Part shown: one piece after another, positions 1 through 64,000 of the stretch | Numbering within the stretch: position 1 is the stretch's first letter | Layout: each line of letters opens with the position of its first letter | Origin: an uncultured virus (IMG/VR IMGVR_UViG_3300015607_003969) | Taxonomy: Duplodnaviria; Heunggongvirae; Uroviricota; Caudoviricetes | IMG/VR virus record: IMGVR_UViG_3300015607_003969 | Span: 1 to 64,000 of that record | Direction: 5' to 3' (one strand) | DNA length: 64,000 bases | The notes under the pieces: generated by a model | What the model was told of the DNA's origin: nothing | Seen by the model: only the letters and a program-made list of their open reading frames with translations | Database searches by the model: none | Made by a program: the position numbers and the translations under genes

Positions 1-59
1 GAGTTGGCTCCACGTTGACGAAGGGAATGTGCTCGTACTCATCCGGGTGAGCAGATACC

Positions 60-611
60 ATGGATGTCCTGAAGAATTACATGGCGGCCCCCGTGGTCGA
101 GTCGCTGGCGCGTAAGTACCAAGACGCGAAAGGGGGTGTCTTCGTGGACACGCACACGATCCTGATCCTACCCAGCCTTCAAGGGCGCGCCCCGCGTGTG
201 ATCTGCCCCGTTCAAAACCAGTACAGCGTACCCGAGCACCTTTTCTGGAGGGGACCGCAGATCCTGATCATCCCCACGAGGAGGGAGGTTATGAAAACCC
301 CTAAGCTACCCGCGCTGCTCATGCCACCAGACCCCAGATCGCTGCTGAACGACATACCCATAAGCCCCCTCCCGCTTACTCCGGAAAAGGTACACGCGCT
401 GTCTCTGGCTTCCGGGATCCATTTCGTGAGTGGGCAGCCCCTCGCATACAAGGGGCGGCTCTTCCCGCTCTACGAGTCGGAGTACCTTATCTCCTTGGAC
501 CCTATGGAGCTTTTTCTTGCAGGAGCGCTTGTGATTGGGCCTGCGATTGTCCGATTCACACGGAGCACAAGTAGGATCATCGTCTTGCAAGGAAAGGTGG
601 TTGACAGATGA
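60..611 (+). CDS. Fusion of a truncated 'KNY..P' family module with a PPDPRS-family module
   Basis: N-terminus MDVLKNYMAAP; internal in-frame ATG at 291 preceded by GGGAGG and followed by LLMPPDPRS. Confidence 0.7.
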   Translation: MDVLKNYMAAPVVESLARKYQDAKGGVFVDTHTILILPSLQGRAPRVICPVQNQYSVPEHLFWRGPQILIIPTRREVMKTPKLPALLMPPDPRSLLNDIPISPLPLTPEKVHALSLASGIHFVSGQPLAYKGRLFPLYESEYLISLDPMELFLAGALVIGPAIVRFTRSTSRIIVLQGKVVDR

Positions 612-973
612 AGCACATAAAAGGCTACATGGCCCCCCATAAGGCGGAAGCCCTGTGGACAGGGTTCGTATTCATGCAGCCCATACCTATGTCCGCACTC
701 TTGGTGCTGCCGCAGCTGGCCCCCAGCGGACCTTGTTTGCTTCGCCCACTGACCAAGCACATGTGGAACAGGTTGGATACCCGAGCCTGGACCCCCGACG
801 ATGATATCGCTGCGGCGCTCATCATCGTGCGAGACGCTCTTCCGCTTAGCCTGCTGCATCAGGAGGAGGGTGTGCACGTGAACGCGGGGGACCTGCTTCT
901 CTTCAACGGCCTCGAAGCCTTCCACCACAGGGTCTGGGTGGAGGGGCCCACCTTGTGCTTCCAGCATAAATGA
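608..973 (+). CDS. AlkB/2OG-DSBH-like paralog (family A)
   Basis: MKHIKGYMAP start; C-terminal VNAGDLLLFNG..FHHRV; ATGA overlap with the upstream gene. Confidence 0.65.
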   Translation: MKHIKGYMAPHKAEALWTGFVFMQPIPMSALLVLPQLAPSGPCLLRPLTKHMWNRLDTRAWTPDDDIAAALIIVRDALPLSLLHQEEGVHVNAGDLLLFNGLEAFHHRVWVEGPTLCFQHK

Positions 974-982
974 GAGGAACAG

Positions 983-1348
983 ATGAGCATCTCACAGATG
1001 GACCAAGGCGCGATCTGCGAAACCCTGTCGGGACTGCCGGACTACCTGCCCCTGATTCTCCTACCCCCAGACCCCAGGTCACCCCTGGTGGGTTTGGAGT
1101 TCACGCCCGCGGGCATGTTCTTCGAGGATTGGTTTCTCCTGAAGATGTCTCTGGTTGCGGGGGTCACCTTCTCCTCTGGGTACAGCATACTTTCGCTCGC
1201 CGCGATCTGGCACGCAGACGATTGGATCTACCTGCTTCCCTTGGATAACACGCTTGATTGTCCAGCAGGCATAGCGAAGAGGGGGCACAACCTCCGGGCC
1301 CTCAACACCAAGCCCTTTCGCCTCGTGTCCCTGAGTGTACGTGCGTGA
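983..1348 (+). CDS. PPDPRS-family protein
   Basis: ILLPPDPRSP motif; GAGGA RBS. Confidence 0.7.
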   Translation: MSISQMDQGAICETLSGLPDYLPLILLPPDPRSPLVGLEFTPAGMFFEDWFLLKMSLVAGVTFSSGYSILSLAAIWHADDWIYLLPLDNTLDCPAGIAKRGHNLRALNTKPFRLVSLSVRA

Positions 1349-1641
1349 ACATCATGCAAATCCTCATCCCTCCAGACCCCCGATCTATCCTAACGGATGC
1401 CGTTGACGGACCCTTGGATGAAGCCCGCCTGAAGAGCCTATCTTTTCAGCTCGGGGTTGCATTCGTCCGGGCGGACATGTGCGTGATGTCGGGGATCTAC
1501 GAGTTTGCACAAGAGCGCTACATAATCCTCCTAGGAAGCACACCCATGTACCACGCGGGGCGCTTGTACGGTCCCACCTTTAGCCTGGCGCTTTACGGCT
1601 ACAAGTATCGTGGACTGATTCTCGTTCCAAGGGAGGGTTGA
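1345..1641 (+). CDS. PPDPRS-family protein
   Basis: MQILIPPDPRS; GTGA overlap (alternative ATG at 1354). Confidence 0.7.
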   Translation: MNIMQILIPPDPRSILTDAVDGPLDEARLKSLSFQLGVAFVRADMCVMSGIYEFAQERYIILLGSTPMYHAGRLYGPTFSLALYGYKYRGLILVPREG

Positions 1642-2033
1642 TGGAGCACCTAAAAAGATATGTGGCGCCGGCCCTACTATGCCGCTTGGCTAAGTACGAG
1701 AGGCTGCATCTACAGCGTTGCGACGACCTCAAGGACCTGATCCTCTTCCCGTCAGTAGGCGGCACGGGGACCCACTGGATCTCACACATGCTCAAGGGCA
1801 AAACATACGACATGGGCGCGTTTGCGGGCTACGACGAGTCCAGACCTAGCCCCTCTGCGGCTCTATTGGCCCTGGAATACGGTACGGTTTCCTTCCTTAG
1901 CTACACCGCCCGGGCAAGGGACCACAGCTGCACCCTAGAGCCCGGGGATGTGCTGCTCCTGGACGGGGTCGAGATGTGTAACGGCTTGGTTCATACGGAA
2001 ATCTGCTGCCTTGCCCTTGGACGAGTGCAATGA
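1641..2033 (+). CDS. Family A paralog
   Basis: MEHLKRYVAP...LEPGDVLLL; GGGAGG RBS; TGATG coupling. Confidence 0.7.
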   Translation: MEHLKRYVAPALLCRLAKYERLHLQRCDDLKDLILFPSVGGTGTHWISHMLKGKTYDMGAFAGYDESRPSPSAALLALEYGTVSFLSYTARARDHSCTLEPGDVLLLDGVEMCNGLVHTEICCLALGRVQ

Positions 2034-2362
2034 AGATCCTGCTTCCACCGGACCCGAGGTCCCTGTTCACGCCCTTGATGGGCAAAGTATCAGCAACCCG
2101 CCCTGAGCTCCGTCTGGGGGCTTCGCAGATCAAAGACCTTTCCTTCTGCCTGGGGTTGAGCGTCACGTCGGGGATCCTGTTCGACGTCCAGCCCGGGTGC
2201 GAGCTCTGCGTGAGCAACTCGTGGTTCTTCATCACCTTCCAAGACACCGCAGCATCGCAGGCTGGAGTGCTGACTAGGTGCACTGGAAGGCAACGACTTG
2301 AAAACAGAAGCGTGTGCAGAGTCCTTCTGCTCTTGGAGGCAGGCTATGCGCGTAATCCGTAG
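2030..2362 (+). CDS. PPDPRS-family protein
   Basis: MKILLPPDPRS; ATGA overlap. Confidence 0.7.
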   Translation: MKILLPPDPRSLFTPLMGKVSATRPELRLGASQIKDLSFCLGLSVTSGILFDVQPGCELCVSNSWFFITFQDTAASQAGVLTRCTGRQRLENRSVCRVLLLLEAGYARNP

Positions 2363-2747
2363 TTACATGACCCCGATCGTGGCCTCCGAACTTGACAAGG
2401 AGTTTAAAGCCGCACCTAGCTTGGCGGCCTCTTACACTACCAAAAATGCAGGGGTACGCATGGCTCTGATTATGGAAGAGTTCTTCCCGGAGCGGCTCGC
2501 CCGTGTCTCGAAAATGCGTCTGGGCGCAACGTCAGATCTGGCCCCCATTTCAAGGATACACGCAGAGCCTCGTGTGGTGGCGATAGCTCTAGGCTCTGGG
2601 TCCATTGCGCTAATCGGGTCCACAGGCTGTGTCCTCGACGCCGTAACCCTAGATGCAGGCGATCTGCTGCTGTTCTCCTCGCGTGAGGCGGGCGTCTGCT
2701 GGGTCCATTTTATCGCGGACCATCTACTCCTACATGAAGGGTGGTAG
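2346..2747 (+). CDS. Family A paralog
   Basis: MRVIRSYMTP...VAIALG...LDAGDLLLFS...WVH; GGAGG RBS. Confidence 0.7.
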   Translation: MRVIRSYMTPIVASELDKEFKAAPSLAASYTTKNAGVRMALIMEEFFPERLARVSKMRLGATSDLAPISRIHAEPRVVAIALGSGSIALIGSTGCVLDAVTLDAGDLLLFSSREAGVCWVHFIADHLLLHEGW

Positions 2748-2783
2748 ATACCGGAATAAGAGTGGGGAGCAGGGAGGTGTTTC

Positions 2784-3185
2784 GTGGAAGTGCTCCAACA
2801 GTACGTCAAACCACGCATCATTGAAGACTTAGTCGCATCATTCAGCGGAAGGGAGAGTAAGACCTGCAACGGCTGGTCCTATTTCGAGGCCACTGCCCGT
2901 GAGTCGTTGCTCTTCTGTGGGCTGGAGGGTGTCGGCCCGCTCATCTGGATCCGGCTGAACGCTCTTGTACACAGCGATCTCCGCCCCATCACGTTCCGAG
3001 CAGCGCTCTTCCCTACGCAGGCCGCTCGGGTAACGCTAACGCGCGGCAGGATAGTCACCGTTGGAACACAGGACGGGGTATGCGGGTTCAAGGGAGACCT
3101 GTTCCGGCTAACCCCGGAGGAGACCATGGACTGCTGGGTGTACTGCACTGGTCCTGTGTTGGCTCTTTGCAGGAGGAAACGGTGA
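2784..3185 (+). CDS. Family A paralog (contains an interior TTA at 2829)
   Basis: MEVLQQYVKP...FKGDLFRL; GGGAGG RBS. Confidence 0.65.
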   Translation: MEVLQQYVKPRIIEDLVASFSGRESKTCNGWSYFEATARESLLFCGLEGVGPLIWIRLNALVHSDLRPITFRAALFPTQAARVTLTRGRIVTVGTQDGVCGFKGDLFRLTPEETMDCWVYCTGPVLALCRRKR

Positions 3186-3189
3186 TCCC

Positions 3190-3579
3190 ATGAACCACTT
3201 GAAAGAACACGTATCGCCCAGGACTGTACACACGATCGCAAGCATCCCGAAGGATAAGCTTGAAACCCAAGGAACTCTTGCGAAAGTCCTGTTGGTGTTG
3301 CCCCGGTTGCAAAGGCGCTCGCTGGGGGTGGAAACCCTTTACGAGCCTAAACCAGGCCAGAGGCATAATCTGGCCTGGACTGCCCCAACGGCCACCGATC
3401 CGAGGGTTGTCCTCCTGGCGCTGGAGCCGGGCTACGTGGCGCTGGAGCCGGGCTCCTCGCAGGACGCAGTCACCTGGATCCTCGCAAAGCCCGGAGACGT
3501 CATTCTCCTGGGTTCCGATGAGGTCATGCACTACACGCTCCAGGTAGGGAAGCGTGTACTCGTCTACTACCTGGGTTAA
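3190..3579 (+). CDS. Family A paralog
   Basis: MNHLKEHVSP...VLLALEP...KPGDVILL. Confidence 0.7.
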   Translation: MNHLKEHVSPRTVHTIASIPKDKLETQGTLAKVLLVLPRLQRRSLGVETLYEPKPGQRHNLAWTAPTATDPRVVLLALEPGYVALEPGSSQDAVTWILAKPGDVILLGSDEVMHYTLQVGKRVLVYYLG

Positions 3580-3582
3580 ACC

Positions 3583-3888
3583 GTGGACAAGATCAGCCTG
3601 ATCCTTCCACCCGACCCGAGGTCCACCCTTGGGTGGCTGCTGGAACGCCCCTATGAGGTAGTGACCACCCCGCTGGAGCAAAATGAACTCGACGCCCTTT
3701 CCGTGCTGATAGGCATACGGTTCAGCCGCGGGTTCACCCTTCGCGTCCATATGCCTCGATGGGCAACGAGCCACGACATCTACGCTTTCGCTCTTGACGA
3801 TACAGGCGTGCCGAGGGGTACTGTCATTACCGGGGGCGATAGCATTGCAAGCAAGACGTCCTTCCGGATAGTCCAACTGTTCACGTGA
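3583..3888 (+). CDS. PPDPRS-family protein
   Basis: LILPPDPRS. Confidence 0.7.
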   Translation: MDKISLILPPDPRSTLGWLLERPYEVVTTPLEQNELDALSVLIGIRFSRGFTLRVHMPRWATSHDIYAFALDDTGVPRGTVITGGDSIASKTSFRIVQLFT

Positions 3889-3898
3889 GGCCCATTGC

Positions 3899-4219
3899 AT
3901 GTACCTGAGCATCCTCCTACCCCCCGACCCCCGACCTGCACTGCCGGACCTAGAGTACCTGTCATACGCCTGCTTTGGCGGGAGGGATCTGCCCCCGGAC
4001 GTGTTGGAGACGCTACCCATGCTAGCGGGTGTCCATTTTGTAGATGGCCACGGCACATGGATTAGCCAGCGGTTCATTATGTCGGAGGGGTGTTACATGC
4101 TATTGTTGGAACCCTTCGGCCCACACCCGCCAGGGCTTTACGCCGGATTCGAGATCCTGGGGTCGTCCAAGGCGGGTCACGCGAGCGTTCTACTCCTCTA
4201 CACGGGGGCTGACCCTTGA
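3899..4219 (+). CDS. PPDPRS-family protein
   Basis: ILLPPDPRP. Confidence 0.7.
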   Translation: MYLSILLPPDPRPALPDLEYLSYACFGGRDLPPDVLETLPMLAGVHFVDGHGTWISQRFIMSEGCYMLLLEPFGPHPPGLYAGFEILGSSKAGHASVLLLYTGADP

Positions 4220-4512
4220 TCACGAATATGACGATACTCGTGCCCCCTGATCCGAGATCGCTGTTCACCAGGGTGTTGCTTACACGGAGCATCGCTGGAC
4301 TCCCTGAAGAGCTCCTCGGACGGATTAGCCTACAGCTAGGCATACCCTTCAATAGGGGGTTCATGCTCCTCACATCGTACTGGCTCGTCGGGGCAGGTTC
4401 GTACGGAGTAGCGCTGGATACCACAAATGTCCCACCAGGACGCGTCGTAACCAACGAGATTCTCTTCACCAAGGACGGCACAGAGTTCAGGCTTGTACTC
4501 CTGTACAAATGA
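4216..4512 (+). CDS. PPDPRS-family protein
   Basis: ILVPPDPRS; TTGA overlap (alternative ATG at 4228). Confidence 0.7.
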   Translation: MITNMTILVPPDPRSLFTRVLLTRSIAGLPEELLGRISLQLGIPFNRGFMLLTSYWLVGAGSYGVALDTTNVPPGRVVTNEILFTKDGTEFRLVLLYK

Positions 4513-4521
4513 AAGGATACC

Positions 4522-4821
4522 ATGCAGATAATCGTACCGCCTGATCCAAGGGCCGTCATAGACGTGCCCTTGGACCCCTCGGGAACGCGGCTTAGCGACG
4601 AGGCCCTGGCCCGGCTTTCCCTGCTCCTGGATATGCGAATCCGGATTGGATGGTCCATCCTCATCGTTGTAAGCTACTGGCTCGTGCCCCAAGGGGTGAT
4701 GTGCATCGTGCTGAGCGAATGCAGCCATCCGACGGGGAAGGTGCTCAAGGGCCCCCAAGAGATACGATCCACAAATGGGCCATTTGGTCTGATCCTGTTT
4801 GAGGAGGTCAGCCATGAATAA
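4522..4821 (+). CDS. PPDPRS-family protein
   Basis: MQIIVPPDPRA; AAGGA RBS. Confidence 0.7.
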   Translation: MQIIVPPDPRAVIDVPLDPSGTRLSDEALARLSLLLDMRIRIGWSILIVVSYWLVPQGVMCIVLSECSHPTGKVLKGPQEIRSTNGPFGLILFEEVSHE

Positions 4822-5164
4822 AAGGATTCTGGTGCCACCGGATCCGCGAAGCCCGATAGGTCAACTGCACGACGATGCTCTACACCACAGCCTCGACGTG
4901 GGGATGCTGGCGACCCTCTCCCTTCAGCTGGGAGAGCCCTTTGTAGGCGGCTGGTGTGGGCGTTTTCACGGCACCTTCAACATACTGAGTGGGCATTATG
5001 CCATACCGCTTAGCCCGGTGACCATGGCCATGACCCGAGGGCGGGTGGAGGCGGGTACGTTGATCCACTCCAAAACGAGCGACATTTCGATCTACCACCC
5101 AGGCCGAGGCCCTTACTACATCGTCGTGCTCTATGACCGCTTACACCATCCTGATTCCACCTGA
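4814..5164 (+). CDS. PPDPRS-family protein (ends at 5143 if TTA is a stop)
   Basis: MNKRILVPPDPRS; GAGGAGG RBS. Confidence 0.7.
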   Translation: MNKRILVPPDPRSPIGQLHDDALHHSLDVGMLATLSLQLGEPFVGGWCGRFHGTFNILSGHYAIPLSPVTMAMTRGRVEAGTLIHSKTSDISIYHPGRGPYYIVVLYDRLHHPDST

Positions 5165-5465
5165 CCCACGCTCAGTCTTGAGCGGACTCCCCATTCGAGA
5201 GACCATGGACCCGTTGCCGAAGGACGTGGTGCAGAGGCTGGCCGTGCAGCTAGAGCTGCCTATCGTTACCGGCGAGCTTTTCCTCCTGAAAAACTGGACC
5301 AGCTGGACTGTGTGCGTGGATCAGGCGGCGATCCCTCTGGACTTGGCGGGGTACCTGCCGAGACCCCTCTTCCTGGGCCCGGATGAGATCCTGCTAGCGC
5401 TGATCCCGACCAAGATCGTGATGCTAAACCTTGTCCGAAGAAGGAAGGTGTGGACTTACGCATGA
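5133..5465 (+). CDS. PPDPRS-family protein
   Basis: ILIPPDPRS. Confidence 0.7.
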   Translation: MTAYTILIPPDPRSVLSGLPIRETMDPLPKDVVQRLAVQLELPIVTGELFLLKNWTSWTVCVDQAAIPLDLAGYLPRPLFLGPDEILLALIPTKIVMLNLVRRRKVWTYA

Positions 5466-5504
5466 AGCCCCTGCCCCTCTAACCACCAACCCCGACCGAG
5501 GCAG

Positions 5505-5822
5505 ATGATCGACACTTCCTGCAAGATACTCCTACCGCCTGACCCGAGATCCCCCCTCCTCAACCTCCTGCCTAACACGTCCACAAGTCTGGGAGAATAC
5601 GTGCTCCCCGTCCTCTCTAGGCTAACAGGGCTGAGGCTCAAGGCCGGTTACACAACAGAGGTTCCCTTCCTCAGGGTCCTTAAGACGCATGGCTGCATCC
5701 CCCTTGACCCTAACGACACCGTAGAGCCAGGGACACTTCTGATCTCTGAGGGTCGCACCACTATAAAGGCCCTGGGAGGGACTTGCCGGTTCATCGTGCT
5801 CTTTCCGGAGGGTTCTACTTGA
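5505..5822 (+). CDS. PPDPRS-family protein
   Basis: KILLPPDPRSP; GAGG RBS. Confidence 0.7.
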   Translation: MIDTSCKILLPPDPRSPLLNLLPNTSTSLGEYVLPVLSRLTGLRLKAGYTTEVPFLRVLKTHGCIPLDPNDTVEPGTLLISEGRTTIKALGGTCRFIVLFPEGST

Positions 5823-5853
5823 CCGGTGGAAGTGCCCCACACTCTGCCAGGCC

Positions 5854-5884
5854 AAAGGGGGCGAAGTACCGCCCCTTTTTTAGC
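5854..5884 (+). terminator. Intrinsic terminator closing the first paralog array
   Basis: AAAGGGGGCG-loop-CGCCCCTTT hairpin followed by a T-tract and TAGC. Confidence 0.65.
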
Positions 5885-6150
5885 CCCGCGCCCCACCACA
5901 AAAAGCGGCTAAAAAGATGCCTTGTTCCGCGGGCCAGGCCCCCACACCGTAAGAAAAGTGACCCGCCCTTTTCAGCAGGTTTATCCGTAGGGAGGTTCCA
6001 AGGGGTTCTCGACACCCTGAACAAAGCACTGAACAAAGCCGATATTTCGCCCGCTTGATGCGTCGCGTAAATACCGCAAAAAGGGGCTGAAAGGATGCTC
6101 TCGCTCCCGGGGCAAACACAGGAGCTGCGGTGGGTGCGTCAAAGAGCGGG

Positions 6151-6435
6151 CTATAAGGCAGGCAGCAGCGACCCGATGCCCAGCGCCGGAGCGATCGGCC
6201 CAACCGCCGACAGGTTCGCCATCTCCCGCAGACGTCGTCCTAGCGCTGTCCTGGCACGTACCAGCCGCAGGGCACTTAGGGCGCCCTGGCTCAGGCGAGT
6301 GATGGATATTGACCCGCCCGCAGCGGCTACGGCGATCTCGTGCAGCTCGTTGACGATCTCGTACAGGTTCCGGATGTCCGCATTCAACCCGGAGCCCCTC
6401 AAGAGGTGCGGTCTTAGCGGGGTATACGCAGACAT
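6151..6435 (-). CDS. Small hypothetical protein
   Basis: MSAYTPLRP...ADIRNLYEIVNELHEIA, protein-like composition; AGGAGG upstream; ends TTA-TAG. Confidence 0.45.
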   Translation of the reverse strand: MSAYTPLRPHLLRGSGLNADIRNLYEIVNELHEIAVAAAGGSISITRLSQGALSALRLVRARTALGRRLREMANLSAVGPIAPALGIGSLLPAL

Positions 6436-6512
6436 TGCAGCCCATCCTATCCTCCTGGCTTCAGCTACGCATAGATCCGTTGAAAAGAAGGTATAAAAAG
6501 GTAGGAGACCAC

Positions 6513-6950
6513 ATGACATCTACCGACAAGATTCTGCGCAAGAAGGCCTACTGTGTCCGCCAAGCCCTGTTGCGTAGCAAGCTCTGGCCGAGCAGCCTGG
6601 CAGGGGCCTGTGTGACCGCATCCTGGCTTCTCGGGGAGCTAGAGCCGGGAGGGGCTCTTAAGTTTGGGGCCTTCCACGACTCCACGGGCTGCCTGAAGGA
6701 ACACTGCTGGTTCTCTTGCGGTCACTGGGGGGTTATCGACGTGACGGCCACCCAATTCTTCGACAAGGCTGTGCGTAGCACGCCTGTGGTCATGCGGGTC
6801 CAAAATGACTGGCCCTGGATCCCAGACAGTCGGATCCAGGTGGGACATGCCCTGGAGTCCTGGACGCTCGCCTCGAAGAAGACCTGCCAGAGGCTGCTGG
6901 ATGACTCTCGTCATTTGCTAAGGGCTACGGACTACCATTTCCTGGAATAA
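6513..6950 (+). CDS. Transglutaminase-like/papain-fold Cys-His-Asp protein
   Basis: GACxxAS...EHCW...IDVTATQF triad pattern; GGAGA RBS. Confidence 0.6.
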   Translation: MTSTDKILRKKAYCVRQALLRSKLWPSSLAGACVTASWLLGELEPGGALKFGAFHDSTGCLKEHCWFSCGHWGVIDVTATQFFDKAVRSTPVVMRVQNDWPWIPDSRIQVGHALESWTLASKKTCQRLLDDSRHLLRATDYHFLE

Positions 6951-6975
6951 CCAACCGGAGAGGAGAACGTCGTCC

Positions 6976-7941
6976 ATGCGTGAAGAGTACGACATAAACG
7001 TCTACACCCCGAAAGTCCTGGAGATCCTCAAGAAGAGCACCAGCAGGCTCTTCGTGAACGATATCGCAATCCAGCTCGGGTGGTCCCCGGCGAAGCCTGG
7101 GTGTTCGAGGGTGTTGCGTGCGATCACCATACTCCAGGAGAGGGGGCAGGTGCGAGGGTCCAGGGGGAACGGGTGGGAGCCGTGTGCAAAGATCGCTGCC
7201 ACGCAGGGCGCCGCCTACGAGGACTCTGCTGGGTCCCTGCTGTGGGAGGTGCGGGCGGCAGCAGAGCCGCTCAACACGAAGACGGTGCTGGTCCACTACA
7301 AGCCGAAGGACGAGAAGGGCGGCGTCAAGATGCCTCGGCTGAGCAAGGTCTTCTATGGGGCAGTGAAGCCGAAGGACATCGAGTCCACCATCAACCGTTT
7401 CATCGGCACCCTGGCGGGTATGCTCTGCATCAAGGGGCCGGAGGCTGTCGTCTACACCGACAACCCTGCACCCGCGGTGGAAAAGAAGCTGGTCTTCAAG
7501 AAGCTGGACAACAACCCCCTCGGGCGGGCCAAGATCAAGAAGCCCTCCAGGGCGAGCGTGATGGATGTCCTGCGCGTGAAGGGCGGCGACCTGAGGAGCC
7601 TCGCCCTGCGCATGCACACCTCCAGGGAGGGGCTAGAGCTCACGCTGCGGGAGCTGGTCGAGGATCAGCAGGTGGTCCTCAAGGACGGAGAATACTCCGT
7701 GGAGCGTTCGGACCGTTACGACAACTCCCACACGGCCAGGACCTACAGGCAGCGTAAACACCTACTGGACCAGCTGCTCCAGAGCGGGCCCGGTACGGAG
7801 GAGCAACTCTTCGCGCGCTTTAACGAGAACTACAGGGGGGTTGAACTCGGGGAGCGGGCCTTCCATAACCTCCTCAAGAAACTGGAGGAGATCGGCCAGA
7901 TCCTGGAGGACAAGGGGGTCTACCGGAGCGTCGAGGGTTGA
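6976..7941 (+). CDS. Multi winged-helix DNA-binding protein
   Basis: Three wHTH-like segments (..DIAIQLG..LQERGQV; ..LRELVEDQQVVLKDGEY; ..LKKLEEIGQILEDKGVY); AGGAG RBS. Confidence 0.6.
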   Translation: MREEYDINVYTPKVLEILKKSTSRLFVNDIAIQLGWSPAKPGCSRVLRAITILQERGQVRGSRGNGWEPCAKIAATQGAAYEDSAGSLLWEVRAAAEPLNTKTVLVHYKPKDEKGGVKMPRLSKVFYGAVKPKDIESTINRFIGTLAGMLCIKGPEAVVYTDNPAPAVEKKLVFKKLDNNPLGRAKIKKPSRASVMDVLRVKGGDLRSLALRMHTSREGLELTLRELVEDQQVVLKDGEYSVERSDRYDNSHTARTYRQRKHLLDQLLQSGPGTEEQLFARFNENYRGVELGERAFHNLLKKLEEIGQILEDKGVYRSVEG

Positions 7942-7993
7942 AGCAAGACGCGGGGGAGGGAATCTTGCTTTTAACTCCGGAATAAGATCGGAG

Positions 7994-8332
7994 ATGTCAA
8001 GGACGTTTAAGGACAGGCGTAAGCGCAAAAAGCCTAAAGACCCTGAGGCAAAAGATCGGACTTTTGTGCCGGAGTACGTGTACAAGTGGCGCAATAAGCG
8101 AGACATGCTCGACGAGCATCTAAAGTCACCGAGGGGCGGTATCGCCTTTCACCGGGAGAAGGTCGCGAAGTCGTACTGGGTGGTCTCGTGCCGGCCCTTT
8201 GTGGGGGGGTTCTTTATCGAGGTCGAAGGGCCAGATATACGGCTATCGATATACAAAACCGAACAGGCCCACGACTTCTTGGGTCTACTGGTTAAGGTTA
8301 TTGGGCCGCCAAGCGTTCGATACGAGCCCTAA
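7994..8332 (+). CDS. Hypothetical protein with a basic N-terminus
   Basis: MSRTFKDRRKRKK; ATG 7 nt after the GGAATAAG motif. Confidence 0.55.
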   Translation: MSRTFKDRRKRKKPKDPEAKDRTFVPEYVYKWRNKRDMLDEHLKSPRGGIAFHREKVAKSYWVVSCRPFVGGFFIEVEGPDIRLSIYKTEQAHDFLGLLVKVIGPPSVRYEP

Positions 8333-8358
8333 GATTGAGTCAAGAGCAGGAGGAGACC

Positions 8359-9024
8359 GTGGATAAGACAACGTACGAGCAGTACAAGAAGTTGCTTGGG
8401 AACAAGAACTCGCCGAGCGAGGCGGTCGGGGAAGCCTTCATGGATCTGCCTTCAAGCGGGCCGCTCTATCGGCTCGCCCTGGCGCACCCGAAGCTGCCCA
8501 TGGAGATGCTGAGGATTGCGCTCCTCATGGAACCCGGGGCCTGGGCCCACCCGAGGGCGGAAGCCTCCTTCTCGGGATCTGGGGCGGATGCTTACAGCGC
8601 CATGATGCTCCTCATCGGCATCCCCTCGATCAAGAATCGAGAGATCTCCGTGCAGGGCTGCGCGGGCTTGGACGTCGGCAAGACCCCGCTCCAGGTCTGC
8701 TCCGGGCTGTTCCTGGTGGAGCGGTGGCTCTCGTCCAGGGCTTTGCTGCTGGAGAGCAGGTGCCCGCCCTGGGTGGATCGTAACAAGCACTACCTGGGCA
8801 CCAGCAGCAGGGCACGCCGCTTCTACCAGACCGACGCCTGGAAGAGGCATAACCTCGGCATCACGTACGATACGCCGGCGGCGTTGAACCCGTTTTACGC
8901 GGGCGAGAACGCGATATCCGGCTTCGAGGCCATCCACCGCATCTTCGCCCCCAGGCTGGCCATGTACCAGGCGGATCGCACCAATAACCCGGGCAAGTAC
9001 TCGCGAGAGACGAGCCTCGCGTGA
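8359..9024 (+). CDS. (N/H)PxxP...WxNP family protein
   Basis: ALAHPKLPMEML...AWAHP; AGGAG RBS before GTG. Confidence 0.6.
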   Translation: MDKTTYEQYKKLLGNKNSPSEAVGEAFMDLPSSGPLYRLALAHPKLPMEMLRIALLMEPGAWAHPRAEASFSGSGADAYSAMMLLIGIPSIKNREISVQGCAGLDVGKTPLQVCSGLFLVERWLSSRALLLESRCPPWVDRNKHYLGTSSRARRFYQTDAWKRHNLGITYDTPAALNPFYAGENAISGFEAIHRIFAPRLAMYQADRTNNPGKYSRETSLA

Positions 9025-9479
9025 ACGATGGGTTGATCGCCTACAGGCGAAATGTCGTGGCGACGGCCCTCGAAACAGAAAAGCGGGAGCTGTACTTCAT
9101 CAACAAGTTCTCCCCCTGGAGCGGCCAGAAATACTACACGGGATCGGTGAGCAGCTACCTGCTCCACCTGTTTCTGCCAAGTAAAGTTCTGAGGAGAGAT
9201 GTGGAGAGCTGGGCTGCGGCATTTGGCCGCCCGAAAGCCCATTGTGATGAGATAGCCCTGGAGATGTTCGACCTGACGCCCGTCGAACTGATCTGCTTGT
9301 ACAGGGCCACGCACCTTGTGTTCATCTTCAGCGACGAACTCAGGCGTAAGTGTACTCCGGATGATGTGCTACGCGGGATGGCCTTGGGCGACCACCTCTG
9401 CCGTCGTCTGCGGACAAGGGATCCCAAACTGATCCTGCAACACGTATTCCGGGCCCCGCCCAGGCTGCTCTTTTACTAG
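9021..9479 (+). CDS. Hypothetical protein
   Basis: GTGA overlap with the upstream gene; co-oriented ORF. Confidence 0.55.
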   Translation: MNDGLIAYRRNVVATALETEKRELYFINKFSPWSGQKYYTGSVSSYLLHLFLPSKVLRRDVESWAAAFGRPKAHCDEIALEMFDLTPVELICLYRATHLVFIFSDELRRKCTPDDVLRGMALGDHLCRRLRTRDPKLILQHVFRAPPRLLFY

Positions 9480-9482
9480 GAG

Positions 9483-10073
9483 GTGGAAGCATGCTGTGGT
9501 TCGCAGAGGAGCAGCAGATCTAGGTCTTGCCTGCCGGAGGTCCTCTACGGCCTTTCGGAGGGGAACCAGTTCATTTACCAACCCTACAGAAAATCCAGGG
9601 GGTCCGGGTGGCTGGGCGTAGGGTTTTTCAGCTGCCTCCTGAATGCGGCGGAGTACTACGCTCGAAATCTGGATCGATCCACCCTGCTACACTACGATAG
9701 TGTCGTCCCCACGGGGCTGATCGAGCTGCTCGGGGGCAACGTGCACTACAATGGGCTGCGGCCCACCGTTTTCCACCTCGCCTCGGATCTGATCGGCGCA
9801 AAGACAGAGGAGCTCTCAAGCATTCTGTCGGCCGTGACTGGGCATGACTCCAGGTTCAGTAACCTTGCTGAGTGGGATGCCACGCAGGAGTTCCCGCTGT
9901 ACCCCGCCTGGGACTATGCCGGCAGGTTCGTGCCCAGGGTCATGGGGGATCATTGGCTACCCAACTACCGCCCCTCCTGGGCCGTGGACACCGCTTTGCG
10001 TATGCTTGAGAACTCCCCCTCGGCGGGTCCTCTCTATCTTCGATTAATAGCAGGAATAACGGAGGTGGCATGA
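9483..10073 (+). CDS. Hypothetical protein, start uncertain
   Basis: Long ORF; the best RBS (AGGAGG) points to an out-of-frame ATG at 9491. Confidence 0.45.
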   Translation: MEACCGSQRSSRSRSCLPEVLYGLSEGNQFIYQPYRKSRGSGWLGVGFFSCLLNAAEYYARNLDRSTLLHYDSVVPTGLIELLGGNVHYNGLRPTVFHLASDLIGAKTEELSSILSAVTGHDSRFSNLAEWDATQEFPLYPAWDYAGRFVPRVMGDHWLPNYRPSWAVDTALRMLENSPSAGPLYLRLIAGITEVA

Positions 10074-11044
10074 CGGAACACAACGTTTTTACCTACGCAC
10101 GCTTCCTGGAAGCGGCGAACCCGAAGACCGGGCAACGCCGGCTCAGAGCCTTGGCTCAGCTGCTGCTGAAGAAGGGGTGTAACAGCTACGCTGACGATCA
10201 CCTCGCCTTTGCTCTAACCAGCAACAAGAACCTGCCCCGGGCAGTCTTTGCCGAGCTGGGGGCGGAGTACCCCTGTGGGGCAGTGAACAACCCCTACTAC
10301 GTGAATCACGTCCTTGGGGCGGCGCGTCAGGAAGACGCCGATTACCTGCGGGGCTTTGACAAGGGGGCGAAAGAGCGGGAGGACTATCGGGCTAAGCGGA
10401 AGGACCTAGACGCCCCCGGAGAATCGCTGGACGGGATCCTAAACCTCTCGCCCCTCCTGCTCGTGGGTCGATACCTGTTGTTGGAGATGACCTCGCGGAA
10501 GGACGCGCAAACCGTTCTTGACGCGATTCACAACTACATGCACCACAGGAAGGTCTCCGCACCCAGAGTCAATATTCTCCTAGGAGATCGCAGGAGCGAC
10601 GTGGCCAAGGTTTTCGCCAAGAGCCTGCTCGTAGGTGCATCCTTCCTGCGGAATAAGGCGGACGTATCTGTCGTAGCCACCTTCCTCCCGTGCGTTGACG
10701 GGGCTTGGGTTCGCCGATACATAAAGCGCCACCCTAAGGTCGGATGGAAGGCCCCGGATATGCTAGGCCGTGAGCTGCTGCTTTCGGTTCCGCAGTTCGC
10801 ATCCTGCTGGTTGCTTGCGCTGCTTAATGCCGGCCGGATAGGGCCGGAAGAGGCTCTCCGGCTCCTAGGGCGCGTGACGAAGCCTGGCACAAGCAGGCTG
10901 CTCGTCGTCTCGCAACTCCTGGCGCACCTGCCTGCTCGCACGGCGGCCAAGCTCTACCGTACGGCAACCGCAACCCACAAAAGGAGGAAGGCAGACCTTG
11001 CAGACAAAAGTATGGCCCGAGGGGCCGCCGCTAAGCGCGATTGA
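10070..11044 (+). CDS. (N/H)PxxP family helical protein
   Basis: ALTSNKNLP...AVNNP; GGAGG RBS. Confidence 0.6.
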   Translation: MTEHNVFTYARFLEAANPKTGQRRLRALAQLLLKKGCNSYADDHLAFALTSNKNLPRAVFAELGAEYPCGAVNNPYYVNHVLGAARQEDADYLRGFDKGAKEREDYRAKRKDLDAPGESLDGILNLSPLLLVGRYLLLEMTSRKDAQTVLDAIHNYMHHRKVSAPRVNILLGDRRSDVAKVFAKSLLVGASFLRNKADVSVVATFLPCVDGAWVRRYIKRHPKVGWKAPDMLGRELLLSVPQFASCWLLALLNAGRIGPEEALRLLGRVTKPGTSRLLVVSQLLAHLPARTAAKLYRTATATHKRRKADLADKSMARGAAAKRD

Positions 11045-11522
11045 GGCGAGGAGCGTTCGACTGCCCCAGATAGGGGCCGATCTGACACAGCAACACCGTA
11101 CGTTGATGAACCTAGCCAGGCACAGCGCCGATGCCGGGGTGCTCTCTGGGCTTGTCATGGGCATACGCCCCATGCTGACCGCTGACCCTACCCCCTGGAT
11201 ACAGGCCTGGGAGGTGATCCGGGCTGCCCTCCTCAACCCCAACCTCCCCATGGGCGACCTCCGAGCTAGCCACGTCTGGCTCCTCTGCCTCTTCCCGGAG
11301 ATCACCTGGAAGAACCCGAGCTGGCCCCTCTGGTGCCTGGCTGATCCCGAGCTCGGCTGGATTTACGAGAGTCTCCGTAAGAACGGGACATACGTGTACG
11401 GTGTCCCCAACGAGCGCAGCGTGAACAGCAACGCGCACTACACCATCGGCATTGCAGCGGTTGCGCTACACGTGGTCACCGGATCCTACCTATGGCCCAC
11501 ATGTCCGGAATGCAGACGTTAG
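11041..11522 (+). CDS. (N/H)PxxP...WxNP family protein
   Basis: ALLNPNLP...WKNPSWPLW; TTGA overlap (start uncertain). Confidence 0.55.
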
Positions 11523-11560
11523 ACCAAGCCCAGGCATACGCCTGGGTCCTGGAGGTGTGT

Positions 11561-11770
11561 ATGAATATCGACTTGTTGACCGTTCGACAGATCATTGCCC
11601 TGGCCGAGCGTGCCGAGGTTAAACCCGAGTACAGCCCGCTGATCTGCCTGGCCCGCGCCATCACGCGGAGGGACATCCGCCCGGGTGGGTACCTGGAGTA
11701 CCTCTACCACGACACAAATCAGAGGTGTGGTGGGGAGAGCATTATCGTACGCGGGGTCAAGGTGCGATGA
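11561..11770 (+). CDS. Small hypothetical protein
   Basis: GGAGG RBS; ATGA overlap with the next gene. Confidence 0.5.
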   Translation: MNIDLLTVRQIIALAERAEVKPEYSPLICLARAITRRDIRPGGYLEYLYHDTNQRCGGESIIVRGVKVR

Positions 11771-11961
11771 CCTACACCCAGATTTGGGATGCGTACGTGG
11801 CAGGACGCTCTGCTCGATCCTCCCTCCATGCGGCCGATCAGATAGGCTACCTGGAGAACTTCTACAGCACCATCCGAGGCCAGATGACGTGTAGAAAGGA
11901 CCTAGCCGTGCACGGCGTTCGCGTGGATAAGGCTCTAAAACGGAGTGAGATGTCCAGATGA
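11767..11961 (+). CDS. Small hypothetical protein
   Basis: ATGA coupling on both sides. Confidence 0.5.
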   Translation: MTYTQIWDAYVAGRSARSSLHAADQIGYLENFYSTIRGQMTCRKDLAVHGVRVDKALKRSEMSR

Positions 11962-12140
11962 TAAAGAGTTCCCGCCTCAAGACGGCCCCCTACCGTTGGC
12001 GACTCTTCTACGCGATGCAGGGTGAGTGCGCGTTCCCGGTTGAGCCTGGTAAAAGGCTGGAGATGCTGCTGCACCTCCACAAGCATGAGTTGGACAAGGA
12101 TAAAGCCCGTGCACGTAATCAAAAACTACATGACTCCTAG
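11958..12140 (+). CDS. Small hypothetical protein
   Basis: ATGA overlap. Confidence 0.45.
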   Translation: MIKSSRLKTAPYRWRLFYAMQGECAFPVEPGKRLEMLLHLHKHELDKDKARARNQKLHDS

Positions 12141-12468
12141 CGTGGCGCGCATGATACTTACCCAGGCGGCTGCGGGGGACGAGGGCCCAGCGCGCCTTGT
12201 GCTCCACGAGCTGATTTACGACCTCTTGGGGCACATTGATACCCGGCCGTGGGACCCCTGCGACTTTGTTGCTGGCGACGAGAGTGCCGAGCTTTATACC
12301 CTTACAACAGAGTCGTTCCACACGAAAGTCCCCTGGACGTACACGTGCTCCACGGTTCTTGTGAGCGCGGGAGACGTCGTCAAGTTGGATCCACGGGACA
12401 TCAGGGACCTCCTTATACTCACGCCGGCCAGCGGCATGCTGGTGTTCGGTCACACGGGGATGCGGTGA
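12109..12468 (+). CDS. Family A paralog
   Basis: GTG-HVIKNYMTP...VSAGDVVKL. Confidence 0.7.
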   Translation: MHVIKNYMTPSVARMILTQAAAGDEGPARLVLHELIYDLLGHIDTRPWDPCDFVAGDESAELYTLTTESFHTKVPWTYTCSTVLVSAGDVVKLDPRDIRDLLILTPASGMLVFGHTGMR

Positions 12469-12469
12469 G

Positions 12470-12874
12470 ATGCATTACAAAAACTACGTGGCCGACCACA
12501 TGGTGGATGCCCTGGTGTGTACGCTAAGGGCTGACCCAGTCTCCCCGAGGCCTTACATCATGCTGTCGCATACGGAAGCCGCGCCTGTGCTCGTGTCATT
12601 GGCCCTGGGCGGGCTAGCACCCTCCGGGGGCAACGCGTTTTGTCCGCGGCTTGCGGCCGGCGACTGGCTCGTAGGACAGGACAGCTTTCCGTTGGTCTCT
12701 GGCATCGGCGCAAGGATGACTGACCCGATCCTCCTCTCGCTAGAGAACCAGTGGCTGACCTACCGTGGTGGGAGCTTCTGGTTCAGGAAGGGGGATGTCT
12801 ACGTAATCGATAACAGGTCACGCACCGTCAAGTTCCCGGGGCCTGTGTTGGCCTATTTGCTGGTACACCGCTGA
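12470..12874 (+). CDS. Family A paralog
   Basis: MHYKNYVAD...FRKGDVYVI. Confidence 0.7.
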   Translation: MHYKNYVADHMVDALVCTLRADPVSPRPYIMLSHTEAAPVLVSLALGGLAPSGGNAFCPRLAAGDWLVGQDSFPLVSGIGARMTDPILLSLENQWLTYRGGSFWFRKGDVYVIDNRSRTVKFPGPVLAYLLVHR

Positions 12875-12889
12875 ATCTAGGAGGCTAAC

Positions 12890-13294
12890 ATGCCCTGTGT
12901 AAAGATTCCGGGCTACGTAAGCCCAACGGTGGCCATGGAGTTGGACCTAGAGGTTCCACGGGATCGCTGGCACGTGATGGAGGCACCCCTGAGGGCACGG
13001 TTGATCTTGGGGGCTTATGCACCAGAGCGGGTGCTCCGGCTGGCCCGTGTGCCCTCGTGGTCTATGATGGCCGACGGCGTATTCGAGAAGTACACCATTC
13101 TAGGCACCTCCGAGACCGAGGTTAGTATCGGCGCTGAGACCTATGACATCAAGCCCGGAGATGTCCTTGAGGTGCCGCGGCAGGTAGCGATAGCGTCCTA
13201 TCTCGGTGTGACCGGAGGGGTGCTGGTCTTCTTCAACCCTAATGATCCATTACGATGGAACACCTGCAAAAGTACTTCACCCCGCCCCTCGTAG
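12890..13294 (+). CDS. Family A paralog (ends at 13252 if TTA is a stop)
   Basis: VKIPGYVSP...IKPGDVLEV; AGGAGG RBS. Confidence 0.7.
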   Translation: MPCVKIPGYVSPTVAMELDLEVPRDRWHVMEAPLRARLILGAYAPERVLRLARVPSWSMMADGVFEKYTILGTSETEVSIGAETYDIKPGDVLEVPRQVAIASYLGVTGGVLVFFNPNDPLRWNTCKSTSPRPS

Positions 13295-13605
13295 AGAGGC
13301 TGGCCTCTGAGAGCTGGTCCAAGAGTGCTCTTTCCCTGCTGGTGGGGGGGCCTGCGGTGGGGATTCACCGCTGTACGATGGTAGAGAACTGGGGGTGTGC
13401 AGTTGGAGGCCACTACTGGGACATGCTCGTCGTTGTAACAAAGCCTGTGCGAATCCAGGTGGTCGGGCCCCTCTTCCCGCGCACAGACATACCGTTGGAA
13501 GTTGGAGACGCGCTAAGGTTCGCGAGGGAGGACTCCATGGGGCTCTACATAACCATCCCGGCCCCCTACCTCCTGATCCTCTTGAGGTCATCCGATGAAA
13601 CCTGA
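13255..13605 (+). CDS. Family A paralog
   Basis: MEHLQKYFTP...LEVGDALRF. Confidence 0.7.
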   Translation: MEHLQKYFTPPLVERLASESWSKSALSLLVGGPAVGIHRCTMVENWGCAVGGHYWDMLVVVTKPVRIQVVGPLFPRTDIPLEVGDALRFAREDSMGLYITIPAPYLLILLRSSDET

Positions 13606-13951
13606 CATCAAGAGGGGGTTCGTCAGCGAGTCCTACATGCGCGACCCTTCCTCCCCCTTTCTCTCCTGGAAGAGGGGCGCTGTCGCCGGGTTCTGGTACA
13701 GCGCACCACCTCCGTTGTGCCTTGTGATGGGCCTTCCAGGTGGCACCCTTGTCCGTGAGCAGGATTGCAATTGGGGGATGGCCACCCCCCAGGGTTACAG
13801 TGACATAAGCGTTGTAGCCGTAAAGCGCAGCACGGTGGATGGGGTGTACATGATGGCTGGAGACGCCCGTGTCTACAGTCGGCAACATTGCGAGGTATAC
13901 GTGATGTGTATGACGGGGTTGGTGCTAGTTTTCACGGGGGCGATCCAATGA
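13595..13951 (+). CDS. Family A paralog
   Basis: IKRGFVS...MMAGDARVY. Confidence 0.6.
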   Translation: MKPDIKRGFVSESYMRDPSSPFLSWKRGAVAGFWYSAPPPLCLVMGLPGGTLVREQDCNWGMATPQGYSDISVVAVKRSTVDGVYMMAGDARVYSRQHCEVYVMCMTGLVLVFTGAIQ

Positions 13952-14322
13952 ACTTGGAGCACGGGATTGTTTACAAGCGGGGGGTGTTCGCCCCTAGAGT
14001 TGCCCAGACCCTTCGGGACGGGCTCATGGATCTGAAGGAACTCTCCCTAATGTTGGGCACGCCCATTCAGATGCAATACATGCAGGGCCCTTGCGGAAAG
14101 TGGCCGATGTACACGCAGGGGCTTGGGTTTGTGCGCATCATCATCATCCCCTTGGAGCCTTGCACAATACGCATATATATCGGCTTGAAAGAAACTCTCT
14201 ACCAGGAGACGGTATTCGCCGGCGCGGATGAGGATAGCCCCACCTTCGGTATCCCCGCGGTAGTGGCCCTCGGGTATACGGCCGCGATATCCGGCGATTG
14301 CCTCATCGCAGTGCCCAAGTGA
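13948..14322 (+). CDS. Divergent family A paralog
   Basis: YKRGVFAP...IIIPLEP; ATGA overlap. Confidence 0.55.
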   Translation: MNLEHGIVYKRGVFAPRVAQTLRDGLMDLKELSLMLGTPIQMQYMQGPCGKWPMYTQGLGFVRIIIIPLEPCTIRIYIGLKETLYQETVFAGADEDSPTFGIPAVVALGYTAAISGDCLIAVPK

Positions 14323-14352
14323 ACGCTCTCACCGTGAGGGCTGGAGGTGGTT

Positions 14353-14724
14353 ATGGACATTCAAATCACCGAGAACTACGTGGCTGTACCTCGTTTGGCG
14401 GCACTGAGAGACATACCTGTCTCGTTCTGGTTTGGGTACCTAACCACGCCCATCCCCGTGGGACTACAACTCGCCTTGGGTCTAGGGGGTGATCTTAAGT
14501 GTCGCCGGGTGCGCTGCATGCACAACACCGAACATTGGGGCATGTATGCCCGCCACCTCAAGGACTTCTCGGACCTACACATTCTGGTCCTACAAAACTC
14601 GGTTATCGAGATCACACGCCGGTGCAAGAGGTCCCTGCATGCAGGGGATATCATGCATGTGCCGGCGCAAACCGCGCAGCGAGAAACCCTCTATGTGCAA
14701 GGCGAAGTCCTTGTTCTTGGGTAA
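14353..14724 (+). CDS. Family A paralog
   Basis: QITENYVAVP...LHAGDIMHV; GGAGG RBS. Confidence 0.7.
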   Translation: MDIQITENYVAVPRLAALRDIPVSFWFGYLTTPIPVGLQLALGLGGDLKCRRVRCMHNTEHWGMYARHLKDFSDLHILVLQNSVIEITRRCKRSLHAGDIMHVPAQTAQRETLYVQGEVLVLG

Positions 14725-14733
14725 GGAGGATCC

Positions 14734-15123
14734 ATGAGTCTAGTAGAGGTGTTGTCGCCGCATATCACGTTGAGGCGCGGCTATGTGCGTGATGTGGCGT
14801 CGCTCGCCACACGCAGGCATACCAAGATAGACAAAGCGCGTGAGGTCCAGATCACACAGCACATGCGTTTGGCGTTGGCGGATTTCAGGGTAACTCGTGC
14901 TTCCTCGCTGCGCGACATGAACCTGTGGGACGCTGAGCAGGTCGAGCATGGAGCAGTACTCCTGCTATCCTTGGGATATACTCGGGTCTCTTCAGGTACC
15001 GTCATGGACATGGCCCCGGGCGACTTGCTCCACCTGAGCTATCCGCACGTACATGCCTACTTTGTGGTCACGCACGGAAGGCATCTGGCCTTCCACCTGG
15101 CGCCGGACGATGCATGTATGTAA
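14734..15123 (+). CDS. Family A paralog
   Basis: LRRGYV...LLSLGYTR...MAPGDLLHL; AGGAGG RBS. Confidence 0.7.
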   Translation: MSLVEVLSPHITLRRGYVRDVASLATRRHTKIDKAREVQITQHMRLALADFRVTRASSLRDMNLWDAEQVEHGAVLLLSLGYTRVSSGTVMDMAPGDLLHLSYPHVHAYFVVTHGRHLAFHLAPDDACM

Positions 15124-15511
15124 AAACTACATGGCCATCGACGTGCTAGACAAGATCACGCAGGACATGGGGGAGCCGCTCCTGCACGACACCAAGCACC
15201 TCACAAGTGTTGACCCTGCGGTATCTCTGCTGTTCGTCGAGTTCGGCGTGCCGACGCACCACATGCTGCTGAAGGGGAGCCCCTTCGAGTGGGATCCTTG
15301 GTGCGCTGCCTCCTACGTACATACGACCCTCCTATTGCCCACCGATTCCTGCGATATCGTCCTACGGCAACCGCTGAGGCCCAGGTCCTATGTATCTTGC
15401 AGCAAGGGGGGAGCCCTCGTGCTTAATCGTCAGGACACTATGCTTTACTACGTTAAAGCGGACCAAACTATGTGGCTCGTCACATTCCGGGGGCAGGCAG
15501 GTAGATGGTAA
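15110..15511 (+). CDS. Family A paralog
   Basis: MHVCKNYMA...KGGALVL...LVTFR. Confidence 0.7.
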   Translation: MHVCKNYMAIDVLDKITQDMGEPLLHDTKHLTSVDPAVSLLFVEFGVPTHHMLLKGSPFEWDPWCAASYVHTTLLLPTDSCDIVLRQPLRPRSYVSCSKGGALVLNRQDTMLYYVKADQTMWLVTFRGQAGRW

Positions 15512-15900
15512 AACTTCTTCGTGGATACTTCAGCCCAGCGGCCCTTCGTGCCTTCCGTAAAGACTACGAGGGCGCTATCATCAAGGCAGAGTCTATCGAC
15601 ATCTCCCGAGGTTCAGGGGGGCGGCGGCATTACCGAAAAGTGACACGTGGCCAGCAATTGATGTTGAACGGCGCGTTGGAGGGGCCCACCCCCAAACGCG
15701 TGGTGGAGTTCGATGGGGACCTGACCCCCCTGCGTATCTCGGGAACGGTTTACTTCGTGGCCCTCACCTCAGGGTCCATTGACTTCAACGGTTTGTCTAC
15801 GCTGGAGGAAGGGGACTTGCTCGTGCTCAATGACAAGACCTATGGCCAGTACACCCCAAGCGCCTGTTACTTGAACGGCTCGGTCTTCTTGCTTGCTTGA
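15505..15900 (+). CDS. Family A paralog
   Basis: KLLRGYFSP...LEEGDLLVL. Confidence 0.7.
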   Translation: MVKLLRGYFSPAALRAFRKDYEGAIIKAESIDISRGSGGRRHYRKVTRGQQLMLNGALEGPTPKRVVEFDGDLTPLRISGTVYFVALTSGSIDFNGLSTLEEGDLLVLNDKTYGQYTPSACYLNGSVFLLA

Positions 15901-15918
15901 AGCCCAGGGCGCGCCCAA

Positions 15919-16440
15919 ATGAAGGTGGAAACACACATGACGACGTACACCCCAGATTCGCTGAGCACCGCCCTAACGACCGGCACTGTCGGTTCGCTGA
16001 GCACCGTAGCGAGCGCCATCACCGGGACAGCTACGGCATCATATTACATCGGAACCAACAGGCCAGCACTTGAACTCTTCGTGAAGCGCGGTTGGTTCCC
16101 CGCGGACCTGACGCCTAACAGCCCCTGGGCTCAGCTTCTCCACGCTCTCGAAGCCGGTCATCCGGTGGACCCCATGGACCTGCCCTGCGTACGCTTTGGC
16201 CTGGCGGATCTAGGCATCCGTTTCACTTCGATCGCCAAGACCGAGGTAGTAGACAACCACGTCGTGGTCCGCACCTGCTCGTGTCTTATCTCCTTCGGGC
16301 GCATCGCCTTGGTAGATGAAACGCAGGACGCCCTGCACAGCGGAGACCTCGTGCATACGTCAGGCGTCCTGCGCCACATGATCCTGCGCGGGTCCGGCAT
16401 CGCGTTCATGCTGTCTTTAGGGGGGTCGTCATGCATGTGA
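15919..16440 (+). CDS. Family A-related protein (ends at 16419 if TTA is a stop)
   Basis: VKRGWFP...LISFG...LHSGDLV; alternative ATG at 15937. Confidence 0.6.
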   Translation: MKVETHMTTYTPDSLSTALTTGTVGSLSTVASAITGTATASYYIGTNRPALELFVKRGWFPADLTPNSPWAQLLHALEAGHPVDPMDLPCVRFGLADLGIRFTSIAKTEVVDNHVVVRTCSCLISFGRIALVDETQDALHSGDLVHTSGVLRHMILRGSGIAFMLSLGGSSCM

Positions 16441-16826
16441 TAGCCAAGATTCTGCCACCCGAATCTCCACGTTCCCCCCTGCTACGACCCCGCGCCGGGG
16501 ATCTTAGCCGCAGGTACACCCACAGAATAGCTGCGATGACTGGGGTAGGCGTAGACGAGGGTAAGTGCAAGATCGTCGCTGAGGGCGGCATGGGAGACCC
16601 CTGCATCGAGAGTTTCAGCACCAGCATGATAGAGGCCCTGGTCATCCCCCTGAGGGAGAATCACGTAACGCTAGAACACCTATCAGGAAAGGCCTATTCG
16701 AGCTCAACGGTCTCTGCGGGGGAGGTGCTACATCTGGAGGAGGTAGAGACTTCACGGCTGTACCTACGGTTCCACCGCCCCGGCCACTACCTCTTGCTAT
16801 GGAGGAATCCCCCGCTTTGGCCCTGA
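16431..16826 (+). CDS. Hybrid PPxPRS / family A protein
   Basis: ILPPESPRSP N-terminus with VSAGEVLHL C-terminus. Confidence 0.65.
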   Translation: MHVIAKILPPESPRSPLLRPRAGDLSRRYTHRIAAMTGVGVDEGKCKIVAEGGMGDPCIESFSTSMIEALVIPLRENHVTLEHLSGKAYSSSTVSAGEVLHLEEVETSRLYLRFHRPGHYLLLWRNPPLWP

Positions 16827-17197
16827 TAAGACAAGCTTTCCTGATGCCGCCGGACCCCCGTAGCCCATTCGGGTCTATAGCCTTCGACGCCTACACGTCC
16901 CTCGATGGCCTAACACCGCAACAACGCTTCTGCATTGAGGACATCTTCGCTAATGTCGGCCAGCGCGTGGTGGGGGTCCATGTAGAAGCGTGGACTCCGG
17001 GGTGGGGCGTTTGTGATTTCAACGCCATCTTCCTTGAGCATGGGTTCTTGGTCGAGCGCACGGGGGCCAGCACGCCAGTACATCCTGGCGATGCGCTGAT
17101 GCGTGATGGGCAGGCCGGATACCTTGCCCGAGTACGCACTACCGCGCTGATCGTACATGTGCACGACAGGCCAAGCTTTCTGTATAAGGAGGGATAA
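16817..17197 (+). CDS. Hybrid PPDPRS / family A protein
   Basis: FLMPPDPRSP with VHPGDALM; start uncertain (16799 or 16817). Confidence 0.6.
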   Translation: MALIRQAFLMPPDPRSPFGSIAFDAYTSLDGLTPQQRFCIEDIFANVGQRVVGVHVEAWTPGWGVCDFNAIFLEHGFLVERTGASTPVHPGDALMRDGQAGYLARVRTTALIVHVHDRPSFLYKEG

Positions 17198-17215
17198 CGG
17201 ACGCGGAGGTCCTCT

Positions 17216-17464
17216 ATGGGGCATGTCCATGAATGGGAGCTGCGCATGTGCCGTGAAGGACATGTGCAGTGTCTCACCTGTCGAGCCCTCGGCAGGCTGT
17301 ACAACAGCCCAACCACCGGAGTTCAGGAGGTCGAAGTACTCCGGTGCCCCTGCGGCGCCGACGCTACCGTGGACGATAGAATCCTGCAATGCGACGCTTG
17401 CTGGCTCTACGCCAAGCGTAAACGTAAGTACACCAAGCCCAAGATGCCTGGTGGGAACGAGTAA
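17216..17464 (+). CDS. Small Cys-rich zinc-ribbon protein
   Basis: CxxC/CxC pairs; GGAGG RBS. Confidence 0.55.
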   Translation: MGHVHEWELRMCREGHVQCLTCRALGRLYNSPTTGVQEVEVLRCPCGADATVDDRILQCDACWLYAKRKRKYTKPKMPGGNE

Positions 17465-17481
17465 AGACAAGGAGAACAACC

Positions 17482-18471
17482 ATGCCACAGCAGTTTAAAC
17501 CGGGAGACCTGATCTATGACGTGGACGACCCGGAGCTTATCGTTCGGGAGGTTACCGCCGTGAACGACGACGTAATCTACGCGAAGACCTCGATGCCCTG
17601 GGACACCCGTATCCGGGAGGTGTCGGGGTCTTGCAACATCCGGAAGATCCGGAAATACGACCCCCAGGAGGTCAAGGGCCTCTATCGGGTGGGGGATGAG
17701 GTGCGCTACATCGGGCCCACTGTCCTGATGGACGGGGAGCGCAGCGTGGGGCTTCCTCGGTGTAAAGGAAGGGTGGTGGGCGTGGACATGCACCCGCTCA
17801 TCGTCGGGCCCACCGTCGAGTGGTACGTCTCGGGGAGGGTGTTCGACGTGGAGGCCCGTTGGCTTATGCGGCGGAGTGAGTGCGCCAATCCCGAGACTCC
17901 TGCACAACCCGCCCCCGAAGAGCCCGCGCAGCCCGTCGAGCCGTCCGGGGGTCCCCTCGACAAGATGGTCATGCCTCCGCCACCCGCGCCCGAGACGCCC
18001 GTGCAGGCCGCCTCCGCAGACCTGGGCACGGGCCCATCTACCGCGGTGGAGGTGAGGATCGAGGAGGCGCACTTCACGGTACAGAAAGGCTGGGTTGTGG
18101 TCTTCAAGGGGGCCGACGATCTCGAAATCACCGTGAGCCTTAAGACCGACGAGTTCAGGGTCCAAGGCCACGACCCTTTCACCCTGACGATGGGTCTGCG
18201 GAACATCAATCGGCACGGCCGGAGCACGGTGATGCTATCCCGTGGCGATGTGAGCTACACGGGGTGGGTCGTGGAGAGCGATGTCAGGCAGCTGATGCTC
18301 AGACACTGCCTGAAGGGCGTGACCCCCCAGCAGGTCCGCCTGATCGCGGCTCTCTACGAGCGGTGGGCGTCGCCGTCTCTGCGGGCAGAGGTGGCCAAAG
18401 CCAAGGACGCCTTCGACATCGGGAGCGATACCCGGGCGTCGAAATACCTCCACCGCCTCATCGATGGCTAA
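17482..18471 (+). CDS. Hypothetical protein with two KOW/SH3-like starts and a Pro/Glu linker
   Basis: FKPGDLI and YRVGDEVRY; AGGAG RBS. Confidence 0.6.
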   Translation: MPQQFKPGDLIYDVDDPELIVREVTAVNDDVIYAKTSMPWDTRIREVSGSCNIRKIRKYDPQEVKGLYRVGDEVRYIGPTVLMDGERSVGLPRCKGRVVGVDMHPLIVGPTVEWYVSGRVFDVEARWLMRRSECANPETPAQPAPEEPAQPVEPSGGPLDKMVMPPPPAPETPVQAASADLGTGPSTAVEVRIEEAHFTVQKGWVVVFKGADDLEITVSLKTDEFRVQGHDPFTLTMGLRNINRHGRSTVMLSRGDVSYTGWVVESDVRQLMLRHCLKGVTPQQVRLIAALYERWASPSLRAEVAKAKDAFDIGSDTRASKYLHRLIDG

Positions 18472-18781
18472 GAACAAAAATGGTGAGAAGGTCCGTCTGT
18501 GGAGGCCCGACGTCGGCGAAGAGCTGGAGGGCGTATTCATAGACGTGGAGAGCCTTTCCTCGGCGTGGGGCTTCTTCCCCGCGCTCTGCCTTGTGCGTGC
18601 GGACGGCGTTATCTATGCCTCAGGCGTAAACCTGATGTATCAGGCAAGGACGCTCAAAGTCCGCGACCTAGCCCAGCTAGGGGTCACCCTGCACATCAAG
18701 TGCGTAGCGCACGAAGTGCGTGACGCGGCCACAAACAAGTTCCTGCGCCGATTTGAGCTAACGGTAAAGACCGAGGAGTGA
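18464..18781 (+). CDS. Small beta-rich (possibly OB-fold) phage protein
   Basis: WRPDVGEELEGVFIDVE pattern; weak. Confidence 0.45.
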   Translation: MAKNKNGEKVRLWRPDVGEELEGVFIDVESLSSAWGFFPALCLVRADGVIYASGVNLMYQARTLKVRDLAQLGVTLHIKCVAHEVRDAATNKFLRRFELTVKTEE

Positions 18782-18782
18782 A

Positions 18783-19295
18783 ATGTTGTATTTCAACGGG
18801 ATTGAGGACCAGGAATCCAGGGAGGCTCGAAACTTCGTGCTGAGCCAGGCCTGGAGCGCGTCCTTCGCGATAAAGTCTCACCAGACGGAGGACTACGAGA
18901 CCAACAGCTACCTGGCCCAGCACCCGGATGTGCCGGTAGAGTGGCTGCTGCGCTACCTGGCGAGCTACGGCACCGCCTGGAGCAACCCCTCGCTGGAGGA
19001 TCACCTCAGGCTGAGGAGCACGTATGCCTCGGCCTACGCCATCGTCTGCAAGCACTGGCTCGGCGTGCATGTCCAGTCCACTCAGCCTCTGGGGGACGAC
19101 GTACTCCTGCGCATGGGGGTGCTGGAGCAGGCGTTGCCCCTCGTTATCGCCTCCGGGGACAGCGGCATCGCCCTGGCGGGGTACCAGGTGGAGTACGGGA
19201 CCTGGGAGATGCGACATCACGCCCTCCACTTCAGGCCTTACTGGAACAAGGTTAAGCCCTTGCTGGAGCGGATGTACGTGCTATTCGGGCCCTTA
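18783..19295 (+). CDS. (N/H)PxxP...WxNP family protein, first half of the listed 18783-19754 ORF, ending at TTA
   Basis: LAQHPDVP...AWSNPSL; TTA at 19293 directly precedes a terminator-like hairpin. Confidence 0.55.
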
Positions 19296-19299
19296 CATC

Positions 19300-19330
19300 G
19301 GGCAAGGCGCGGGGGGCGCCTTGCTTTAGC
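19300..19330 (+). terminator. Hairpin terminator inside the apparent 18783-19754 ORF
   Basis: GCAAGGCGC-GGGGG-GCGCCTTGC followed by TTTAGC. Confidence 0.5.
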
Positions 19331-19355
19331 CACGAAAGGGGGAATAAGGCGTCTG

Positions 19356-19754
19356 ATGCTGGACAAGGACCTGAACTCACACCTCTTCGAAGAGATGCTC
19401 GCCGACCCCGAGACCCCTAAGGAGTCGATAGAGCTCTGCGTGAACATCATAAACCTGCATGACTGGGCGGAGGACCCTCGGGGCGTGGAACACCGGCAGA
19501 AGCTCCTCGCGCTCGCTGTACAAAACCCGCAGATACCCCGAAAGCTTTGGTTCAAACTGTGCCACGGGTACAGCCTTGTGGAGGAGGGCGAGAGAAACCC
19601 GATCGTCGCACTGTGGCGTGTGGAGTCCCCTGCCACCATGTCACACTGGGACGAGGTGAAGGATCCACATAACGTATGGGTAGGTGCAGATGCAGAGGGT
19701 CTGCCCAACATCGTGTACACTTTTAATCGGCCCGTACTCTTCAACGTCCTATGA
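19356..19754 (+). CDS. (N/H)PxxP family protein, second half
   Basis: ATG 7 nt after GGAATAAG; LAVQNPQIP...ERNPIVALW. Confidence 0.55.
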   Translation: MLDKDLNSHLFEEMLADPETPKESIELCVNIINLHDWAEDPRGVEHRQKLLALAVQNPQIPRKLWFKLCHGYSLVEEGERNPIVALWRVESPATMSHWDEVKDPHNVWVGADAEGLPNIVYTFNRPVLFNVL

Positions 19755-20053
19755 ACCACGATTACACAGACATCCTCGACCCGAACATCTCGAAAGCTGA
19801 CTGGCTACGGCTTTGCCATATGAAGTCCGCCTTCGACATCGGCATGACGAACCCGATCTACCCGTTGTGGCTGCTGTCAGACCCTAGCTTTGCCGACAAG
19901 GTGGAGCTCGCGCGCAACACTCCCCTGGAGGATGTGGAGCGGCACACGGGCGAGGGTCTGCCCGTCACCAACATCCTGCTAGTGCGCCTGAAGGAGCGTA
20001 GCTTCGCCAGTCGCATCTTTGACGCAATCCCCTTGGAGAAGAAGGATGGATGA
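19751..20053 (+). CDS. (N/H)PxxP family protein
   Basis: ILDPNIS...MTNPIYPLWLLSDP; ATGA overlap. Confidence 0.6.
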   Translation: MNHDYTDILDPNISKADWLRLCHMKSAFDIGMTNPIYPLWLLSDPSFADKVELARNTPLEDVERHTGEGLPVTNILLVRLKERSFASRIFDAIPLEKKDG

Positions 20054-20627
20054 GTACCCGACAGATGAAGAGGAGTTCCAGGAGCTGCTTTGCCTGGCCC
20101 CCGAGCTCATGGACCCAACGGTACCGTGGCAAACCATCATGAAGGCCATGCCTGAGGGGCCTGCCGCAGAGATGGCCCTCTGTGCGGCATCCTTGAACCC
20201 AAACGCCCCCATCGCCTTCCTCCAGGAACGCCTGGAGGACAATCACTCCTGCTGCTGCTGGAGAAACCCCTGCTGGGAGGTGTACCGTCTCGGCGATGGC
20301 GTGCATATGAAGCGGCTGATGGCCTGGTCCCTTGGGCTTCAGTACACCGCCGTCCCTTCCTCGGGTGGCACGCACCTCCTGATAGACCTGGCCTTTCGCG
20401 AGACAGACATGTTCAGCCCGCAGGACATCGACGAGATTCTGGAGTTCACCTTCCGTGTGCTGCGCACAAAGCCTGAGGGCGGCCCCCACGCGTACATGGG
20501 CGTAGAGGAGGACAACTTCATGTTTTCCCGGGAGTTTGCCCTAGACCTAGGCATCCTTGACTGGTGGAGGGGCTGGCTTTCCATGGTGGATGACATGGAA
20601 CGCCTGGCCTTTGGTCTGGGCAAATAA
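20046..20627 (+). CDS. (N/H)PxxP...WxNP family protein
   Basis: ASLNPNAP...CWRNPCW. Confidence 0.6.
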   Translation: MDEYPTDEEEFQELLCLAPELMDPTVPWQTIMKAMPEGPAAEMALCAASLNPNAPIAFLQERLEDNHSCCCWRNPCWEVYRLGDGVHMKRLMAWSLGLQYTAVPSSGGTHLLIDLAFRETDMFSPQDIDEILEFTFRVLRTKPEGGPHAYMGVEEDNFMFSREFALDLGILDWWRGWLSMVDDMERLAFGLGK

Positions 20628-20726
20628 CGGGTAAAATCGGGCATAAGAATATAGATGGCACCCGCATATCCTTCGGGGTAACTGGCAGGTGCCTAGCTCG
20701 AAGCCCCTACGGGGGCCAGGGCGTCA

Positions 20727-20854
20727 GGGTGTGCCGACTGGTGGTCGGCCGTTAGCCAGATCAAAACCCCCATGCTGTTGCTCATCTCCCCGAGCACCCA
20801 TGGGTAAGTAGCGATCGACTAGCGTAGCGGGTTCGATTCCCGTCGCATCCACGA
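20727..20854 (+). ncRNA. Minimal tmRNA-like / tRNA-Ala-like RNA
   Basis: Acceptor stem GGGTGTG/CGCATCC with G3-U70 and discriminator A; T-arm GCGGG-TTCGATT-CCCGT; long irregular hairpin in place of an anticodon arm. Confidence 0.65.
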
Positions 20855-21160
20855 GGGCTGCAACGTACGGCCCCTCACTGGTCCGCCGCGCGAGGCGGTT
20901 CGAGTACGCGCCACATATGTGGCGCCCACAGGGCCTGGACTGATCATCCAGGTACTGAAAAGTTACTCGACGTTGCAGCGAAGGTCCCGGAAACCCACGC
21001 CGGAGCGTGCCCCGAGTCATGAACGGGGCAGCCAAGGGAACACCCAGCCCTTGGTGAAAGGTGGACAGCCTCGAACGGTCGCGGGCGCGACTGTTGGAGG
21101 GTTGCAGGGGTTTGCCGCACCTGCCTGTAGAGTAATCTACGGGGAATAGCGGCTTTTTAG
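20855..21160 (+). ncRNA. Highly structured non-coding RNA of unknown class
   Basis: GCTGCAACGT/ACGTTGCAGC enclosing stem, 18-nt palindrome and at least seven further hairpins; ends in TTTTTAGC. Confidence 0.45.
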
Positions 21161-21187
21161 CTAAGGAAGGTAAGGAAGGAGGGAAGG

Positions 21188-21511
21188 ATGCGGGCGGAGA
21201 GAAAGAAGGCCCGCTTCGACCTCTGGAGGGCGCAATTGCCCTACCCAGAGGCAAAGCGGCACGAAAGCGTCCGCGAGGCGTTCGTCCAATGGGACGCCTC
21301 GTCGGACGGGATGCGCCCAGCCGGCAGCGGCTGGGAAAACGTGTCCACGTGGACACTGGTGCTGCCCCGCTTTCAGGACAAGGCGGGGCGCTGGGTGCGG
21401 GAGGCCGAGTACAAGACCTCCCGCGACCTCCAGGGCCTGAGGGAGACCTTCCGGCGGATTCCGCCCTTCGGGGCGGAGGAGCGCCCGATCGGCGACTGCC
21501 GAGGGCGCTGA
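21188..21511 (+). CDS. Hypothetical protein
   Basis: Strong purine-rich RBS (AAGGAGG); followed by a terminator. Confidence 0.55.
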   Translation: MRAERKKARFDLWRAQLPYPEAKRHESVREAFVQWDASSDGMRPAGSGWENVSTWTLVLPRFQDKAGRWVREAEYKTSRDLQGLRETFRRIPPFGAEERPIGDCRGR

Positions 21512-21556
21512 AGAAAGGGGCCGGGGTACAGAGACCTGGCCTCTTTCTTTAGCCCC
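21511..21556 (+). terminator. Intrinsic terminator
   Basis: AAGAAAGGGGCCGGG...CCTGGCCTCTTTCTT hairpin then TAGCCCC. Confidence 0.6.
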
Positions 21557-21583
21557 TAAATACGGCATAAGTACAGCACAGCC

Positions 21584-22453
21584 ATGTCCCGCCAAACGAG
21601 ACGCGCAAAGAGGGAAGCCGCACTGGCACACCCGGACTACGTCAACGCTAGAACACGTGAGGACTTCGAGAAACTTCTGAAGAGTAGGCATCCTGGCGTC
21701 ATCAACGCCCTTCGGACGAATCCCCACCTACCGGCCATCCTGCGGGTGGGTGGGCTCACGAAACACCCTGCCTTCTGGGACAACCCTACAACGCAACTTG
21801 ATCTGATGGCAGGGACCGTCCCGGTCCCTATGCTAGATCTCGCCCACAGGCTGTGGGCCTATTGTCTGACGTACAAGGGTCGAACTCCCCGATGGCCAGA
21901 CCATTTGATCGAGACCGTGGAGCGTGGGTGGCAGAGCCTTACGCCGAAGCAGATCAACTTCGTCGTTGCTACCCTCACCGCCCGCCGACAGGCGGACTGG
22001 TGCCTGCGGGTGCAGAGGGGTCTGATCCCTATATTTCTAGCCGACGCACGCCGGACGATCGTTGGCCCCCTCACGGAGGAAATCCTGGGCCGTGCATGCT
22101 GGTTGTTGAGCCACACAGAGGCATTCACATTCTTCAGTGCGAGGCTCCTGGTCGGGAGGGGGGTGCAAATCACGCTAAGGACCTACTCACAGATGGTCCC
22201 CATCCAGGAGGGTCTAGCGCCCAACTCAGCTACACTCTGCGTGCTTGCAGGGGGGCGGTGGTGGGGGTTGACCTACGGGCATGTCGCTACAATCGGCAGC
22301 ATTGTCACGGCATTCCAAGAGCTGGATGAGGGGACGGCCAGGGCCATGGTCAGCGATCTCCCCACCTTTCCCTGGGTGCTCTCCCGGCTCCAGGGGCGTG
22401 CAGACACCCTGATGGGTCGTAGGCATAACCGAGGCAAGTACCCGGGATTGTGA
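21584..22453 (+). CDS. (N/H)PxxP...WxNP family protein
   Basis: ALRTNPHLP...FWDNP. Confidence 0.6.
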   Translation: MSRQTRRAKREAALAHPDYVNARTREDFEKLLKSRHPGVINALRTNPHLPAILRVGGLTKHPAFWDNPTTQLDLMAGTVPVPMLDLAHRLWAYCLTYKGRTPRWPDHLIETVERGWQSLTPKQINFVVATLTARRQADWCLRVQRGLIPIFLADARRTIVGPLTEEILGRACWLLSHTEAFTFFSARLLVGRGVQITLRTYSQMVPIQEGLAPNSATLCVLAGGRWWGLTYGHVATIGSIVTAFQELDEGTARAMVSDLPTFPWVLSRLQGRADTLMGRRHNRGKYPGL

Positions 22454-22480
22454 GGGATAAGTGCCTGGGAGACCCAGATC

Positions 22481-22993
22481 ATGCACAAGTTCGTCAATGT
22501 TTCGAAGTTCAGCGACCTCCTCGGAACGAAGGACCACTGGTTGATCCACAACTACGGCGAGGACCCCTGTGAGGGCGCCTTGTGGTGGATGGCGGCGTTT
22601 ATGCTGGGCGCGGCCCACCGGTTCAGGGAGGAAGCCCGGCCGGGCGTGGAAGAGATCATCAAGGACCAGGATACGGGGATCTGGCCTGCGGTGGAGAGCG
22701 CTGTGCTGGGCCTCCCCTACGATGTTCTCGCGCGGGACACGGCGGCGATCAGCAGCTGGTCTGACGCCAACCGCTTCCAGATCGGCTCCATCTGCGAGGG
22801 CCGTGACATCCTGGAGTCGATCTGCCACGCCCTGGAGCTGGCCGGGTTCGGGAAGTGCTTGCGCCACGAGCTGGCGGAGTATGACAACCAGTACAGCCAG
22901 CACAAAAGCTACCTTCGAACGGTGCCCAGCCCGTTTGCCTCCCTGAAGGAGGTGGCCCTGGTCGAGCCGCAGCGCTGGTGGGGGTGGCTGTGA
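22481..22993 (+). CDS. Hypothetical protein
   Basis: GGGAG RBS; high-GC3 codon pattern. Confidence 0.6.
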   Translation: MHKFVNVSKFSDLLGTKDHWLIHNYGEDPCEGALWWMAAFMLGAAHRFREEARPGVEEIIKDQDTGIWPAVESAVLGLPYDVLARDTAAISSWSDANRFQIGSICEGRDILESICHALELAGFGKCLRHELAEYDNQYSQHKSYLRTVPSPFASLKEVALVEPQRWWGWL

Positions 22994-23289
22994 CCGACGG
23001 GGAAGCGCTGCTGCTTCGTGCAGCGGCTTACTGCACCCCTGCCTTCGAGGTGGTGCTCAAGTCTCACATCCTTCACGGCTTCGGTCCGACGTGGGACAGG
23101 GTCCGAAGCTCCTTCCGATCGGGGGCGGAGGGGCTCGTCGTCTCGGCCGTCGAGCACTGGCGACACCAGGACATCGCTGCGTTCAAAGCCGTGCTGCTGG
23201 AGGTCGGGAAGGCCTCTCACGCCGATGAGCGCATCGCGAGGGTGGCTGTGCGTGCCCTGCACGCTGCGATCCAGAAGGCGCGCCTCTAG
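22990..23289 (+). CDS. Hypothetical protein
   Basis: GTGA overlap. Confidence 0.5.
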   Translation: MTDGEALLLRAAAYCTPAFEVVLKSHILHGFGPTWDRVRSSFRSGAEGLVVSAVEHWRHQDIAAFKAVLLEVGKASHADERIARVAVRALHAAIQKARL

Positions 23290-23359
23290 TGTGATCGGGG
23301 GGAGGGGTTCGCTAGTTTAGCTATGAAAAAGTAATAAAGTGAGAGATATAGGGGAATCT

Positions 23360-24037
23360 ATGGCGAACTACACGAACAAGATGAAGATGCTCAACCTGGA
23401 CGGTATGAGCGACTCCCAGCTGGAAGACGTTCTTCTACGCTGTGAGAGGACACGCGACGAAGCCCGCGTCCGGGTGGCCGCTTACGCCAAGCTGATCGGC
23501 CTCTCGGGGAAGGACGGGGTGGACGCTGGCGCTCTCCTGAGCCTTCTCGACGCGATATACTGGAGTCTGCCGAAGAGGCTCCGGTGGAGGGGGACCAAAA
23601 AGCCGAGGTTCGAGAAGTACATCGCGTTCTTCTGGCGGATCGAGAAGTCCCTGCGCGCTCAGCTGCGGCACATCAAAACCTTGGCCTTGGCTAACCCTCC
23701 GGCCACGAAGCGCGAGATGGACGAGGCGTTCGACGTTTGGCACAAGCTGTTCGAGGTGCACCTGTGGTACTCGAAGTTCCATGACCCCAAGAGGTACCGG
23801 CTGATCGGCCAGATCGACCTCAATCTGGTGTGCCGGACCTCTTTGCCTACCTTGCTCGCGCATGTCCGTGCGTCGGAGGACGTGTACAAGAGGCGGGTGA
23901 GGAAGCTGCTGCACGCGGTGGTGCAGTTCGACATGTGCAAGCTCGCGTATGGGCCGAACAGCCAGAAATCCCGGGAGAGCTGGGCCCGTGTCGAGAGGCT
24001 GAAGAGGGGCATCCCCTCCCGTATTCTGGCGCCTTTA
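23360..24037 (+). CDS. Hypothetical helical protein (ends at TTA 24035-24037; standard code would run to 24235)
   Basis: TTA-C-ATG junction; standard reading overlaps the next gene by 197 nt. Confidence 0.55.
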
Positions 24038-24038
24038 C

Positions 24039-24713
24039 ATGACCCCCACCACATACGGCTGTCCGAGCTGTGGGGCGCGCGTAGGCCTGGAAGAGGGGCT
24101 CTACTTTTGCCGGGATCGCTGCGGGTGGGCCCTCATCAAGAAGAAGAGCACGGACACGAGTGCCCTGCCTACGTATGCACCAGCCAAACCCACGAATACA
24201 TCTTCCCCCGCGGGCACCAAGAAACCTCCCCCTAAGCCGCAAGCCAAAGCTGCCCCTGCGCAGCAAGTCGAGACGCACAACGAGGGGGAAGCAGACCACC
24301 TGGGCCACCTCCTCTACAGCGACACCCGGTTCTTCGAGGGCGACAAGTCGCCAGGAGTACCGGTAGCTGTGCTCAAGCGGATGGCCAACGCCAGGCCCCC
24401 CGGGTCTAGAAGCCACGCAGACACTCGATTTCGCGTGCTCACGCACCTCAACAAAGCCCCGGCTACAGCTGGCGAGTTGGCCAAGGCCCTCGGACTGGCC
24501 CTCTCCACGATCGTCGTGTGTATCAAGGATCTGCGCAACCAGGGGTTTGTCCATAATACCGGCTTCCGAAGGTACGCCATACACGTGCTGACACGTGAGC
24601 TGCTGGAGCTGCCCTTGGCGTTCAGGCCAATCGCTGCGCTGCTAGCAGCGTTGTCCGAGGAGTCTGCCAACAAAGTCGTGTCCGTCGCCAACTCCATGCG
24701 ACACAAACGATAA
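24039..24713 (+). CDS. Zn-ribbon plus winged-HTH DNA-binding protein
   Basis: CPSCG...CRDRC; TAGELAKALGLALSTIVVCIKDLRNQGFV. Confidence 0.65.
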   Translation: MTPTTYGCPSCGARVGLEEGLYFCRDRCGWALIKKKSTDTSALPTYAPAKPTNTSSPAGTKKPPPKPQAKAAPAQQVETHNEGEADHLGHLLYSDTRFFEGDKSPGVPVAVLKRMANARPPGSRSHADTRFRVLTHLNKAPATAGELAKALGLALSTIVVCIKDLRNQGFVHNTGFRRYAIHVLTRELLELPLAFRPIAALLAALSEESANKVVSVANSMRHKR

Positions 24714-24746
24714 AAACACGGAATAACAACCAGGAGGAGGTGCGCT

Positions 24747-25355
24747 TTGCACAGGCTTCTGGTGAAGCAGATCGCTGCTGCCCGATCCGTGGCAGATATC
24801 CGCAGGATCTTGCAGATGGATCCTGCTTGGGGGGATTTCACGATCTACGGTAGCGGGCACGGAGAGCCCGACGAGATCCAGCTCGCTGAGGAGAGCGCCC
24901 ACTGCGCCTTCCTCAGCTTGCGGCCTTGTCTCTGGCGGCGTCGGGGGATGAGCCGTTCGGACACCGCGATCGTAACTCGGGGTTTCATGGCCTGGTGGGA
25001 GGCGCGACACGGGGGTGTGGAGGGGTTGCTTGAGGACACCGTAACCTACCTGGAGAAGCTGTCCTTCGAGGAGGACGCGAGCACCCAGGAGGATAACTAC
25101 ATGCGGGCGATCCTCGTGGCGAACTGGGTGCATACCGCCCTCTTCTTCCTACAGCCGGGGATAACCCCTGTGCTTCGTCGCATGTATCTTGTGGACGGTC
25201 GCATGGCCTCCATAAGCGGACGTTTTCGGGAGTTCAGGCAGAGGGTACGCGGCACGCCCTCCGATCAGCTCAATATCGGGCTGCGCCTGGCTAAGCACGC
25301 CCCGTTTGCCGCTTGGTACACGATGTTTGAGTACAAAGGAGGAGACATTGCCTGA
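24747..25355 (+). CDS. Hypothetical protein
   Basis: AGGAGGAGG RBS with TTG start. Confidence 0.55.
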   Translation: MHRLLVKQIAAARSVADIRRILQMDPAWGDFTIYGSGHGEPDEIQLAEESAHCAFLSLRPCLWRRRGMSRSDTAIVTRGFMAWWEARHGGVEGLLEDTVTYLEKLSFEEDASTQEDNYMRAILVANWVHTALFFLQPGITPVLRRMYLVDGRMASISGRFREFRQRVRGTPSDQLNIGLRLAKHAPFAAWYTMFEYKGGDIA

Positions 25356-25845
25356 AAAGACGGTCGAAGACTCAATCGCGGCTGATGGGGAGATCTGGAG
25401 CTACCTCCAGATCCTTCGTCTGTCGTACCACCTACACCACACCGTCGGCCTGTCGACGGACCAGTTGGCCTGGTTGGCCGACGCGTTCAACTGTAGCCCT
25501 AGCGGCATCGAGGCGCTGCTGGCGGGTGCAGCCAAGAAATACGCGGAGCTGGTCGACGCCCCCACGGAGATGAAGGAGAGGGTCCGGGAGCCCAAGCCTT
25601 CGGGGTCAGCCCTCCACATCCCGATCGAGCTGCAACGGTTCGTCTACCGCAGGGCGAACAGCACCAGGACCCCTCCCGGCAACCGCGCCTGCTGCAAAGC
25701 TCTGGTGCTCGTGCATCAGGGGTTCAGCCTCTCTGAAGTGGCGAAGAAGTGCGGGCTGAGCCTCTTCAAGGTGCGCCGCATCTGTAACCGGGTGCGGCTC
25801 AGCGATGACCGGTACCTCACCATCCGGAACATGAAGGAGCCCTAA
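25348..25845 (+). CDS. HTH-domain protein
   Basis: C-terminal GFSLSEVAKKCGLSLFKVRRI; AGGAGGAG RBS with TTG start. Confidence 0.55.
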   Translation: MPEKTVEDSIAADGEIWSYLQILRLSYHLHHTVGLSTDQLAWLADAFNCSPSGIEALLAGAAKKYAELVDAPTEMKERVREPKPSGSALHIPIELQRFVYRRANSTRTPPGNRACCKALVLVHQGFSLSEVAKKCGLSLFKVRRICNRVRLSDDRYLTIRNMKEP

Positions 25846-26156
25846 TGAAAACGTGGAAGAAGTCCGACGCGCATTCCTACATGGAGGGCGCGTCGGTGAT
25901 ATCCGTGCAGGACTGGTTGTGGGAGGTCCAGACCCCCTACAACACCTTGACCTTCTACGTCTCTCTGGAGACGGGGAGGGGAGATACGACTCGCCTGCTG
26001 GTCTCTGGGGAGGAGGGCATGTTCTCCGATCGCCCCCTCCACGACCAAAACCTCCCGAAAGCGGAGGCCCACAGGTGGCAGGGCTACGCGGTCACGGCCA
26101 TCGTCAAGGCCATGCAGGACCTCCTCGCGGCGGTGAGGCCGAGGAGGCGCAGGTAG
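25845..26156 (+). CDS. Hypothetical protein
   Basis: TAATG coupling; AAGGAG RBS. Confidence 0.6.
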   Translation: MKTWKKSDAHSYMEGASVISVQDWLWEVQTPYNTLTFYVSLETGRGDTTRLLVSGEEGMFSDRPLHDQNLPKAEAHRWQGYAVTAIVKAMQDLLAAVRPRRRR

Positions 26157-26647
26157 TGCCCTGCGTAAGTGAATACAATGACATCTTGGCCGCGCGCAGG
26201 CTCGACAAGCCTGTGGGCTGGTTCAAGCTGTTCGAGTTCACGAACCAGCCCACGAAAATCGTATTCGAGGGCCACCTCCTGAGGTACGAGGGCATGTACG
26301 GCGTGTACGAGACCGCGCTCATGGTGATCGCGCACGACGGGAAGAGCCTGAAGTTCGTGCACACCAGGACTTCCACCTTCACGCAATACAGGGTGTGGCC
26401 CTTCCCTCACGGGTACCACCCGGCGCGCGACCTGATCCGTCGCATCCAGGAAGAGATGACCATGCGCCGGGAGGACAGGGCGCATCGGGCCCTGATGCTC
26501 TACATCCTGTCCATGGATGGGCCGCAGGAAGCCCGTCCAGGGGAGAGCAGCGACGAGTTCTGGGCCCGAGAGCACAGGGAGGCGTCGGATCGCCTGCGTG
26601 CGTGCGCCAACCACCCCACGGTCCCTGAATGCTACATCGGGCCATAA
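26156..26647 (+). CDS. Hypothetical protein
   Basis: TAGTG coupling; GAGGAGG upstream. Confidence 0.55.
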   Translation: MPCVSEYNDILAARRLDKPVGWFKLFEFTNQPTKIVFEGHLLRYEGMYGVYETALMVIAHDGKSLKFVHTRTSTFTQYRVWPFPHGYHPARDLIRRIQEEMTMRREDRAHRALMLYILSMDGPQEARPGESSDEFWAREHREASDRLRACANHPTVPECYIGP

Positions 26648-26991
26648 ACGCGACACTCCTGGTGCTCATCGACGGGCGCCTCCTCCTGAAGGCAAAGCTC
26701 CTGTCGCTGAGCCCGGGGCAAACAACCCTGCTCCGCTACAAGCACTGGAAGGAGCTCCTCGACACACGCACGGCGGGCAGTGATCCCCGTGCGTGTGTCG
26801 AGAGGTACGCCCGTGCGGTGCGACACATCACACCCTCGTGGCTCAGCGAAGCCACGAAGACCTTTGTCCTCGCCTCCGAGCACAGGATCACGCTACAGGC
26901 TGTCCTGGAGGAGGCGGACCGAAGCCGATCCGTGTTGCACCCTGAAGAGGTGCTTCGGCGGGTTTACGCAGCCGAGCTGCGCACCCGGTAG
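26629..26991 (+). CDS. Hypothetical protein
   Basis: Last plus-strand ORF before the convergent junction. Confidence 0.5.
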   Translation: MLHRAINATLLVLIDGRLLLKAKLLSLSPGQTTLLRYKHWKELLDTRTAGSDPRACVERYARAVRHITPSWLSEATKTFVLASEHRITLQAVLEEADRSRSVLHPEEVLRRVYAAELRTR

Positions 26992-27002
26992 GAGGGGCTT
27001 TT

Positions 27003-30000
27003 TTAGCTCTGATCGATGGGGTCCATCGAGACAAAGATGGGGTGCTGGCCCGGCGTGCCGATCACCGTAGGGACAAGGATGTCCGGACGCTTGATGGCCA
27101 CCTGACTGGCCAGGAATAGGTAGAGGTAGCTGTGGAAGGCGTCGTCCGTCTTGTTGCTGGCGTGGTCGTAGACGACCACGCGCTGCGTCTCGCTATATTC
27201 CGCAGTAATGTTGGTGAAGTCCTCCGCGAAGGATCCGCCAAACTCCTCCCACCTCGGAAAGACCACAGCTTTACGCTTGATGGCGTTGATGTGGTCCGCC
27301 ATGACCAGCGTACGGTAAAGCTTCCATCGGTGGATCTTGCGATCGTACTCCACCTTGTACTTTGCCCGGGCCAAGTGCTGGTACACCTGGATACGGCCAG
27401 GCCCAAATATCCGCATCAGGGTGTCGTTCTGCTGTGCCCCGAAGCCGAAGTCCGTGCCGCAGATCTTCACCTGAAATCGCGTAAGGATCTCCACGATGAT
27501 ATTCATCTGGAGCTGGAAATCAGAGGCCTCAGCCCCCGTGAAGCGCTTCATGTAGAAGACCGTGAACTTACCGTTCAGGTAGGTGCCCAGAGACAGGATC
27601 GTGTAACTGCTGGTGCCGAACCCCCAGTCAATGCCTGCAAATACAGGGTTTGACCACACGCTGGGGAGGAAGTGCTCCGGGTGGATGTACGTCGTCCCCC
27701 GGAAGGCGCCTGTCATGGATATCCGGGGGTCGCAGCATGCGTTGATCTCGGAGGAGGTAAGGGGCCTGTCCGCAGCGTCCAGACTGAGCCCCAGGACCTC
27801 GTTGTAAAACTGCTGCGGAGGGTAGGTGTTGTAGGCGTGGAGGATCTTTTCCCAGTCGATCCATGCTGCCATCAACTGGGGGATACGGTACCCCTCAAAC
27901 TCGCCTTCAGGGTGCTGGTGGTACCAGCCCGCATCCGGGTGCTGTGCCTGGATCAGCTTACCGCACCTGGAGCAGATCAGCCCCTTCTTCCCTATGTTCT
28001 TCTCCCCGAGAGCCTGCCAGAACCTGCCCCCTGCGGTCTTGGCCTTGGAACCGCAGCGGTCACAGGGCACCAACCACTCGCCCATCGTGCTGCGGTGTCT
28101 GCCCTCACGGTTCAGGCCTGACCACCGCTCCTCGATGTGGTTGTTCATGCTCTTCGGCGTGCCCGAGTAGCATCGACTCTGGTACAGCTTGGGGGCGTGG
28201 CTTATCGCCGGCTCGATGACGGGGATGTGGTCGGATATAAGGTCTTGCAGCTCATCCAGGTCGAGGAGGTACGCGGCCTGGCCACGCACGCGGTCTGCGC
28301 TCAGGAAGGCGCTACGCAAGACCACCTTAGCTCCGTTGTTAAACTCCTTTTCCAACACGTTCTGCGTGGCCCCCTTGGAGAGGGCTTTCAGGACAGCGGA
28401 GGTCTCGACAGGTAGCTTGAGCCTGTCCGTGCTAAACGTCTTCGTCTGCTGGGCGGAGGGGGAGACGTAGAGCACCTTGTACCCCGGGATAAGGGCACAA
28501 AGAGCCAAAGCCCTGTTACCAAGGTAGGTGCTGTTGTGCGTGACCAGGCCGTTGGCCACGAAGCTGTGGCCTGGCGACACCTGGATATCCAGGCACTTCA
28601 CATCCCCTACGGGCTCGATGCTGACAATGTTATCCCACAGCAGATCCGTGTCCGCGTGCTGCTGCATGGCGTTCAGCCTGTGCGGGTGCAGCTTCAACCC
28701 CTGGAGCTTACCCACGAGAGCTTTGAGCCTGTCGGGAGTGAAAGCTCGATCGATCTTTGTCTTCAGCTGCCGGAGACTAGGGGCCTGAGCGTCGTCCAGT
28801 AGGAGGCGCAAATCCCGGTTAAGGCCGTCCGGAAAGGTATCGTAGGGGCTACGGGATTGCCCGGGCTCGTGCTGGTATTTCTGCTCCTCGCACAGGATCG
28901 TATTCATGCGGGAGATGCCGTCGGAGGTCTCCACGCGCAAGTAGCCGTACTCCTGCCCGGCTACGCGTTGCACACGCCTGGAGGTCGGGATCCCTGAACG
29001 CCAGAGAAGCCGCTGGAGGCTATCCAGAAGCGTGTGGCGCTGATCCATGAATCTTATGCTGATAGAGCCAGCCAGACTCACGTGCACCGTGCCTGCGCAC
29101 GCCCACAGGTACCGCAAGAAGAGCCTCTGCTCCTCCGCGCTGCTCTTGAACACCCAGGAGGGTATCGTCGCGCCTGCTGTGGTCGAATCAAGCACCGAGA
29201 GCACGCTCCTACAGTCCACACCGAGATAGAAGGAAGGGTTAGACCCCGGCGTGCGCAGGTAGACGCGGTAATCGGCGTCCTCCGTGTACCCCAAATTAAA
29301 CAGCGACTCCTCGACGGCCCGTCGAATAGTCGTGGTCCTGCAAACCACCTGGTATCCAGGATCGCGGTGCACGCAAGGACCAAGAGCGATAGCCGTCCAC
29401 AGGATCTTGAACACCTGCGCTTCATCGAAGGGGGGCCTCGCGCTAGCGGCATAAAGGTCCGGCGCATTCAGCTTACGGACACTCGCTACCTTGTCCCCCA
29501 CCACGAGGTCCTTGGCCTCGGTCCAGGCACCCCACGTCCGGATAGGGTGGGTCTTGGCACAGACGAGCTGGTGGCCCGTACGCGTTGTCAATTTGAGACA
29601 GGGCTTCCTGCGCTCGGGGCTTACCCACACCACCTCACCTTCACCCAGAACACCCTCCCCCTTGAGGGTCACGACGCGCTGGCCTACCTTGCAGTGCCGG
29701 ATCTCCTGCACCTCCCCCGAGGGCAGAAGGATGGGGGTACGCGCCCCTACACACTTTTCCACCTGACGCCCACACATCAGCAGGATGTCCCTGGCTGGCG
29801 TATCGTAGATGGGTATCATGTGACGCCGGCCGTGGAAGGAGAAGGGTGCAAAGCGCCCCTCCGCGTCCGGGATTGTGAGAACCGCTTGAACGAACTCAGA
29901 AAGGGTTGTCTCTATGACCGAAGTCCCCAAGTCTCCGATGTCTGGCCCATCTACCCCCTCATCGGAGTTGAACTCCCCGGGGTCATCGAACTCGTCGTCG

Positions 30001-30038
30001 ACCAAGACCTCTTCAAAACTTTTGGACTTGATAGCCAT
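27003..30038 (-). CDS. terL: Terminase large subunit (GpA-like), intein-containing
   Basis: After intein removal: Walker A GRQVEK|ST, RG...LDLDELQD Walker B, SGTP, CxxC pairs, FYNEVLG, nuclease AGIDWG and DDAFHS; start may be 30077. Confidence 0.85.
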   Translation of the reverse strand: MAIKSKSFEEVLVDDEFDDPGEFNSDEGVDGPDIGDLGTSVIETTLSEFVQAVLTIPDAEGRFAPFSFHGRRHMIPIYDTPARDILLMCGRQVEKCVGARTPILLPSGEVQEIRHCKVGQRVVTLKGEGVLGEGEVVWVSPERRKPCLKLTTRTGHQLVCAKTHPIRTWGAWTEAKDLVVGDKVASVRKLNAPDLYAASARPPFDEAQVFKILWTAIALGPCVHRDPGYQVVCRTTTIRRAVEESLFNLGYTEDADYRVYLRTPGSNPSFYLGVDCRSVLSVLDSTTAGATIPSWVFKSSAEEQRLFLRYLWACAGTVHVSLAGSISIRFMDQRHTLLDSLQRLLWRSGIPTSRRVQRVAGQEYGYLRVETSDGISRMNTILCEEQKYQHEPGQSRSPYDTFPDGLNRDLRLLLDDAQAPSLRQLKTKIDRAFTPDRLKALVGKLQGLKLHPHRLNAMQQHADTDLLWDNIVSIEPVGDVKCLDIQVSPGHSFVANGLVTHNSTYLGNRALALCALIPGYKVLYVSPSAQQTKTFSTDRLKLPVETSAVLKALSKGATQNVLEKEFNNGAKVVLRSAFLSADRVRGQAAYLLDLDELQDLISDHIPVIEPAISHAPKLYQSRCYSGTPKSMNNHIEERWSGLNREGRHRSTMGEWLVPCDRCGSKAKTAGGRFWQALGEKNIGKKGLICSRCGKLIQAQHPDAGWYHQHPEGEFEGYRIPQLMAAWIDWEKILHAYNTYPPQQFYNEVLGLSLDAADRPLTSSEINACCDPRISMTGAFRGTTYIHPEHFLPSVWSNPVFAGIDWGFGTSSYTILSLGTYLNGKFTVFYMKRFTGAEASDFQLQMNIIVEILTRFQVKICGTDFGFGAQQNDTLMRIFGPGRIQVYQHLARAKYKVEYDRKIHRWKLYRTLVMADHINAIKRKAVVFPRWEEFGGSFAEDFTNITAEYSETQRVVVYDHASNKTDDAFHSYLYLFLASQVAIKRPDILVPTVIGTPGQHPIFVSMDPIDQS
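28533..29753 (-). mobile_element. Intein (407 aa) in the terminase Walker A, degenerate LAGLIDADG
   Basis: K|CVGART...THPI...FVANGLVTHN|S. Confidence 0.9.
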
Positions 30039-30255
30039 GATTCGTTCAGCAGGGGAAGAGTGCTGGACAGGGTCCACGCTGTCCAGAGACGACGGCCTAT
30101 TTCTTCAGCTCAAGCACCCGCTGGACCGCGCCGTTAAGGAAGCTCTTCGGGAGCTTGTTGCTAGCTACGCCAAACAAGCCGGGTTGTCCGTGTACCTATC
30201 GATCAAGCCGGGCTACGTGAAGTTTTCGAGTAGGCCGACTCAACGGCGTCGTTGA
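30037..30255 (+). CDS. Small hypothetical protein divergent from terL
   Basis: 72-aa ORF with amphipathic helix LDRAVKEALRELVASYAKQAG, filling the gap between minus-strand genes. Confidence 0.4.
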   Translation: MIRSAGEECWTGSTLSRDDGLFLQLKHPLDRAVKEALRELVASYAKQAGLSVYLSIKPGYVKFSSRPTQRRR

Positions 30256-30640
30256 TCTTGTTCAGCAGCTCCTCCACCGTCGAGGCGTGCTCGTTGCGGG
30301 CGAAGTGCTCCGAGAACTTGTGGTGGGTGAAGGACCAGGCATCAACGCCTTCGGTGGCGTAGCCTGCACCTCGCCTGCCTACACGACCGAGGGCAAGGCT
30401 GCGCTGGAGGGCGAGCGTGGGGGCACTCACGGGGGCAAAGAAGGCGACACAAGCCTCCGCGGCCGCTACCGGGAAGAGGCTGTCTTCCTGGTGCCAGAAG
30501 TCGATGTACCCCTCAGCCGGAGGGTCGTCCGTGGGTCGAGGGGCCTTGAGCTTGGTCTCCGTCTCATCGAAGTGGAAGGGCGGAACACTCCGGTGGAGGT
30601 AGAGCTGCAAGATCAGCTTGCCGTCATTCTCCCTCACCAC
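30203..30640 (-). CDS. Hypothetical protein
   Basis: Co-oriented ORF; start uncertain (GTG 30640 or ATG 30748). Confidence 0.5.
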   Translation of the reverse strand: MVRENDGKLILQLYLHRSVPPFHFDETETKLKAPRPTDDPPAEGYIDFWHQEDSLFPVAAAEACVAFFAPVSAPTLALQRSLALGRVGRRGAGYATEGVDAWSFTHHKFSEHFARNEHASTVEELLNKINDAVESAYSKTSRSPA

Positions 30641-31643
30641 CCACTTCGCCAGGAACCACTTTCTCGGGCTCAGGCGTAGGTGGATCGGGGTCGGGGTTGG
30701 CTGCTCCCGCTCCTGGGAGAGCACGTTGATTTCTGTCTGTTCCGGCATTCATGTATGGTGACAGGTCTACCTGGTCTGTAGTCAAGGCAGAATGTTCGAG
30801 GACGCCTGTCCGCCGGTGTTTGATCAGAGCTGCTCGGAGGTTCTCGCTCGCGGAAGCAGGGGAACTGAGCCCCTTGGCGATCTCTTGAGTAGTTCGGACG
30901 CCGTTGAGCAGGCTGTTCACGTCCATCGACGCCTCAGGCCTGTTGCTGTTGAGCTTCTCCAGGACCTTCTGCATCAGCAGCGCCGTCACGATCTCGCACA
31001 TCTTGCCGATATCAAGCCGCCGGCTCGGAACGCCCAGCGCGGACTGTGCGTAAAGGATGGCCCCCGGGTTTTGCGGCATACCAACGACTGCACGCCTGGG
31101 GTCTGACCAACTAGCCCTCTTCACGGCAGACGCCTTCGCGGCCGTGTCCTCGTCGACTAGCTGAGCCTGGCTAGGTAGCCTGAGCTCCAGCAAGGCGCGG
31201 AGCTCTACCTGATCCAGGATATCGAGGTCCCAAAACAGGTCCAATGCAGCGGACACCCCTTCAACGGAGGCCTGTATCTTGGCCAGCTTGAGGGTCTCCA
31301 CGATCTTCTCGGGGGTGGCCCGCAGGAGGCCAAGTGTCTCGATGACCTCCTTCGCCTTCCTGTGCTGGATGTGTCGGAAGGCTTCTCGGGGCGCATCTAC
31401 CCAAGGCAGGGGGAAGAGCCCAGACAGCCCGTGCTCGGCCAGCCAGAGCAGGCTAGGTGCGTGGCGGCGATCGTTGGGCCTGAACACCTTGGGACGTGCG
31501 ATGTCCGAGAGGAGCTTCTGCAAGTAGGCCTGGTCGATGTAGTCCAGCTGTAGCTCGATGCAGTGGTCCTCGATCTTCTCCAAGGACCATCCTAGAGCTA
31601 GCAGGAACGTCAGGTACTTGCGGCACGGGCTGCTGCGGATCAC
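30624..31643 (-). CDS. Hypothetical protein upstream of terL
   Basis: GTGA overlap; AGGAG RBS; acidic Pro-rich tail. Confidence 0.65.
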   Translation of the reverse strand: MIRSSPCRKYLTFLLALGWSLEKIEDHCIELQLDYIDQAYLQKLLSDIARPKVFRPNDRRHAPSLLWLAEHGLSGLFPLPWVDAPREAFRHIQHRKAKEVIETLGLLRATPEKIVETLKLAKIQASVEGVSAALDLFWDLDILDQVELRALLELRLPSQAQLVDEDTAAKASAVKRASWSDPRRAVVGMPQNPGAILYAQSALGVPSRRLDIGKMCEIVTALLMQKVLEKLNSNRPEASMDVNSLLNGVRTTQEIAKGLSSPASASENLRAALIKHRRTGVLEHSALTTDQVDLSPYMNAGTDRNQRALPGAGAANPDPDPPTPEPEKVVPGEVGGEGE

Positions 31644-33628
31644 GCGGACATCGGCTCCTGGAACTTGAGCTGATGAAGTCCCTCAAGAACCGCTTCCACG
31701 GACTGGATGGCGCGCTCCAGGGCCGCTGCCGGCACCTCTTGCAGACCCAGACGGGCGGCCAGCAGCAGCTCGCACAGCGTCTGCTGGGTCTCCTCGATCT
31801 GGGGGATCTTCTGCACGAAGGTGAGGACGTTGTCCGGCGTCAACAGGTTAAGGCCCAGGAGGGTGTCCACGCTCTTCGGGTCAGGGACGTAAGCCGCCTC
31901 CTTCACCAGGTCAGGGGCGGGCTGCGTCCACGTCGGCAGCTGGCTTGCGAGCTTGGCTTGAGCCTCCTTCAGGGCCTGGTCCCGAGGCGTGATGCCGCCG
32001 GCCACCTTGACGGAGACCGGGCCCAGGAGCGACTGCGCGAGCTTCTCTTGCAGGGTTTCAGGATTCGCCCCCATGGCCACGAGCATGAAGCAGGCGTCCG
32101 AGACATCCAGCCAGGCGCGCTCCTCGGTAGCCAGCTTCTCGACCGGGGCCCCGTGGAGGTTAAGCAAACCTCCGCTGTGGTAGACCGTCACCACGTTGTC
32201 CGTCGAGATGCTCGCCTCCTTGGCCTGGGCCGAGGCGAGCACCACGATCTTGCTCCTCTCCAGCGGCACCCAGTTAAAGGACATCGGCAGCATCAGCACC
32301 CCGTCCACCCCAGCGGGCTCCATGATGTGCGGGATCTGCTTCACCGTCGCCTTGGTACCATCCACGCCTTCCACCAGGAAACCGTCGGAAGACTGATCCA
32401 CCAGGGAGGAGCTGATCTGGACGGGTACCGTGGAGACGAGCTTACCCTCCGAGTCCGTGCCCATGAAGGCCCCGTAGCCCGAGGGGCGTCCACGAGGGAG
32501 GACAGGGGGTGCCGCAGAAACCTGCTCCCCTGCGATCTCCCCCTGAAGGGCGCTCTCCGAGCCGTTCGTGAACAAGGCGATCGGGACCGTGGTGCCATCG
32601 AGCTCCACGAGACGGGGGATGACCATACCTATGAGGTCACGACTGTCCGCCCCCTCGCCCGTGTGGACGCGATAGACACCCGAGGAGGTGATGGTCTTGT
32701 AGTTGGTGTGCTCGGGCTCCCCCTTCACGGGGTCCTGGTCGCTGAACATCACCGAGCTGGCGTTACCGCCGGCATCGAGGTCCTCGACCGTCTTCTTGTC
32801 TGCGAGCTTGAGGAGCTGCCCCCGGTCAATCTCGAAGCTGGTGACCTTCCAGCTGTGGCGGTTGGCATGCTTCACCAGGTACTTGCCGCCGCCCGCCTCC
32901 TTGACGGAGTAGGTGTCGCTGGGCACCGCAGCCGCCACCTTCTCCCACAGGGCCGTCTTGTCCACGTCCCCCGCTTTGGTCCTCTGGAGCACCAGGGAGA
33001 TCGCCGAGGCGACCTTGGAGTTGTGAAGGAGTGCGCTCCGGTTCTCCACCAGGCGGTGTGCAAGCTTCACTGCTCTGGAGGTGGGGGAGAACAGGAGGGC
33101 CGCGTTGAGTAGGGACGCGCTGGCCATCTTGCCCAGCCCAGCGAGAGCGCCATACCCGTTGTAGCCGTCACGGCTAGGGGGGAAGAGCGCGTTCGTCAGG
33201 CTAACGTCCGGCGGGGCTTGGGAGGTGGTGTCGAACGTGTCGGGCCGGAAGAGCGCCTGCCGCAGTCGCTTGTCCGTGAGGGGGAGGGTCTTGGCCTGAG
33301 GGTTATCGTCGGAGGGGGCGATGACCATGATGTCGAAAGGCGCCAGCTTGCCATTCTCGACGATGATCGGAATGTGCACCGTGCGCACGAAGGGCGACGG
33401 GTGGATCGGATCGCTTTTCGAGGAGATCACAAGAGCCCCGTAGGCGGACTTGGTCTCGCGGTCCGTCTGATCGATGTTGACGCTGGGCTCGAAATCTTGA
33501 AGCGTGGGAATGGTCTTGTAGGACTCACTCAGGATCTGCGAAGGCCATGCCGAGGGGTCCGGGCCGAGGGACACCACCGCGCCCGCCAGCTTCAGTCCGT
33601 ATTCAGGTTTCTTCACGAAAAGGGTCAT
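31640..33628 (-). CDS. Probable virion/head-associated protein rich in KxA motifs
   Basis: 662 aa in the structural cluster; GAGGA RBS. Confidence 0.6.
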   Translation of the reverse strand: MTLFVKKPEYGLKLAGAVVSLGPDPSAWPSQILSESYKTIPTLQDFEPSVNIDQTDRETKSAYGALVISSKSDPIHPSPFVRTVHIPIIVENGKLAPFDIMVIAPSDDNPQAKTLPLTDKRLRQALFRPDTFDTTSQAPPDVSLTNALFPPSRDGYNGYGALAGLGKMASASLLNAALLFSPTSRAVKLAHRLVENRSALLHNSKVASAISLVLQRTKAGDVDKTALWEKVAAAVPSDTYSVKEAGGGKYLVKHANRHSWKVTSFEIDRGQLLKLADKKTVEDLDAGGNASSVMFSDQDPVKGEPEHTNYKTITSSGVYRVHTGEGADSRDLIGMVIPRLVELDGTTVPIALFTNGSESALQGEIAGEQVSAAPPVLPRGRPSGYGAFMGTDSEGKLVSTVPVQISSSLVDQSSDGFLVEGVDGTKATVKQIPHIMEPAGVDGVLMLPMSFNWVPLERSKIVVLASAQAKEASISTDNVVTVYHSGGLLNLHGAPVEKLATEERAWLDVSDACFMLVAMGANPETLQEKLAQSLLGPVSVKVAGGITPRDQALKEAQAKLASQLPTWTQPAPDLVKEAAYVPDPKSVDTLLGLNLLTPDNVLTFVQKIPQIEETQQTLCELLLAARLGLQEVPAAALERAIQSVEAVLEGLHQLKFQEPMSA

Positions 33629-33640
33629 GGCTTCCTCGTA

Positions 33641-34267
33641 TCAGGCCGGCGGCATGTCGAACAGTACTGAAGCTCCAGCATAAAACCCCGGGGCTTTGCT
33701 AACAATCACCAAGATGTCCACGGTATCCCCCGGGGCCAGGCCTGCATCGGAGTAGTCGTGTGCTGCGATGGCGGACAAGGCGGTGGACAATCCCTGGCCC
33801 GTGCCGGCGTACAGGGCAGCAGGGCCCACGCTGAGGGCCCCCTTCACCTGTGCAAGGAGGTCGAGGGCGCTCAGCTTCACGCCCAGGGCAAGGTCGAGGA
33901 GCAGGTTTATGGCCCCGATCTTGGCTTGCAGCGCTGCGATCAGGGACAAGTTTGCCGAGGCGCCGATAGCGATGCTAGGCGGCACCAAGCCAGCTGCCAG
34001 GGCAGCCTCAAGCTGGACCAGGGCAGCGGCAGCCGCCTTGATGGCCCCCGTGAGCAGAGCTGTAGGGTCTGTGATCTCGACATGTACATTGAGCGCGGCT
34101 TGCAGCTGAACTGCGTAATCTAGCTGTAGCGCACCCATACCGAACTGTGCGTTCAGGAAGGCGTCGATCTGCGCGAGCAGCGGGATCAACCCGAGGATGG
34201 CCAGGCGCGCACCTACATTAATCTCTCCGAGGGTGCCCGAAACCCTGAGCGTGTAGGGTGTAGGCAT
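33641..34267 (-). CDS. Ala/Leu-rich helical probable virion protein
   Basis: TGATG coupling with the spike gene. Confidence 0.55.
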   Translation of the reverse strand: MPTPYTLRVSGTLGEINVGARLAILGLIPLLAQIDAFLNAQFGMGALQLDYAVQLQAALNVHVEITDPTALLTGAIKAAAAALVQLEAALAAGLVPPSIAIGASANLSLIAALQAKIGAINLLLDLALGVKLSALDLLAQVKGALSVGPAALYAGTGQGLSTALSAIAAHDYSDAGLAPGDTVDILVIVSKAPGFYAGASVLFDMPPA

Positions 34268-35535
34268 CAGGGCACCTTGATAGCTGTCTGTTGCGTCACC
34301 TGGATCTGCCCCACCAGGTTGCCCGTTGGAAAGGTGAGGATGCCCGCAAAGGGTTGCCCGTTAAGCGTTCCGGTCACAGGCGCTGAAGGTATCGGCAGGA
34401 TCACCTGGTCTCCTTGAGCTGCGACAGGCCTCGACCCCCCTTGGAAGATAATGGCGCTGGACTCGAATCTCAGCGCGTTCTTGGCCTGAATGACGGCCTC
34501 ATCTCCGACACTCAGCCCGAGATTTAGAGCCTCAATGGTGAGCGTCTTCCCCACGCGGACCGTAAGGTTCTTGCGCACCCGGACAAGGGCGCTGGACTCA
34601 GACCTGAGGAAGAACCCGCCGTCCTTGTCGAAGAAGAAGCGAAAGACGGAGAGCTCCTTGCTGCCCGAGTCGACCTCGTCCCCGTGCTCCCCCGGCTGGA
34701 AAGCTTGGGCAGCCAGCACGACCTCCAGGCAGATCTCCTTCTCGCCGATCGCCAGGTCAGCGAGCGTGGAGCTCTCGCTTTTGTCATCGGTAGGCTCGCC
34801 TAGCTCGGAGACGACCCCGTAGCGGATACGCATGTCAGCGTACTTGTCCCCCGCGTACAATCGGTAGGTTTCCGTCTTCTGCGTGGGGTCTTTCTGCCTA
34901 CGTTGCACACCCCAGTGCACGCTGCCTCCGGAGGTCTGCGCCTCGTACTCCCGGAACACGTCGAGCATCTTGTCAGATAGCGGCAAGTAGACGCGCTGGC
35001 AAAGCGCGCCGGACCCGATCTCCAGGATGCCAGAGGAGCGAAGTACGATCTGGGTGTTGCCGTCGTGCCCTCGCCAGAACATGTCCCCCTCGTCGCCGTC
35101 GGGGCGATTAGCCGCGTAGGATGCGGCGGCACGCGTACTGCTTTTTTTAGCTACGCCTGCTTGCTCCCCCTCCTCTTGTGCGATCTGGCCTTCCGTCGTC
35201 TCGGCGGGGCCATCTGACGCGGAGGGGCCTCGGCCCTGCACAGGAGCTACGAAAGACTGGACGAAAGGTGGAGACGTGTCACTCGGGATGGTCACGTAGG
35301 CGATCGCCTTCTCCAAGGCGTGCGCGAACCACCCTGCACCCCCCTGAAAGTGGACGTAGGGCGACCCCACGGGCACGTTCAGGAAGGTCTTCCGGTCGAA
35401 GATGCTGACCAGATCGACCGTGTAGTTCTTCGTGTCGCACCGGACGACGCGACACCGGAGGACCAGTGCTGCGGTAGCCCCGTCGAGCTTGATCGGGGAG
35501 CTTCGTTGCGGGTTGGGGTGTCCTGGAAGGGGCAT
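34267..35535 (-). CDS. Probable baseplate spike protein (gp5/gpV-like)
   Basis: N-terminal OB-like RVVRCDTKNYTVDL..NVPV; beta-repeat region; C-terminal GGSRPVAAQGDQV. Confidence 0.55.
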   Translation of the reverse strand: MPLPGHPNPQRSSPIKLDGATAALVLRCRVVRCDTKNYTVDLVSIFDRKTFLNVPVGSPYVHFQGGAGWFAHALEKAIAYVTIPSDTSPPFVQSFVAPVQGRGPSASDGPAETTEGQIAQEEGEQAGVAKKSSTRAAASYAANRPDGDEGDMFWRGHDGNTQIVLRSSGILEIGSGALCQRVYLPLSDKMLDVFREYEAQTSGGSVHWGVQRRQKDPTQKTETYRLYAGDKYADMRIRYGVVSELGEPTDDKSESSTLADLAIGEKEICLEVVLAAQAFQPGEHGDEVDSGSKELSVFRFFFDKDGGFFLRSESSALVRVRKNLTVRVGKTLTIEALNLGLSVGDEAVIQAKNALRFESSAIIFQGGSRPVAAQGDQVILPIPSAPVTGTLNGQPFAGILTFPTGNLVGQIQVTQQTAIKVP

Positions 35536-35537
35536 GG

Positions 35538-38500
35538 TCAGTAGTCGAAAGGTCGATTCTTGCCCTTAGTCTCTACCCCAGGCTTGCCGAACTCTGCCCC
35601 ATAAGCAAGTCCGGGCACCGGGTGCGAGCCGTGGAGCCGGCTGACAGCCCCGAGCGCAGCGTTCTCCTTGAGCGTGCCCCGGAGCCTCTGGTGGTTGAGC
35701 ACAGCCATCCAGTCGGTCGTCGCAGCCAGGGGCAGCATGTCCACGCCCATGAGCACGGGGCTGTGCTCCACCGGAGGCTTACCCTCTGCAACCCTCTCGG
35801 CGTTAACCTTCTTCAAGGAGGACCGAGGATAGAACTGCCCGCGGAGGAAGTCCGGGTGATCGTGAGGGTCCACGATCTTCGTGACGTTGCCCATCGCCTT
35901 CACGACCACCTCGATGGCGCGCTTACGAACCCCCTCCGACTCATAGAGTTTGTGCATCTCATCGGACAGAAAGCGCTGAACCCGCGGCATGTCGTGGGTG
36001 GCCTCGTAAAGCCTGTGCGGGTTGATCATCGTGCGGTTTGGATCGCTGAGCATGTCCCCGCGCTTCACCTCCATGCCCACCTTGGGCGGGGACCAGGGCT
36101 GATACCCGGGCACGGAGTCCGCATGAGGAAGGTCCTCGTGCAGGTAGTGGCCATCCGGGTCCTTACCCACGAAGTGACGATGGTCTCCCACGAACACCTC
36201 GGCTCCGGTAGGCGTGGGTACGATCTTCGTCACCTTGCCATTCACGTTGACGAGAGAGGCGCTGTTGGGCGTCTTGTCCGGCAAGAAGGTGAGCTGTTCG
36301 AGGCGCTGGAAGCTACCCACAGCCCCACCCTTACGGTCCGTAGCGACACCGCCGGAGTGAAACGCCTTCAGCGTCAGCTGCACAGCTCGCTCACCCAAGG
36401 CGTGCGCGCTGAGGACGCCGATATTCGTGCCCAGGTCGTGATGCTTGCCGTTGGACGACAGGCCAAAGCACTTCTGGCAGACCCCCTTCTCGCTATCGCA
36501 GGTAAGCGGGGACCTGACCGTAAGCTTGGCCCCGGGATCCACGGAGACGATGTGATCCAAGGTCTTCTTGTCGAGGAGGGTGCCTGCGGGCAGGTGGAGG
36601 GCTCCCAGCTTCAGGTCTGCCGCCAGATGCCGGTCCACCACGTCCTTATGCGTGGCAGGCATGGAGATGCCCGCCTTCGTCCCACAGTCGTGGCTATCGA
36701 TCAGGTAGGACATCGAGGTGTTCTGGAGGAGCTTGGTCATGTACCCAGGGTCCTGCACCTCCTGCACCTTCTTGACCGCGCCGGAACGCGCACCGTAAGC
36801 GCCGATCCAGTACTCATGCATCTTCAACCCCTCCCCGAAGGAGTGAACGATCGGCGTGGGGATGAGGCGATCCGCGCTGTCTTTCATGACGACAGGCGCA
36901 AGCCGCAGCTGCTGGTACTGGTCGTCGCTCGGCTTGACGCCAGCCTCGTTCATGCGCTTGAGGCTGTTGTCCGGGTCCCCCGTCTTCTTGTGCCGCTCGC
37001 GCATCTCGGCGGAGGCCTTGAGGTAGATGTCGACCGTGCGGCGGTCCTTCTCCGCCTTGCTCAGGCCCTTCAGAGCTTCCACGTCAGCGTGTGCCTTCTG
37101 GAGCACGGGGTCACGCGCTTCCTTATCAGCGAAGAAGTCGGAGAGCCCAAAGGAGTGCGCCCCGACAGGCACAACGGCGTGCTTGGTCAGGGGAGTCCTT
37201 ACCAGACCAGACGCAGCCCCGTAGCCAAGCTCCTTCATCTTGTCAGCGAAGACGGGGAAGTCCTTCGCGTGCGCCTTGCCGACCTCGGAAAACAGACCCT
37301 TCAAGGCCTTGCCGTTGAAGGAGAGCCCAAGGTCTGTGCGCACACGATGCTGCATGGCCTCCGGCATAGCCTCTGCCAGAAGAATCCTGCCAGCCGTCGT
37401 CTGTTCGCCTGCCACATGGATCTTGTCCGACACCGTGATCTTCTGGAGCGCTAGGGCGTCAATAGCGGCGTGCTTGTCAGGGAACTTATGGTTCGTGTCC
37501 GCCCCGACCCTGCCGAGCTTGTGCAGCCCTAGCTGGGCCTCCATGGAGGGCGTGTAGGCAGGAGCTCCGGTGGTCTCGTTGAACAGGTTCTTGGAGGGGA
37601 GCATCTTGATGGCGTCGCTCACCTCGTCGTGCGATGACGGCACGTAGACGCTCATCGTGTCCCAGACGAGGAGACCGTCGTCCATCACGAAGTTGAGGCT
37701 TTCGTCCACGGTGAGGTCGTAGAGCTCTTCCTTGTCGCCAGTCTCCTTGACGGAGACGATCTCATCCCAGAATAGGCCGCCCCCGACGGTCATGCGATAC
37801 CAGGCCTGCACGAACGACGTGGGGTTCTTGTGGGCTTCGTAGAGTCGCGCAGCCGTGGAGCGCTCCACCCATCCGGACTGCACGCCTTCTCCAATCTCGT
37901 CCGCCACCCAGGCAGGGAAGGGCACCAGATCGACCATGGTGCTCTTACCCCCCTTGCGCCAGAGCCTCTTGCGATTCCACGCGCTGGGCTTGAACCAGGA
38001 GGCCTTGTAGAGCGAATCCCTGCACAAGAGCACAGAGTCTCGCTCCTCCCTGCACGGCACCCCCACGCTGCGCAACAAGTTGCAGAGGGCGCGGGGGTCA
38101 GTCGTATCGACACGCGCCGTGTCGATGTCCAGAGCCGCCCCCAAGAACCCCGTAAGGACACCCTGCCTGAAAGCTGTGGGCCGGATGATCGCAGACTCAA
38201 GGAGCGTGCGAAGAAGGGTAGTCGACCGGTACTTCTGGGGAGGGGTGCAGCGCTCCTGAGCCAAGGGGTTGCCGTCGTAAAGGGCAAGCTCCTCCCCCAA
38301 CGCATGGCCAAGAGCCTCCGTAGCTTTCTCCTCCCGGCCATGGACTGGGATACTGGGGCTCAGGTGCTCCTCTACACGGCCCAACACGGGTACGGCTGCC
38401 CCCACGGAGTTTGCGGGCTTGCAGTTGGTGGCGGTGAGCGTAGCCGTATCCAGTACGGCAAGAGAGTGGTCCTGGGAGCAGATCACCTTGCGTCCAGACC

Positions 38501-41500
38501 GGAAGGTGACCTCCCAGGCGACGCACCCAGGATGGACGCTGAAGGAGCGCACCGCACACGGGCGCATGGAGCCGTTCACCATGCCAAACACGTAAGTGCT
38601 GGGCGGGACATCGTACTCCTTCGTTCCGCCCAGCGAGCGATGCTCCGACCCAGCCACCCTCGGGAAGTCCTTGATGTCGCAGGATCGAGCCAGCCAGGTG
38701 CCGTGAACGCGCTCGGCCAACAGGACGCGCCCCTTGATGCTGTCCCCGTCGTGGTCCGCGTTAAACCCGCCGGTTACCAGCGGGTGCAGCTTGATGGCGT
38801 TGCCGGGGATGGCCTGGGCGTAGAAGGCCTGGATAGAGTACTTGTGCAGAGCGGGGTCTCGCTTGATCAGGACAGGGCGCTCGCTCAAGACCTGATTGAG
38901 TGCGGACCAGACGGAGGGGTCCGATTTGCCGCGCTCCACCTGGCTGAGGACCTCCTGGGCTTCCAGCGTAGTCTTGGACCTTCCGGACTTGACGAGCTGG
39001 TTGACGACGAAGGGCCGGAACAGGGTCAGCGCCTGCTTTTCGGGCAGCCCGACCTGGTCGAGGTGGAGATCCGGTCCAGGGATGATCACACCTCGGGCGC
39101 TCATGTCCTGGCGACGCGACAGCAACCCCTGCTGGAAGAGACCGAGCTTGGGTGACGTGCCGTGGATCTGCTGGAGAAGGCCTTTCTGCTTAGCCCCCTC
39201 CGGCAGAGCTCCCGCGCCGAACAGGGCCTTGACCCCGTCGTAGACCGCCATACGGAAGGGAGCCTTCTCTGCCTCGGGCAGGTACGCCATGGCGGGGTGG
39301 CCGAGCTTGCTGTTGATCTGCCCAAGCTTCATGTAGAAGCCGTTGGTGTCCTCGAAGCGAAGCGCGCCGTCTTCCATGACGGAGAGGGGGCGCAGCTTGG
39401 GGGGCAGCACCGGCACGTTGTGCAGCACATAGGCCTCTTCGGGCTTTAGCCCGAGCTTGTCGAGGGCCTGGAGGTACCGCGCCTTCCTATAAAGGGCGTC
39501 TGCCGTGGAGGGTGGGGCCTTGTTCAGGGCTGCCTTGGTCTTCGAGAGCTCATCCGCCACCTTGATGCCCTTGAGCATCTCCTCGATAGCGTGGCCGCCC
39601 ACCTTGCCGTTGACCTTGACTTTGCCCTGGAGAATCTCTTCAAAACGGGGCCCCGTGATGCCCAGGAGCTTCTTGATGGGCTCTTCGAAGATAGGGTTGG
39701 GGAGGGGCTCCGACAGGGGGATGTGAGACCACTTGGTTCCGCCGTGGCCCCCCGTCATCTTCTCGTCGAAGATACCTCCGGTAATCGGCTTGTACTGGTT
39801 GGTGGTCGGGTCCATCTTCGAGTGGACCGCAGAGGCCGCGTCCTTGATCGCACCGGCACTCATCGATAGGACTTGCTTGTCCGTCATGGGGGATAGAAAG
39901 AACTCGGACCCCTTCTTCTCGACGTTAATGCCAGCGCCCTTGAGCATCTCCGTGAAGCGGTGGAAGGCAAACGTCGGCTTAGGGGGCGGCAACGGCAGAC
40001 CTTTCTGCATCGCCATCCAGGCCTCTACGTGCTGACTCTTCCACTTCTTGGCCTCATCGGTCTCCGGGTCCTCACCCTCGGACTTGTAGGTCATGGCCGC
40101 GCGGAGGATGTTCTTCGCCCCGTGCGCGAGCAGGGCGTACATGCCGAGCTGGCCGTAGCTCTGTCCGCCGGTACCTCCGCCAGAAGCCGGGGCAAAGGTA
40201 AGGGAGTCGTACTTCTCGTCGGAGGGCAGCTTGGGGAGCCCCATGCCTGCGCGCACGGAGTTCTTCTTTGCAGCTTGGTGCACGAGCTTGATGAAGTGCT
40301 GAGGCCCGACCAGGACCTTGCCCAGGCTCTGCCCCGTCTTCGGGTCGATCAGCTCCTCCTTGTCGGAGATGCCGTGCTCCTTGAGCTCCTTGGCCATCTT
40401 CTGACTCCAATCCTCGACGTGAGGATCGAAGTTCTTGACCACGTACGTCTTGCCAGTCTTCTCAGCGATCTTGCCGGCCAAGGTCTCGTACACCTGGCCC
40501 ACGTTCATACGGCCACCCAACCCTAGCGGGTTGAAGATGATGTCCACGGGTTTGCCGTCTTTGGTCTTGGGCGCCTCGTGGTCCGGGATGATGTAGCCGA
40601 CAACGCCCTTGCCGCCGTGGCGGTTGCTGTTGCCGCTCCAGCAGGGCTTTCCGTTACGACGCACGTAGAGGACGTGACCGGGGACCGTTACACAGAAAAC
40701 AGGGCCTGTGTAGTTTTCGATGATCCTCTCACTCTGCGCGTTCTGCTTCTTGGCGTGGTGGTGGTTTACCTCCGGAGCCAGTTTGCTGTTGATGATCCGA
40801 ACGGTGTAGCGCTCCGACGCCCAGTAGGTCCGGCCGTTTTGTTCGAACGCGTGGGCTGGATCAACCTTGATGTTGGCCGCCTTACCGATGTGCAGACAGA
40901 GGCGCTGCACATCATCGGCCAGCCGACGAGACGTGGTGGTGTAGCAGATAGGACGATCATTCTTCGTGTGGCCGTCCCCCCACATGAGCCACCGGAAGAG
41001 CACGTCCAAGTCGTCCTTCGGGTAGTCGAAGACTTCGTTTGGGATGAACTTGTCCTTGCACTTACCGAAAGTCTGGAAGTGCGCCAGGGCTTCCTTGGAG
41101 TGGATCCGGGCACGATCAGGGGTCTTGGTGTACCGAACCCCCATCCTATCGAGCTCGGCAAAGAGCTCCTCTCTGCCCGTGGGCTTCACCTGGGCGATGT
41201 CGATGCCGTAGGTGCCAGACTCCGGAGCATTCACGCAACAGCCTTCGGACAAAAACATCCCAAGGAGAGCCAGGTAGTCGCGGCCCGTAAGCCCCAACAC
41301 CCCGGAGCCGTTAACGGCAGCGGCACGACCTGCCCAGTTGCCGTCTTTCTTGTAGCGGACGCGCTTACCAAGAAGAGTGTCGGCCCTCACCAGCTTGTAG
41401 GGGCGCTCGCGGTCACGGGTGGACTCTTGCACGTACATCCGGTGGTTTGCGGTCACAAGAAGGTCGATCTGTTGCGTCTCCAACGAGTACATCCGACCCC

Positions 41501-43952
41501 CTTCTGCGTAGCTGTGGACTTCGGAAGGGCGGCTGTAGCGGATCTCCCCGTCAAGCAGGGTACAGACCTCATCTTGCAGGTTCACCTTGGACACAGGCTT
41601 CCAGCCTGTGCGCGTAAGGACCTCGGTATTTTCATCGAAGCAGAGCTTGTCAGCGATCTGCAAGGGTTCCACAGATTTGACGTGTATGTGCACCCCCTTG
41701 GGGCTTTTATGCACAGCGACGACCTCGCCCTCGGTCTCACCCTCCCAGCGAAGGCTCTTGTCCGTGTGCTGGCTGGTGAGGCTCTTGCGGAGAGCCCCCA
41801 CACCTACGCGGTCCTTGAGGGTGAAAGGCTGAAGTGCGAGGAGCAGCGGATCCCCCGGCTGTACCTTCGACCCGACCTTGGGGAAGCCCTGGTCATCCAG
41901 GTGCTCGTACTGCTCCTTGCGGTACAGACCAGGGTTGGTGTTCTGGAACTTGGTCTTGCCGAATACGGTGCGGTCGTCCGTGTTCAAGAAGTGCTTGGTC
42001 AGGTGCACGCTGGAGAGCTTCTTCGCAGCGCTCTCCGTGACCACCATGGAGTCTTCGAAGTTCTTGCCGAAGTACGGCATGTAGGCCACACGCAGGTTCT
42101 TACCCGGCGCGAAGACCCCGCCTCGGGTGAAGTTCGTATCGGCGAGGGGCTGGCCCGTCTTTACCTTGTCCCCCTCCTTAACAAGGGCCTCCGAGTGGAA
42201 CACGCTCTTCGAGTCGTTCAGGGGGTAGTTATGGTAGAGCTGAACCACGGCGCTCTTACCGTCCGCCCCCTTCACGTGGATGGCGTGAGGCGTGACCTTG
42301 GTGACGACGCCGTCGTGCGGGGCGAGGTGCCCGATCTGGTGCCCGAATAGCTTCTCGAAGGTGTCACCGGCCGGCCCTGCCACTTGAACGAGGGGCTTGT
42401 CCCTGTCCTTCAAGGAAATGCTTTGCTCCATGTGACGGATGGCCATGCTGACGCGCCCGCCGCTGTTGTTCTGCACAAACGGCACCATGGCGGAGGTGAG
42501 GGCGAACATGTTGGACGGGCTACGCATGACGTAGTCCGCCTCATGGAGCGGGCCCTCGACGATCTCATTGTCCTTGCCGAGAATCTTCACCTTCTTTGCG
42601 ATCGGCTTGGGGTGCCCATCCACAAACTCCACCTGGTCTGCCAGGGCCACCTTGCTCTTGTAGGCGGTGGCAGGGCTGACCCACTCCATCTTCTTGGTGC
42701 GGTTGTTGTAGAGGGGGATGTGGGGCTGATCTCCAATCAGCTTCACTCCGATGGGAAGGCGCAGGGACACCCCCGTGTTCGAGCCTTCCGGCGTAGCGAA
42801 GGGGTCGATAAACCCCAGGTGCGACGGGTTGATGTACTTGGCCTCGTCCGTCACCTGCGTCTCCGACCTGATGCCGCCGGGGCCCATAATCGTCGTCTGC
42901 ATGGCCGTGCCCAGCATGTCGAGCGGGCTCACCTGTTTGGCCGGGTTGACCAGAGCACTCTGGAACAGGGCGCTGACCGCGGGGTTCAGGAACCCTGGCG
43001 TGACGATGTCGTGCAGCTTGTCCGACCCCTTGTTCAGCTGCCTCGACATCTTCATCTTCACGTTGGGTACCGCTGCTTTGATCTGGTCATGCAGCAGCTC
43101 CCCCGTGGCCCTGAGCACCTTGAAGGGCAAGGCGTCACGGTCGTCCTCGGGCTGGCCCGCCTGCACGGCAAGCAGCCTCTTGGATGCACGGGTGAGGGCA
43201 TCCCCCTCCACGCTTTCGAAGCGCTTACCCAGGGTGATCTCCGTCACATCGGGGTGGAGTTTGCTGGCCGCCATGACCTTGTGCAGGTTATCCAGCGCCT
43301 GCTGTTCCGTCGGAGACCCCTGCGTGTTGGTGCTGGTCCTGTAGAACTGCGCGAGCGTGCTGGAGTTACGCCTGTTCTTGGCGTTGGCCTCCCAGATGTC
43401 CTTCCCCCAAGCCTGCTGAAGCTCCGTGTCGGTCACCCCCATCGCCTTGAGGATGGGGTACGCGGGCATATTGGCCTTCTTGTAGAGGATAGAGAACTGG
43501 TTGGTCGGGGGGTCAAAGGTAAGGTCAAAAGCGGCCCTGCCCGTCACGTTGAACTGCGTACGCAGTTCGCCGTTGCTCCTGCGCCGGGTGTAAGCGCCAG
43601 GCCGAAGCTGCCATTGGTTGGCCACCTGGTGCTCTTGACCGCGGTAGATGTAGCTGAGCCGGTTGGTGGTCCTGGGAAGGTCCAAGATCTTGATCTTCTT
43701 GCGATCGAGAACCTCCCCCTTCTCGTTCTTGAGCACCATGGTCCCATGGACGGGGATGGACCAAGTCTCCTCGCCTAGCTTGGCCTTGTACTGGGATCCG
43801 ATGTCGTGAGGATCCTTGGCCGCCGTATCGATGTGCAACGCCTCCAAGTGCAGAGACTTGTCCCGCCCCCGCAGGGGGAACACGCCATTCAGCGCGGTCA
43901 CCGTGTGCCGGACAACGTTGTCGAAAGCCTCGTCTGGGTCTTGGAAGGCCAT
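35538..43952 (-). CDS. rpoBC: Fused beta-beta' two-barrel RNA polymerase with two inteins
   Basis: beta motifs GPGGI, HPS-like NPSHLGFIDPFATPEGSNTG, GKNFEDS, DKL|SNRHGGKG, RMNVGQVYE; beta' motifs VPVLPPKLRP, RQDMSARGVI, KRDPALH, NADHDGD, GARSG, RSPLTC..VCQKCFG, QLTLKAFHSGG. Confidence 0.95.
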   Translation of the reverse strand: MAFQDPDEAFDNVVRHTVTALNGVFPLRGRDKSLHLEALHIDTAAKDPHDIGSQYKAKLGEETWSIPVHGTMVLKNEKGEVLDRKKIKILDLPRTTNRLSYIYRGQEHQVANQWQLRPGAYTRRRSNGELRTQFNVTGRAAFDLTFDPPTNQFSILYKKANMPAYPILKAMGVTDTELQQAWGKDIWEANAKNRRNSSTLAQFYRTSTNTQGSPTEQQALDNLHKVMAASKLHPDVTEITLGKRFESVEGDALTRASKRLLAVQAGQPEDDRDALPFKVLRATGELLHDQIKAAVPNVKMKMSRQLNKGSDKLHDIVTPGFLNPAVSALFQSALVNPAKQVSPLDMLGTAMQTTIMGPGGIRSETQVTDEAKYINPSHLGFIDPFATPEGSNTGVSLRLPIGVKLIGDQPHIPLYNNRTKKMEWVSPATAYKSKVALADQVEFVDGHPKPIAKKVKILGKDNEIVEGPLHEADYVMRSPSNMFALTSAMVPFVQNNSGGRVSMAIRHMEQSISLKDRDKPLVQVAGPAGDTFEKLFGHQIGHLAPHDGVVTKVTPHAIHVKGADGKSAVVQLYHNYPLNDSKSVFHSEALVKEGDKVKTGQPLADTNFTRGGVFAPGKNLRVAYMPYFGKNFEDSMVVTESAAKKLSSVHLTKHFLNTDDRTVFGKTKFQNTNPGLYRKEQYEHLDDQGFPKVGSKVQPGDPLLLALQPFTLKDRVGVGALRKSLTSQHTDKSLRWEGETEGEVVAVHKSPKGVHIHVKSVEPLQIADKLCFDENTEVLTRTGWKPVSKVNLQDEVCTLLDGEIRYSRPSEVHSYAEGGRMYSLETQQIDLLVTANHRMYVQESTRDRERPYKLVRADTLLGKRVRYKKDGNWAGRAAAVNGSGVLGLTGRDYLALLGMFLSEGCCVNAPESGTYGIDIAQVKPTGREELFAELDRMGVRYTKTPDRARIHSKEALAHFQTFGKCKDKFIPNEVFDYPKDDLDVLFRWLMWGDGHTKNDRPICYTTTSRRLADDVQRLCLHIGKAANIKVDPAHAFEQNGRTYWASERYTVRIINSKLAPEVNHHHAKKQNAQSERIIENYTGPVFCVTVPGHVLYVRRNGKPCWSGNSNRHGGKGVVGYIIPDHEAPKTKDGKPVDIIFNPLGLGGRMNVGQVYETLAGKIAEKTGKTYVVKNFDPHVEDWSQKMAKELKEHGISDKEELIDPKTGQSLGKVLVGPQHFIKLVHQAAKKNSVRAGMGLPKLPSDEKYDSLTFAPASGGGTGGQSYGQLGMYALLAHGAKNILRAAMTYKSEGEDPETDEAKKWKSQHVEAWMAMQKGLPLPPPKPTFAFHRFTEMLKGAGINVEKKGSEFFLSPMTDKQVLSMSAGAIKDAASAVHSKMDPTTNQYKPITGGIFDEKMTGGHGGTKWSHIPLSEPLPNPIFEEPIKKLLGITGPRFEEILQGKVKVNGKVGGHAIEEMLKGIKVADELSKTKAALNKAPPSTADALYRKARYLQALDKLGLKPEEAYVLHNVPVLPPKLRPLSVMEDGALRFEDTNGFYMKLGQINSKLGHPAMAYLPEAEKAPFRMAVYDGVKALFGAGALPEGAKQKGLLQQIHGTSPKLGLFQQGLLSRRQDMSARGVIIPGPDLHLDQVGLPEKQALTLFRPFVVNQLVKSGRSKTTLEAQEVLSQVERGKSDPSVWSALNQVLSERPVLIKRDPALHKYSIQAFYAQAIPGNAIKLHPLVTGGFNADHDGDSIKGRVLLAERVHGTWLARSCDIKDFPRVAGSEHRSLGGTKEYDVPPSTYVFGMVNGSMRPCAVRSFSVHPGCVAWEVTFRSGRKVICSQDHSLAVLDTATLTATNCKPANSVGAAVPVLGRVEEHLSPSIPVHGREEKATEALGHALGEELALYDGNPLAQERCTPPQKYRSTTLLRTLLESAIIRPTAFRQGVLTGFLGAALDIDTARVDTTDPRALCNLLRSVGVPCREERDSVLLCRDSLYKASWFKPSAWNRKRLWRKGGKSTMVDLVPFPAWVADEIGEGVQSGWVERSTAARLYEAHKNPTSFVQAWYRMTVGGGLFWDEIVSVKETGDKEELYDLTVDESLNFVMDDGLLVWDTMSVYVPSSHDEVSDAIKMLPSKNLFNETTGAPAYTPSMEAQLGLHKLGRVGADTNHKFPDKHAAIDALALQKITVSDKIHVAGEQTTAGRILLAEAMPEAMQHRVRTDLGLSFNGKALKGLFSEVGKAHAKDFPVFADKMKELGYGAASGLVRTPLTKHAVVPVGAHSFGLSDFFADKEARDPVLQKAHADVEALKGLSKAEKDRRTVDIYLKASAEMRERHKKTGDPDNSLKRMNEAGVKPSDDQYQQLRLAPVVMKDSADRLIPTPIVHSFGEGLKMHEYWIGAYGARSGAVKKVQEVQDPGYMTKLLQNTSMSYLIDSHDCGTKAGISMPATHKDVVDRHLAADLKLGALHLPAGTLLDKKTLDHIVSVDPGAKLTVRSPLTCDSEKGVCQKCFGLSSNGKHHDLGTNIGVLSAHALGERAVQLTLKAFHSGGVATDRKGGAVGSFQRLEQLTFLPDKTPNSASLVNVNGKVTKIVPTPTGAEVFVGDHRHFVGKDPDGHYLHEDLPHADSVPGYQPWSPPKVGMEVKRGDMLSDPNRTMINPHRLYEATHDMPRVQRFLSDEMHKLYESEGVRKRAIEVVVKAMGNVTKIVDPHDHPDFLRGQFYPRSSLKKVNAERVAEGKPPVEHSPVLMGVDMLPLAATTDWMAVLNHQRLRGTLKENAALGAVSRLHGSHPVPGLAYGAEFGKPGVETKGKNRPFDY
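37659..38741 (-). mobile_element. Atypical intein (361 aa) immediately after NADHDGD
   Basis: D|SIKG...CSQDHSL (block B)...LYDLTV..NFV..GLLVWD|T. Confidence 0.85.
40629..41642 (-). mobile_element. Intein (338 aa) with LAGLIDADG endonuclease in the RNAP beta region
   Basis: L|CFDENTEV...TANHRM; LLGMFLSEG and LMWGDG; WSGN|S. Confidence 0.9.
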
Positions 43953-43960
43953 GCGCGGCC

Positions 43961-43966
43961 AGTATA
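43961..43966 (-). promoter_or_regulatory. -10-like hexamer for a probably leaderless rpoBC transcript
   Basis: TATACT 8 nt upstream of the ATG; no SD sequence. Confidence 0.4.
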
Positions 43967-44113
43967 GCGCAAGATTTACGGGGTAGCCGACATAACAACC
44001 GTAGACGCGTCCGTACTTCCCGTGCGTGCGCTACGAGTGAGTTTTGTCCATCGGATTCATTATCGCCATCAGCGCAGCTCACACTTTTCTGTACGAGCTC
44101 TGTAAGGACCTAC

Positions 44114-44740
44114 ATGAGGAGATACATCGCAGACAGTTCGACGTTGTTGACCCCTCTGACCCCGACGAGGAGGCTGAGGGAGGACCTGGACGTGGTTGGC
44201 CAGGAGTTCACGGATCCGACGAACAGCCGGAGGTGCTGGACCGTGGATGGCCTGTACGCCCCCATCCAGGCGAGGGCCCTGGGAGGGGTTCGACTGAGGG
44301 TCAAGGACCAGAAGGGGTTTGTCTCGTACATCAACCAACGGGATGCCGAAGTGTTGCTAAACTACGCCTCCGCGGGGGAGCTTTGTGGTTGGCTGGGTTC
44401 CCAAAGGTACTTGTCGCCTTCCGACATCAACTTCTGGGGTCTCTGTATCGATCCCTTCGACATGGAGGATGAGGTCGTGTCGATCGAAGCCATGATCCGC
44501 TATGACAAGTTCAGGGCCAGGGCCTCGCCCATCATCCCCACGGGGTACCGGATCTCTGTGCCGCTCCACCTCGGCAAGGGGGAGGACGTGCTGCGCATGC
44601 TCTCCTTCACGGGGGACATGGACCCAGGCACCATGCTCTCCCCGGACCTCAGCCTGGAGCGCGCTGCTCGACGCTGGCAAATCCTGGACACGCGAAAGGT
44701 GGACTGGTCCACGTCGGGTGTTCAGCAGGGTGCCGGGTGA
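44114..44740 (+). CDS. Hypothetical protein
   Basis: TAAGGA RBS; divergent from rpoBC. Confidence 0.6.
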   Translation: MRRYIADSSTLLTPLTPTRRLREDLDVVGQEFTDPTNSRRCWTVDGLYAPIQARALGGVRLRVKDQKGFVSYINQRDAEVLLNYASAGELCGWLGSQRYLSPSDINFWGLCIDPFDMEDEVVSIEAMIRYDKFRARASPIIPTGYRISVPLHLGKGEDVLRMLSFTGDMDPGTMLSPDLSLERAARRWQILDTRKVDWSTSGVQQGAG

Positions 44741-45279
44741 GCTGTCTGTTCTGCGGCAAGGAGGTAGATGAGAGGGCCTACCTCCTGCTTTGCAAAAAGC
44801 TCATAAAAAGCGATATAAACACAACGAACAGGGACCTAGAGCCGGTCGGAGAGGATGTCCTCACGGAGACCGGCGATGCTCTCTTCTGTAGACGAGCTCA
44901 CGAAGGGTGCTACGAAGATGCCTTCGGGGAGCTCCTGACAGAACTACAGAACACACCGCCTGTTGAACACCCAGAAGGGGAGATCACCTGCCCCTGCGGT
45001 TCGGACATCCTCAAGGGCGAGAGCTACATTCATGTGGGCCTGGGCCACATGGGGGTGTTGCGCCAGAGGCACTTTCGAACATTCATCTTGGACAGCGAAT
45101 ACGAGGGCGTGTTCTGCCTTTGTTGCGCCAGGATGATGGGTGACCACCAAGACGTTGCTGAGCTGTGTGCACTCTCTGAATCTGGAGAGTGCCCACGGTG
45201 TACCGTGGATCGATGCTGGCGGCAGAAGCATCATCCATGTAATTGTGTCTGCCATTCGGAGTACATGCATGTCGACTGA
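44737..45279 (+). CDS. Cys/His-rich zinc-binding protein
   Basis: CLFC, HEGC, CPC, CLCC, CPRC, CNCVCH; GTGA overlap. Confidence 0.6.
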   Translation: MSCLFCGKEVDERAYLLLCKKLIKSDINTTNRDLEPVGEDVLTETGDALFCRRAHEGCYEDAFGELLTELQNTPPVEHPEGEITCPCGSDILKGESYIHVGLGHMGVLRQRHFRTFILDSEYEGVFCLCCARMMGDHQDVAELCALSESGECPRCTVDRCWRQKHHPCNCVCHSEYMHVD

Positions 45280-46570
45280 CAAAACCGAGACGAGCCCCAA
45301 GAAGTCCAAGAAGAAGTCTGCTGCCGTCGCCGAGAAGATGCGCCCGCACGAGAAGCTCAAGGCGTGCATCTTCGCCGTTTTGATGGCGCCCAACGAGCGC
45401 TGCCCCGTGTTCTCCGCCTACGACGGCGGCTTCGGCTACCCGGCGGTGCTGATCGGGAAGCCCGGGATCGGGAAGACCTCCATGGGCCGGCAGGTGGCGG
45501 AGGCGCTGAACGTGCCCTGCCACGTCTTCCCGACCGAGAGCCTCCAGCTGGAGGACCTCGAAGGGATCCCCGCCGTGATCTCGGGGGAGCTGAAGCGCTG
45601 CTCCGACAACCCCGATGTCCTCAGCATCGTCGAGCGGGGCCAGGGCCTCCTCGTCTTCGACGAGCTGAACACCAACAAGGCCGGCCTGGACGCGGCCATC
45701 CGCCGCGTGCTCCAGGAGCACACCTGGGCCCGGAGGCCGCTGGGCCCGCGCGTCCGGGTCTTGGCGGCCATGAACCCGCCCGAGTGCTCCATGTCCGGGA
45801 AGCCGCTGTCGGCGCCCATGGCCAACACCCTCGTCCACCTGCACATGGAGCCCCACACCTGGGAGGCGTGGGCCAAGTACACCACGGCGGCGTCGGGCGC
45901 CGCCGGCGTGGAGCTGCCGAACGAGGCCGACGCGATGGCCCGGCTGCGCGCCGGGTGGAAGGACGCGTACGAGCAGGTCGCCATGGAGACGGAGGCCTAC
46001 CTCAAGACCTTCTCGACGAAGATCCACGCGTTCCCCGAGAACGCCGAGAAGGCCTCCGGGCCCTGGCCCAGCGAGAGGACCTGGAGCATGTGCTTCAACC
46101 TCCGGGTGACGGCCAAGGCCCTGCACCTGGGCCCGGAGGTGGAGGAGGCGCTCATGGCGGCCACCGTGGGCCCCGAGGTGGCCTCCGAGTTCTTCAACCA
46201 CATCGCGGACCTCGGCCTCCCCACGGTGGAGGAGGCCCTCGATGGCAAGTGGGTGATCCCCGCTGCCCGCCCGGACGTGATCTACGCCGTCCTCGGCGCC
46301 GCCGTCCGGCACCTCACGTCGGAGTTCGAGGGCTCCGGGGCGTCCGCGAAGCAGATCGACACCGCGCTGAAGGCCTGGCAGCTGGTCGACAAGGTGTTCG
46401 CCGACGAGTCCTACAAGGACCTCGTCATCCACCTGGTGTCGCTGCTGGAGCGGAGGGGCTTCGGCTCCTCCCTGAAGGCCGCCGCCGACAGCAACCCCTC
46501 GGCGGCCAAGAAGGTTGACGCGATCGTCAGCCGCCTCACCCCGAACTTCAGCCTCAGCTTGCTGGGCTGA
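45269..46570 (+). CDS. MoxR-like AAA+ ATPase
   Basis: GKPGIGKT, LLVFDE, AAMNP, WPSERTW. Confidence 0.85.
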   Translation: MSTDKTETSPKKSKKKSAAVAEKMRPHEKLKACIFAVLMAPNERCPVFSAYDGGFGYPAVLIGKPGIGKTSMGRQVAEALNVPCHVFPTESLQLEDLEGIPAVISGELKRCSDNPDVLSIVERGQGLLVFDELNTNKAGLDAAIRRVLQEHTWARRPLGPRVRVLAAMNPPECSMSGKPLSAPMANTLVHLHMEPHTWEAWAKYTTAASGAAGVELPNEADAMARLRAGWKDAYEQVAMETEAYLKTFSTKIHAFPENAEKASGPWPSERTWSMCFNLRVTAKALHLGPEVEEALMAATVGPEVASEFFNHIADLGLPTVEEALDGKWVIPAARPDVIYAVLGAAVRHLTSEFEGSGASAKQIDTALKAWQLVDKVFADESYKDLVIHLVSLLERRGFGSSLKAAADSNPSAAKKVDAIVSRLTPNFSLSLLG

Positions 46571-46577
46571 CCGAAGC

Positions 46578-46613
46578 CACATCCCCCTCCCCCTCCTTCG
46601 GGAGGGGGATGTG
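46578..46613 (+). other. Strong intergenic hairpin
   Basis: CACATCCCCCTCC / GGAGGGGGATGTG, with an alternative CCCTCC-TTCG-GGAGGG register. Confidence 0.5.
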
Positions 46614-46629
46614 TGCACCCTGGAGCGAC

Positions 46630-47847
46630 ATGCCAGAGCCTACAGAGTTCGTGTCCGCGCGAGCGCGCCTGAAGAGGCAGTTCCCGTACTTCGCCAGCGT
46701 CATCCATCTCCTGTCTCCGTACCCGACGGAGGCGGTTGCACAGATGGCGCTGTCCTCTAAGCACGTGCTCGCGTACAACCCGAAGTGGTTCGGCGCCCTC
46801 TCTCTCGACGAGGCCGCCGGGGCACTTCTACGCATAGTGTTCCATGTCGTCTACGACATGGTCTACCAAGACAAAACGGACGGGTTCAAGGAGGCGGCCC
46901 TGTACAAGGCCGACTTCCTGGCCGCCAACGAGGCGGTGCACCGCTCCTCGATGCGGCTACCCCCCGGCTACATCAAGGCGTCGGACGTGGGGATGAGCGG
47001 CACCCTCCTCGACCTGTACCGCCACATCGAGACGAAGGGCGAGCCCTCGATCGAGGAGCAGATCCTCGCGCTGCTGTTCAAGCTCAGCCCCAACCCGATC
47101 CGGCACCCCGGCAACTACCGGTGCGACGTGGAGGACGACGAGCTCAACGATAAGTTGAACGCCCTCGTACCTTCCAAAACGCAGGCGCACACGCGGCACG
47201 CGGCCGTCGCCCTGGCCAACGACATCGCGCTGCAAGGCGGGTCCGGGCGAGGCTCTGTGCCCGGCGACATCGCGGAGTGGGCCCGCGTCACCGTCGCGCC
47301 GCCCAAGATCCCGTGGTACTCCCGGCTTGCCTCAAGCCTCCGGGCCACGGTGAGCTCTGCCAACACGGCGCACAACAGCATGGCCTCCTACAGCAGGCCG
47401 CACCCGATGACCTTCGTGAACGACTGCGGCATCATCTACCCGGGTGAGATCGGCAGCACGGCCAAGGTCGTCGTGATCATCGACACGTCGGGCTCGATGG
47501 GCGGTGAGCAGGTCACCATCGCCATCCGGGAGATCCGAGGGGTCCTGATGGGGCTCGGGCTCCACGAGCTGCTGCTGCTGCAAGCAGACACGAAGGTCCA
47601 CAAGGAGCAGATGCTCACCGTCGACGATCTGAACACCGGGAAGTTCCAGATCGTCGGCAGGGGTGGCACCGACTTCGTTCAGCCCCTGGCGAGGGCTGCC
47701 GAGCTCGGCGCCGAGGCCGTGATCTACATGACGGACGGTGATGGCGCCTGTCCGCCCAAACCGCCGACCTTCCCCGTGCACTGGTGCCTGATCGGCGCCA
47801 ACAAAGAGACCAAAATGCCCTTCGGCAAGCAGGTCATCGCCGACTGA
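46630..47847 (+). CDS. vWA-domain partner protein (DUF2201-like)
   Basis: IDTSGSM MIDAS, GRGGTDF, YMTDG; N-terminal YNPKWF..L segment typical of the peptidase-like domain. Confidence 0.8.
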   Translation: MPEPTEFVSARARLKRQFPYFASVIHLLSPYPTEAVAQMALSSKHVLAYNPKWFGALSLDEAAGALLRIVFHVVYDMVYQDKTDGFKEAALYKADFLAANEAVHRSSMRLPPGYIKASDVGMSGTLLDLYRHIETKGEPSIEEQILALLFKLSPNPIRHPGNYRCDVEDDELNDKLNALVPSKTQAHTRHAAVALANDIALQGGSGRGSVPGDIAEWARVTVAPPKIPWYSRLASSLRATVSSANTAHNSMASYSRPHPMTFVNDCGIIYPGEIGSTAKVVVIIDTSGSMGGEQVTIAIREIRGVLMGLGLHELLLLQADTKVHKEQMLTVDDLNTGKFQIVGRGGTDFVQPLARAAELGAEAVIYMTDGDGACPPKPPTFPVHWCLIGANKETKMPFGKQVIAD

Positions 47848-47850
47848 GCG

Positions 47851-47894
47851 CACGGACTTCCGGGGGGAAAGTCCGTGTTTTTTAGCCCCTAAAA
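47851..47894. terminator. Terminator at the convergent vWA/portal junction
   Basis: CACGGACTT...AAGTCCGTG hairpin followed by TTTTTTAGCCCC. Confidence 0.65.
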
Positions 47895-49884
47895 CAGAAG
47901 CCCTTCTCGGAGGGAGTTTCTCCGGCAGGGGGGCCATATCCACAGCGGGCTGTTGGACCGCGCCTGGGCCGGAAAGGGTGGGACTAGCCCCCATTTCTTG
48001 AAGCTTCTGCATGACCATGGCGTAGAGGTCGGGGCTTTGCTGCTGGAGAGCCTGCAACATGGAGTTGGCCTCTTGCGGCTGCATCTGCGAGATCTGCTTG
48101 GCGTAGGAGGCCGCAACCATGTCCAGACCCGCGGATGGCCGGTTCGCAGAGCTCTGCGTAAGTTGGCTTGAAATGACGTTGTTGAACTGATCGACAGCGT
48201 CTGGGGCGGGGGCAGCGCCACCCTGGCCGGGGGCTGCCGGGGGCTGCTGTTGGGCAGCCTGCTGCTGCGCTTGCTCTGGGGTCAGCGAATCTGGTGCTCC
48301 CGGCTCCCCGGGGAGCGGGCCTTGCTGCATAGCCTGCTGAGCCTGACCGTTCTCCGCTGCCGTCGCGGCGCTCAGTGCAGCTACTTCCGCCTGGAGCTTG
48401 GCTGCGCCGATCTGTTGCTTCTTCTGTAGCTTGAGCTGGTCATCGATCTCCCGTTCAGATCGCTGCATCTCCTGCTTGTAGTCGAAGTCCATCTGGCCAA
48501 GCCAGGTCTCCCGGGACATGGTGTTGAGCTGGACAGCCTGCAAGAGCAGCTGCTGCCTCTGCATGTCATCTGCCATACGGAAGGGCTTGAAGTGCGCATC
48601 GACCTCGGGCCAATCGAGGGCAACGCGCAGCTGCTCCACGACAAAGCGCAGAAGGGCCTTGTGTTCCTCCAGGTACCCGAGGAAGAAGTTCTCCACCGCG
48701 CGCATCGCCACGGTACCGCCTGACCAGCTTGCTCCCCCGAAGATAATCTCTTTGGGGACGCCGAGCTGGACCACGATGGCCTCGGCCTTGGACTGGATTT
48801 GCTGATCCAGGAGCAGGGCCTTCCCCTCGCCACCAATGGTCTGTTGGCCTATCGGTAGGGGCATGACAGGGATGTACGCCGGATCCCACCTCCAGCGCGC
48901 GATCTCCTTCGACATCTGCTCCTTCCACAGGGGCAAGGAGGTCATCGTGTAAGGGTCCGCAGAGCCCGCACCGGGCTGAGGGAAGATCGTGCGCAGGGGC
49001 TGGAGGTGCTCCATCAGAATCACCTCGTTCGCCTTCTGTAGCACCTGCATCTGAAACCCCTCCTTGATCACGCAAAGGAGGAGCGGGATGCCCCAGCCGC
49101 GATCGAACCCTGAGATAGAGGGGCGGGCCATGTGAAACAGCTGCTCATAGGGGATAGTCACCCCGATGTTCTTCCTGGCGGCCTCGATGAACGTCTGGGG
49201 GATCTCCTCCACCACGTGCTTGCGCCCCATGATGATGTCATTGCGCAAGTGCCCTGGAAGATCGTAGTAGAACGTCTTGTGTCCGCTCACCTCGTTGTAC
49301 CGGATGGTAATGGCTTCCGGGTTCCAACGGATGAGGCGTGCCCCCGAGGCCACCTTGGTGGTCACGTCGTGCACCTTAGCGGGCCCTGAGTGCTTACACT
49401 TCGGGCAGGTCAGGTTGAAGTCATGGCCCGAGAAGGTCCAGTGGTCCCTGCAAGACCTGGCCGCGCTCTGCCAGCCACACCCCGTACACCTGAGGAACTT
49501 GGTGAAGGGGTAGCGAAGACTTATGAACGCGTTCCCGTAGACGAAGTAATCGAGGCCTACTTCGAGCTGAAAGAGCCGGTAGCGCAGGTGCTCCTGGAAG
49601 TACCGCTGCCACTTCCGGGAGATCTCTTCGTTCTTGCCCTCGAAAAAGAGGGCCGTGATCGGGTACTCCGCGAGCTTACTTACGACGACGTTGAAGAACC
49701 CGTTGAGCAAGAAGTAATGCCGAAGCCACCTGAAGAGGGACTTCATGTTCTGCGGCATATACGTAGTGGCCAGATCAAACCAGGGGTGTGGGTACGCGAT
49801 ACCCATGCTCTCCCCGCCCTGGATCCGGCCACGGGTCCTGGAGTATCTGGTCGAAGACCCGGCTACGGCTGCGTCAGCGAACAT
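47890..49884 (-). CDS. Probable portal protein (ends at TTA 47892-47890; standard code runs to 47332)
   Basis: DYFVYGNAF, FHM..S...GWGIP, LGVPKEIIFG portal-like motifs; Zn-ribbon insert; Gln/Pro tail. Confidence 0.7.
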
Positions 49885-49890
49885 TCTCGA

Positions 49891-50748
49891 TCACCCTGCT
49901 TCTGCGGTGGGTCGCGGTAGGGGAGGAGGCACGTCTACCTTGCGCGCCAGCTCCTGGATGGGCAAAGTCATCATATGGTTTACCCCGGTCCCCGCCGTGA
50001 TCTGGCCGAGGAGGGAGCCTGTAACAGACTTGGCCGTGGTGGCCATCTGAAGGGGCGCCGTGGCCAGGTTAAGCGCCGTGGTGCCCCCTATCTCAACGGC
50101 CTTCCTGAGCCGGCTTCGGGGGTCCTCCTCGCTGGGGTCCGTCGCGATGCTGGCTGCCCCTCCGATGAGGGGGGATAGGATCAAGGCCTTGCCGAGGGTG
50201 TCTGTGCCTGCCCAAGTCCCCTTGGCGGCCTTACGCACGGTGTCCAGCGTGCGTGACGGGGTCACCAGCCCCTTGACCAATCCCGGAAGGTTGGTGAGAC
50301 CTGATTGTTCTGCATCGACCACAGCCTTGTGGCTGTCGAGGGCCCGTCGGAAGGCCTCCTGCGCGGCGTGCTGCTCGGTGGCCTTACTCTCAAGGACAGC
50401 CTTCCTCGCGTTGTCGAGGATGCCCTGCGTGTACCCGGATCCGCCGCCCAGGTCCGCCAGGCTCTTCCCCTGCGGCAAGTGGCCCGTAAGCGAGTAGAGC
50501 GTCTTATGTCCGTAGTTCGTTAGCCCCTCTGCCATGTCTGGCGAGAACCTACGCACGCCGGCACCGACAGCCCCGCCAACAACCGCCCCCTGTAGCCCCC
50601 TCTTGAGCCCCCCCTTCAGGGCATCGGACCAAGAAGCCCCTTCGTTCCTGGAAGCAGAGACCGACTGGCCAAAGCCGGCCAGTGCACCAAGGCCTGCTCC
50701 GGCCAGGGTGGGGGCTAGGTAGTTGGCGAGCTTAATCGGGCTACGCAT
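49891..50748 (-). CDS. Gly/Ala-rich probable virion protein with hydrophobic GxxxG segments
   Basis: LAGAGLGALAG and GAVVGGAVGAG; start overlaps the upstream TTA (TTATG). Confidence 0.6.
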   Translation of the reverse strand: MRSPIKLANYLAPTLAGAGLGALAGFGQSVSASRNEGASWSDALKGGLKRGLQGAVVGGAVGAGVRRFSPDMAEGLTNYGHKTLYSLTGHLPQGKSLADLGGGSGYTQGILDNARKAVLESKATEQHAAQEAFRRALDSHKAVVDAEQSGLTNLPGLVKGLVTPSRTLDTVRKAAKGTWAGTDTLGKALILSPLIGGAASIATDPSEEDPRSRLRKAVEIGGTTALNLATAPLQMATTAKSVTGSLLGQITAGTGVNHMMTLPIQELARKVDVPPPLPRPTAEAG

Positions 50749-51566
50749 AAGCGCCTCGCGATGTGGAGTTGTTGCTCAAGGAGTTTCCTCTGCTGGTCAA
50801 GGTAGAGCTCGATCTCCAGCATCTTCCTCAGCTGCTCGTCCTCCATCGAGTCACCCTCTGGGGCCTTGCCAGTACGCTTCACCTCCGGCCACCTGCGAAG
50901 GATCTGTCCGCGGTCCATGTCAAGCCAGTGGCCCTGGACCGTGATGAAGGCGCAAGCATCCACCCCCATGGCCACCTGATCGTGCTGGTACACGGTCGAT
51001 AGGAAGCGTTTGAGTTCGGTGGACCAAGGGTCCGGTCTTGTGTCGATGATGTCGAGCGTCCGTACGGCGAACGTGGCCTCAGCGGCGCTGGGCACCTGCA
51101 TCTGCTCGAAGTCGGGCAGTACGCTGTTGAAGGCCGAACACACCGGCAAAAACATCTCCCAGTGGGTCCACGGACCTTCGCTGGTGTGCGCCAGCTGACA
51201 GGCCATGACCTTGGACAGGTTCACAGGGAGAACTGGGCCAAAGGCGTCCTCGATAGCGTGCTCCACGGTCGACATGGTCCAGCCCAGCCAGTCCAGCTCG
51301 TACTTCTTGAGCAGCAGCATGCTCAGGACCAGCGGGTGAGCCTCGGGCAAGCTCCAAACTGTACTGGCGTTCAGTGTGGCCGGGTGCGGGGGAAGATGTA
51401 TCTCGTGGTGGTGCTCCTCCAAGGGCAAGGCGTCCACCACCACGTCTGTGGACTCACCGAAGGGCTGCAACTCGCCGTCTTTGGGCGCCTGCTCCAGGAG
51501 GAACCGCTCCACCCGGTCGAGCTCCGTTTCGAAAAGATCAGTGCCCAACGTGCAGCCCTCGACCAT
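50748..51566 (-). CDS. Hypothetical structural-cluster protein (standard code ends at 50715)
   Basis: Long ORF; TTA overlaps the next ATG by 1 nt. Confidence 0.6.
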
Positions 51567-52905
51567 CCCTGCCGTTGGACATGGCCACCCTGCCCAGCAG
51601 CTTGCGCTGTTCGACAGGCAACGACTTGTACGTGCCCACGGGGTCGCTCATGAACTTCAGCACGAAGGCCTTGTCGTAGAGCCTGTTGAGGGAGACCCTT
51701 CCCGTCTCCGTCTGGGCTGCGCTGTGCAGACCTGTGGCCGTGATCATGTCCGTACCCAGGATCTCGCTAAACTCAGCGAGCTTCACGGGAGCGAACAGGC
51801 AGCCCCAGGGGTCGGTGATGTGCGTGTCGTAGAGGCGATCCAGCCCCGCCTTCTTATCGAAGGCGTGCATGAGCGCAGCAAAGTCCTCGTTGGGGAGCGC
51901 CAGGTCGAGGTGCGCAGAGGCGATCTTGTCCAGGAGCCCTACGTCCTTCTCCTCTGCAAAGCGCCTGCGCACAGCCCAGGCCTCCTTGCAGTGTTCGTGA
52001 GACCCCAGCGTAGGGGCGCCATAGCGCTGCACGTCTTCCGACACCGCGAAAGCGCACTCTTCGGCCCGCTTGTAGAGGTTGGTCGCATACTCCCGGCGCA
52101 CCACGGGGCTCATGCTGCGGTAGTTATCGTCGAAGTACTCGCTGGCCGTCTTGATCTGGAGGGCGTCGTCGATCGGGTACCTGGAAGGGTTGGCGAGGCA
52201 GAACCTCCCGCCAGCCCTCTTGACGAGATCCGGCTGGTTGTCCCTCCCGGACACGTCGAGGTACGCGTGCTTCATGGTGCCGTACTCTTGAAAGGCCGGC
52301 TTCTTGGGCTTGTTCTCTTGGTACGGCATCACGTCCGTGCCTGAAAGGTCGGCGAGCTTCACGGTTAAACCTCCAAACGAGCTGAGGGGGAGGACGCTGC
52401 CGCCAGCTCCAGCGGCTTGACTCAAGTTAGCACCCATGGCCTTGCCAGCACCCGCCAGGCTCATCCCCGTCATGACCTTGCCCACAGCGCCCAGGGGGTT
52501 GTTCACCACCGACTTACCCACGGCTCCCAGCCCCTTCATGATGAGGCCGCCGAAAGCGATCTTTTCCAGGCTATCGGGGCGCCTGAGCCCGTACCAGTCA
52601 GAGGCCAAGCACAGGTTGGCTGCCGCCATCTTCTGCGCTTCGGGGGGCAGAACCCCGCCCAGGTGCATGAAATACAAGGTGCTGAGCGCGGTGTTGCCCG
52701 CGTCCACCGTCGCCAGCTTGCGCATCGACTCCCCCTCGTTGGTGAGCCGGAGGGCGAAGAGGGCGTCCGGCAGGGACGCTAGCTTGGCGCTCAGGTCCGC
52801 CGCACTCTTGAGCACGGGAGGCGTGCCGTGCGGGAAAACCGCAGAAACGAGCACCCTGGACGGGTCGTCGTAGGGGTCCAGAACCAGGCCGGAGAAGTTG
52901 CGCAT
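51538..52905 (-). CDS. KxA-rich probable head protein, possibly two genes split at TTA 52368-52366
   Basis: GGAGG-7 nt-GTG (52362) directly follows the in-frame TTA. Confidence 0.6.
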   Translation of the reverse strand: MRNFSGLVLDPYDDPSRVLVSAVFPHGTPPVLKSAADLSAKLASLPDALFALRLTNEGESMRKLATVDAGNTALSTLYFMHLGGVLPPEAQKMAAANLCLASDWYGLRRPDSLEKIAFGGLIMKGLGAVGKSVVNNPLGAVGKVMTGMSLAGAGKAMGANLSQAAGAGGSVLPLSSFGGLTVKLADLSGTDVMPYQENKPKKPAFQEYGTMKHAYLDVSGRDNQPDLVKRAGGRFCLANPSRYPIDDALQIKTASEYFDDNYRSMSPVVRREYATNLYKRAEECAFAVSEDVQRYGAPTLGSHEHCKEAWAVRRRFAEEKDVGLLDKIASAHLDLALPNEDFAALMHAFDKKAGLDRLYDTHITDPWGCLFAPVKLAEFSEILGTDMITATGLHSAAQTETGRVSLNRLYDKAFVLKFMSDPVGTYKSLPVEQRKLLGRVAMSNGRDGRGLHVGH

Positions 52906-52955
52906 GCCCCAAGAGTAGTCGGTATTCGGGAAGAAGAGGAGCGAAAGGGCACACC

Positions 52956-53555
52956 ATGAGAGATATGGAATGTTTCGGCCGCGACTGGTCTAGCGGGGAC
53001 GTGGCCTGTGTGGGGGGTCCGGATTACGGCCAAAACGGGACTCGGCAGCCCCCCTGTGACCTGGAGCGGGCGTGTAAGGCACATGTGGCGCACGCAGCTC
53101 TCCAGCTGATCCCCGTGACCCGCCTGACGAACGGCCAGCAGAGCCCCCACCAGGAGCCTGCCAGGAACGTCTACCCGCCGCCCCCTCCTGCGCAGTCCAC
53201 GGCCATCCAGCAGCGCCCGCAGGCACACCCCCCTCAGGTCCACCAGGTCGGGCCCCCTACGGTCGGTCATATGGCGCCCCGCCAGGGAGAGAGCGTGGGT
53301 TATCCGCAAACGCACACCCAGATGCAGGTACAAGGCCCCCATACGATGGGCAGGGTCCACTACAACCCTGTGGCCGTTGACACCGTCAGCTTCCTGGGGC
53401 GGAAGGAGGGCAGGAAGAAGAAGGTTAAGTCCTTCTTCCTGGAGATGTTCCGCGCTGGGGCGAAGGGGGCTTTCATGCAGGGTGCTGACTTCTTTGACGG
53501 CGTCGTGCTCGGGGACGATGATGACGACGGCGGAGGTCCGAGTGGCAGAAGGTTA
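52956..53555 (+). CDS. Hypothetical protein, N-terminal Cys cluster and Pro/Gln linker (standard code ends at 53750)
   Basis: CFG..C..C..C; acidic DDDDD shortly before the TTA. Confidence 0.55.
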
Positions 53556-55005
53556 TGTGGACTACCGGTTGTGCCTGCCGAGCTCCGTTGTCGTCTACGA
53601 GATAATCGAGAGGCAACTGCCCTGGCTGAGGTCGGAGCCAGGGTACGGGCTGCAAGGCGACTTCGTCGCGCTGCCGCGCAACTGGGCGGGGCTCTATCGG
53701 GACATGGTCCTGGGCACGGGCAAGGGGAACCACTTCGGCATAAAGCTTAACGACCGTAGGATCCTCGCCAACTCCTACGGGGGCACGGCTACGAGCAACA
53801 TCGTACTCGATCGCTATGCGGTCCCTGGGGGCGAACGGCTGCAACACGACGCGCTGGAGGCCCTCAGCACCGGCCTGGACGGCACCCTCCAGCTGTACTG
53901 CGGGGCAGGCAAGACCGTGATTGCCATCGAACACGCGATACGTACCGCGAAGCCCTGCCTGATCGTCGTGGACAACAACGTGTTGCTAGAGCAGTGGGTG
54001 GAGGCGCTGTCCAAACACACGGACTACCGGGGCATGGATCGGCACAAGTGGGCCTCCCGGCCTCACGTGTGGTCAGGGCGTACTGGCTGGGCACGCGCTG
54101 CCTTCACCCTGACGCTGTACTCGCGCCTCGCAGACATCGTGCCCACGGACGAGCAACGCGCGTTCTACGGCACGGTATTCTACGACGAGGGTCACCACCT
54201 GGGCTCCAACACGTACAGCCGCTGTGCGGGGCTCTTCCACGGGCAACGGATATCGCTATCGGCCACCCCCACAAGGAGAGATGGGATGGATGAGCTCGTT
54301 GGCGTCCACCTTGGCGGCACGCTGTTCAAAAGGCTAAAACCCCCCTTCACTCCGGAGGTGCGCGTACTCCAGCTACCTCCCACGCCTGCGAGACTCGAAC
54401 CCGACTTCAGCACGGAACAGAGCCTCGCGCTGATCGGGGCTCGGCTCGCTGACGACCCTCCCCGAGTCCGTGCGGTCACGAGACTTCTACAGAAGCTGCT
54501 CCGCGATGGCAGGCGCCCCTTGCTGCTCACCAGGTCGCTACATGCCCTGACGAACCTAGCTGCCGATCTGGCAGGTGAGCCGCTGGTGGACACGAAAACG
54601 GACGAGGAGCGGAAGAAGAGGTTGGCCGCACTCCTGAACCTTCAACCCACGGTGGGCGCTCTGGCGTACGAAATCCCTCTCGAAAAGAGGGCGCCCCTGT
54701 GCGCCCGACCTATCCTGCTGTCGATAACCCGCTACGGCCGGGAGGGGTTGGACGACCCTTCCAGGGACACCCTCGTCCTCCACGAGCCTGCGGTAGACGT
54801 AGGCCTTATCCAGCAGATGATCGGGCGGATCCTGCGGCCGTCAGCGACCAACAACGTTCGCCAGGTCCTCATCCTGGCCGACATGCACCCGGTGACAGAG
54901 GCGATGCTGGCCAAGACAAAACGCGCTCTCAGGTCTTGGCCTGTGGAGCAAGGGGGGCCCTACACCCCCAGAACGGAGAGTATTTTTGACTACATATCGT
55001 CCTGA
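53542..55005 (+). CDS. SF2 helicase (UvsW-like)
   Basis: CGAGKT, DEGHH, SATP, QMIGRILR; GGAGG-GTG start. Confidence 0.85.
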   Translation: MAEGYVDYRLCLPSSVVVYEIIERQLPWLRSEPGYGLQGDFVALPRNWAGLYRDMVLGTGKGNHFGIKLNDRRILANSYGGTATSNIVLDRYAVPGGERLQHDALEALSTGLDGTLQLYCGAGKTVIAIEHAIRTAKPCLIVVDNNVLLEQWVEALSKHTDYRGMDRHKWASRPHVWSGRTGWARAAFTLTLYSRLADIVPTDEQRAFYGTVFYDEGHHLGSNTYSRCAGLFHGQRISLSATPTRRDGMDELVGVHLGGTLFKRLKPPFTPEVRVLQLPPTPARLEPDFSTEQSLALIGARLADDPPRVRAVTRLLQKLLRDGRRPLLLTRSLHALTNLAADLAGEPLVDTKTDEERKKRLAALLNLQPTVGALAYEIPLEKRAPLCARPILLSITRYGREGLDDPSRDTLVLHEPAVDVGLIQQMIGRILRPSATNNVRQVLILADMHPVTEAMLAKTKRALRSWPVEQGGPYTPRTESIFDYISS

Positions 55006-55825
55006 TGCGCGGCGATCTCCCGCAGATGTCCAACGCGACTGGAGCGAGTGCACCCTGTGCCCTGCGGGTCGTGCACTGGAGGAGCGCAGGAACCATCCAG
55101 AATACCCGGAGGCCGCGGCGAGGATCCATGGGCAGGGTGTGCCGGGGGGTATCATGTTCGTCGACGCCGCTCCTGGGTGGCGGGCAGAGGTGGCGGGTTG
55201 CGCCTTCCCTGTGGAGAAGAACGAGACTCTCTTCCCCGAGGAGGGTCGAGGCTCCTTTATCCGGACCTTGGCCGACAAGTTCAACATCCCCGCCTGGTTC
55301 ACCGGGGCCACCTTGTGTCGACCCACGTCCCCTCGGATCGACGCCGAGGGTAACCAGCTGGTCCAGGAGCGCATGGTCAGGGGTGTGGCGAAGAAGTTCT
55401 TGAGCTTCAAGGACAGGAGCCCCACGGCTGAGGAGTTCGGTGCGTGTCACCAGCGCATGCTCGCCGAGATCTACTCCGTAGACCCCGTTCTCATCGTGGC
55501 CTTCGGGGAGGTGGCTGGCAGGGCCGTCATGGGCAAACCCACGGCGGTCTCCAAGACGCCCAAGCTAGAGAAGCTGACCTTCCCCGGAGCTCTGGAAGTC
55601 CCTCACCTGGATAAAAAGGGCACTTGGGGCAGGCGGCGACTCGGTGTCTGGACGTGGCCCACGGACAACATGGGGGTGTCCTACCCCGTGCTCGTGACGG
55701 TGTCGACGGCAGACGCGCTGCGACAACAAGCAGATCGCAGCAGCAGCGGCGCGTTCACCGCGCTGGTGTCCACGTTTCATCTTGTGAGCCAAGTTTACGA
55801 GGCGTATCGAAAGGAGGGTCAATGA
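54986..55825 (+). CDS. Family 4 uracil-DNA glycosylase-like protein, degenerate
   Basis: CTLC, MFVDAAPG, LCRP, PTAEE..AC, VDP.LIVAFG. Confidence 0.7.
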   Translation: MTTYRPDARRSPADVQRDWSECTLCPAGRALEERRNHPEYPEAAARIHGQGVPGGIMFVDAAPGWRAEVAGCAFPVEKNETLFPEEGRGSFIRTLADKFNIPAWFTGATLCRPTSPRIDAEGNQLVQERMVRGVAKKFLSFKDRSPTAEEFGACHQRMLAEIYSVDPVLIVAFGEVAGRAVMGKPTAVSKTPKLEKLTFPGALEVPHLDKKGTWGRRRLGVWTWPTDNMGVSYPVLVTVSTADALRQQADRSSSGAFTALVSTFHLVSQVYEAYRKEGQ

Positions 55826-56238
55826 TCAACAACCCAGCGGAACGTGCAGCGGCTGTCGAGCGCCACACGAAGGCGGTGGCCGCGCTGGAGCAGTTCGTGG
55901 GCACGCATAGGCAGCTGCTGGACTACCTGCGGGGGCTGACCGACGAGGTCAACGCTGCCGCAGCGCAACTGGAGGAGTTTGCCAGGGCGTCGAAGCAGCC
56001 CCTCGGGCCGGTGGTCCTGGGTAAGGAGGTGCGCAGGGTGGATGCGGAGCGTGCGCTGACCGCCCTCGGACAGCAGCAGTTCGTCGACATCGGCGGCACG
56101 CTCGACGTCGTGCCCAAGCTCTCCATCGCCCAAGTTCAGCGGGCTGTCGCGAGCGGGAAGCTTGACCCCACCCTTGCCGTGACGCTCATCAACGTCTCCC
56201 AGAACATCGTTGTCCCCGAACCCTATAGGACGCCATGA
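55822..56238 (+). CDS. Hypothetical protein
   Basis: AAGGAGG RBS; ATGA overlaps at both ends. Confidence 0.6.
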   Translation: MINNPAERAAAVERHTKAVAALEQFVGTHRQLLDYLRGLTDEVNAAAAQLEEFARASKQPLGPVVLGKEVRRVDAERALTALGQQQFVDIGGTLDVVPKLSIAQVQRAVASGKLDPTLAVTLINVSQNIVVPEPYRTP

Positions 56239-56576
56239 AGCCGATTACGCCCAGAAAGATCGACTTGCTCCAGTTGATGAGCCTCGAAATCTCTAACGCA
56301 GACGGCATACCCCAGCTGCGTGCGGAGTTCGGGCTCTACAACTCCGCAGCCGCTGTCAAGGTCGGCGCGTTTGCGCGAGGGGGTCACGGGTGGTCTCCCA
56401 AGACCTTGAGCCTCCTGCAAGACCTGATCAACAGCATGGAGCAGGACGCCGTTGCCGACCTGTCCGATGGTCCGCGCCCCGCTCAGAACGTCATGGCCGA
56501 GTCCGCGAGCACCACCCCCATGGAGGAGCCCCCCAGCCTGTCGAACTGGTCCAAGGTTCCCGGGCAAATCGGGTGA
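56235..56576 (+). CDS. Hypothetical protein
   Basis: ATGA overlap. Confidence 0.55.
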   Translation: MKPITPRKIDLLQLMSLEISNADGIPQLRAEFGLYNSAAAVKVGAFARGGHGWSPKTLSLLQDLINSMEQDAVADLSDGPRPAQNVMAESASTTPMEEPPSLSNWSKVPGQIG

Positions 56577-56579
56577 AGC

Positions 56580-58013
56580 ATGAGCAGAGATCTACCGCTG
56601 ATCAGCCGCATCATACGCGAAGGGCCCCCGGCCATGGCCGACGTGCAGGCGTGGGGCATCACCGAAGAGGACCTTCTCACGCCAGAGGGTCGCGGGTTCT
56701 ATAGGTACCTGCTCGACTACATCACGCAGCCTGCAACCCGGGGGTCACTCCCGGGAATCTACCAGATCCAGGCGCACTACCCGGATTTTCGACTCGTGGA
56801 TGACGCAGGCATGGCTACGTCTGCCCTCTGCCACGAGCTTCGAAGCCACCGCATCCGGGTGAGTGTAGATAAGGCCCTTCGGGAGGCGGATAAGGAGCGC
56901 GACGGGGACCCAGAAGAGGCGATTGAGCGGCTATCCGCCAAGTTGGCCGACCTTCGATCCCTGTCCAAGCGTACGGGGATCACCACGCTCACCAGCTACA
57001 TCCCTCGTGGCCTGGAGCGCTACGAGATGCTGGAGGCCGGGCTCGCCGTGAACCCGATCATGTGGCCCTGGCCTCTCCTCAACAGGCTAAGCCGCGGGAT
57101 CGAGCCGACAGACTACGTGATCTACTACGGCAGGCCTAAAAACAAGAAGAGCTTCGTGGTGCTGCACCACGCCATGGACATCTTCTTGGAGCAAGGCAAG
57201 CACGTGCTCTTCTACTCGAAGGAGATGCCCGAAGAGCAGATCATGTGGCGGCTCATGGCCTTCCTGGCCAACGTGGACTACGAGTCCTTCAGCAGCGGAA
57301 CGCTGGACGCGACGTCCAAGGCCAGGCTCCATGAGATGGCCAACATGGCGCTTGCCAGGGCGCAGCAGAGCAACGGCAAAAACCAGATCAGCTGCGTGTC
57401 TGGCCGCGATGCCCCGAGGGGCAGCGATACCGTTGGCTGGCTTCGGCAGCAGATAAAGCGGCTTCAGCCCGACGTCGTCTTCATCGACGGACTCTACCTG
57501 ATGACCGCGCACATCAAGGCCAAGGACACCCGCGAAAAGGTGGAATCCATCTCCCGGGAGGTGCGGGCCGTGTCCCTTGACCTGAAGATCCCTGTGATCG
57601 CCACCATCCAGGCGAACCGTGGAGCGGACAAGTCCGGGCTCGAAGCTGACCTGGACGAGATCGGCTTCAGCGATGCACCTGGGCAAGACGCCACCGTGGC
57701 TATTCGTATTGTCGCAAGCAAGACTGACAGCACTGTCAATCTACTATTCCCCGGCGTACGTGAATGGCGTGCTACCGGTTTGAAGATCAACGCTGTGCCG
57801 TGTGTAGACTTCAGCGAGATCGCGCTGCTGGATCCCGATGCCATAAGGAGGTCTATTGCGGAGGATGTTCCTGACGAAGAGCCCGCTGTCACCGCCCCTC
57901 TCGGCGGGGCACCGGCCCCGCTAGGGCCCCCCTCGGGCCGTAAACCCCGGAAGAAAGCCAAGGTGTATAGCCGCCTAGATGACATCGATGGGGGCGGTGG
58001 CGCCGATGGGTGA
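56580..58013 (+). CDS. dnaB: DnaB-like replicative helicase
   Basis: GRPKNKKS, SKEM, VFIDGLYLM, IPVIATIQANR, SDAPGQDA. Confidence 0.85.
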   Translation: MSRDLPLISRIIREGPPAMADVQAWGITEEDLLTPEGRGFYRYLLDYITQPATRGSLPGIYQIQAHYPDFRLVDDAGMATSALCHELRSHRIRVSVDKALREADKERDGDPEEAIERLSAKLADLRSLSKRTGITTLTSYIPRGLERYEMLEAGLAVNPIMWPWPLLNRLSRGIEPTDYVIYYGRPKNKKSFVVLHHAMDIFLEQGKHVLFYSKEMPEEQIMWRLMAFLANVDYESFSSGTLDATSKARLHEMANMALARAQQSNGKNQISCVSGRDAPRGSDTVGWLRQQIKRLQPDVVFIDGLYLMTAHIKAKDTREKVESISREVRAVSLDLKIPVIATIQANRGADKSGLEADLDEIGFSDAPGQDATVAIRIVASKTDSTVNLLFPGVREWRATGLKINAVPCVDFSEIALLDPDAIRRSIAEDVPDEEPAVTAPLGGAPAPLGPPSGRKPRKKAKVYSRLDDIDGGGGADG

Positions 58014-59019
58014 GGGGTTCCTCCTCCCCGTCATCCAACAGCTACTTGGTGAGACCAGGCGCGCGGGCAGGGGCAATGTGATGGCCCTCTGCCCGTTCCC
58101 GCACGCTACAGGCAGGGACCACACACCCTCCTTTGCCATCCACACCGAGACAGGCCTCTGGCTGTGTCATGCGTGTAAGAGGTGCGGAAACTTCCGGGCA
58201 TTGCTGCGGGGGCTTGGGTCCCCCTCGGGCTCCATCGAGAAGATCGTGGAGTTGGCGGCCGAGATCCAGCGGGAGTCCCAGCTGGATGTGGCCGACCAAG
58301 CTGTCTGGGTGCGCGCCTTCCCCAAGGACCGTGTGCTGCCAGAGGAATCGTTGGGTCTCTTCGATGAGGCCCCTACGGACTTGATTCGGGCAGGGTTCTC
58401 CAAGAGGCTGCTGAGGACGTTCAACGTTGGATTCGACAGGAAGAACTGTCGAATCACCTTCCCGCTCAGAGACCACACGGGGCAGCTCGTGGGGTTCAGC
58501 GGCAGGTCCATCTTCGAGGATCAAGTGCCTCGATACAAAGTTTACACAAAACGGGAATATGGGAGGTGGGGCCTACCGCTCCTCGACCCGCCAGAGAAAG
58601 GGAAGCTGCTATGGAACTACGACCAGGTCGCCGCGATCAGCGAGCACGCGCCTGGTTCACCAGTCATCGTTAGCGAAGGATTCAAGAGCACCCTGTGGTT
58701 GCGCCAGTGCGGCTACCCTTACGTGGTCGCGTTGCTCGGATCGATTATGACCGAGGAGCAGCAAGCGCTGCTTGAACGACTCAACGGGGTGCTCTATCTG
58801 TTTTTGGACCAAGACCCGGCAGGAGACCACCGGTACGAGATGGCAGAGAAGCTGAGCGAAAGTAGCGATGTTCGCCTACCCCTCTACCCTCGTGGAGGTA
58901 AGCTCCAGCCGGACGCCTTGACCCCAGAAGAAGTGCACCAGGCGCTAAACAGTGCGCCAACCTATACCTCCTATTGCCTCAACCGCTGTAAGCAGCCAAC
59001 AAAGTACCCACGTATATGA
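58006..59019 (+). CDS. dnaG: DnaG-like primase
   Basis: CPFPH..H.PSF..WLCHAC zinc finger; RITFPL, GFSGR; TOPRIM SEG and DQDPAG. Confidence 0.85.
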   Translation: MGEGFLLPVIQQLLGETRRAGRGNVMALCPFPHATGRDHTPSFAIHTETGLWLCHACKRCGNFRALLRGLGSPSGSIEKIVELAAEIQRESQLDVADQAVWVRAFPKDRVLPEESLGLFDEAPTDLIRAGFSKRLLRTFNVGFDRKNCRITFPLRDHTGQLVGFSGRSIFEDQVPRYKVYTKREYGRWGLPLLDPPEKGKLLWNYDQVAAISEHAPGSPVIVSEGFKSTLWLRQCGYPYVVALLGSIMTEEQQALLERLNGVLYLFLDQDPAGDHRYEMAEKLSESSDVRLPLYPRGGKLQPDALTPEEVHQALNSAPTYTSYCLNRCKQPTKYPRI

Positions 59020-60293
59020 ACAACCGAAACGACGATTCTCCTCCCCCGCCGCCGCCCCCTGTCACGACGCACGCCTTCGGCAAGGAGCCTCCTCCCGCAG
59101 GCTTGCCGAGCTTTGGCGCCTCCTTCATCCCTCCCGAGCAGAGCTTCTCTGCGCCCCGGGGCGGCTCCGGCGGGTCTCGGCGTGAGTACGTCGAGACGTG
59201 GCGCTTCCCCCTGGGCGTCTCCATCTCGTTCGTCCTCATCCCGGGGTCCTACAAGAACAAGGTGGCGATCCCCCGGCTGGCAGCCGATGGCTCGCAGATG
59301 AGGGGGCCCAACAACGAGGCCCTCTACACGATCCAGGAGGTCACGGAGCTCTACAAGCGCGGCGTGGACCACTACGACGAGTACGCTCCGGGCACGAGGA
59401 AGTCCTTCGTGTGCGCCGCCCCGGAGTACCCGTACGCCGACGCGAACTCTGCGGCGCTGTGCGGGGGCTGCCGGGTGATCCACGAGAACACCAAGTGGGA
59501 CGACAAGGCGCGCAGGTACGTGACGAAGGGCTCGCTGACGCGGAGGGCCGGCCGCGCCTTCGGCATCGCGATCCTCCACCCCTTCTACGCGGTCCCGTCC
59601 ACCCGCATGGACCGGCGCGGCCAGCCCTACATGGACTACAAGATGGGTCAGGGCCGCAACTGCCCCTACGCAGCCCAAGGTCTCCCGAGGATCGACGGGC
59701 GGCGCTTCGTGTTCAACGCCTCCATGACCAACTTCAGGGAGCTGGTCGGCGGCAGGGGGTACGAGGGGGCGGCCTCCTTCCAGGGAATCCTCCGCAAGAA
59801 CTGCGTCTCCTGTGGGGGCAACATGACGATCGACACCCGGAGCTGGAACTGTCCGAGCTGCCAGCATGAGGTGATCGACATGGCGAACACTCGCCTCACG
59901 GACGCGGAGATCGACAACCGCGTGCAGCAGCGGCTGCCCTGCCCCGCCTGCCGGCAGACGATGCAGCTTGTCGAGGTGATCGAGTGCAAGCAGTGCAAGC
60001 ACCCGCACAGGGCGTCCCTGTTCGACGGGGTGATCACGGCCACTGCTCGCGCCAACAAGGCCACCGAGACCGGGAAGAACACGGGGACCAGCCTCAGCTT
60101 CCAGTACTGGACCCCCCTCCCCGCGGACAGCCCCTACCGGAAGCTGCTGGAGACCCCGCTCGACCTGGACACGATTCGGGGCCCTGCCCCCGTCGATCTC
60201 CAGATCCAGGTGTGCGGCAAGGGCCCCTTGGGGCATGAGCAGAACGCGGCGCACAGCGAGTCCTACGGCAACGACGACAACGTGCCGTTCTTA
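59016..60293 (+). CDS. Probable SSB-like protein with zinc ribbons (standard code ends at 60353)
   Basis: Between primase and polymerase; several CxxC; tail DDNVPF immediately before TTA. Confidence 0.6.
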
Positions 60294-60311
60294 AATCGAG
60301 TACAAGCTACG

Positions 60312-60351
60312 AGCCGGCGCTGCCTACGGGTGGTGGCCGGCTTGTTTTTTT
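60312..60351 (+). terminator. Intrinsic terminator
   Basis: AGCCGGC...GCCGGCT hairpin followed by T7. Confidence 0.6.
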
Positions 60352-60370
60352 AACACTTTCAGGAGATCTC

Positions 60371-62338
60371 ATGACCTGGCACATCGATATGCCCCCGGCA
60401 AAGTGGTTCACAAAAGACAGCGAGGGCTTGGACGGGCTTGTGCGAGAGATCCAGGACACGAAGCTGGTGGCCATCGACACGGAGACCACGGGTCTCCACA
60501 AGATGGCCGACAGGGTTCTTTACTGGAGCCTTGCCTGGACCGACTCCTCTGGCCGCGAACACCGCTGCTGTCTGCGTAACGACACCCTGCCTGCGTTCAG
60601 GAAGGTATTCGCGGACCCCTATCGCACCTGGATCTTTGCCAACGCCAAGTTCGATCTACATCTGCTCACCTCTTCAGGGTTTCCCCTCATAGGCAGGGCC
60701 GCCGATACCGCGGTCATGCACGCGCTTCTCTACGAGGACGAGTCCCACGGGCTAAAGGACATGTGCCTTCAGATCCTGGGGTGGACCTGGCAGTCGTTCC
60801 AGGACACCTTCGGCAAGGTCAACAAGAAGGACCCGTCCGACAGCTACCAGCACCGCCTGATCAAGGCGGAGAAGGAGGACCTCTGGAAGCTGGTGGAGTA
60901 CGCCAGCAACGACGCGTACGGCACCCTGATGCTGTACTACGAGCTGAAACGTCAGCTGGAGGCCGCCAGCACATGGTCGGCCTACCCACAGACGTACGCC
61001 ACGCTGTGGGACCTGTTTGAAAAGACAGAGATGCCGTACACCCGGGTGCTCTGGTCCTGCGAGAGGACGGGCATGCAGGTGGACACGGACTACCTGGGCA
61101 GCATCGGAGACAAGATCGACGGCCAGATCGCCACCCACCTACGCGAGTTGGCAAAAGCCGCGGGCAGGCTGGTCAACCCTAAGGGCGATGACGTGGAGAA
61201 CCTCCTCTTCAAGGAGCTCAAGCTACGTCCGGCGAAGTGGACCAAGGGCGGCGTAAGCTCGGCCCCCAAGCCCTCTGTCGCCAAGGACGCCCTCCAAGAG
61301 ATGGCCGAGGCGGCCAAGGATCCGAAAGCGCAATCCATCCTGAGGGCTTTGCTTGGGTACGGGGAGGTGATCGCCCTCAAGACCAACTTCATTCCAGGGC
61401 TATTGCGTGGGCTCGACCCGACGGGACGCATCCATGCAAGCTTCAACCAGTCCGTCGCCGTCACGGGCCGCCTCTCCTCCAGCGACCCGAACATGCAGAA
61501 CCTCAGGAACCCGGAGAGGGATCCGTTTGCATTGCGGAAGGCGATCCGGGCGGCCAAGGGTAACCTCCTCATCGCTGCGGACTACGAAGCCCTGGAGATG
61601 ATGGTCCTGGCGGCCGCAGCCTGTGAAGAGGGGATGCTAGAGATCTTCCGTCGCGGCTGGGATATCCACAAGGGTAACGCAAGCATGGTCTTCGGGTACC
61701 CCTACGAAGATCTGGAGCGGGCCACCCGGATCAAGGAGGAAGTGAAAGCCAAAGTGCTCCCTCCGACGGAACTCACGGACTACTTGAAGAAGTGTCTGGA
61801 GGCCAGGACGGCCGTCAAGACGATCTCCTACGGCCTGAACTACGGCATGAAGTCTCAAAAGCTCGCGTTCAGCCTAGGCATCACCGTGGAGGCCGCCGAG
61901 GAGCTCATGGCAAAGTACATGGCGAGGTGGTCTGCGGTGCAGGCCTTCTTCGCCAGCACCCAGTCTACGCTGGAGCAGTCTGGGTACATCTACACGTTCC
62001 TCGGACGCAGGCGCTACCTGCCGGCCATCGCATCCCCCAACCCCTATGAGCGCTGGCGTGCAGGTCGTCAGGGGGCAAACGCCATCATCCAGGGGACAGC
62101 GGCTGAAATCGCCAAGTGCTCCATGCTCCGCTTGGCGCACGAGGGTCTGCTCAACGAGTGGGGCTGGTGCATGCTCTCCCAGATCCACGACGAGATCCTC
62201 TTCGAGGGGCCTGAGGAGACCGCTGATATGGCGATCCCGATCATCAAGGATGCGATGGAAAACCCCTTCCAAACCAGGTATGCAGCGCCGCTGCGCACCA
62301 AACCGGCCAAGGGGGCCACGTGGTATGACGCAAAGTAA
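60371..62338 (+). CDS. polA: Family A DNA polymerase with 3'-5' exonuclease
   Basis: DTETTG, NAKFD, YASND, TGRLSSSDPNMQN, ADYEALEM, RTAVKTISYGLNYG, QGTAA, IHDE. Confidence 0.95.
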   Translation: MTWHIDMPPAKWFTKDSEGLDGLVREIQDTKLVAIDTETTGLHKMADRVLYWSLAWTDSSGREHRCCLRNDTLPAFRKVFADPYRTWIFANAKFDLHLLTSSGFPLIGRAADTAVMHALLYEDESHGLKDMCLQILGWTWQSFQDTFGKVNKKDPSDSYQHRLIKAEKEDLWKLVEYASNDAYGTLMLYYELKRQLEAASTWSAYPQTYATLWDLFEKTEMPYTRVLWSCERTGMQVDTDYLGSIGDKIDGQIATHLRELAKAAGRLVNPKGDDVENLLFKELKLRPAKWTKGGVSSAPKPSVAKDALQEMAEAAKDPKAQSILRALLGYGEVIALKTNFIPGLLRGLDPTGRIHASFNQSVAVTGRLSSSDPNMQNLRNPERDPFALRKAIRAAKGNLLIAADYEALEMMVLAAAACEEGMLEIFRRGWDIHKGNASMVFGYPYEDLERATRIKEEVKAKVLPPTELTDYLKKCLEARTAVKTISYGLNYGMKSQKLAFSLGITVEAAEELMAKYMARWSAVQAFFASTQSTLEQSGYIYTFLGRRRYLPAIASPNPYERWRAGRQGANAIIQGTAAEIAKCSMLRLAHEGLLNEWGWCMLSQIHDEILFEGPEETADMAIPIIKDAMENPFQTRYAAPLRTKPAKGATWYDAK

Positions 62339-62678
62339 GCTCAAGGTGTTCTGGGACAACCTCCACTGGTACGGCTCCGAGTACGTGGAGGTAAATCATA
62401 TGCTTCTCTGGTCCAGATGGGACTGTGAGAGCTTCACCGTGTACCCCGAAGGGAGTGCTCAAGTCTGGGCCGTTTGCGGGCTGCTCAACGGCAAAGCATT
62501 CCCGGAGCCCCGTCGAAAGACCTGCCGTATCTGCGATTTCATGTGCGGGCGTGCGAACGACCAGTGGGACAGTCTTGCAAGGTACGACCTGCCCCTCCTG
62601 GAAGAGCGACAACATCTGGTCAGGCTCGTGCGCCTGCTCGAAATCGTGTACTCCGAAAGGGTGTTCGGGATACTCTGA
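62325..62678 (+). CDS. Hypothetical protein
   Basis: Short overlap with the polA stop; CRIC. Confidence 0.45.
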   Translation: MTQSKLKVFWDNLHWYGSEYVEVNHMLLWSRWDCESFTVYPEGSAQVWAVCGLLNGKAFPEPRRKTCRICDFMCGRANDQWDSLARYDLPLLEERQHLVRLVRLLEIVYSERVFGIL

Positions 62679-62682
62679 TCTC

Positions 62683-62853
62683 ATGAACAACAACGGCATG
62701 GACAAGCTCGGCGTGGATACCCCGGAGCAGGACAAGAACGGACAGAAGCTCGCGGCCTCCTCGGACACCTGTCCGATCTGTGGCAGGCGGGTCGAGCGCA
62801 ACGGTCGGGTGGTGCGCTGCCCGGTGCACGGCAGCGAACCCTTCGAGGGCTAA
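62683..62853 (+). CDS. Small zinc-ribbon protein
   Basis: CPICG...RCPVHG. Confidence 0.55.
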   Translation: MNNNGMDKLGVDTPEQDKNGQKLAASSDTCPICGRRVERNGRVVRCPVHGSEPFEG

Positions 62854-62855
62854 AA

Positions 62856-62900
62856 ACCGGCGTTTAGCCGTAACAACCAAGCTGACGGCTAAACGCCGGT
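62856..62900. repeat. Perfect 16-bp inverted repeat with a 13-nt spacer
   Basis: ACCGGCGTTTAGCCGT / ACGGCTAAACGCCGGT. Confidence 0.9.
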
Positions 62901-62909
62901 GGAGGTTGT

Positions 62910-63296
62910 ATGGGTACAACGGTCTTCAAGGAAGACGACGAGTCTTCCACATGGGTCTGGGCCGAAGATTGGGTTCTGGACGGGGCAACGATCGAGTTCA
63001 TCATCGAGTACCAGGAGGTCAAAGGGCTCGACCTGTCGAAGGTTCTGCCTGAATCTGGGCTGGATCTCTTCAAGGTGTTCGGGGGCGTGGGCGTTCTGGC
63101 CACTGAACCGGGTTACGGGTGGTCCGTATCCCTTGCCGTCGGCGGAGACTTGATGGTTCGGAAGGTGTTCGAGCTGTCTCGACCTACTCTGGCGGTGCTC
63201 AAGCCTGGGAAGGCGCCCGACGATGCCAGAGCCGCCGCTCTCCGGGCCTTGCAGCCCTTCGTGAGCGGGCTCCGAGCCTTCGTGGGTGGGCTTTGA
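62910..63296 (+). CDS. Hypothetical protein
   Basis: GGAGG RBS. Confidence 0.6.
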   Translation: MGTTVFKEDDESSTWVWAEDWVLDGATIEFIIEYQEVKGLDLSKVLPESGLDLFKVFGGVGVLATEPGYGWSVSLAVGGDLMVRKVFELSRPTLAVLKPGKAPDDARAAALRALQPFVSGLRAFVGGL

Positions 63297-64000
63297 AGCT
63301 CACCTGCATCGACGACCTGCCCCCCGCCTCCGAAGATCTTGAGATCACGGAGGACTGGGCCCTGGGCAGCCTCTACGACAAAACCTTCGAGCTGGAAGCC
63401 GAGGGGGCCCGCGAGCCTGGGGTTCATGCGAGCGAGGTCTCTAGCTGCCTCCGCCACAACTACTACACCATGCTTGGCTTGGAGCCCACAGACAAGCCGA
63501 GGATCGAGGACAGCAAGAGGTTCAAGATCGGCCACCTCGTGCACGCCATGGTGCAACGTCAGTACGGGCTCCTGAACGACGAGGAGCTGAGCTTCGAGGC
63601 CGAGGTTCCTACGGCCGACACCCCCGTGGGCAGGGAGTGGCAGATCACTTCGCGTTGCGATGGTGTCTTCACCTGGCGAAAGTGCGGGCAGGTTATTCGC
63701 CGGGTTGGCCTGGAAATCAAGACCTGTTCCGCGGACGAGTGGAGGAGGATCAAAGCCCCTGAGAAGCGGCACATCATCCAGGCGCACATCTACATGAAGT
63801 GCCTAGACCTACCGTTGCTCTGGTTCTTCTACTACAACAAGAGCACGCAGGCCGTTAAACCCATGGCTAGCCCGTGGCTCATCCGCTTCGATAAGGAGGT
63901 CTGGCAAGAGATAGAGCCCAGGATTCACTCCCTGCTTGAGTACGTCATTTCCCGGGAGGAGCCGCCTCCGGAGAAGGGATTTCACTGCATGTTCTGCGCT
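63293..64000 (+). CDS. Cas4-like PD-(D/E)xK exonuclease, truncated by the window end
   Basis: Manual translation from TTG 63293: HASEVSSCLR, GHLVH, CDG, LEIKT, QAHIYM, CMFC. Confidence 0.8.
   Translation, partial: MKLTCIDDLPPASEDLEITEDWALGSLYDKTFELEAEGAREPGVHASEVSSCLRHNYYTMLGLEPTDKPRIEDSKRFKIGHLVHAMVQRQYGLLNDEELSFEAEVPTADTPVGREWQITSRCDGVFTWRKCGQVIRRVGLEIKTCSADEWRRIKAPEKRHIIQAHIYMKCLDLPLLWFFYYNKSTQAVKPMASPWLIRFDKEVWQEIEPRIHSLLEYVISREEPPPEKGFHCMFCA

What the first reader, a model, noticed from the sequence alone, without database searches (positions are those of the whole stretch)
77..60293. TTA (UUA) behaves like a stop codon across the window
Seen: scanning the called CDSs by eye, I found no in-frame TTA in rpoBC (2804 codons), terL, polA, dnaB, primase, AAA or vWA, although other AT-rich codons (CTA, TTG, ATA) are used. 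Nearly every in-frame TTA marks an expected gene end. Strong cases: 60291 directly after the SSB-type tail DDNVPF and before a terminator; 47892-47890(-) at the portal end, where standard reading runs 558 nt through a terminator into the antisense of vWA; 50750-50748(-) overlapping the next ATG as TT-ATG, like TA-ATG/TG-ATG coupling; 24035 (TTA-C-ATG, otherwise 197-nt overlap); 19293 before a hairpin; 53553 (otherwise 209-nt overlap); 13250 (TTA-CG-ATG); 52368-52366(-) inside GGAGG-N7-GTG; 6156-6154(-) as tandem TTA-TAG. Weaker cases: 77, 5141, 10044, 16417. One clear interior exception is 2829. About half the sites are followed by C or T, so a single extra-T sequencing error before TAA/TAG cannot explain them all. 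Known: bacterial RF1/RF2 read only UAA/UAG/UGA; UUA-stop is known from Thraustochytrium mitochondria (code 23), and I know of no phage case. Inference: either a sense-to-stop reassignment or termination at a codon with no available tRNA (bldA-like).
Basis: partly seen in the sequence, partly recalled or inferred. Interest (0 to 1): 0.95.

Follow-up and report, generated by a model that had tools for sequence, protein, structure and literature searches.

The report
Phage uses TTA as stop codon
In this large wastewater phage and its closest relatives the leucine codon TTA is almost never found inside genes but sits exactly where about one gene in five ends, which looks like a sense-to-stop change of the genetic code of a kind so far described only in organelles.

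Summary
The window is part of a phage of at least 162 kb (62% GC) that also stands in IMG/VR and in metagenome runs of several studies with the same TTA sites. In-frame TTA lies at ORF ends: 19 of 35 in the last tenth of the ORF, against 12.6% for 11 control codons (p 4.5e-9). With TTA read as a fourth stop, 12 of 83 window genes and 44 of 201 phage genes end in TTA. Gene overlaps shrink and coverage rises, which happens for no other of the 61 sense codons. 15 of 18 TTA-ended proteins with relatives align to the very C-terminus of homologs that end in TGA, TAA or TAG. Coding signal stops at the TTA, and the distance to the next standard stop is the same as after real stops. The trait is shared by the nearest relatives, which form one clade on the portal tree; sister phages avoid TTA almost completely; more distant, lower-GC relatives use it as ordinary Leu. 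The mechanism is open. No release factor was found in the phage. It carries an odd Trp-type tRNA with anticodon UAA near a PTH2 peptidyl-tRNA hydrolase. One interior TTA (2829) persists.

The parts
47890..47892 (-). TTA at the end of the portal gene (47890-49806, 638 aa, C-terminus EKLPPRRASV)
   Evidence: A relative's portal ends ...EKLPPRRAGGV-TGA at the same column, followed by a hairpin. The consensus of 29 aligned homologs ends ...PPRRAxxxx with R634 and R635 invariant. G7 homolog tails are 0 and 2 aa. Standard reading adds 186 codons antisense to the vWA gene. The public database holds this protein as 808 aa.
60291..60293 (+). TTA at the end of gene 59016-60293 (425 aa, C-terminus SYGNDDNVPF)
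   Evidence: The G4 homolog aligns to its own last residue and ends in TGA, with tails 0 and 0. C-terminus. A terminator-like site lies at 60319-60337. A contig of another run covers the site with 0 differences.
50748..50750 (-). TTA at the end of gene 50748-51566 (272 aa), overlapping the next ATG as TTATG
   Evidence: Homologs in G3 and G4 end in TGA with tails 0 and 2. The next gene starts at 50748 on the minus strand, gap -1.
52366..52368 (-). TTA at the end of gene 52366-52905 (179 aa); GGAGG, then GTG of the next gene two codons later in the same frame
   Evidence: Stand-alone homologs: G7 177 aa (TGA), G3 194 aa (TTA), G4 193 aa (TGA). Only the distant G2 has the two genes fused as 493 aa.
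53553..53555 (+). TTA at the end of gene 52956/53085-53555
   Evidence: The G3 homolog also ends in TTA, with tails 8 and 2. Standard reading gives a long overlap with the helicase gene 53521-55005.
24035..24037 (+). TTA at the end of gene 23360-24037 (225 aa); TTA-C-ATG
   Evidence: The next gene starts at 24039. Standard reading gives a 197-nt overlap.
19293..19295 (+). TTA at the end of gene 18783-19295 (170 aa), followed by a hairpin and the RBS and ATG of gene 19356-19754
   Evidence: 11-bp GC-rich hairpin, -20.4 kcal/mol. Context, gene calls.
13250..13252 (+). TTA at the end of gene 12890-13252; TTA-CG-ATG
   Evidence: The next start is at 13255, gap +2. Standard reading gives a 40-nt overlap.
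10044..10046 (+). TTA at the end of gene 9483-10046
   Evidence: RBS and ATG of the next gene at 10070. No homologs in the four relatives compared.
16417..16419 (+). TTA at the end of gene 15919-16419
   Evidence: Weak: a standard stop follows 7 codons later.
5141..5143 (+). TTA at the end of gene 4814-5143
   Evidence: Gene-structure evidence only.
6154..6156 (-). TTA directly before the standard stop of ORF 6151-6519(-)
   Evidence: Uninformative on its own, because a standard stop follows at once.
2829..2831 (+). the one interior in-frame TTA: codon 16 of ORF 2784-3185 (133 aa)
   Evidence: GGGAGG lies before the GTG start. An 80%-identical, 133-aa homolog has L at this column and identical residues 1-28.
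35538..43952 (-). fused RNA polymerase beta/beta' gene, 2804 codons, with intein and LAGLIDADG domains, free of in-frame TTA
   Evidence: Pfam Rpb2_6, Rpb1_2, Rpb1_5, Intein_splicing and LAGLIDADG_3. No TTA listed for it.

Best explanation
In this phage lineage UUA is a translation-termination signal, a fourth stop beside UGA, UAA and UAG. That much is shown as far as sequence can show it. Inferred mechanism: codon capture. The host lineage of this phage group no longer decodes UUA efficiently as leucine; sister phages have purged TTA far below what base composition predicts. In the host of the clade holding this phage (G1, G3, G4), ribosomes that meet UUA release the finished protein. Because no release-factor domain was found in 162 kb of the phage, the releasing activity is most likely supplied by the host: a release factor with widened specificity, or a rescue factor acting at the empty A site. 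The phage's own Trp-type tRNA with anticodon UAA has an abnormal anticodon arm (U37, C31/C39 mismatch). I read it as a weak suppressor-like tRNA. It would not abolish termination, but it could allow rare read-through, for instance at the single interior TTA at 2829. My odds are about 0.85 that TTA ends translation. The confidence given here is for the whole statement, including the host-side mechanism.
For: Position: 19 of 35 in-frame TTA lie in the last tenth of code-11 ORFs, against 12.6% for controls, p 4.5e-9; the whole 162-kb record has 42 TTA with median position 0.94. Gene structure: adding TTA as a stop raises coverage (0.930 to 0.941) and cuts overlaps (1653 to 1126 bp). TTA ranks first of the 61 sense codons and is the only one that raises coverage, in G1 and in G3 but not in G7. 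Next-gene starts sit at TTA as they do at real stops: TTATG 11 of 44, and gaps of +1 to +3. Homologs: 15 of 18 TTA-ended proteins with relatives match to within 10 residues of both C-termini, and the partners end in TGA, TAA or TAG. Among 21 G1-G3 ortholog pairs with aligned ends, the stop pairs are TTA/TGA 7, TGA/TTA 2, TAA/TTA 1 and TTA/TTA 2. Portal detail. Coding score falls from +0.29 to -0.25 bits per codon across TTA, against +0.22 to -0.34 across standard stops. The distance to the next in-frame standard stop is the same as after real stops: median 20 against 19 codons, p 0.99. Expected TTA count if it were a free Leu codon is 78-98; interior TTA observed is 1. The sequence is real: an IMG/VR record is 99.96% identical, and contigs from runs of other studies cover five sites without a difference. 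Phylogeny: G1, G5, G3 and G4 form one clade (SH-aLRT 100). Its sisters are TTA avoiders: G7 has 4 observed against 66-80 expected, G2 has 2 against 29-52. More distant relatives of lower GC use TTA evenly. No RF-1 domain was found in G1, G3, G4 or G7, nor in Pfam scans of 191 G1 proteins.
Against: The phage encodes a tRNA whose anticodon UAA would read UUA. If it decodes well, TTA cannot be an efficient stop. One probably real gene has TTA at codon 16, and its 80% homolog shows L there. No host is known, so loss of tRNA-Leu(UAA) and any change in a release factor are untested. Two candidate host MAGs of distant relatives show no TTA-stop pattern: one uses TTA evenly as a sense codon, the other has no TTA at all. 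The record is only 87% complete, so a phage factor may lie in the missing part or in one of many proteins without a Pfam match. There are no protein or ribosome data. The gene calls are from my own caller.
Confidence: 0.55

Rival explanations
1. UUA is only an unassigned, 'hungry' codon. Ribosomes stall at it, and the chain is freed without any codon-specific factor, by rescue or splitting and then hydrolysis of the peptidyl-tRNA. The phage PTH2 peptidyl-tRNA hydrolase would help in that last step.
For: A PTH2 gene (Pfam E 9.3e-10; archaeal Pth2 2zv3, E 4.5e-4) lies two genes from the tRNA(UAA) in G1, and directly beside the tRNA cluster in G7. Sister phages purge TTA. No release factor was found in the phage.
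Against: PTH2 is also present in G7, which does not use TTA as a gene end. From general knowledge, not tested here: rescue through tmRNA would tag the proteins for degradation, and long nascent chains rarely drop off. There is no enrichment of backup stops after TTA, which a leaky or slow process would be expected to select for.
Confidence: 0.2
2. The phage tRNA(UAA) is part of the mechanism. It could act as a 'terminator' tRNA that occupies UUA in the A site uncharged or unable to carry translation on. Or it could be a timed suppressor that turns TTA stops into sense codons at one stage of infection.
For: The tRNA is 74 nt with no long variable arm and has discriminator G, U at position 37 and a C/C mismatch closing the anticodon stem. 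Its D and T arms are those of phage tRNA-Trp and of suppressor tRNAs with anticodons tca, tta and cta. Its only close match is the tRNA(CUA) of G3, which lies beside the same SNF2 helicase gene. One interior TTA exists at 2829.
Against: G3 shows the TTA trait but carries tRNA(CUA), not tRNA(UAA), in the 59% of its genome that is held. No conserved read-through products were found: the genes behind the same-frame junctions at 52368 and 122251 stand alone in G3, G4 and G7, and sequence after TTA carries no coding signal. TTA stops occur in early, middle and late regions alike, so a global switch would damage many proteins.
Confidence: 0.12
3. TTA is ordinary leucine. It clusters near gene ends for another reason (AT-rich start regions of the next gene, tolerated stop-loss mutations), and the C-terminal extensions are really made.
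For: Seven of 44 TTA are followed by a standard stop within two codons. Mild end enrichment is seen for some AT-rich control codons, up to 19%.
Against: Extensions reach 309 codons, carry no coding signal and run into neighbouring genes or antisense to them. Homologs stop at the TTA column. About 80-90 interior TTA would be expected, and one is seen.
Confidence: 0.05
4. Artefact: base-calling or assembly error (an extra T before TAA, or TAA or TGA miscalled), or an edited record.
For: None found.
Against: An independent IMG/VR record shares all the sites. Contigs from runs of three further studies (X5, X6, X7) cover 47892, 50750, 52368 and 53553 without a difference at those sites, even in a variant strain; the contig over 60291 (X3) is from the study that may hold the source sample. 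The base after TTA is A in only 6 of 65 cases, the opposite of what a T insertion before TAA would give. Relatives at 45-53% portal identity share the trait at other genes.
Confidence: 0.02

Closest known systems
NCBI genetic code 23 (Thraustochytrium mitochondria): TTA as stop
   Same: The same codon, with the same direction of change (Leu to stop). Table 23 is among the codes the tools offer.
   Different: That case is an organelle with a few dozen genes. Here it is a phage of at least 162 kb translated on bacterial ribosomes, where RF1 and RF2 are known to read only UAA, UAG and UGA (established knowledge).
UCA/UCG sense-to-stop in mitochondria of sphaeroplealean green algae (PMC6821328; abstract and passages read)
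   Same: A sense codon vanishes, its tRNA is absent, and the codon reappears strictly as a terminator. The authors invoke codon capture and changes in the release factor mtRF1a. Their pattern, with a clade that uses the codon as a stop beside relatives that use it as sense, matches.
   Different: It is organellar, and the release-factor changes were seen there. Here neither the host nor its factors are known.
AGA/AGG at the ends of human mitochondrial COX1 and ND6, terminated by mtRF1 (PMC9810596; abstract seen in a search listing)
   Same: Codons without a cognate tRNA that occur only at ORF ends and need a dedicated release factor. An ArfB-type rescue factor (ICT1) was earlier debated as the releasing activity (PMC4472777 and PMC4472662, listings only).
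   Different: There two genes are involved; here 44 of 201. Here a tRNA matching the codon is encoded by the phage.
Stop-codon recoding in phages (TAG or TGA read as amino acids with phage suppressor tRNAs; 10.1101/2021.08.26.457843 and PMC9523058, abstracts in listings)
   Same: A phage lineage whose coding rules differ from the standard table, with a suppressor-type tRNA on a Trp-like body.
   Different: The direction is opposite. Here no standard stop lies inside conserved genes: 0 in-frame stops in 42-69 HSPs per comparison, with one at an HSP end.
Unassigned codons under GC or AT pressure (AGA and AUA in Micrococcus luteus, CGG in Mycoplasma capricolum; PMC4695839, passages read)
   Same: High GC, and disappearance of an A-ending codon. 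G7 and G2 look like this stage.
   Different: In those bacteria the codons are simply absent. Use as a regular gene end is not described in the passages I read.
bldA / TTA regulation in Streptomyces (recalled)
   Same: A rare TTA in a GC-rich genome, dependent on one tRNA.
   Different: There TTA lies inside regulatory genes and is read as Leu by a class II tRNA-Leu. Here it lies at gene ends, and the tRNA is class I with discriminator G.

Membership tests
Sense-to-stop codon reassignment (as in codes 22 and 23) | The codon is absent from conserved interior positions of genes | tested here: met
   No TTA in rpoBC, terL, polA, dnaB, primase, AAA or vWA. One interior TTA against 78-98 expected.
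Sense-to-stop codon reassignment (as in codes 22 and 23) | The codon stands where homologs have a stop codon | tested here: met
   15 of 18 TTA-ended proteins with relatives are end-to-end within 10 aa. Stop-pair counts. Portal.
Sense-to-stop codon reassignment (as in codes 22 and 23) | No functional cognate tRNA for the codon | tested here: inconclusive
   The host is unknown. The phage has a tRNA with anticodon UAA, but with U37, a C31/C39 mismatch, a Trp-type body and G73.
Sense-to-stop codon reassignment (as in codes 22 and 23) | A release factor that recognises the codon | not testable with these tools
   No RF-1 domain in the phage records. The host is not identified.
Sense-to-stop codon reassignment (as in codes 22 and 23) | Protein products end at the codon | not testable with these tools
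   No proteomic or ribosome-profiling data. No RNA run is listed for this phage.
Stop-codon-recoded phages (codes 4 and 15) | In-frame TAG, TGA or TAA inside conserved genes | tested here: not met
   tblastn of relatives' proteins against G1, G3, G4 and G7: 0 internal stops, and one TAG at an HSP end. Removing TAG, TGA or TAA as stops worsens the gene calls.
Stop-codon-recoded phages (codes 4 and 15) | Phage-encoded suppressor tRNA | tested here: inconclusive
   G3 has a canonical tRNA(CUA). G1 has its apparent ortholog with anticodon UAA.
bldA-type TTA control | TTA inside a few regulatory genes, read by a class II tRNA-Leu(UAA) | tested here: not met
   TTA lies at the ends of 44 genes of all classes. 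The tRNA is 74 nt without a long variable arm.

The most novel reading that the evidence does not exclude
A clade of environmental jumbo phages, and by implication their unidentified bacterial host, translates with a four-stop code in which UUA is read by release machinery. This would be the first sense-to-stop reassignment outside organelles. The phage would carry a suppressor-type, Trp-derived tRNA(UAA) against the new stop, used to read through the one interior TTA (2829). That would mirror, for a captured sense codon, what recoded phages do with UAG and UGA.
Probability: 0.4. Interest if true: 0.95.

Novelty: new variant of a known kind. Interest (0 to 1): 0.9.

Why it matters
Changes of the genetic code described in bacteria and phages turn stops into sense codons or swap amino acids. 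In three full-text searches, every sense-to-stop change that came up was organellar. The widely used code-inference program Codetta states that it cannot detect such changes (PMC9825746, passage read), so they may have been overlooked in large surveys. If UUA is a real stop here, bacterial-type termination can be extended to a codon with U at the second position. That would bear on release-factor specificity, on the codon-capture theory, and on how phages and hosts co-evolve their codes. There is also a practical side. Standard annotation of this phage family is wrong at about one gene in five. The public protein for this portal is 808 aa instead of 638, and false overlaps reach up to 558 nt.

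Tried and rejected
- DNA search of the phage collection found no match.
- Release factor in the phage: none found, by Pfam on 191 proteins or by a six-frame PF00472 search of G1, G3, G4 and G7.
- The 134-aa protein between PTH2 and the tRNA has no PHROG, no Atlas hit and no homolog outside its own cluster. I did not fold it.
- TAG recoding in G3, suggested by its tRNA(CUA), is rejected.
- Programmed read-through fusions at 52368 and 122251 are rejected. The genes behind both junctions stand alone in G3 and G7, and the two at 52368 also in G4; only G2 has the 52368 pair fused.
- A +1 shift from TTA-A or TTA-G onto TAA or TAG is rejected. The base after TTA is A in 9% and G in 28% of cases, with no purine excess.
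- Backup stops after TTA are not enriched.
- Host search: the portal family occurs on contigs binned with Myxococcales or Myxococcota (3), Deltaproteobacteria (1), Anaerolineales (2) and Desulfatibacillum (1) MAGs, and on the Pendulispora rubella chromosome. None is close to this phage.
- Samples of 200 kb and 180 kb from two of those MAGs show no TTA-stop pattern. They are not this phage's host, so this says little.
- I listed tRNAs of four MAGs but did not type their anticodons.
- G5 has one TTA in 9.5k codons, which is inconclusive.
- No RNA holder was listed among the sequencing runs.
- The simple terminator scan found 1 site in three regions; folding showed the hairpins it missed.
- Viral-contig searches for closer relatives of ORF 2784-3185 found only this phage.
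- Not used: the metagenome-contig scan, the representative-protein search, structure prediction and complex prediction.

Full report
WHAT THE WINDOW IS. The window is the first 64 kb of a single 125,659-bp contig of 62% GC. That contig is the reverse complement of positions 36649-162306 of an IMG/VR phage record of 162,306 bp, here called G1 (99.96% identity, 46 mismatches, some at N; CheckV completeness 87%). The phage carries:
- a fused RNA polymerase beta/beta' gene of 2804 codons with inteins
- an intein-bearing large terminase
- family A DNA polymerase, DnaB and primase
- nucleotide-metabolism genes
Most of its proteins have no Pfam family. Its portal belongs to a large family, with 279 database proteins at E <= 1e-10 among the 8000 candidates scored, mostly on contigs of 100-200 kb.

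THE OBSERVATION. I wrote a simple gene caller: codon log-odds trained on long ORFs with high GC3, an RBS and start-codon bonus, and greedy removal of overlaps. It is not a validated program, so gene numbers are approximate.
- In the 109 most confident code-11 genes there are 27 in-frame TTA. Their median relative position is 0.95, and 63% lie in the last tenth of the ORF. For 11 other rare or AT-rich codons the figure is 5-19%.
- In a looser set of 142 genes, 19 of 35 TTA lie in the last tenth, against 243 of 1922 control codons (binomial p 4.5e-9). In the window alone the figures are 7 of 15 against 132 of 1040 (p 1.3e-3).

TTA BEHAVES AS A STOP IN FIVE INDEPENDENT RESPECTS.
1. Gene structure. 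Allowing TTA as a fourth stop gives 147 genes on the contig (TGA 74, TTA 34, TAA 25, TAG 14) and 83 in the window (TTA 12). On the whole of G1 it gives 201 genes (TGA 109, TTA 44, TAA 31, TAG 17). Coverage rises from 0.930 to 0.941, and overlapping bases fall from 1653 to 1126. I tried all 61 sense codons as an extra stop. TTA ranks first by score and is the only codon that raises coverage, in G1 and in G3; every other codon only fragments genes.
2. Next-gene starts. The gaps after TTA look like those after real stops: TTATG overlaps in 11 of 44 cases, and gaps of +1, +2 or +3 to an ATG or GTG with an RBS.
3. Coding signal. The mean codon score drops from +0.29 bits before TTA to -0.25 after it in the same frame, and GC3 drops from 0.80 to 0.61. 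Across standard stops the score drops from +0.22 to -0.34. In three cases the score stays positive, because the next gene lies in the same frame with its own start.
4. Distance to the next in-frame standard stop. After TTA the median is 20 codons (range 1-309). After standard stops it is 19 (Mann-Whitney p 0.99; G3: 36 against 30, p 0.5). This is expected if TTA is itself the end. It is not expected if TTA were a Leu codon tolerated only close to a real stop.
5. Homologs. Of the 44 TTA-ended G1 proteins, 18 have a relative in G2, G3, G4 or G7.
   - In 15 of the 18 the alignment reaches within 10 residues of both C-termini, and the partner ends in TGA, TAA or TAG, or in G3 sometimes TTA.
   - The other three are 5 against 13 residues, 17 against 19, and one where the G3 partner is simply shorter.
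   - Among reciprocal-best pairs with aligned ends, G1-G3 (21 pairs) give TTA/TGA 7, TGA/TTA 2, TAA/TTA 1 and TTA/TTA 2. G1-G7 (30 pairs) give TTA/TGA 7 and TTA/TAA 1.
   - The portal ends ...EKLPPRRASV-TTA. A relative of 37% identity ends ...EKLPPRRAGGV-TGA, followed by a hairpin. A 29-sequence alignment ends ...PPRRAxxxx. The public database holds this phage's portal as 808 aa, the read-through product of standard annotation.

If TTA were a freely used Leu codon, TTG x CTA/CTG or TTG x GTA/GTG predicts 78-98 of them in G1.

NOT AN ARTEFACT. The IMG/VR record shares the sites. The phage occurs in wastewater, activated-sludge and freshwater metagenome runs of several studies. Logan contigs of four runs were laid on 47000-61000:
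- X7 covers 47890-47892, 50748-50750, 52366-52368 and 53553-53555 with 0 differences.
- X5 covers 52366-52368 with 0 differences.
- X6, a variant strain with 14 differences nearby, all listed at 53079-53310, keeps 53553-53555.
- X3 covers 60291-60293 with 0 differences.
None of the 40 listed differences falls on a TTA site, though 25 more differences were not shown. Two caveats apply. These are contigs, not raw reads. X3 is from the study that may hold the source sample; X5, X6 and X7 are from other studies. The base after TTA is A in only 6 of 65 cases in G1 plus G3 (chi-square p 0.001 against standard stops), the opposite of what a spurious T before TAA would give.

DISTRIBUTION AMONG RELATIVES. 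An alignment-based scan of IMG/VR gave 80 portal loci.
- Relatives of lower GC use TTA evenly along genes. L058 has 33 TTA with 6% in the last tenth; L094 has 24 with 4%; L084, L091 and L088 are similar.
- G3 (108 kb, 65% GC, portal 53% identical) shows the trait. It has 17 in-frame TTA with median position 0.87. Adding TTA as a stop cuts overlaps from 1025 to 306 bp. Its TTA codons are followed by hairpins with T-runs, RBSs or ATGs.
- G4 (47.6 kb) has 4 TTA, 3 of them in the last tenth.
- G5 has one TTA and is inconclusive.
- On a quick IQ-TREE of 56 portal rows, G1, G5, G3 and G4 form one clade on a long stem (SH-aLRT 100). The careful search did not finish, and G1 is a long branch, so placement should be treated with care.
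- Its sisters are phages that almost lack TTA. G7 (185 kb, rated complete, 61% GC) has 2 to 4 TTA, depending on the gene-call set, in about 56,000 codons against 66-80 expected. G2 has 2 against 29-52. Five 22-kb loci have 0 against 3-13 each.
The order suggested is: ordinary Leu codon, then avoided codon, then stop. That is the codon-capture path described for organelles (PMC6821328; PMC4695839).

WHAT BEARS ON THE MECHANISM.
- No release-factor domain was found. PF00472 searched in six frames over G1, G3, G4 and G7 gave no match at E <= 1, while the controls rang in 11 of 14 genomes. The Pfam scans gave none either.
- Outside the window, the contig encodes two tRNAs. One has anticodon CAU. 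The other, at 92378-92451(-), has anticodon UAA.
- The tRNA(UAA) is not a normal tRNA-Leu. It is 74 nt with no long variable arm. It has discriminator G, an anticodon loop C-U-UAA-U-C with a pyrimidine at position 37, and a C/C mismatch closing the stem. It scores 51 bits against Rfam tRNA.
- Its D and T arms are of the type found in phage tRNA-Trp(CCA). In the 60 IMG/VR loci scanned (of 65 found), the same type also appears in tRNAs with anticodons UCA, UUA and CUA.
- The strict version of the pattern hits only G3. There the tRNA has a canonical loop with anticodon CUA and also lies beside the SNF2 helicase gene.
- G3 nevertheless has no in-frame TAG in conserved genes.
- Two genes upstream of the G1 tRNA lies a PTH2-type peptidyl-tRNA hydrolase. 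G7 also has PTH2 next to its tRNA cluster, so PTH2 is not specific to the trait.
- One interior TTA remains at 2829, codon 16 of ORF 2784-3185. The ORF has an RBS. It has an 80%-identical homolog of the same length, with L at that column in its standard-code translation and identical residues 1-28. I could not fetch that homolog's DNA.

READING. That TTA ends translation in this clade is, in my judgement, about 85% likely. How it does so is inferred. The best fit is a host-side change: UUA no longer decoded as Leu, with release by a host factor. The phage tRNA(UAA) would be a weak suppressor-like tRNA and perhaps serves the 2829 gene. The rivals are non-specific rescue with PTH2, a direct role of the tRNA, ordinary Leu with junk extensions, and artefact. 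They are listed with their odds in the rival section. A hungry-codon +1 shift onto TAA or TAG, read-through fusions, and TAG recoding were tested and rejected.

COMPARISON WITH WHAT IS KNOWN. Sense-to-stop changes are described for organelles:
- UCA and UCG in green-algal mitochondria, with altered mtRF1a (PMC6821328; passages read)
- AGA and AGG in human mitochondria, with mtRF1 (PMC9810596; abstract in listing)
- TTA in code 23 (recalled)
Phage code changes in print are stop-to-sense (10.1101/2021.08.26.457843 and PMC9523058; abstracts in listings). My full-text searches found no phage or bacterial sense-to-stop case. The terms were UUA + stop codon + phage + reassignment (18 papers, 15 listed), sense-to-stop + reassignment (7 papers), and stop codon recoding + bacteriophages + suppressor tRNA + lytic (6 papers). 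The library lacks most subscription journals, so this is not proof of absence. Codetta, used for large surveys of genetic codes, states that it cannot detect sense-to-stop changes (PMC9825746; passage read).

Noticed in passing
contig 92378-92451(-), outside the window (L002:8378-8451): tRNA with anticodon UAA on a Trp-type class I body. It has G73, U37 and a C31/C39 mismatch. Its only close match in IMG/VR is a canonical tRNA(CUA) in the relative G3, next to the same SNF2 helicase gene.
   Followed up: partly
contig 92926-93246(-) (L002:8929-9246); G7:97532-97825(-): PTH2-type peptidyl-tRNA hydrolase encoded next to the phage tRNA genes, both in G1 and in the complete relative G7. This suggests a conserved tRNA-plus-hydrolase module in this phage family.
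   Followed up: partly
window 35538-43952(-), 27003-30038(-): The fused rpoB-rpoC gene (2804 aa) carries intein and LAGLIDADG domains, and the large terminase carries an intein too. Several portal homologs in the family also hold LAGLIDADG inserts (Pfam column).
   Followed up: no
G3 (IMG/VR record of 108,475 bp), 37886-37959: Amber-suppressor-type tRNA(CUA) in a phage with no in-frame TAG in conserved genes and few TAG stops (6 of 105 genes). Its role is unexplained.
   Followed up: partly
contig 118437-118511(-): The second phage tRNA has anticodon CAU, and its anticodon stem lacks the three G-C pairs of initiator tRNAs. G1 uses ATA far more (3.0 per 1000 codons) than G7 (0.39) or G3 (1.08), so this may be a tRNA-Ile2 for ATA. 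The assignment is recalled logic and was not tested.
   Followed up: no
G1 and G3, 65 TTA-ended genes: The base after a terminal TTA is rarely A (9%, against 32% after standard stops) and often C (35%). TTATG start overlaps are frequent (11 of 44 in G1, against TAATG 1 of 31). The cause is unknown; TTAA avoidance or an effect of context on termination are possibilities.
   Followed up: partly
G7 (IMG/VR record of 184,953 bp, rated complete): TTA is almost absent (2-4 in about 56,000 codons against 66-80 expected) and ATA is also very low (22-23). G7 carries tRNA-Arg(UCU), tRNA-Tyr and an odd tRNA with an enlarged anticodon loop beside PTH2.
   Followed up: partly
window 2784-3185(+): Cysteine-rich ORF of 133 aa with TTA at codon 16. 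Its 80% homolog is identical over residues 1-28 and 101-133 but diverged in between, a mosaic pattern that suggests recombination.
   Followed up: partly
window 51538-52905(-) and G2:8020-9501: Two adjacent genes (179 aa and 274 aa) lie in the same frame, separated by TTA-ACC-GTG. They correspond to one fused 493-aa protein in the distant relative G2, but to separate genes in G3, G4 and G7.
   Followed up: yes

Follow-up and report, generated by a model that had tools for sequence, protein, structure and literature searches.

What is a 128-nt sequence with the alanine-identity end of a tmRNA, and with no message, doing in the genome of a phage? The sequence comes from a large uncultured wastewater phage, and the window (the whole stretch of DNA that was analysed, 64,000 nucleotides) covers positions 1 to 64,000 of an IMG/VR record that is 125,659 bp long, is 67% complete (CheckV) and has a G+C content of about 61%. 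A twin record of 162,306 bp, which is 87% complete, is 100% identical to it across positions 19000-23000. A PHROG search identified a large terminase, a 2804-aa RNA-polymerase-like ORF, DnaB, a primase and PolA, while the majority of the other ORFs were unmatched, and no cultured phage had a PolA more than 28.8% identical to that of this phage. The element (20727-20854, plus strand) is located in a 560-nt gap, 20628-21187, that is bounded by the plus-strand ORFs 20019-20627 and 21188-21511, neither of which had a Pfam or PHROG match. Two ORFs cross the gap, one on the minus strand (20724-21356) and one on the plus strand (20919-21149), and both were rejected as genes. Since they showed a flat G+C content by codon position and no Pfam match, we regard the gap as non-coding.

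The sequence-only reading had described a tmRNA-like RNA with alanine identity and with neither pseudoknots nor a normal tag. This description was borne out by the end-to-end alignment to the Rfam tmRNA model (RF00023) and by the presence of both G3.U70 and A73, and it has a precedent in Mycobacterium phage DS6A. The seven acceptor pairs are G1-C72, G2-C71, G3.U70, U4-A69, G5-C68, U6.G67 and G7-C66, of which the first three, together with the discriminator A, had been pointed out beforehand and are read directly in the sequence (Table 1). The pairs 1-124 and 3-122 have a predicted probability of 0.997. Alanyl-tRNA synthetase (AlaRS) recognises G3.U70 together with A73, according to the rule as stated in PMC3968760, and the 128-nt element has the 7-bp acceptor stem, G3.U70 and A73. 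The T arm (5 bp, 7-nt loop) abuts the acceptor 3' strand directly. Its canonical sequence and the CGA in the place of CCA are as described earlier, and the segment said to resemble the tmRNA D-loop was found as TGGTGGTCGGC at 20739-20749.

Table 1. Coordinates in the window of the parts of the 128-nt element, of the surrounding gap and of ORFs with a TTA codon near their end.
Feature	Position	Strand	Basis or remark
Acceptor stem, 5' strand, GGGTGTG	20727..20733	+	tmRNA model positions 1-7; carries G3 of G3.U70
D region, holds TGGTGGTCGGC	20734..20749	+	Alignment to DS6A; predicted 6-7 bp hairpin with GGT loop
Irregular closed arm, 75 nt	20750..20824	+	Fold; four helical segments, 8-nt end loop
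Linker, 2 nt	20825..20826	+	Sequence
T arm, GCGGG/TTCGATT/CCCGT	20827..20843	+	Sequence; tmRNA model posterior probability * throughout
Acceptor stem, 3' strand, CGCATCC	20844..20850	+	Sequence, tmRNA model alignment
Discriminator A	20851	+	Sequence, tmRNA model alignment
Trailer CGA, no encoded CCA	20852..20854	+	Sequence, tmRNA model alignment
Leader of the gap, two hairpins	20628..20726	+	Not significantly structured, z -1.10
Variants in the leader	20631, 20639	+	Run X6
Multi-branch domain with 10-bp closing helix, directly 3' of the element	20855..20985	+	Fold compared with shuffles
Remainder of the gap, with hairpin 21031-21055	20986..21187	+	Fold; one variant contig
Examples of TTA-ended ORFs	4799-5164, 9483-10073, 12890-13294, 15919-16440, 50715-51566, 59016-60353		

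The 75-nt closed arm occupies the place of the anticodon arm in a tRNA, or of helix 2 plus the message in a tmRNA. Every helix proposed for it beforehand (closure by CGTTAG/CTAGCG, then GATC/GATC, CCCATG/CATGGG and TGCTC/GAGCA) recurs in the minimum free energy (MFE) fold, and the short frame reading MLLLISPSTHG-stop is indeed present, running from ATG to TAA. Stop codons occur in all three frames of the arm. The message part of a tmRNA, that is, the resume codon, the tag frame, helix 5 and the pseudoknots PK1-PK4, is absent, with 292 positions of the tmRNA model being replaced by 70 nt. The MFE fold of the element has an energy of -50.6 kcal/mol (z -2.5 to -2.6, with 4 of 200 shuffles as good). 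Keeping the D region open costs 10 kcal/mol (-50.6 versus -40.6 kcal/mol), the pair probabilities in this region being 0.92-0.999, and the predicted D hairpin gives a cloverleaf-like four-way junction. The D-loop of tmRNA, as described in PMC3968760, has no stem and is held in an extended form by SmpB; the D region of the element contains the tmRNA motif yet is predicted to form a 6-7 bp hairpin.

To place the element among known RNA families, we searched it with covariance models and gene finders. Positions 1-374 of RF00023 aligned to exactly 20727-20854 with a score of 18 bits. The E-value was 4e-5 when 801 nt were compared with 4227 families, and over the 125,659-bp genome this was 1 match among 4 candidates scored (E 1.5e-6). 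The gathering score of the family is 47 bits and the element consequently had no Rfam match at the gathering threshold. As a control, an unrelated tRNA-rich phage contained 19 places, several of them tRNA-sized, that matched RF00023 at 9.7-32.9 bits. Because tRNAs reach similar scores, the RF00023 score alone cannot separate a tmRNA from a tRNA-like RNA, and the 18 bits show an acceptor and T-arm half of the tRNA-Ala/tmRNA type, not membership in the tmRNA family by itself. An ordinary or intron-containing tRNA was equally considered. The tRNA model (RF00005) at E<=1 left the element unmatched and found only the two real tRNAs of the phage (64.7 and 51.1 bits), and ARAGORN reported neither a tRNA nor a tmRNA in the 128 nt, with no tmRNA at the 80% threshold either. 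The only call obtained with the intron option had an intron of 1844 nt and is spurious. With the cut-off relaxed to E<=10, the stretch 20500-21300 had only two additional Rfam matches, flavi_FSE with an E-value of 0.38 and tmRNA_permuted with one of 8, which we attribute to chance.

The closest published counterpart is the form in phage DS6A, listed by Hudson, Lau and Williams 2014 as 'Mycobacterium phage DS6A (TLD only)' and described in print as 'little more than the TLD' (PMC4131195, PMC11915505); Hudson, Lau and Williams add that a molecule similar to it gave strong tmRNA inhibition, perhaps via titration of SmpB (PMC4131195). The 2025 tmRNA database paper, in its section on such forms, places it among the CDS-less organellar tmRNAs and states that the endogenous tmRNA was inhibited in E. 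coli (PMC11915505). Both statements about inhibition cite Mao et al. 2009. We located the gene at 28478-28560 in JN698994.1 (83 nt; tmID 11587 in the tmRNA Website), where it is unannotated. Like our element it is encoded by a phage and has a 7-bp acceptor stem, G3.U70, A73 and a canonical T arm, with no encoded CCA, no tag frame and no pseudoknots, and its inner part is closed by a hairpin. The likeness extends to the sequence right after the acceptor stem, where the alignment reads TGGTGGTCG[G/A]CCG and the two genes agree in 12 of the 13 bases of the D-loop string TGGTGGTCGRCCG (CG included in the 13). The differences are in the length (83 nt in DS6A versus 128 nt here), the inner arm (about 30 versus 75 nt), the linker 5' of the T arm (4 versus 2 nt), the RF00023 score (43.2 versus 18 bits) and the D region, for which no strong stem is predicted in DS6A as compared to a hairpin worth 10 kcal/mol in the element.

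To quantify this resemblance, we built a covariance model solely from the 128-nt element (R1) and ran it on 47 records. It recovered the copy in the twin record (160.9 bits) and, at 25.1 bits each, a 125-nt mini-tmRNA at 286-410 of locus L132 (E 3.8e-4) and the gene of DS6A (E 6.4e-4), which was the sole match in the DS6A record; there were no other matches. The DS6A gene is thus detected by both models, RF00023 and R1, as is the element. In summary of the comparison with the DS6A type, the element has the acceptor and T-arm half with alanine identity, no message, a hairpin-closed inner part and a likeness in sequence and structure (25.1 bits, 12 of 13 D-loop bases). The L132 gene, located on a 35.9-kb viral contig (IMGVR_UViG_3300024520_000253), scores 70.6 bits on RF00023, which is above the cut-off. 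It belongs to the same size class as the element and consists of a tRNA-like domain closed by a 55-nt inner part, but it differs in having a textbook tmRNA D-loop, GGATTCGAC, a GGAC linker and an encoded CCA. With standard tmRNA (RF00023) the element shares the alanine-identity half and a helix that departs from the junction at the place of helix 2, whereas it lacks PK1-PK4, the resume codon and the tag, is about 240 nt shorter and has a D region that is predicted to be stemmed. The CDS-less organellar tmRNAs, reported from jakobid and other mitochondria (RF02544) and as two plastid genes of about 65 bp, have likewise lost the message and kept the tRNA-like part, but they are found in organelles, alongside a targeted SmpB, as set out in the corresponding section of PMC11915505. 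No separate match of RF02544 to the element was found among the Rfam matches listed.

Several searches were made for further relatives. Single queries with the flanking 202-aa protein, PolA and TerL returned only the 100% identical twin contig, the 202-aa protein found only itself among 5.8 billion proteins, and a blastn search with the gap gave no match in 50,697 phage records. A gapped pattern of the acceptor stem and T arm had 0 matches in metagenomes, and a strict D-loop pattern with a gap of 30-60 found DS6A only. The reverse-complement pattern with a gap of 55-85 had matches at no fewer than 119 loci in IMG/VR, at least; 6 of the 121 matches listed had a full acceptor stem, and these 6 comprised one clear mini-tmRNA (L132), two weak ones (L108 and L120) and three that were rejected as tRNA pieces or A3-U70 forms. 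The two weak candidates are related tRNA-like genes of about 130 nt with G3.U70 and an encoded CCA, situated within phage tRNA arrays, and that in L120 scores 15.2 bits on the tmRNA model. A D-loop pattern run over genome contigs yielded 11 matches and no mini-tmRNA: six were tRNA-Ala-like genes behind a chance match, four were seemingly chance and one was inside a full tmRNA. We also considered an attP-type copy of the 3' end of a host tRNA or tmRNA, which was rejected when an exact copy of the 22-nt T-arm/acceptor string turned out to be absent from 185,579 species genomes; no integrase was seen near the element.

We then asked what the relatives of the phage carry. From an alignment of PolA homologues we obtained 56 loci and searched 44 sister records, with PolA sequences 37-50% identical to that of this phage. 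Five of the 44 (G011, G019, G028, G032 and G042, loci L202-L206) encode full-length tmRNAs of 335-373 nt with scores of 85-114 bits, above the Rfam cut-off, one contains a 41-nt tmRNA fragment, and the remaining 38 gave no match at E<=0.001. The genes for tmRNA are thus common in the lineage of this phage. ARAGORN identified tags in three of the five, namely ANDNATPALAVDKAA, ANDNEVAQRLAA and ANDNYLADVA, and an encoded CCA is missing in four. None of the 44 records contained a homologue of the element (R1, E<=0.1). Since no diverged homologue was found, the only other copy being 100% identical, there is no covariation in the dataset. Two of the five sister tmRNA genes adjoin a homologue of gene 103703-104470 of this phage, next to which no tmRNA remnant was found here. 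The element resembles the sister tmRNAs in the T arm only and, given also the lack of a remnant in that neighbourhood, a descent from them is not demonstrated.

Taken together, we interpret the element as a tag-less tmRNA mimic, an enlarged version of the DS6A type with a predicted stemmed D arm, that competes with trans-translation in the host, and we estimate the probability of this interpretation at about one half. Its anatomy was observed, as were its resemblance to the mini-tmRNAs of DS6A and L132 and the tmRNA genes in the wider kin; the processing, charging, binding and effect of the RNA are inferred. RNase P would cut the transcript 5' of G20727, and after trimming of the 3' end behind A20851 a host enzyme would add CCA. 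The RNA could then be charged by AlaRS through G3.U70 and A73, and its acceptor/T-arm half would be bound by EF-Tu and perhaps by SmpB. As it has no resume codon, tag frame or pseudoknots, full trans-translation is impossible, and the most likely effect is therefore competition with the tmRNA-SmpB system of the host, by which phage proteins on stalled ribosomes would escape the destruction tag. No SmpB gene was found in either the 125,659-bp record or its twin, and there were 0 RNA runs among the 12 runs listed for the locus. The predicted D hairpin, the RF00023 score at the level of tRNAs and the lack of homologues and covariation count against membership in the tmRNA type.

The surroundings of the element bear on an alternative that we consider unlikely, though the best of the rivals, namely that it is a tRNA-like module for processing or stabilisation, at which RNase P and RNase Z would release or cap the RNA from 20855-21187 or the upstream mRNA, with the alanine identity being incidental. 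The 131-nt domain directly 3' of the element folds with -62.4 kcal/mol, which none of 200 shuffles equalled (z -4.05), and matched no Rfam family. Further downstream, two bases in the loop of hairpin 21031-21055 were exchanged jointly (C21041 to G and G21047 to C) in one contig of run X6 with a depth of 2.7, possibly as a compensatory pair. The strong fold and the paired swap make it probable that the gap encodes one or more longer structured RNAs, with the tRNA-like gene as one of the modules. The position of the element inside a non-coding gap of 560 nt and just 5' of the structured domain, the cloverleaf-like junction with its predicted stemmed D arm, and the hint from the paired swap that the structure of the gap RNA matters would all suit a processing module. 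Such a module would however leave unexplained the combination of G3.U70 and A73, the agreement with DS6A at 12 of 13 D-loop bases and the reciprocal matches with mini-tmRNAs, and the tRNA model fails to recognise the element.

Strain variants at the locus came from contigs of four runs, from wastewater or freshwater, that span it in part. Inside the 128 nt there were 0 substitutions and one deletion of a single C at 20767 (run X6), as compared to 4 changes at 20615-20639 and 3 at 20858-20905 in the flanks; with so few variants and an overall divergence of about 1%, the low variation in the element is not significant. As a second alternative, the element might be what is left of a tmRNA or tRNA-Ala gene that is decaying and no longer functions, but this is improbable. 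The full-length tmRNAs in the kin make an origin by deletion conceivable, and the weak family score, the missing CCA and the lack of homologues are as expected for a remnant. However, none of the 12 pairs in the acceptor stem and T arm is broken, the T loop has its canonical sequence, the 75 nt inside fold into a clean closed arm and not debris, the inner parts of the sister tmRNAs show no residual similarity to it, and runs from several studies (2017-2025) contain the locus with no more than one indel.

Still less probable is an alanine-accepting tRNA mimic directed at a partner other than SmpB, either as a decoy for a host defence that cleaves tRNAs or as a donor or sponge for AlaRS or EF-Tu. 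The predicted stemmed D arm with its cloverleaf-like junction and the lack of an anticodon loop according to ARAGORN and RF00005 would fit such a role, yet no partner gene was identified, the flanking ORFs being without Pfam or PHROG matches, and the D-loop string matches a tmRNA-derived RNA. A working mini-tmRNA with a short tag from the inner arm, translated from a 17-codon frame (GCT 20775 to TAG 20825-20827) or from the ATG frame, is hardly credible: the arm does have stops in all three frames and one frame does open with an alanine codon and end in ..LA-stop, but we estimate that about 15% of 70-nt sequences with the same composition would have a stop in every frame, the helices that enclose the candidate frame have pair probabilities >0.95, there is no equivalent of a pseudoknot or of helix 5, and ARAGORN finds no tmRNA even at the 80% threshold.

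The sequence-only reading had also named the element as a speculative partner for a pattern of termination at UUA. We examined the pattern in a simple set of 124 ORFs with 39,235 codons from the whole genome, and it proved to be real. The TTA codon is rare in frame, with 47 occurrences in the 124 ORFs, and 20 of the 47 are located within the last 20 codons of an ORF, compared to a background of 6.3% (p 2e-12). About one ORF in six has an in-frame TTA at the place where a stop is expected (examples in Table 1). In the tails of the ORFs there were 20 TTA in frame versus 10 and 12 out of frame, whereas in the bodies the counts were 27 in frame versus 218 and 109 out of frame. Downstream of a terminal TTA the coding periodicity is lost, the G+C content by codon position being 0.54/0.72/0.56 past the TTA versus the coding pattern of 0.62/0.47/0.77, and the start of the next gene is often near the TTA (distances of -1, -1, -1, 1, 2, 11, 15, 17 and 23). 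A complete sister phage with the same G+C content showed no such accumulation (1 of 14 versus a background of 7.2%), and compared with this one sister phage the pile-up is real and specific to the phage studied here. In ORF 59016-60353, a terminator-like hairpin with a T run (60290-60353) was observed within the last 15 codons; it falls after the in-frame TTA of the ORF and just before the PolA gene.

The phage genome encodes a tRNA(UAA) at G000:C1:92378-92451 on the minus strand, outside the window; its anticodon stem contains a C.C mismatch, and CCA is not encoded. With a length of 74 nt, a short variable arm and G as the discriminator, it is not like a bacterial leucine tRNA. It is conceivable, though distinctly improbable in our view, that the tag-less RNA is part of how the phage ends its genes at UUA, with the tRNA(UAA) as the switch to read-through. 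In a host unable to read UUA, a terminal UUA would make ribosomes pause, and the alanine-charged, tag-less RNA together with the SmpB of the host could then accept the chain with no degron being added. Alternatively, the RNA would obstruct the host tmRNA, and the proteins would go untagged; the tRNA(UAA) of the phage would then switch the TTA-ended genes to read-through. This scheme draws on the circumstance that the kin keep full-length, tagging tmRNAs and this phage has only the tag-less one. What ties the TTA pattern to the mini-tmRNA is their co-occurrence in one genome, which we treat as a coincidence.

For the tag-less tmRNA mimic, to return to the preferred interpretation, the sources cited above contain in the sections concerned a single phage case in print, DS6A, and one reported inhibition experiment. 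The element suggests that this form can be stretched to 128 nt and can bear a D arm that is predicted to be stemmed, and since other members of its lineage have complete tmRNAs, tagging and non-tagging versions lend themselves to a natural comparison. The element is also found in the one genome of the lineage, among those examined, with a pile-up of TTA at gene ends. By itself the element is of moderate interest, and this would become high only if the link to the TTA-ended genes is true, in which case it would tie ribosome rescue to an unconventional ending of translation. Elsewhere in the window, on the minus strand at 35538-43952, the single ORF of 2804 aa had PHROG matches to several families of beta-type RNA polymerase subunits and looks like a fused giant phage RNA polymerase.

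Follow-up and report, generated by a model that had tools for sequence, protein, structure and literature searches.

A single-chain beta-beta' RNA polymerase with two inteins and a candidate sigma70-family partner in an uncultured tailed phage

The polymerase gene and its surroundings

The DNA considered here, hereafter the window, comprises 64,000 nucleotides, positions 1-64,000 of the 125,659-bp IMG/VR record IMGVR_UViG_3300015607_003969. The phage occurs in wastewater and freshwater metagenomes, and the genomes of its relatives measure about 180-195 kb; the record (about 126 kb) is 67% complete and a near-identical twin 87% complete. The RNA polymerase (RNAP) gene is found between the portal and terminase genes and directly adjoins a candidate baseplate-hub gene (Table 1), which agrees with its earlier placement inside a structural cluster. 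The genes that surround it are those of a phage, namely TerL, portal, DnaB, primase and DNA polymerase, and the order portal then RNAP is conserved in Salmonella phage Arash, in the relatives L006, L007 and L009 and in the window.

The closer neighbours of the gene are mostly anonymous. The 422-aa ORF has no Pfam or PHROG match, and its feature scores of 0.94-0.96 to clusters carrying Phage_base_V or Gp5_OB provide the lead towards a hub or spike. Apart from DUF2201, neither PHROG nor Pfam matched anything in the four ORFs that separate RNAP from TerL or in those that separate RNAP from portal, and an Atlas search with the 662-aa ORF gave no usable match. The terminase matches PF05876 and phrog_675, not PF03237. 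With regard to transcription signals, a sigma70 consensus scan around the RNAP gene returned 0 sites against 1.6 expected, and no shared promoter motif emerged in 64 upstream regions of the 125.7-kb record, where the k-mers were weak (GACCGAG in 6).

Table 1. Features of the RNAP locus; positions are those of the window
Feature	Positions	Strand	Basis or remark
RNAP gene, beta then beta' with two inteins	35538..43952	(-)	ATG start, one ORF, 2804 aa, extein 2105 aa
Beta module, aa 1-1349, 1011 aa minus intein 1	39906..43952	(-)	Alignment to cyanobacterial and Salmonella beta
Intein 1, aa 771-1108, 338 aa, in beta motif ADKL/SNRHGGKG (slash, insertion point)	40629..41642	(-)	LAGLIDADG homing-endonuclease domain
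Beta/beta' junction, aa ~1330-1413, includes site of missing Zn ribbon	39714..39965	(-)	Alignment
Beta' module, aa 1350-2804, 1094 aa minus intein 2	35541..39905	(-)	Alignments
Beta' clamp helices, aa 1538-1569, predicted phage-sigma docking site	39246..39341	(-)	Alignment and predicted interface
Catalytic loop NADHDGD, aa 1731-1737, intein 2 starts straight after	38742..38762	(-)	Position count
Intein 2, aa 1738-2098, 361 aa, Ser1 to Trp-Asp, then Thr	37659..38741	(-)	Intein_splicing match
Second beta' Zn site, kept: C2423, C2485, C2492, C2495	36468..36686	(-)	Alignment
Portal gene; homology to Arash portal gp204 over aa 32-475	47332..49884	(-)	Comparison with Arash
422-aa ORF abutting RNAP stop codon; candidate baseplate hub/spike, lead only	34267..35535	(-)	Feature scores
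662-aa ORF, downstream of RNAP also in L006 and L007	31640..33628	(-)	Synteny
Large terminase, 1024 aa, own intein with LAGLIDADG domain	27003..30077	(-)	Pfam/PHROG

A trimmed bacterial-type core in one reading frame

The original prediction of a single uninterrupted beta-beta' frame that is 2105 aa long once both inteins are removed was reproduced to the residue. The gene is tiled by contigs from three independent studies that depart from it in single bases only; four runs showed no indels. No stop codon or frameshift interrupts the beta/beta' junction, which is itself crossed by an independent contig (X6 record 21, 39765-40489). Pfam domains of both subunits are found above their cut-offs in this ORF (Rpb2_6, E 4.1e-47, and Rpb2_3 for beta; Rpb1_2, E 2.2e-21, and Rpb1_5, E 3.6e-16, for beta'), with Rpb1_1 at 20.2 bits, below its cut-off of 39.7. 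Among solved structures the top matches are a bacterial beta' (E 1e-86) and a bacterial beta (E 4e-45). The beta module could be aligned to residues 32-764 of a cyanobacterial beta and to Salmonella beta as far as residue 1342, and the junction is seamless in the alignment, with the C-terminus of beta followed, without any linker, by the position that corresponds to beta' residue ~20. Identity to Salmonella beta and beta' amounts to 25-28%, and to phage relatives to 50-68% over the junction segment.

The chain is streamlined, as had been proposed: the extein has 2105 aa, whereas beta and beta' of Salmonella add up to 2749 aa and those of 14 other bacteria to 2440-2934 aa (stop-to-stop translations). 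Lineage-specific inserts are missing from the core, both termini of beta' are trimmed (residues 2-19 and 1363-1384 are absent), and the N-terminal beta' zinc cysteines (Salmonella C70/C72/C85/C88) fall in gaps in 22 of 22 phage rows of the alignment and are present in 15 of 15 bacterial rows. The string on which the loss of this zinc ribbon was originally noticed, GGIFDEKMTGGHGGTKWSHIPL, corresponds to aa 1392-1413; the alignment confirms both this loss and the retention of the C-terminal zinc site. Conversely, the catalytic residues are all conserved in the alignment, namely the Asp triad (D1733, D1735, D1737), the active-site Lys/Lys/His of beta (K769, K1115 and H1225, equivalent to K1065, K1073 and H1237) and the trigger-loop His (H2532, equivalent to His936). 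Seven of the seven rifampicin-pocket residues checked differ from those that are invariant at the same positions in 15 bacteria, and the enzyme is thus predicted from its sequence to be rifampicin-insensitive. An AlphaFold model of the isolated 629-aa junction segment (mean pLDDT 61.7) is poor in its beta part and reaches 80-92 in its beta' part; used for the beta' fold only, it resembles bacterial beta' chains.

Two inteins at functional sites

The borders of the inteins were set by alignment with the intein-free relatives L006 and L007 and by position count. The class 1 hallmarks of intein 1 comprise Cys1 (CFDEN...), a TANH sequence in the TxxH block and a WSGN end followed by Ser, that is, a terminal Asn and a +1 Ser; its LAGLIDADG_3 domain scores 39.7 bits. 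Intein 2 matches Intein_splicing at 41.5 bits (cut-off 35.8), with Ser1 as N-terminal nucleophile and a +1 Thr (TMSVYVP), and no endonuclease domain was detected in it. It closes with Trp-Asp, where His-Asn is usual. Inteins that end in Asp are known to be able to splice, and the Trp-Asp end before Thr is common to nine inteins at the same site, eight of them in different relatives. Both inteins look maintained, as this end is shared at the same site and their GC3 (0.76 and 0.81) is near that of the exteins (0.82-0.85).

Insertions are present in 26 of the 120 best relatives at four recurrent sites, the commonest of which lies directly after the catalytic Asp loop; the RNAP gene is an intein hot spot. 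An unspliced insert beside the Asp triad would probably leave the enzyme inactive. Both inteins are predicted to be spliced out and the resulting enzyme to be active.

A phage sigma factor but no recognisable alpha or omega

The absence of alpha and sigma genes that had been noted holds for the window; elsewhere in the record, however, a sigma70-family gene encodes a 255-aa ORF (G000:C1:103703-104470). It matches Sigma70_r3 at 37.2 bits (cut-off 25.3), and a profile of 40 relatives aligns over regions 2.3 to 4.2 with SigA/FliA structures (E 1.7e-18). Region 4 is matched in 17 of these 40 relatives, with the copy of the window phage below Pfam thresholds, and region 2 (PF04542) had no Pfam match in this ORF or in the whole 125,659-bp record. 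Counted within RNAP-bearing records, the sigma alignment being too variable for a direct scan of IMG/VR, the gene turns up in 14 of the 16 that measure 100 kb or more and in all 10 with a completeness of 90% or more. The suggestion that the enzyme borrows a host sigma is thus not upheld.

Alpha (PF01000, PF01193) and omega (PF01192) gave no match across the 125,659-bp record (G000), nor in G001 and G002, and none above cut-off in the 10 near-complete relatives; the absence of alpha rests mainly on the relatives, since the record and its twin are incomplete. Independence from host alpha would fit this pattern. Natural beta-beta' fusions of Helicobacter belong to alpha-containing enzymes, so the covalent tether is no proof that alpha is dispensable, and host alpha and omega could be recruited by the phage core.

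The predicted complex of sigma with the core scored 0.70, and the best control, sigma against an unrelated protein, 0.49. The mark applied is reached by 116 of 157 solved complexes and by 2 of 215 mismatched pairs. Contacts agree to 40% or more across the three runs, and the pLDDT of the partner is 65 or higher. The predicted interface brings sigma residues 35-80 against the clamp helices of beta' (residues 430-461 of the 629-aa segment). This modelling test is passed narrowly, and the pass may reflect likeness to solved holoenzymes, as sigma and clamp form a textbook pair. Notwithstanding, the model suggests that the phage sigma pairs with the phage core.

A large family outside the sampled bacteria

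Among 7999 scored candidates (1542-4907 aa), 1080 reach E<=1e-10, so that the family numbers over 1000 clusters at 90% identity, and 63 distinct IMG/VR loci were returned for the fused RNAP. Of the 120 best relatives, 119 have this beta-beta' junction in a single protein that covers 93% or more of the junction segment, and 87 are 2040-2200 aa long. Fusion and loss of the zinc ribbon are traits of the whole family, not of the window gene alone. The NADHDGD loop was found where it had been reported, but its His is a minority variant, present in 9 of these 120 proteins against 97 with NADFDGD. Each of ten records at least 91% complete holds a single ORF with RNAP beta domains, of 1993-2842 codons in nine and 1469 in one. 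A published description of the fused layout was not found in the literature, and the phage family itself is large.

Bacterial rpoB-rpoC loci taken from a genome-contig scan served as references for a phylogeny. In this quick LG+G4 search, which covered few bacterial phyla and had no archaeal or eukaryotic outgroup, a branch of length 1.2 (SH-aLRT 100) separates 14 bacteria of 7 phyla from 25 phage rows. The phage RNAPs lie outside the sampled bacterial clades on a long branch, and the window enzyme sits inside the fully fused clade (99*), not in the split clade. An ordinary bacterial affiliation, named at the outset as a refuting outcome, did not appear, and the view of a phage-adapted enzyme is borne out by this position, the virus record, the phage neighbours and the streamlined chain.

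Comparison with known systems

The closest characterised enzymes are those of Arash and of the Vibrio phages D69, D148 and D181, which belong to the same lineage as the window RNAP. Arash (OQ632216) encodes gp206 (1525 aa) and gp216 (606 aa) as RNAP and the sigmas gp10 and gp196. It shares with the window the beta-beta' fusion, the lost zinc ribbon and the portal gene upstream; core genes common to the two phages are TerL, portal, fused RNAP and helicase (tblastn E 2e-28 to 6e-98), and the sigmas are homologous (31% identity, E 1.5e-23). The kinship is distant, with only 9 ORFs of the window record matching Arash at E<=1e-5 and the RNAPs about 32% identical. Furthermore, the Arash beta' is cut about 100 residues past the catalytic loop, with its back half 4.8 kb away, whereas in the window beta' is unbroken and the gene carries two inteins. 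The Arash record labels gp206 'subunit beta', and the available text of PMC10585845 leaves the fusion unmentioned. In virion mass spectrometry gp206 gave 3516 spectra, the top of all proteins, gp216 gave 1210 and the sigma gp10 gave 467 (PMC10585845). Altogether 116 proteins came from that preparation, ribonucleotide reductase and further enzymes among them, and its authors allow for carry-over of abundant infection proteins (PMC10585845).

The mReC phages (PMC7481178) resemble the window phage in being uncultured IMG/VR tailed phages with COG- or Pfam-detectable beta and beta' outside cellular clades. In the compared rows of their viral-contig table, however, beta (typically ~1150 aa) and beta' (typically ~1415 aa) are separate, non-adjacent proteins (PMC7481178 supplement 5), in contrast to the one ORF of the window, and by published description their TerL is PF03237 and their major capsid protein PF07068, where the window TerL is PF05876. 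For the fused case, the available text of PMC7481178 points to the crAss-like phages, and neither sigma nor inteins come up in it. As a separate observation, the IMG sample numbers of the family loci are absent from the mReC supplements.

The phiKZ/AR9-type RNAPs are likewise two-barrel, cellular-type phage enzymes that lack alpha and omega, and one enzyme is packaged (PMC7598289). They are nonetheless far more divergent, with beta and beta' spread over 4-5 polypeptides, two enzyme sets and no sigma homologue, whereas the window phage has one chain, one set and a sigma70-family factor. In the crAss-like gp66, YonO and the P23-45 tape-measure-fused RNAP both barrels lie in one polypeptide, as in the window, and certain of them travel in the virion. 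These enzymes are too divergent for COG/Pfam beta and beta' models (PMC7481178); the window RNAP, by comparison, has an almost complete set of bacterial domains and can be aligned over the two subunits.

Bacterial rpoB-rpoC fusions, known from Helicobacter and, in the original prediction, cited also for Wolbachia, have the same beta-then-beta' order in one ORF. That of Helicobacter rodentium forms one frame of 2908 codons and keeps the linker, the beta' N-terminus and the zinc ribbon, unlike the window RNAP, which is devoid of all three; in the tree, Helicobacter groups with its unfused relative Aliarcobacter inside bacteria. On these sequence comparisons, the phage fusion is taken to have arisen independently of that of Helicobacter.

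A candidate two-polypeptide holoenzyme and its alternatives

The reading we favour, with somewhat more than even confidence, is a self-contained, rifampicin-independent core-plus-sigma holoenzyme that is probably associated with the virion. The window gene would be the only RNA polymerase of the phage. Its 2804-aa precursor would lose two inteins by protein splicing to give a single chain of 2105 aa, in which a bacterial-type beta cut down to 1011 aa continues without linker into a beta' cut down to 1094 aa, and the two hold the full catalytic set. The sigma70-family factor would dock on the beta' clamp helices as in bacteria, and core and sigma would form a two-polypeptide holoenzyme, so that phage transcription would need no host core enzyme and would withstand rifampicin. 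The covalent tether may replace the assembly role of the alpha dimer. The phage probably brings its own transcription machine, because both large subunits and a sigma are encoded. The enzyme would be made late, be carried in or with the particle and start the next infection, which is probable given its position in the portal-to-terminase block and the dominance of the Arash homologue in virion mass spectrometry. The packaging proposed in the original prediction finds an echo in a distant relative, whose gp206 gave the most spectra in virion preparations (PMC10585845), and would extend to the window enzyme by analogy. A bolder version, to which we give rather less than even credence, would have a minimised holoenzyme of two polypeptides, with no alpha or omega and insensitive to rifampicin, packed into the capsid, injected and carrying out the whole transcription programme of these ~190-kb phages as one enzyme; the fusion would be ancestral and re-split in the Arash branch.

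The strongest challenge, though on balance unlikely, comes from a non-virion enzyme for middle and late genes, with the host RNAP transcribing the early genes, including the RNAP gene, until the phage core and sigma take over, and the Arash virion signal being carry-over. The Arash authors themselves offer carry-over, and their preparation contained numerous non-structural enzymes (PMC10585845); moreover, there is one RNAP set per genome here, while phiKZ-type phages have separate virion and non-virion enzymes (PMC7598289). However, the Arash RNAP is the most-detected particle protein, above the major capsid protein, with sigma gp10 detected too (PMC10585845), and the gene stands beside the portal gene in five lineages. 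The virion-associated holoenzyme would also have to give way if the single-chain core assembled on a host alpha dimer, perhaps with omega, and were not self-sufficient. Such a hybrid is a little less probable still. In its favour, the searches turned up no phage alpha, the core is plainly of the bacterial type, and bacterial fused beta-beta' enzymes keep alpha. Against this, omega binds the beta' termini in bacteria, and it is precisely these termini that are trimmed in the phage chain. The RNAPs of the phiKZ/AR9 type, moreover, function with neither alpha nor omega (PMC7598289).

An improbable arrangement would have the phage sigma redirect the host RNAP, in the manner proposed for the sigmas of T4-type and group 2 jumbo phages, with the phage core using another, unrecognised specificity factor. 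Sigmas of phages usually act on the host core (PMC7824862), and the control of sigma with an unrelated protein still scored 0.49. Notwithstanding, sigma and fused RNAP co-occur strictly in the near-complete genomes (10 of 10), the modelled contact falls on the canonical clamp-helix site of the phage core, and sigma and RNAP were both detected in Arash particles (PMC10585845). It is extremely unlikely that the locus is an artefact, whether a chimeric contig with a bacterial rpoBC locus or a pseudogene in decay whose inteins have lost splicing. The unusual C-terminus of intein 2, and nothing else, speaks for this; against it stand a frame open across 8.4 kb, the agreement of contigs from three independent studies bar single-base differences, the phage neighbour genes, the higher identity to phage relatives than to Salmonella and the conserved catalytic residues. 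Misassembly and bacterial contamination were rejected on the tiling contigs and on the position outside bacteria in the tree.

Overviews describe large phages as having either their own split RNAP without sigma or sigmas without RNAP (PMC7824862, PMC7598289). In the fused-RNAP family, a near-complete bacterial-type single-chain core goes together with a sigma70-type factor, and there is no alpha. Were this enzyme active in that form, no simpler sigma-dependent RNAP of cellular type would be known; it would offer a tractable model for core assembly without alpha, a candidate orthogonal transcription tool and a new data point on the origin of viral RNAPs. Furthermore, the intein hot spot ties phage transcription to protein splicing. 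Cultured members of the lineage exist (Arash and Vibrio D69/D148/D181), and these ideas are therefore directly testable.

Occurrence in cellular genomes

The genome-contig scan returned ordinary bacterial rpoB-rpoC loci only (29-39% identity), and none of the 80 loci retained was an integrated member of the family. Likewise, 401 sampled genomes from the phylum of a Polyangiaceae MAG contained no family member at E<=1e-150 in a stricter first look, a null that says little because of that strictness. For one member of the family, P0091, the label gives a 13.6-Mb Pendulispora chromosome as the source.

RNAP gene organisation and assembly integrity

The RNAP gene consists of one ATG-started ORF of 2804 aa, with Pfam beta domains in its N-terminal half (Rpb2_3 and Rpb2_6, E 4.1e-47) and beta' domains in its C-terminal half (Rpb1_2, E 2.2e-21; Rpb1_5, E 3.6e-16), together with a weak Rpb1_1 match (20.2 bits against a cut-off of 39.7) and matches to Intein_splicing and LAGLIDADG_3, which confirms the single-chain beta-beta' ORF with two inteins described in the original prediction. 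The intein borders were set by aligning the protein with its intein-free relatives from loci L006 and L007 (about 2070 aa), and leave an extein of 2105 aa, the same number as had been read from the sequence alone. Scanned separately, intein 1 yields LAGLIDADG_3 at 39.7 bits, and intein 2 yields Intein_splicing at 41.5 bits (cut-off 35.8). The beta C-terminal motif ...FHRFTEMLKGAGINVEKKGSE continues directly into the counterpart of residue 20 of Salmonella beta', FFLSPMTDKQVL..., and since there is no linker, the predicted spliced lengths are 1011 aa for beta and 1094 aa for beta'. The large terminase (1024 aa) has an intein of its own, which brings the window to three inteins or more, spread over two essential genes.

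Features of the window and of the record that contains it
Feature	Position	Strand	Remarks
Large terminase	27003-30077	-	phage neighbour; own intein (Intein_splicing aa 156-515, LAGLIDADG_3 aa 315-388)
RNAP ORF	35538-43952	-	
RNAP intein 1	aa 771-1108		starts Cys, ends ...Asn/Ser; interrupts beta motif ADKL/SNRHGGKG
RNAP intein 2	aa 1738-2098		starts Ser, ends ...Trp-Asp/Thr; immediately after NADHDGD
DnaB, primase, DNA polymerase, helicase	near RNAP gene		phage neighbours
DUF2201 / VWA-like metallopeptidase ORF	46609-47847	+	convergent with portal ORF
Portal homologue	47332-49884	-	phage neighbour
Sigma factor (Arash gp10 homologue)	G000:C1:103703-104470		beyond the window, in the full record (G000); 255 aa

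A frameshift or misassembly at the junction, the alternative to a genuine fusion, leaves no trace in independently assembled contigs. Between 89 and 92% of sampled words were present in public runs of three other studies, and the contigs of those runs (assembled contigs, not raw reads) tile the RNAP gene with single-base differences only and zero insertions or deletions; one contig (record 21 of the public run X6, 39765-40489) spans the beta/beta' junction, and all four intein borders are crossed. One low-depth X6 contig, which has just 31 nt to one side of the gap, omits 1222 nt (window 37606-38827) around intein 2, itself 1083 nt long, and may derive from a relative in that sample that lacks the intein.

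Residues kept and lost

Positions were mapped on Salmonella numbering and were counted as absent where 80% or more of the fused phage rows lack them. These include beta 225-306, 321-359, 938-1049 and 1127-1180 and beta' 937-1116, which we take to be the lineage-specific inserts SI1, SI2 and SI3, the Zn ribbon at beta' 68-99, which all other sampled bacteria have, as well as beta' 152-173, beta 393-407, beta' 829-838 and both beta' termini. The Asp triad, beta K1065, K1073 and H1237, the trigger-loop His936, the clamp helices and the four cysteines of the second Zn site are retained, so that this alignment bears out the earlier reading of missing N-terminal beta' Zn cysteines and a kept second site. 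At rifampicin-pocket positions 513, 516, 526, 529, 531, 533 and 572, which we take to be sites of rifampicin resistance, 7 out of 7 residues differ from those invariant in 15 bacteria; we infer that the phage enzyme would be insensitive to rifampicin. With regard to the catalytic loop, NADHDGD was found in 9 of the best 120 relatives and NADFDGD in 97, with Tyr at the same position in the cultured Salmonella phage Arash; the Phe-to-His change is a minority state within the family.

The fused family and its inteins

A 629-aa junction segment gave 1080 matches at E<=1e-10 among 7999 scored candidates (proteins of 1542-4907 aa), and 119 of the best 120 relatives carry at least 93% of it in one chain, at 48-68% identity. 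Within these 120, lengths were 2040-2200 aa in 87, above 2250 aa in 26 and shorter in 7. All 26 long proteins have insertions of at least 100 aa, one to three in each, recurring (in coordinates of the family protein P0012) at 1411/1412, just past the catalytic loop, in 18 proteins, at 773 in 7, at 1850/1851 in 6 and at 386/387 in 3. The RNAP gene of this family is an intein hot spot with four recurrent sites, occupied in 26 of the best 120 relatives. Some inteins at the catalytic-loop site start with His, Gln, Tyr or Thr, not Cys or Ser. In P0065, P0066 and P0107, NADFDG-N (GADFDG-N in P0065) precedes a Cys-start intein, which places Asn at the third catalytic Asp position of the precursor.

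The family RNAP was found at 63 distinct IMG/VR loci. Among shorter proteins, the best full-coverage matches are of the Arash type, comprising beta and the front of beta' (1430-1526 aa), with a few beta-only proteins of about 1115-1140 aa. A 2045-aa member, P0091, is labelled as hypothetical and as coming from a 13.6-Mb contig of Pendulispora rubella, a hint of a myxobacterial prophage or integrated copy; it did not turn up, at E<=1e-150, in 401 sampled genomes of that phylum.

Phylogeny

In a tree of 39 rows and 1934 columns (LG+G4, quick search), 14 bacteria from 7 phyla are separated from all 25 phage rows by a branch of length 1.2 (SH-aLRT 100). This phylogeny, of a kind that had been proposed as a check, places the window protein outside all 14 sampled bacteria and not in an ordinary bacterial clade. 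It pairs with P0007 (58% identity), and both fall in a clade (support 99) that comprises 12 fully fused proteins. The fully fused protein of locus L009 forms a separate branch near the base, and the split (Arash-type) and beta-only forms make up one clade (support 98). This topology, which is unrooted, with some long branches and without an archaeal outgroup, suggests that fusion may be old in the family and splitting later. Three beta-only proteins (about 1115-1140 aa) are nested within the split clade, which suggests that one sub-lineage severed the beta-beta' link once more. The fused Helicobacter gene groups with the unfused Aliarcobacter gene inside bacteria, and its fusion is therefore independent of that in the phages.

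Sigma, alpha and omega

The original prediction had considered host alpha and sigma. The phage, however, encodes its own sigma70-family factor outside the window, a homologue of Arash gp10 (E 1.5e-23) that matches Sigma70_r3 (37.2 bits, cut-off 25.3) and, weakly, FliA/WhiG models. Its cluster representatives at E<=1e-10 number 361; out of 40 aligned relatives, region 3 was matched in 36 and region 4 in 17, and the profile built from these 40 can be aligned with SigA and FliA structures between regions 2.3 and 4.2. Of the 63 IMG/VR loci, 16 lie on contigs of at least 100 kb, and every one of these was searched for the factor. The factor was found in 14 of these records, including 10 out of 10 that are at least 90% complete; the two records lacking it are 55% complete. 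Each near-complete record has one ORF with RNAP beta domains, nine of these ORFs being 1993-2842 codons long and the tenth 1469. No alpha exceeded the cut-off in these ten records, the sole match being of 12.4 bits with two internal stop codons; none was found in G000 or in two further records (G001, G002), nor was omega in G000.

Complex prediction with beta' residues 1378-1737 and sigma, each with an alignment, gave a score of 0.70 against 0.49 for the best control. Of 157 solved complexes, 116 attain that mark, as do 2 of 215 mismatched pairs; the runs have 40% or more of their contacts in common, with a partner pLDDT of 65 or above. The predicted interface joins residues about 1538-1569 of the window protein (clamp helices) to sigma residues 35-80. 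Contact between sigma2 and the clamp is the textbook sigma-core contact, and the pass may therefore reflect likeness to solved holoenzymes. The predicted docking shows compatibility with the phage core rather than binding.

Relation to known phage polymerases

The closest proteins in the phage collection, at about 30-32% identity, belong to Vibrio phages D181, D148 and D69 and to Arash. Arash gp206 (1525 aa), which carries the annotation 'subunit beta', comprises beta and, joined to it, the front part of beta', the back of which is the separate gp216 (606 aa), whereas beta' of the window is unsplit. Arash OQ632216 also encodes a second, longer sigma factor, gp196 (345 aa; locus L016 6656-7693), with no homologue seen in the incomplete 125.7-kb record. 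In virion preparations of Arash, gp206 was the most-detected of 116 proteins (3516 spectra), with 1210 spectra for gp216 and 467 for the sigma factor gp10; the authors of that study caution that abundant infection proteins might simply carry over into the preparation (PMC10585845). Association with the virion is likewise plausible for the window RNAP. The enzyme is a single chain adapted to the phage, and the earlier interpretation is partly right, in both of these respects, but wrong in turning to the host for sigma.

Full-text searches of papers open without subscription gave no description of a fused, sigma-associated, bacterial-type phage RNAP. In the table rows covered, multimeric-RNAP-encoding Caudovirales (mReC) have separate beta and beta' proteins only, in contrast to the one chain of the window, and the same paper gives crAss-like phages as its example of fusion (PMC7481178). 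Passages of two reviews describe phage RNAPs that are split and have no sigma, and jumbo phages that bear sigma but no RNAP (PMC7598289, PMC7824862). To a large, uncharacterised family of phage RNAPs, the window contributes a member that is unsplit and laden with inteins.

Genomic context

The 125,659-bp record holding the window is estimated to be 67% complete, and a 162-kb record (estimated 87% complete) contains the junction segment at 100% identity. Phage genes surround the RNAP gene. A 422-aa ORF abutting its stop codon resembles baseplate hub/gp5 clusters (0.94-0.96, on protein-language features only), and the portal-then-RNAP order recurs in Arash, L006, L007 and L009. Given the portal and terminase neighbours, the hub-like ORF and this recurrent order, the earlier placement within a structural cluster appears reasonable, most neighbouring ORFs being without assigned identity. 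No tRNA genes were found in window 1-64000, whereas Arash has a large tRNA cluster.

The portal ORF (850 aa) matches other portals only over aa 32-475, and its last 516 nt overlap the convergent DUF2201 ORF. GC3 in the overlap is 0.90 in the plus frame versus 0.59 in the portal frame, a contrast suggesting that the long stretch at the end of the portal ORF may not truly be coding.
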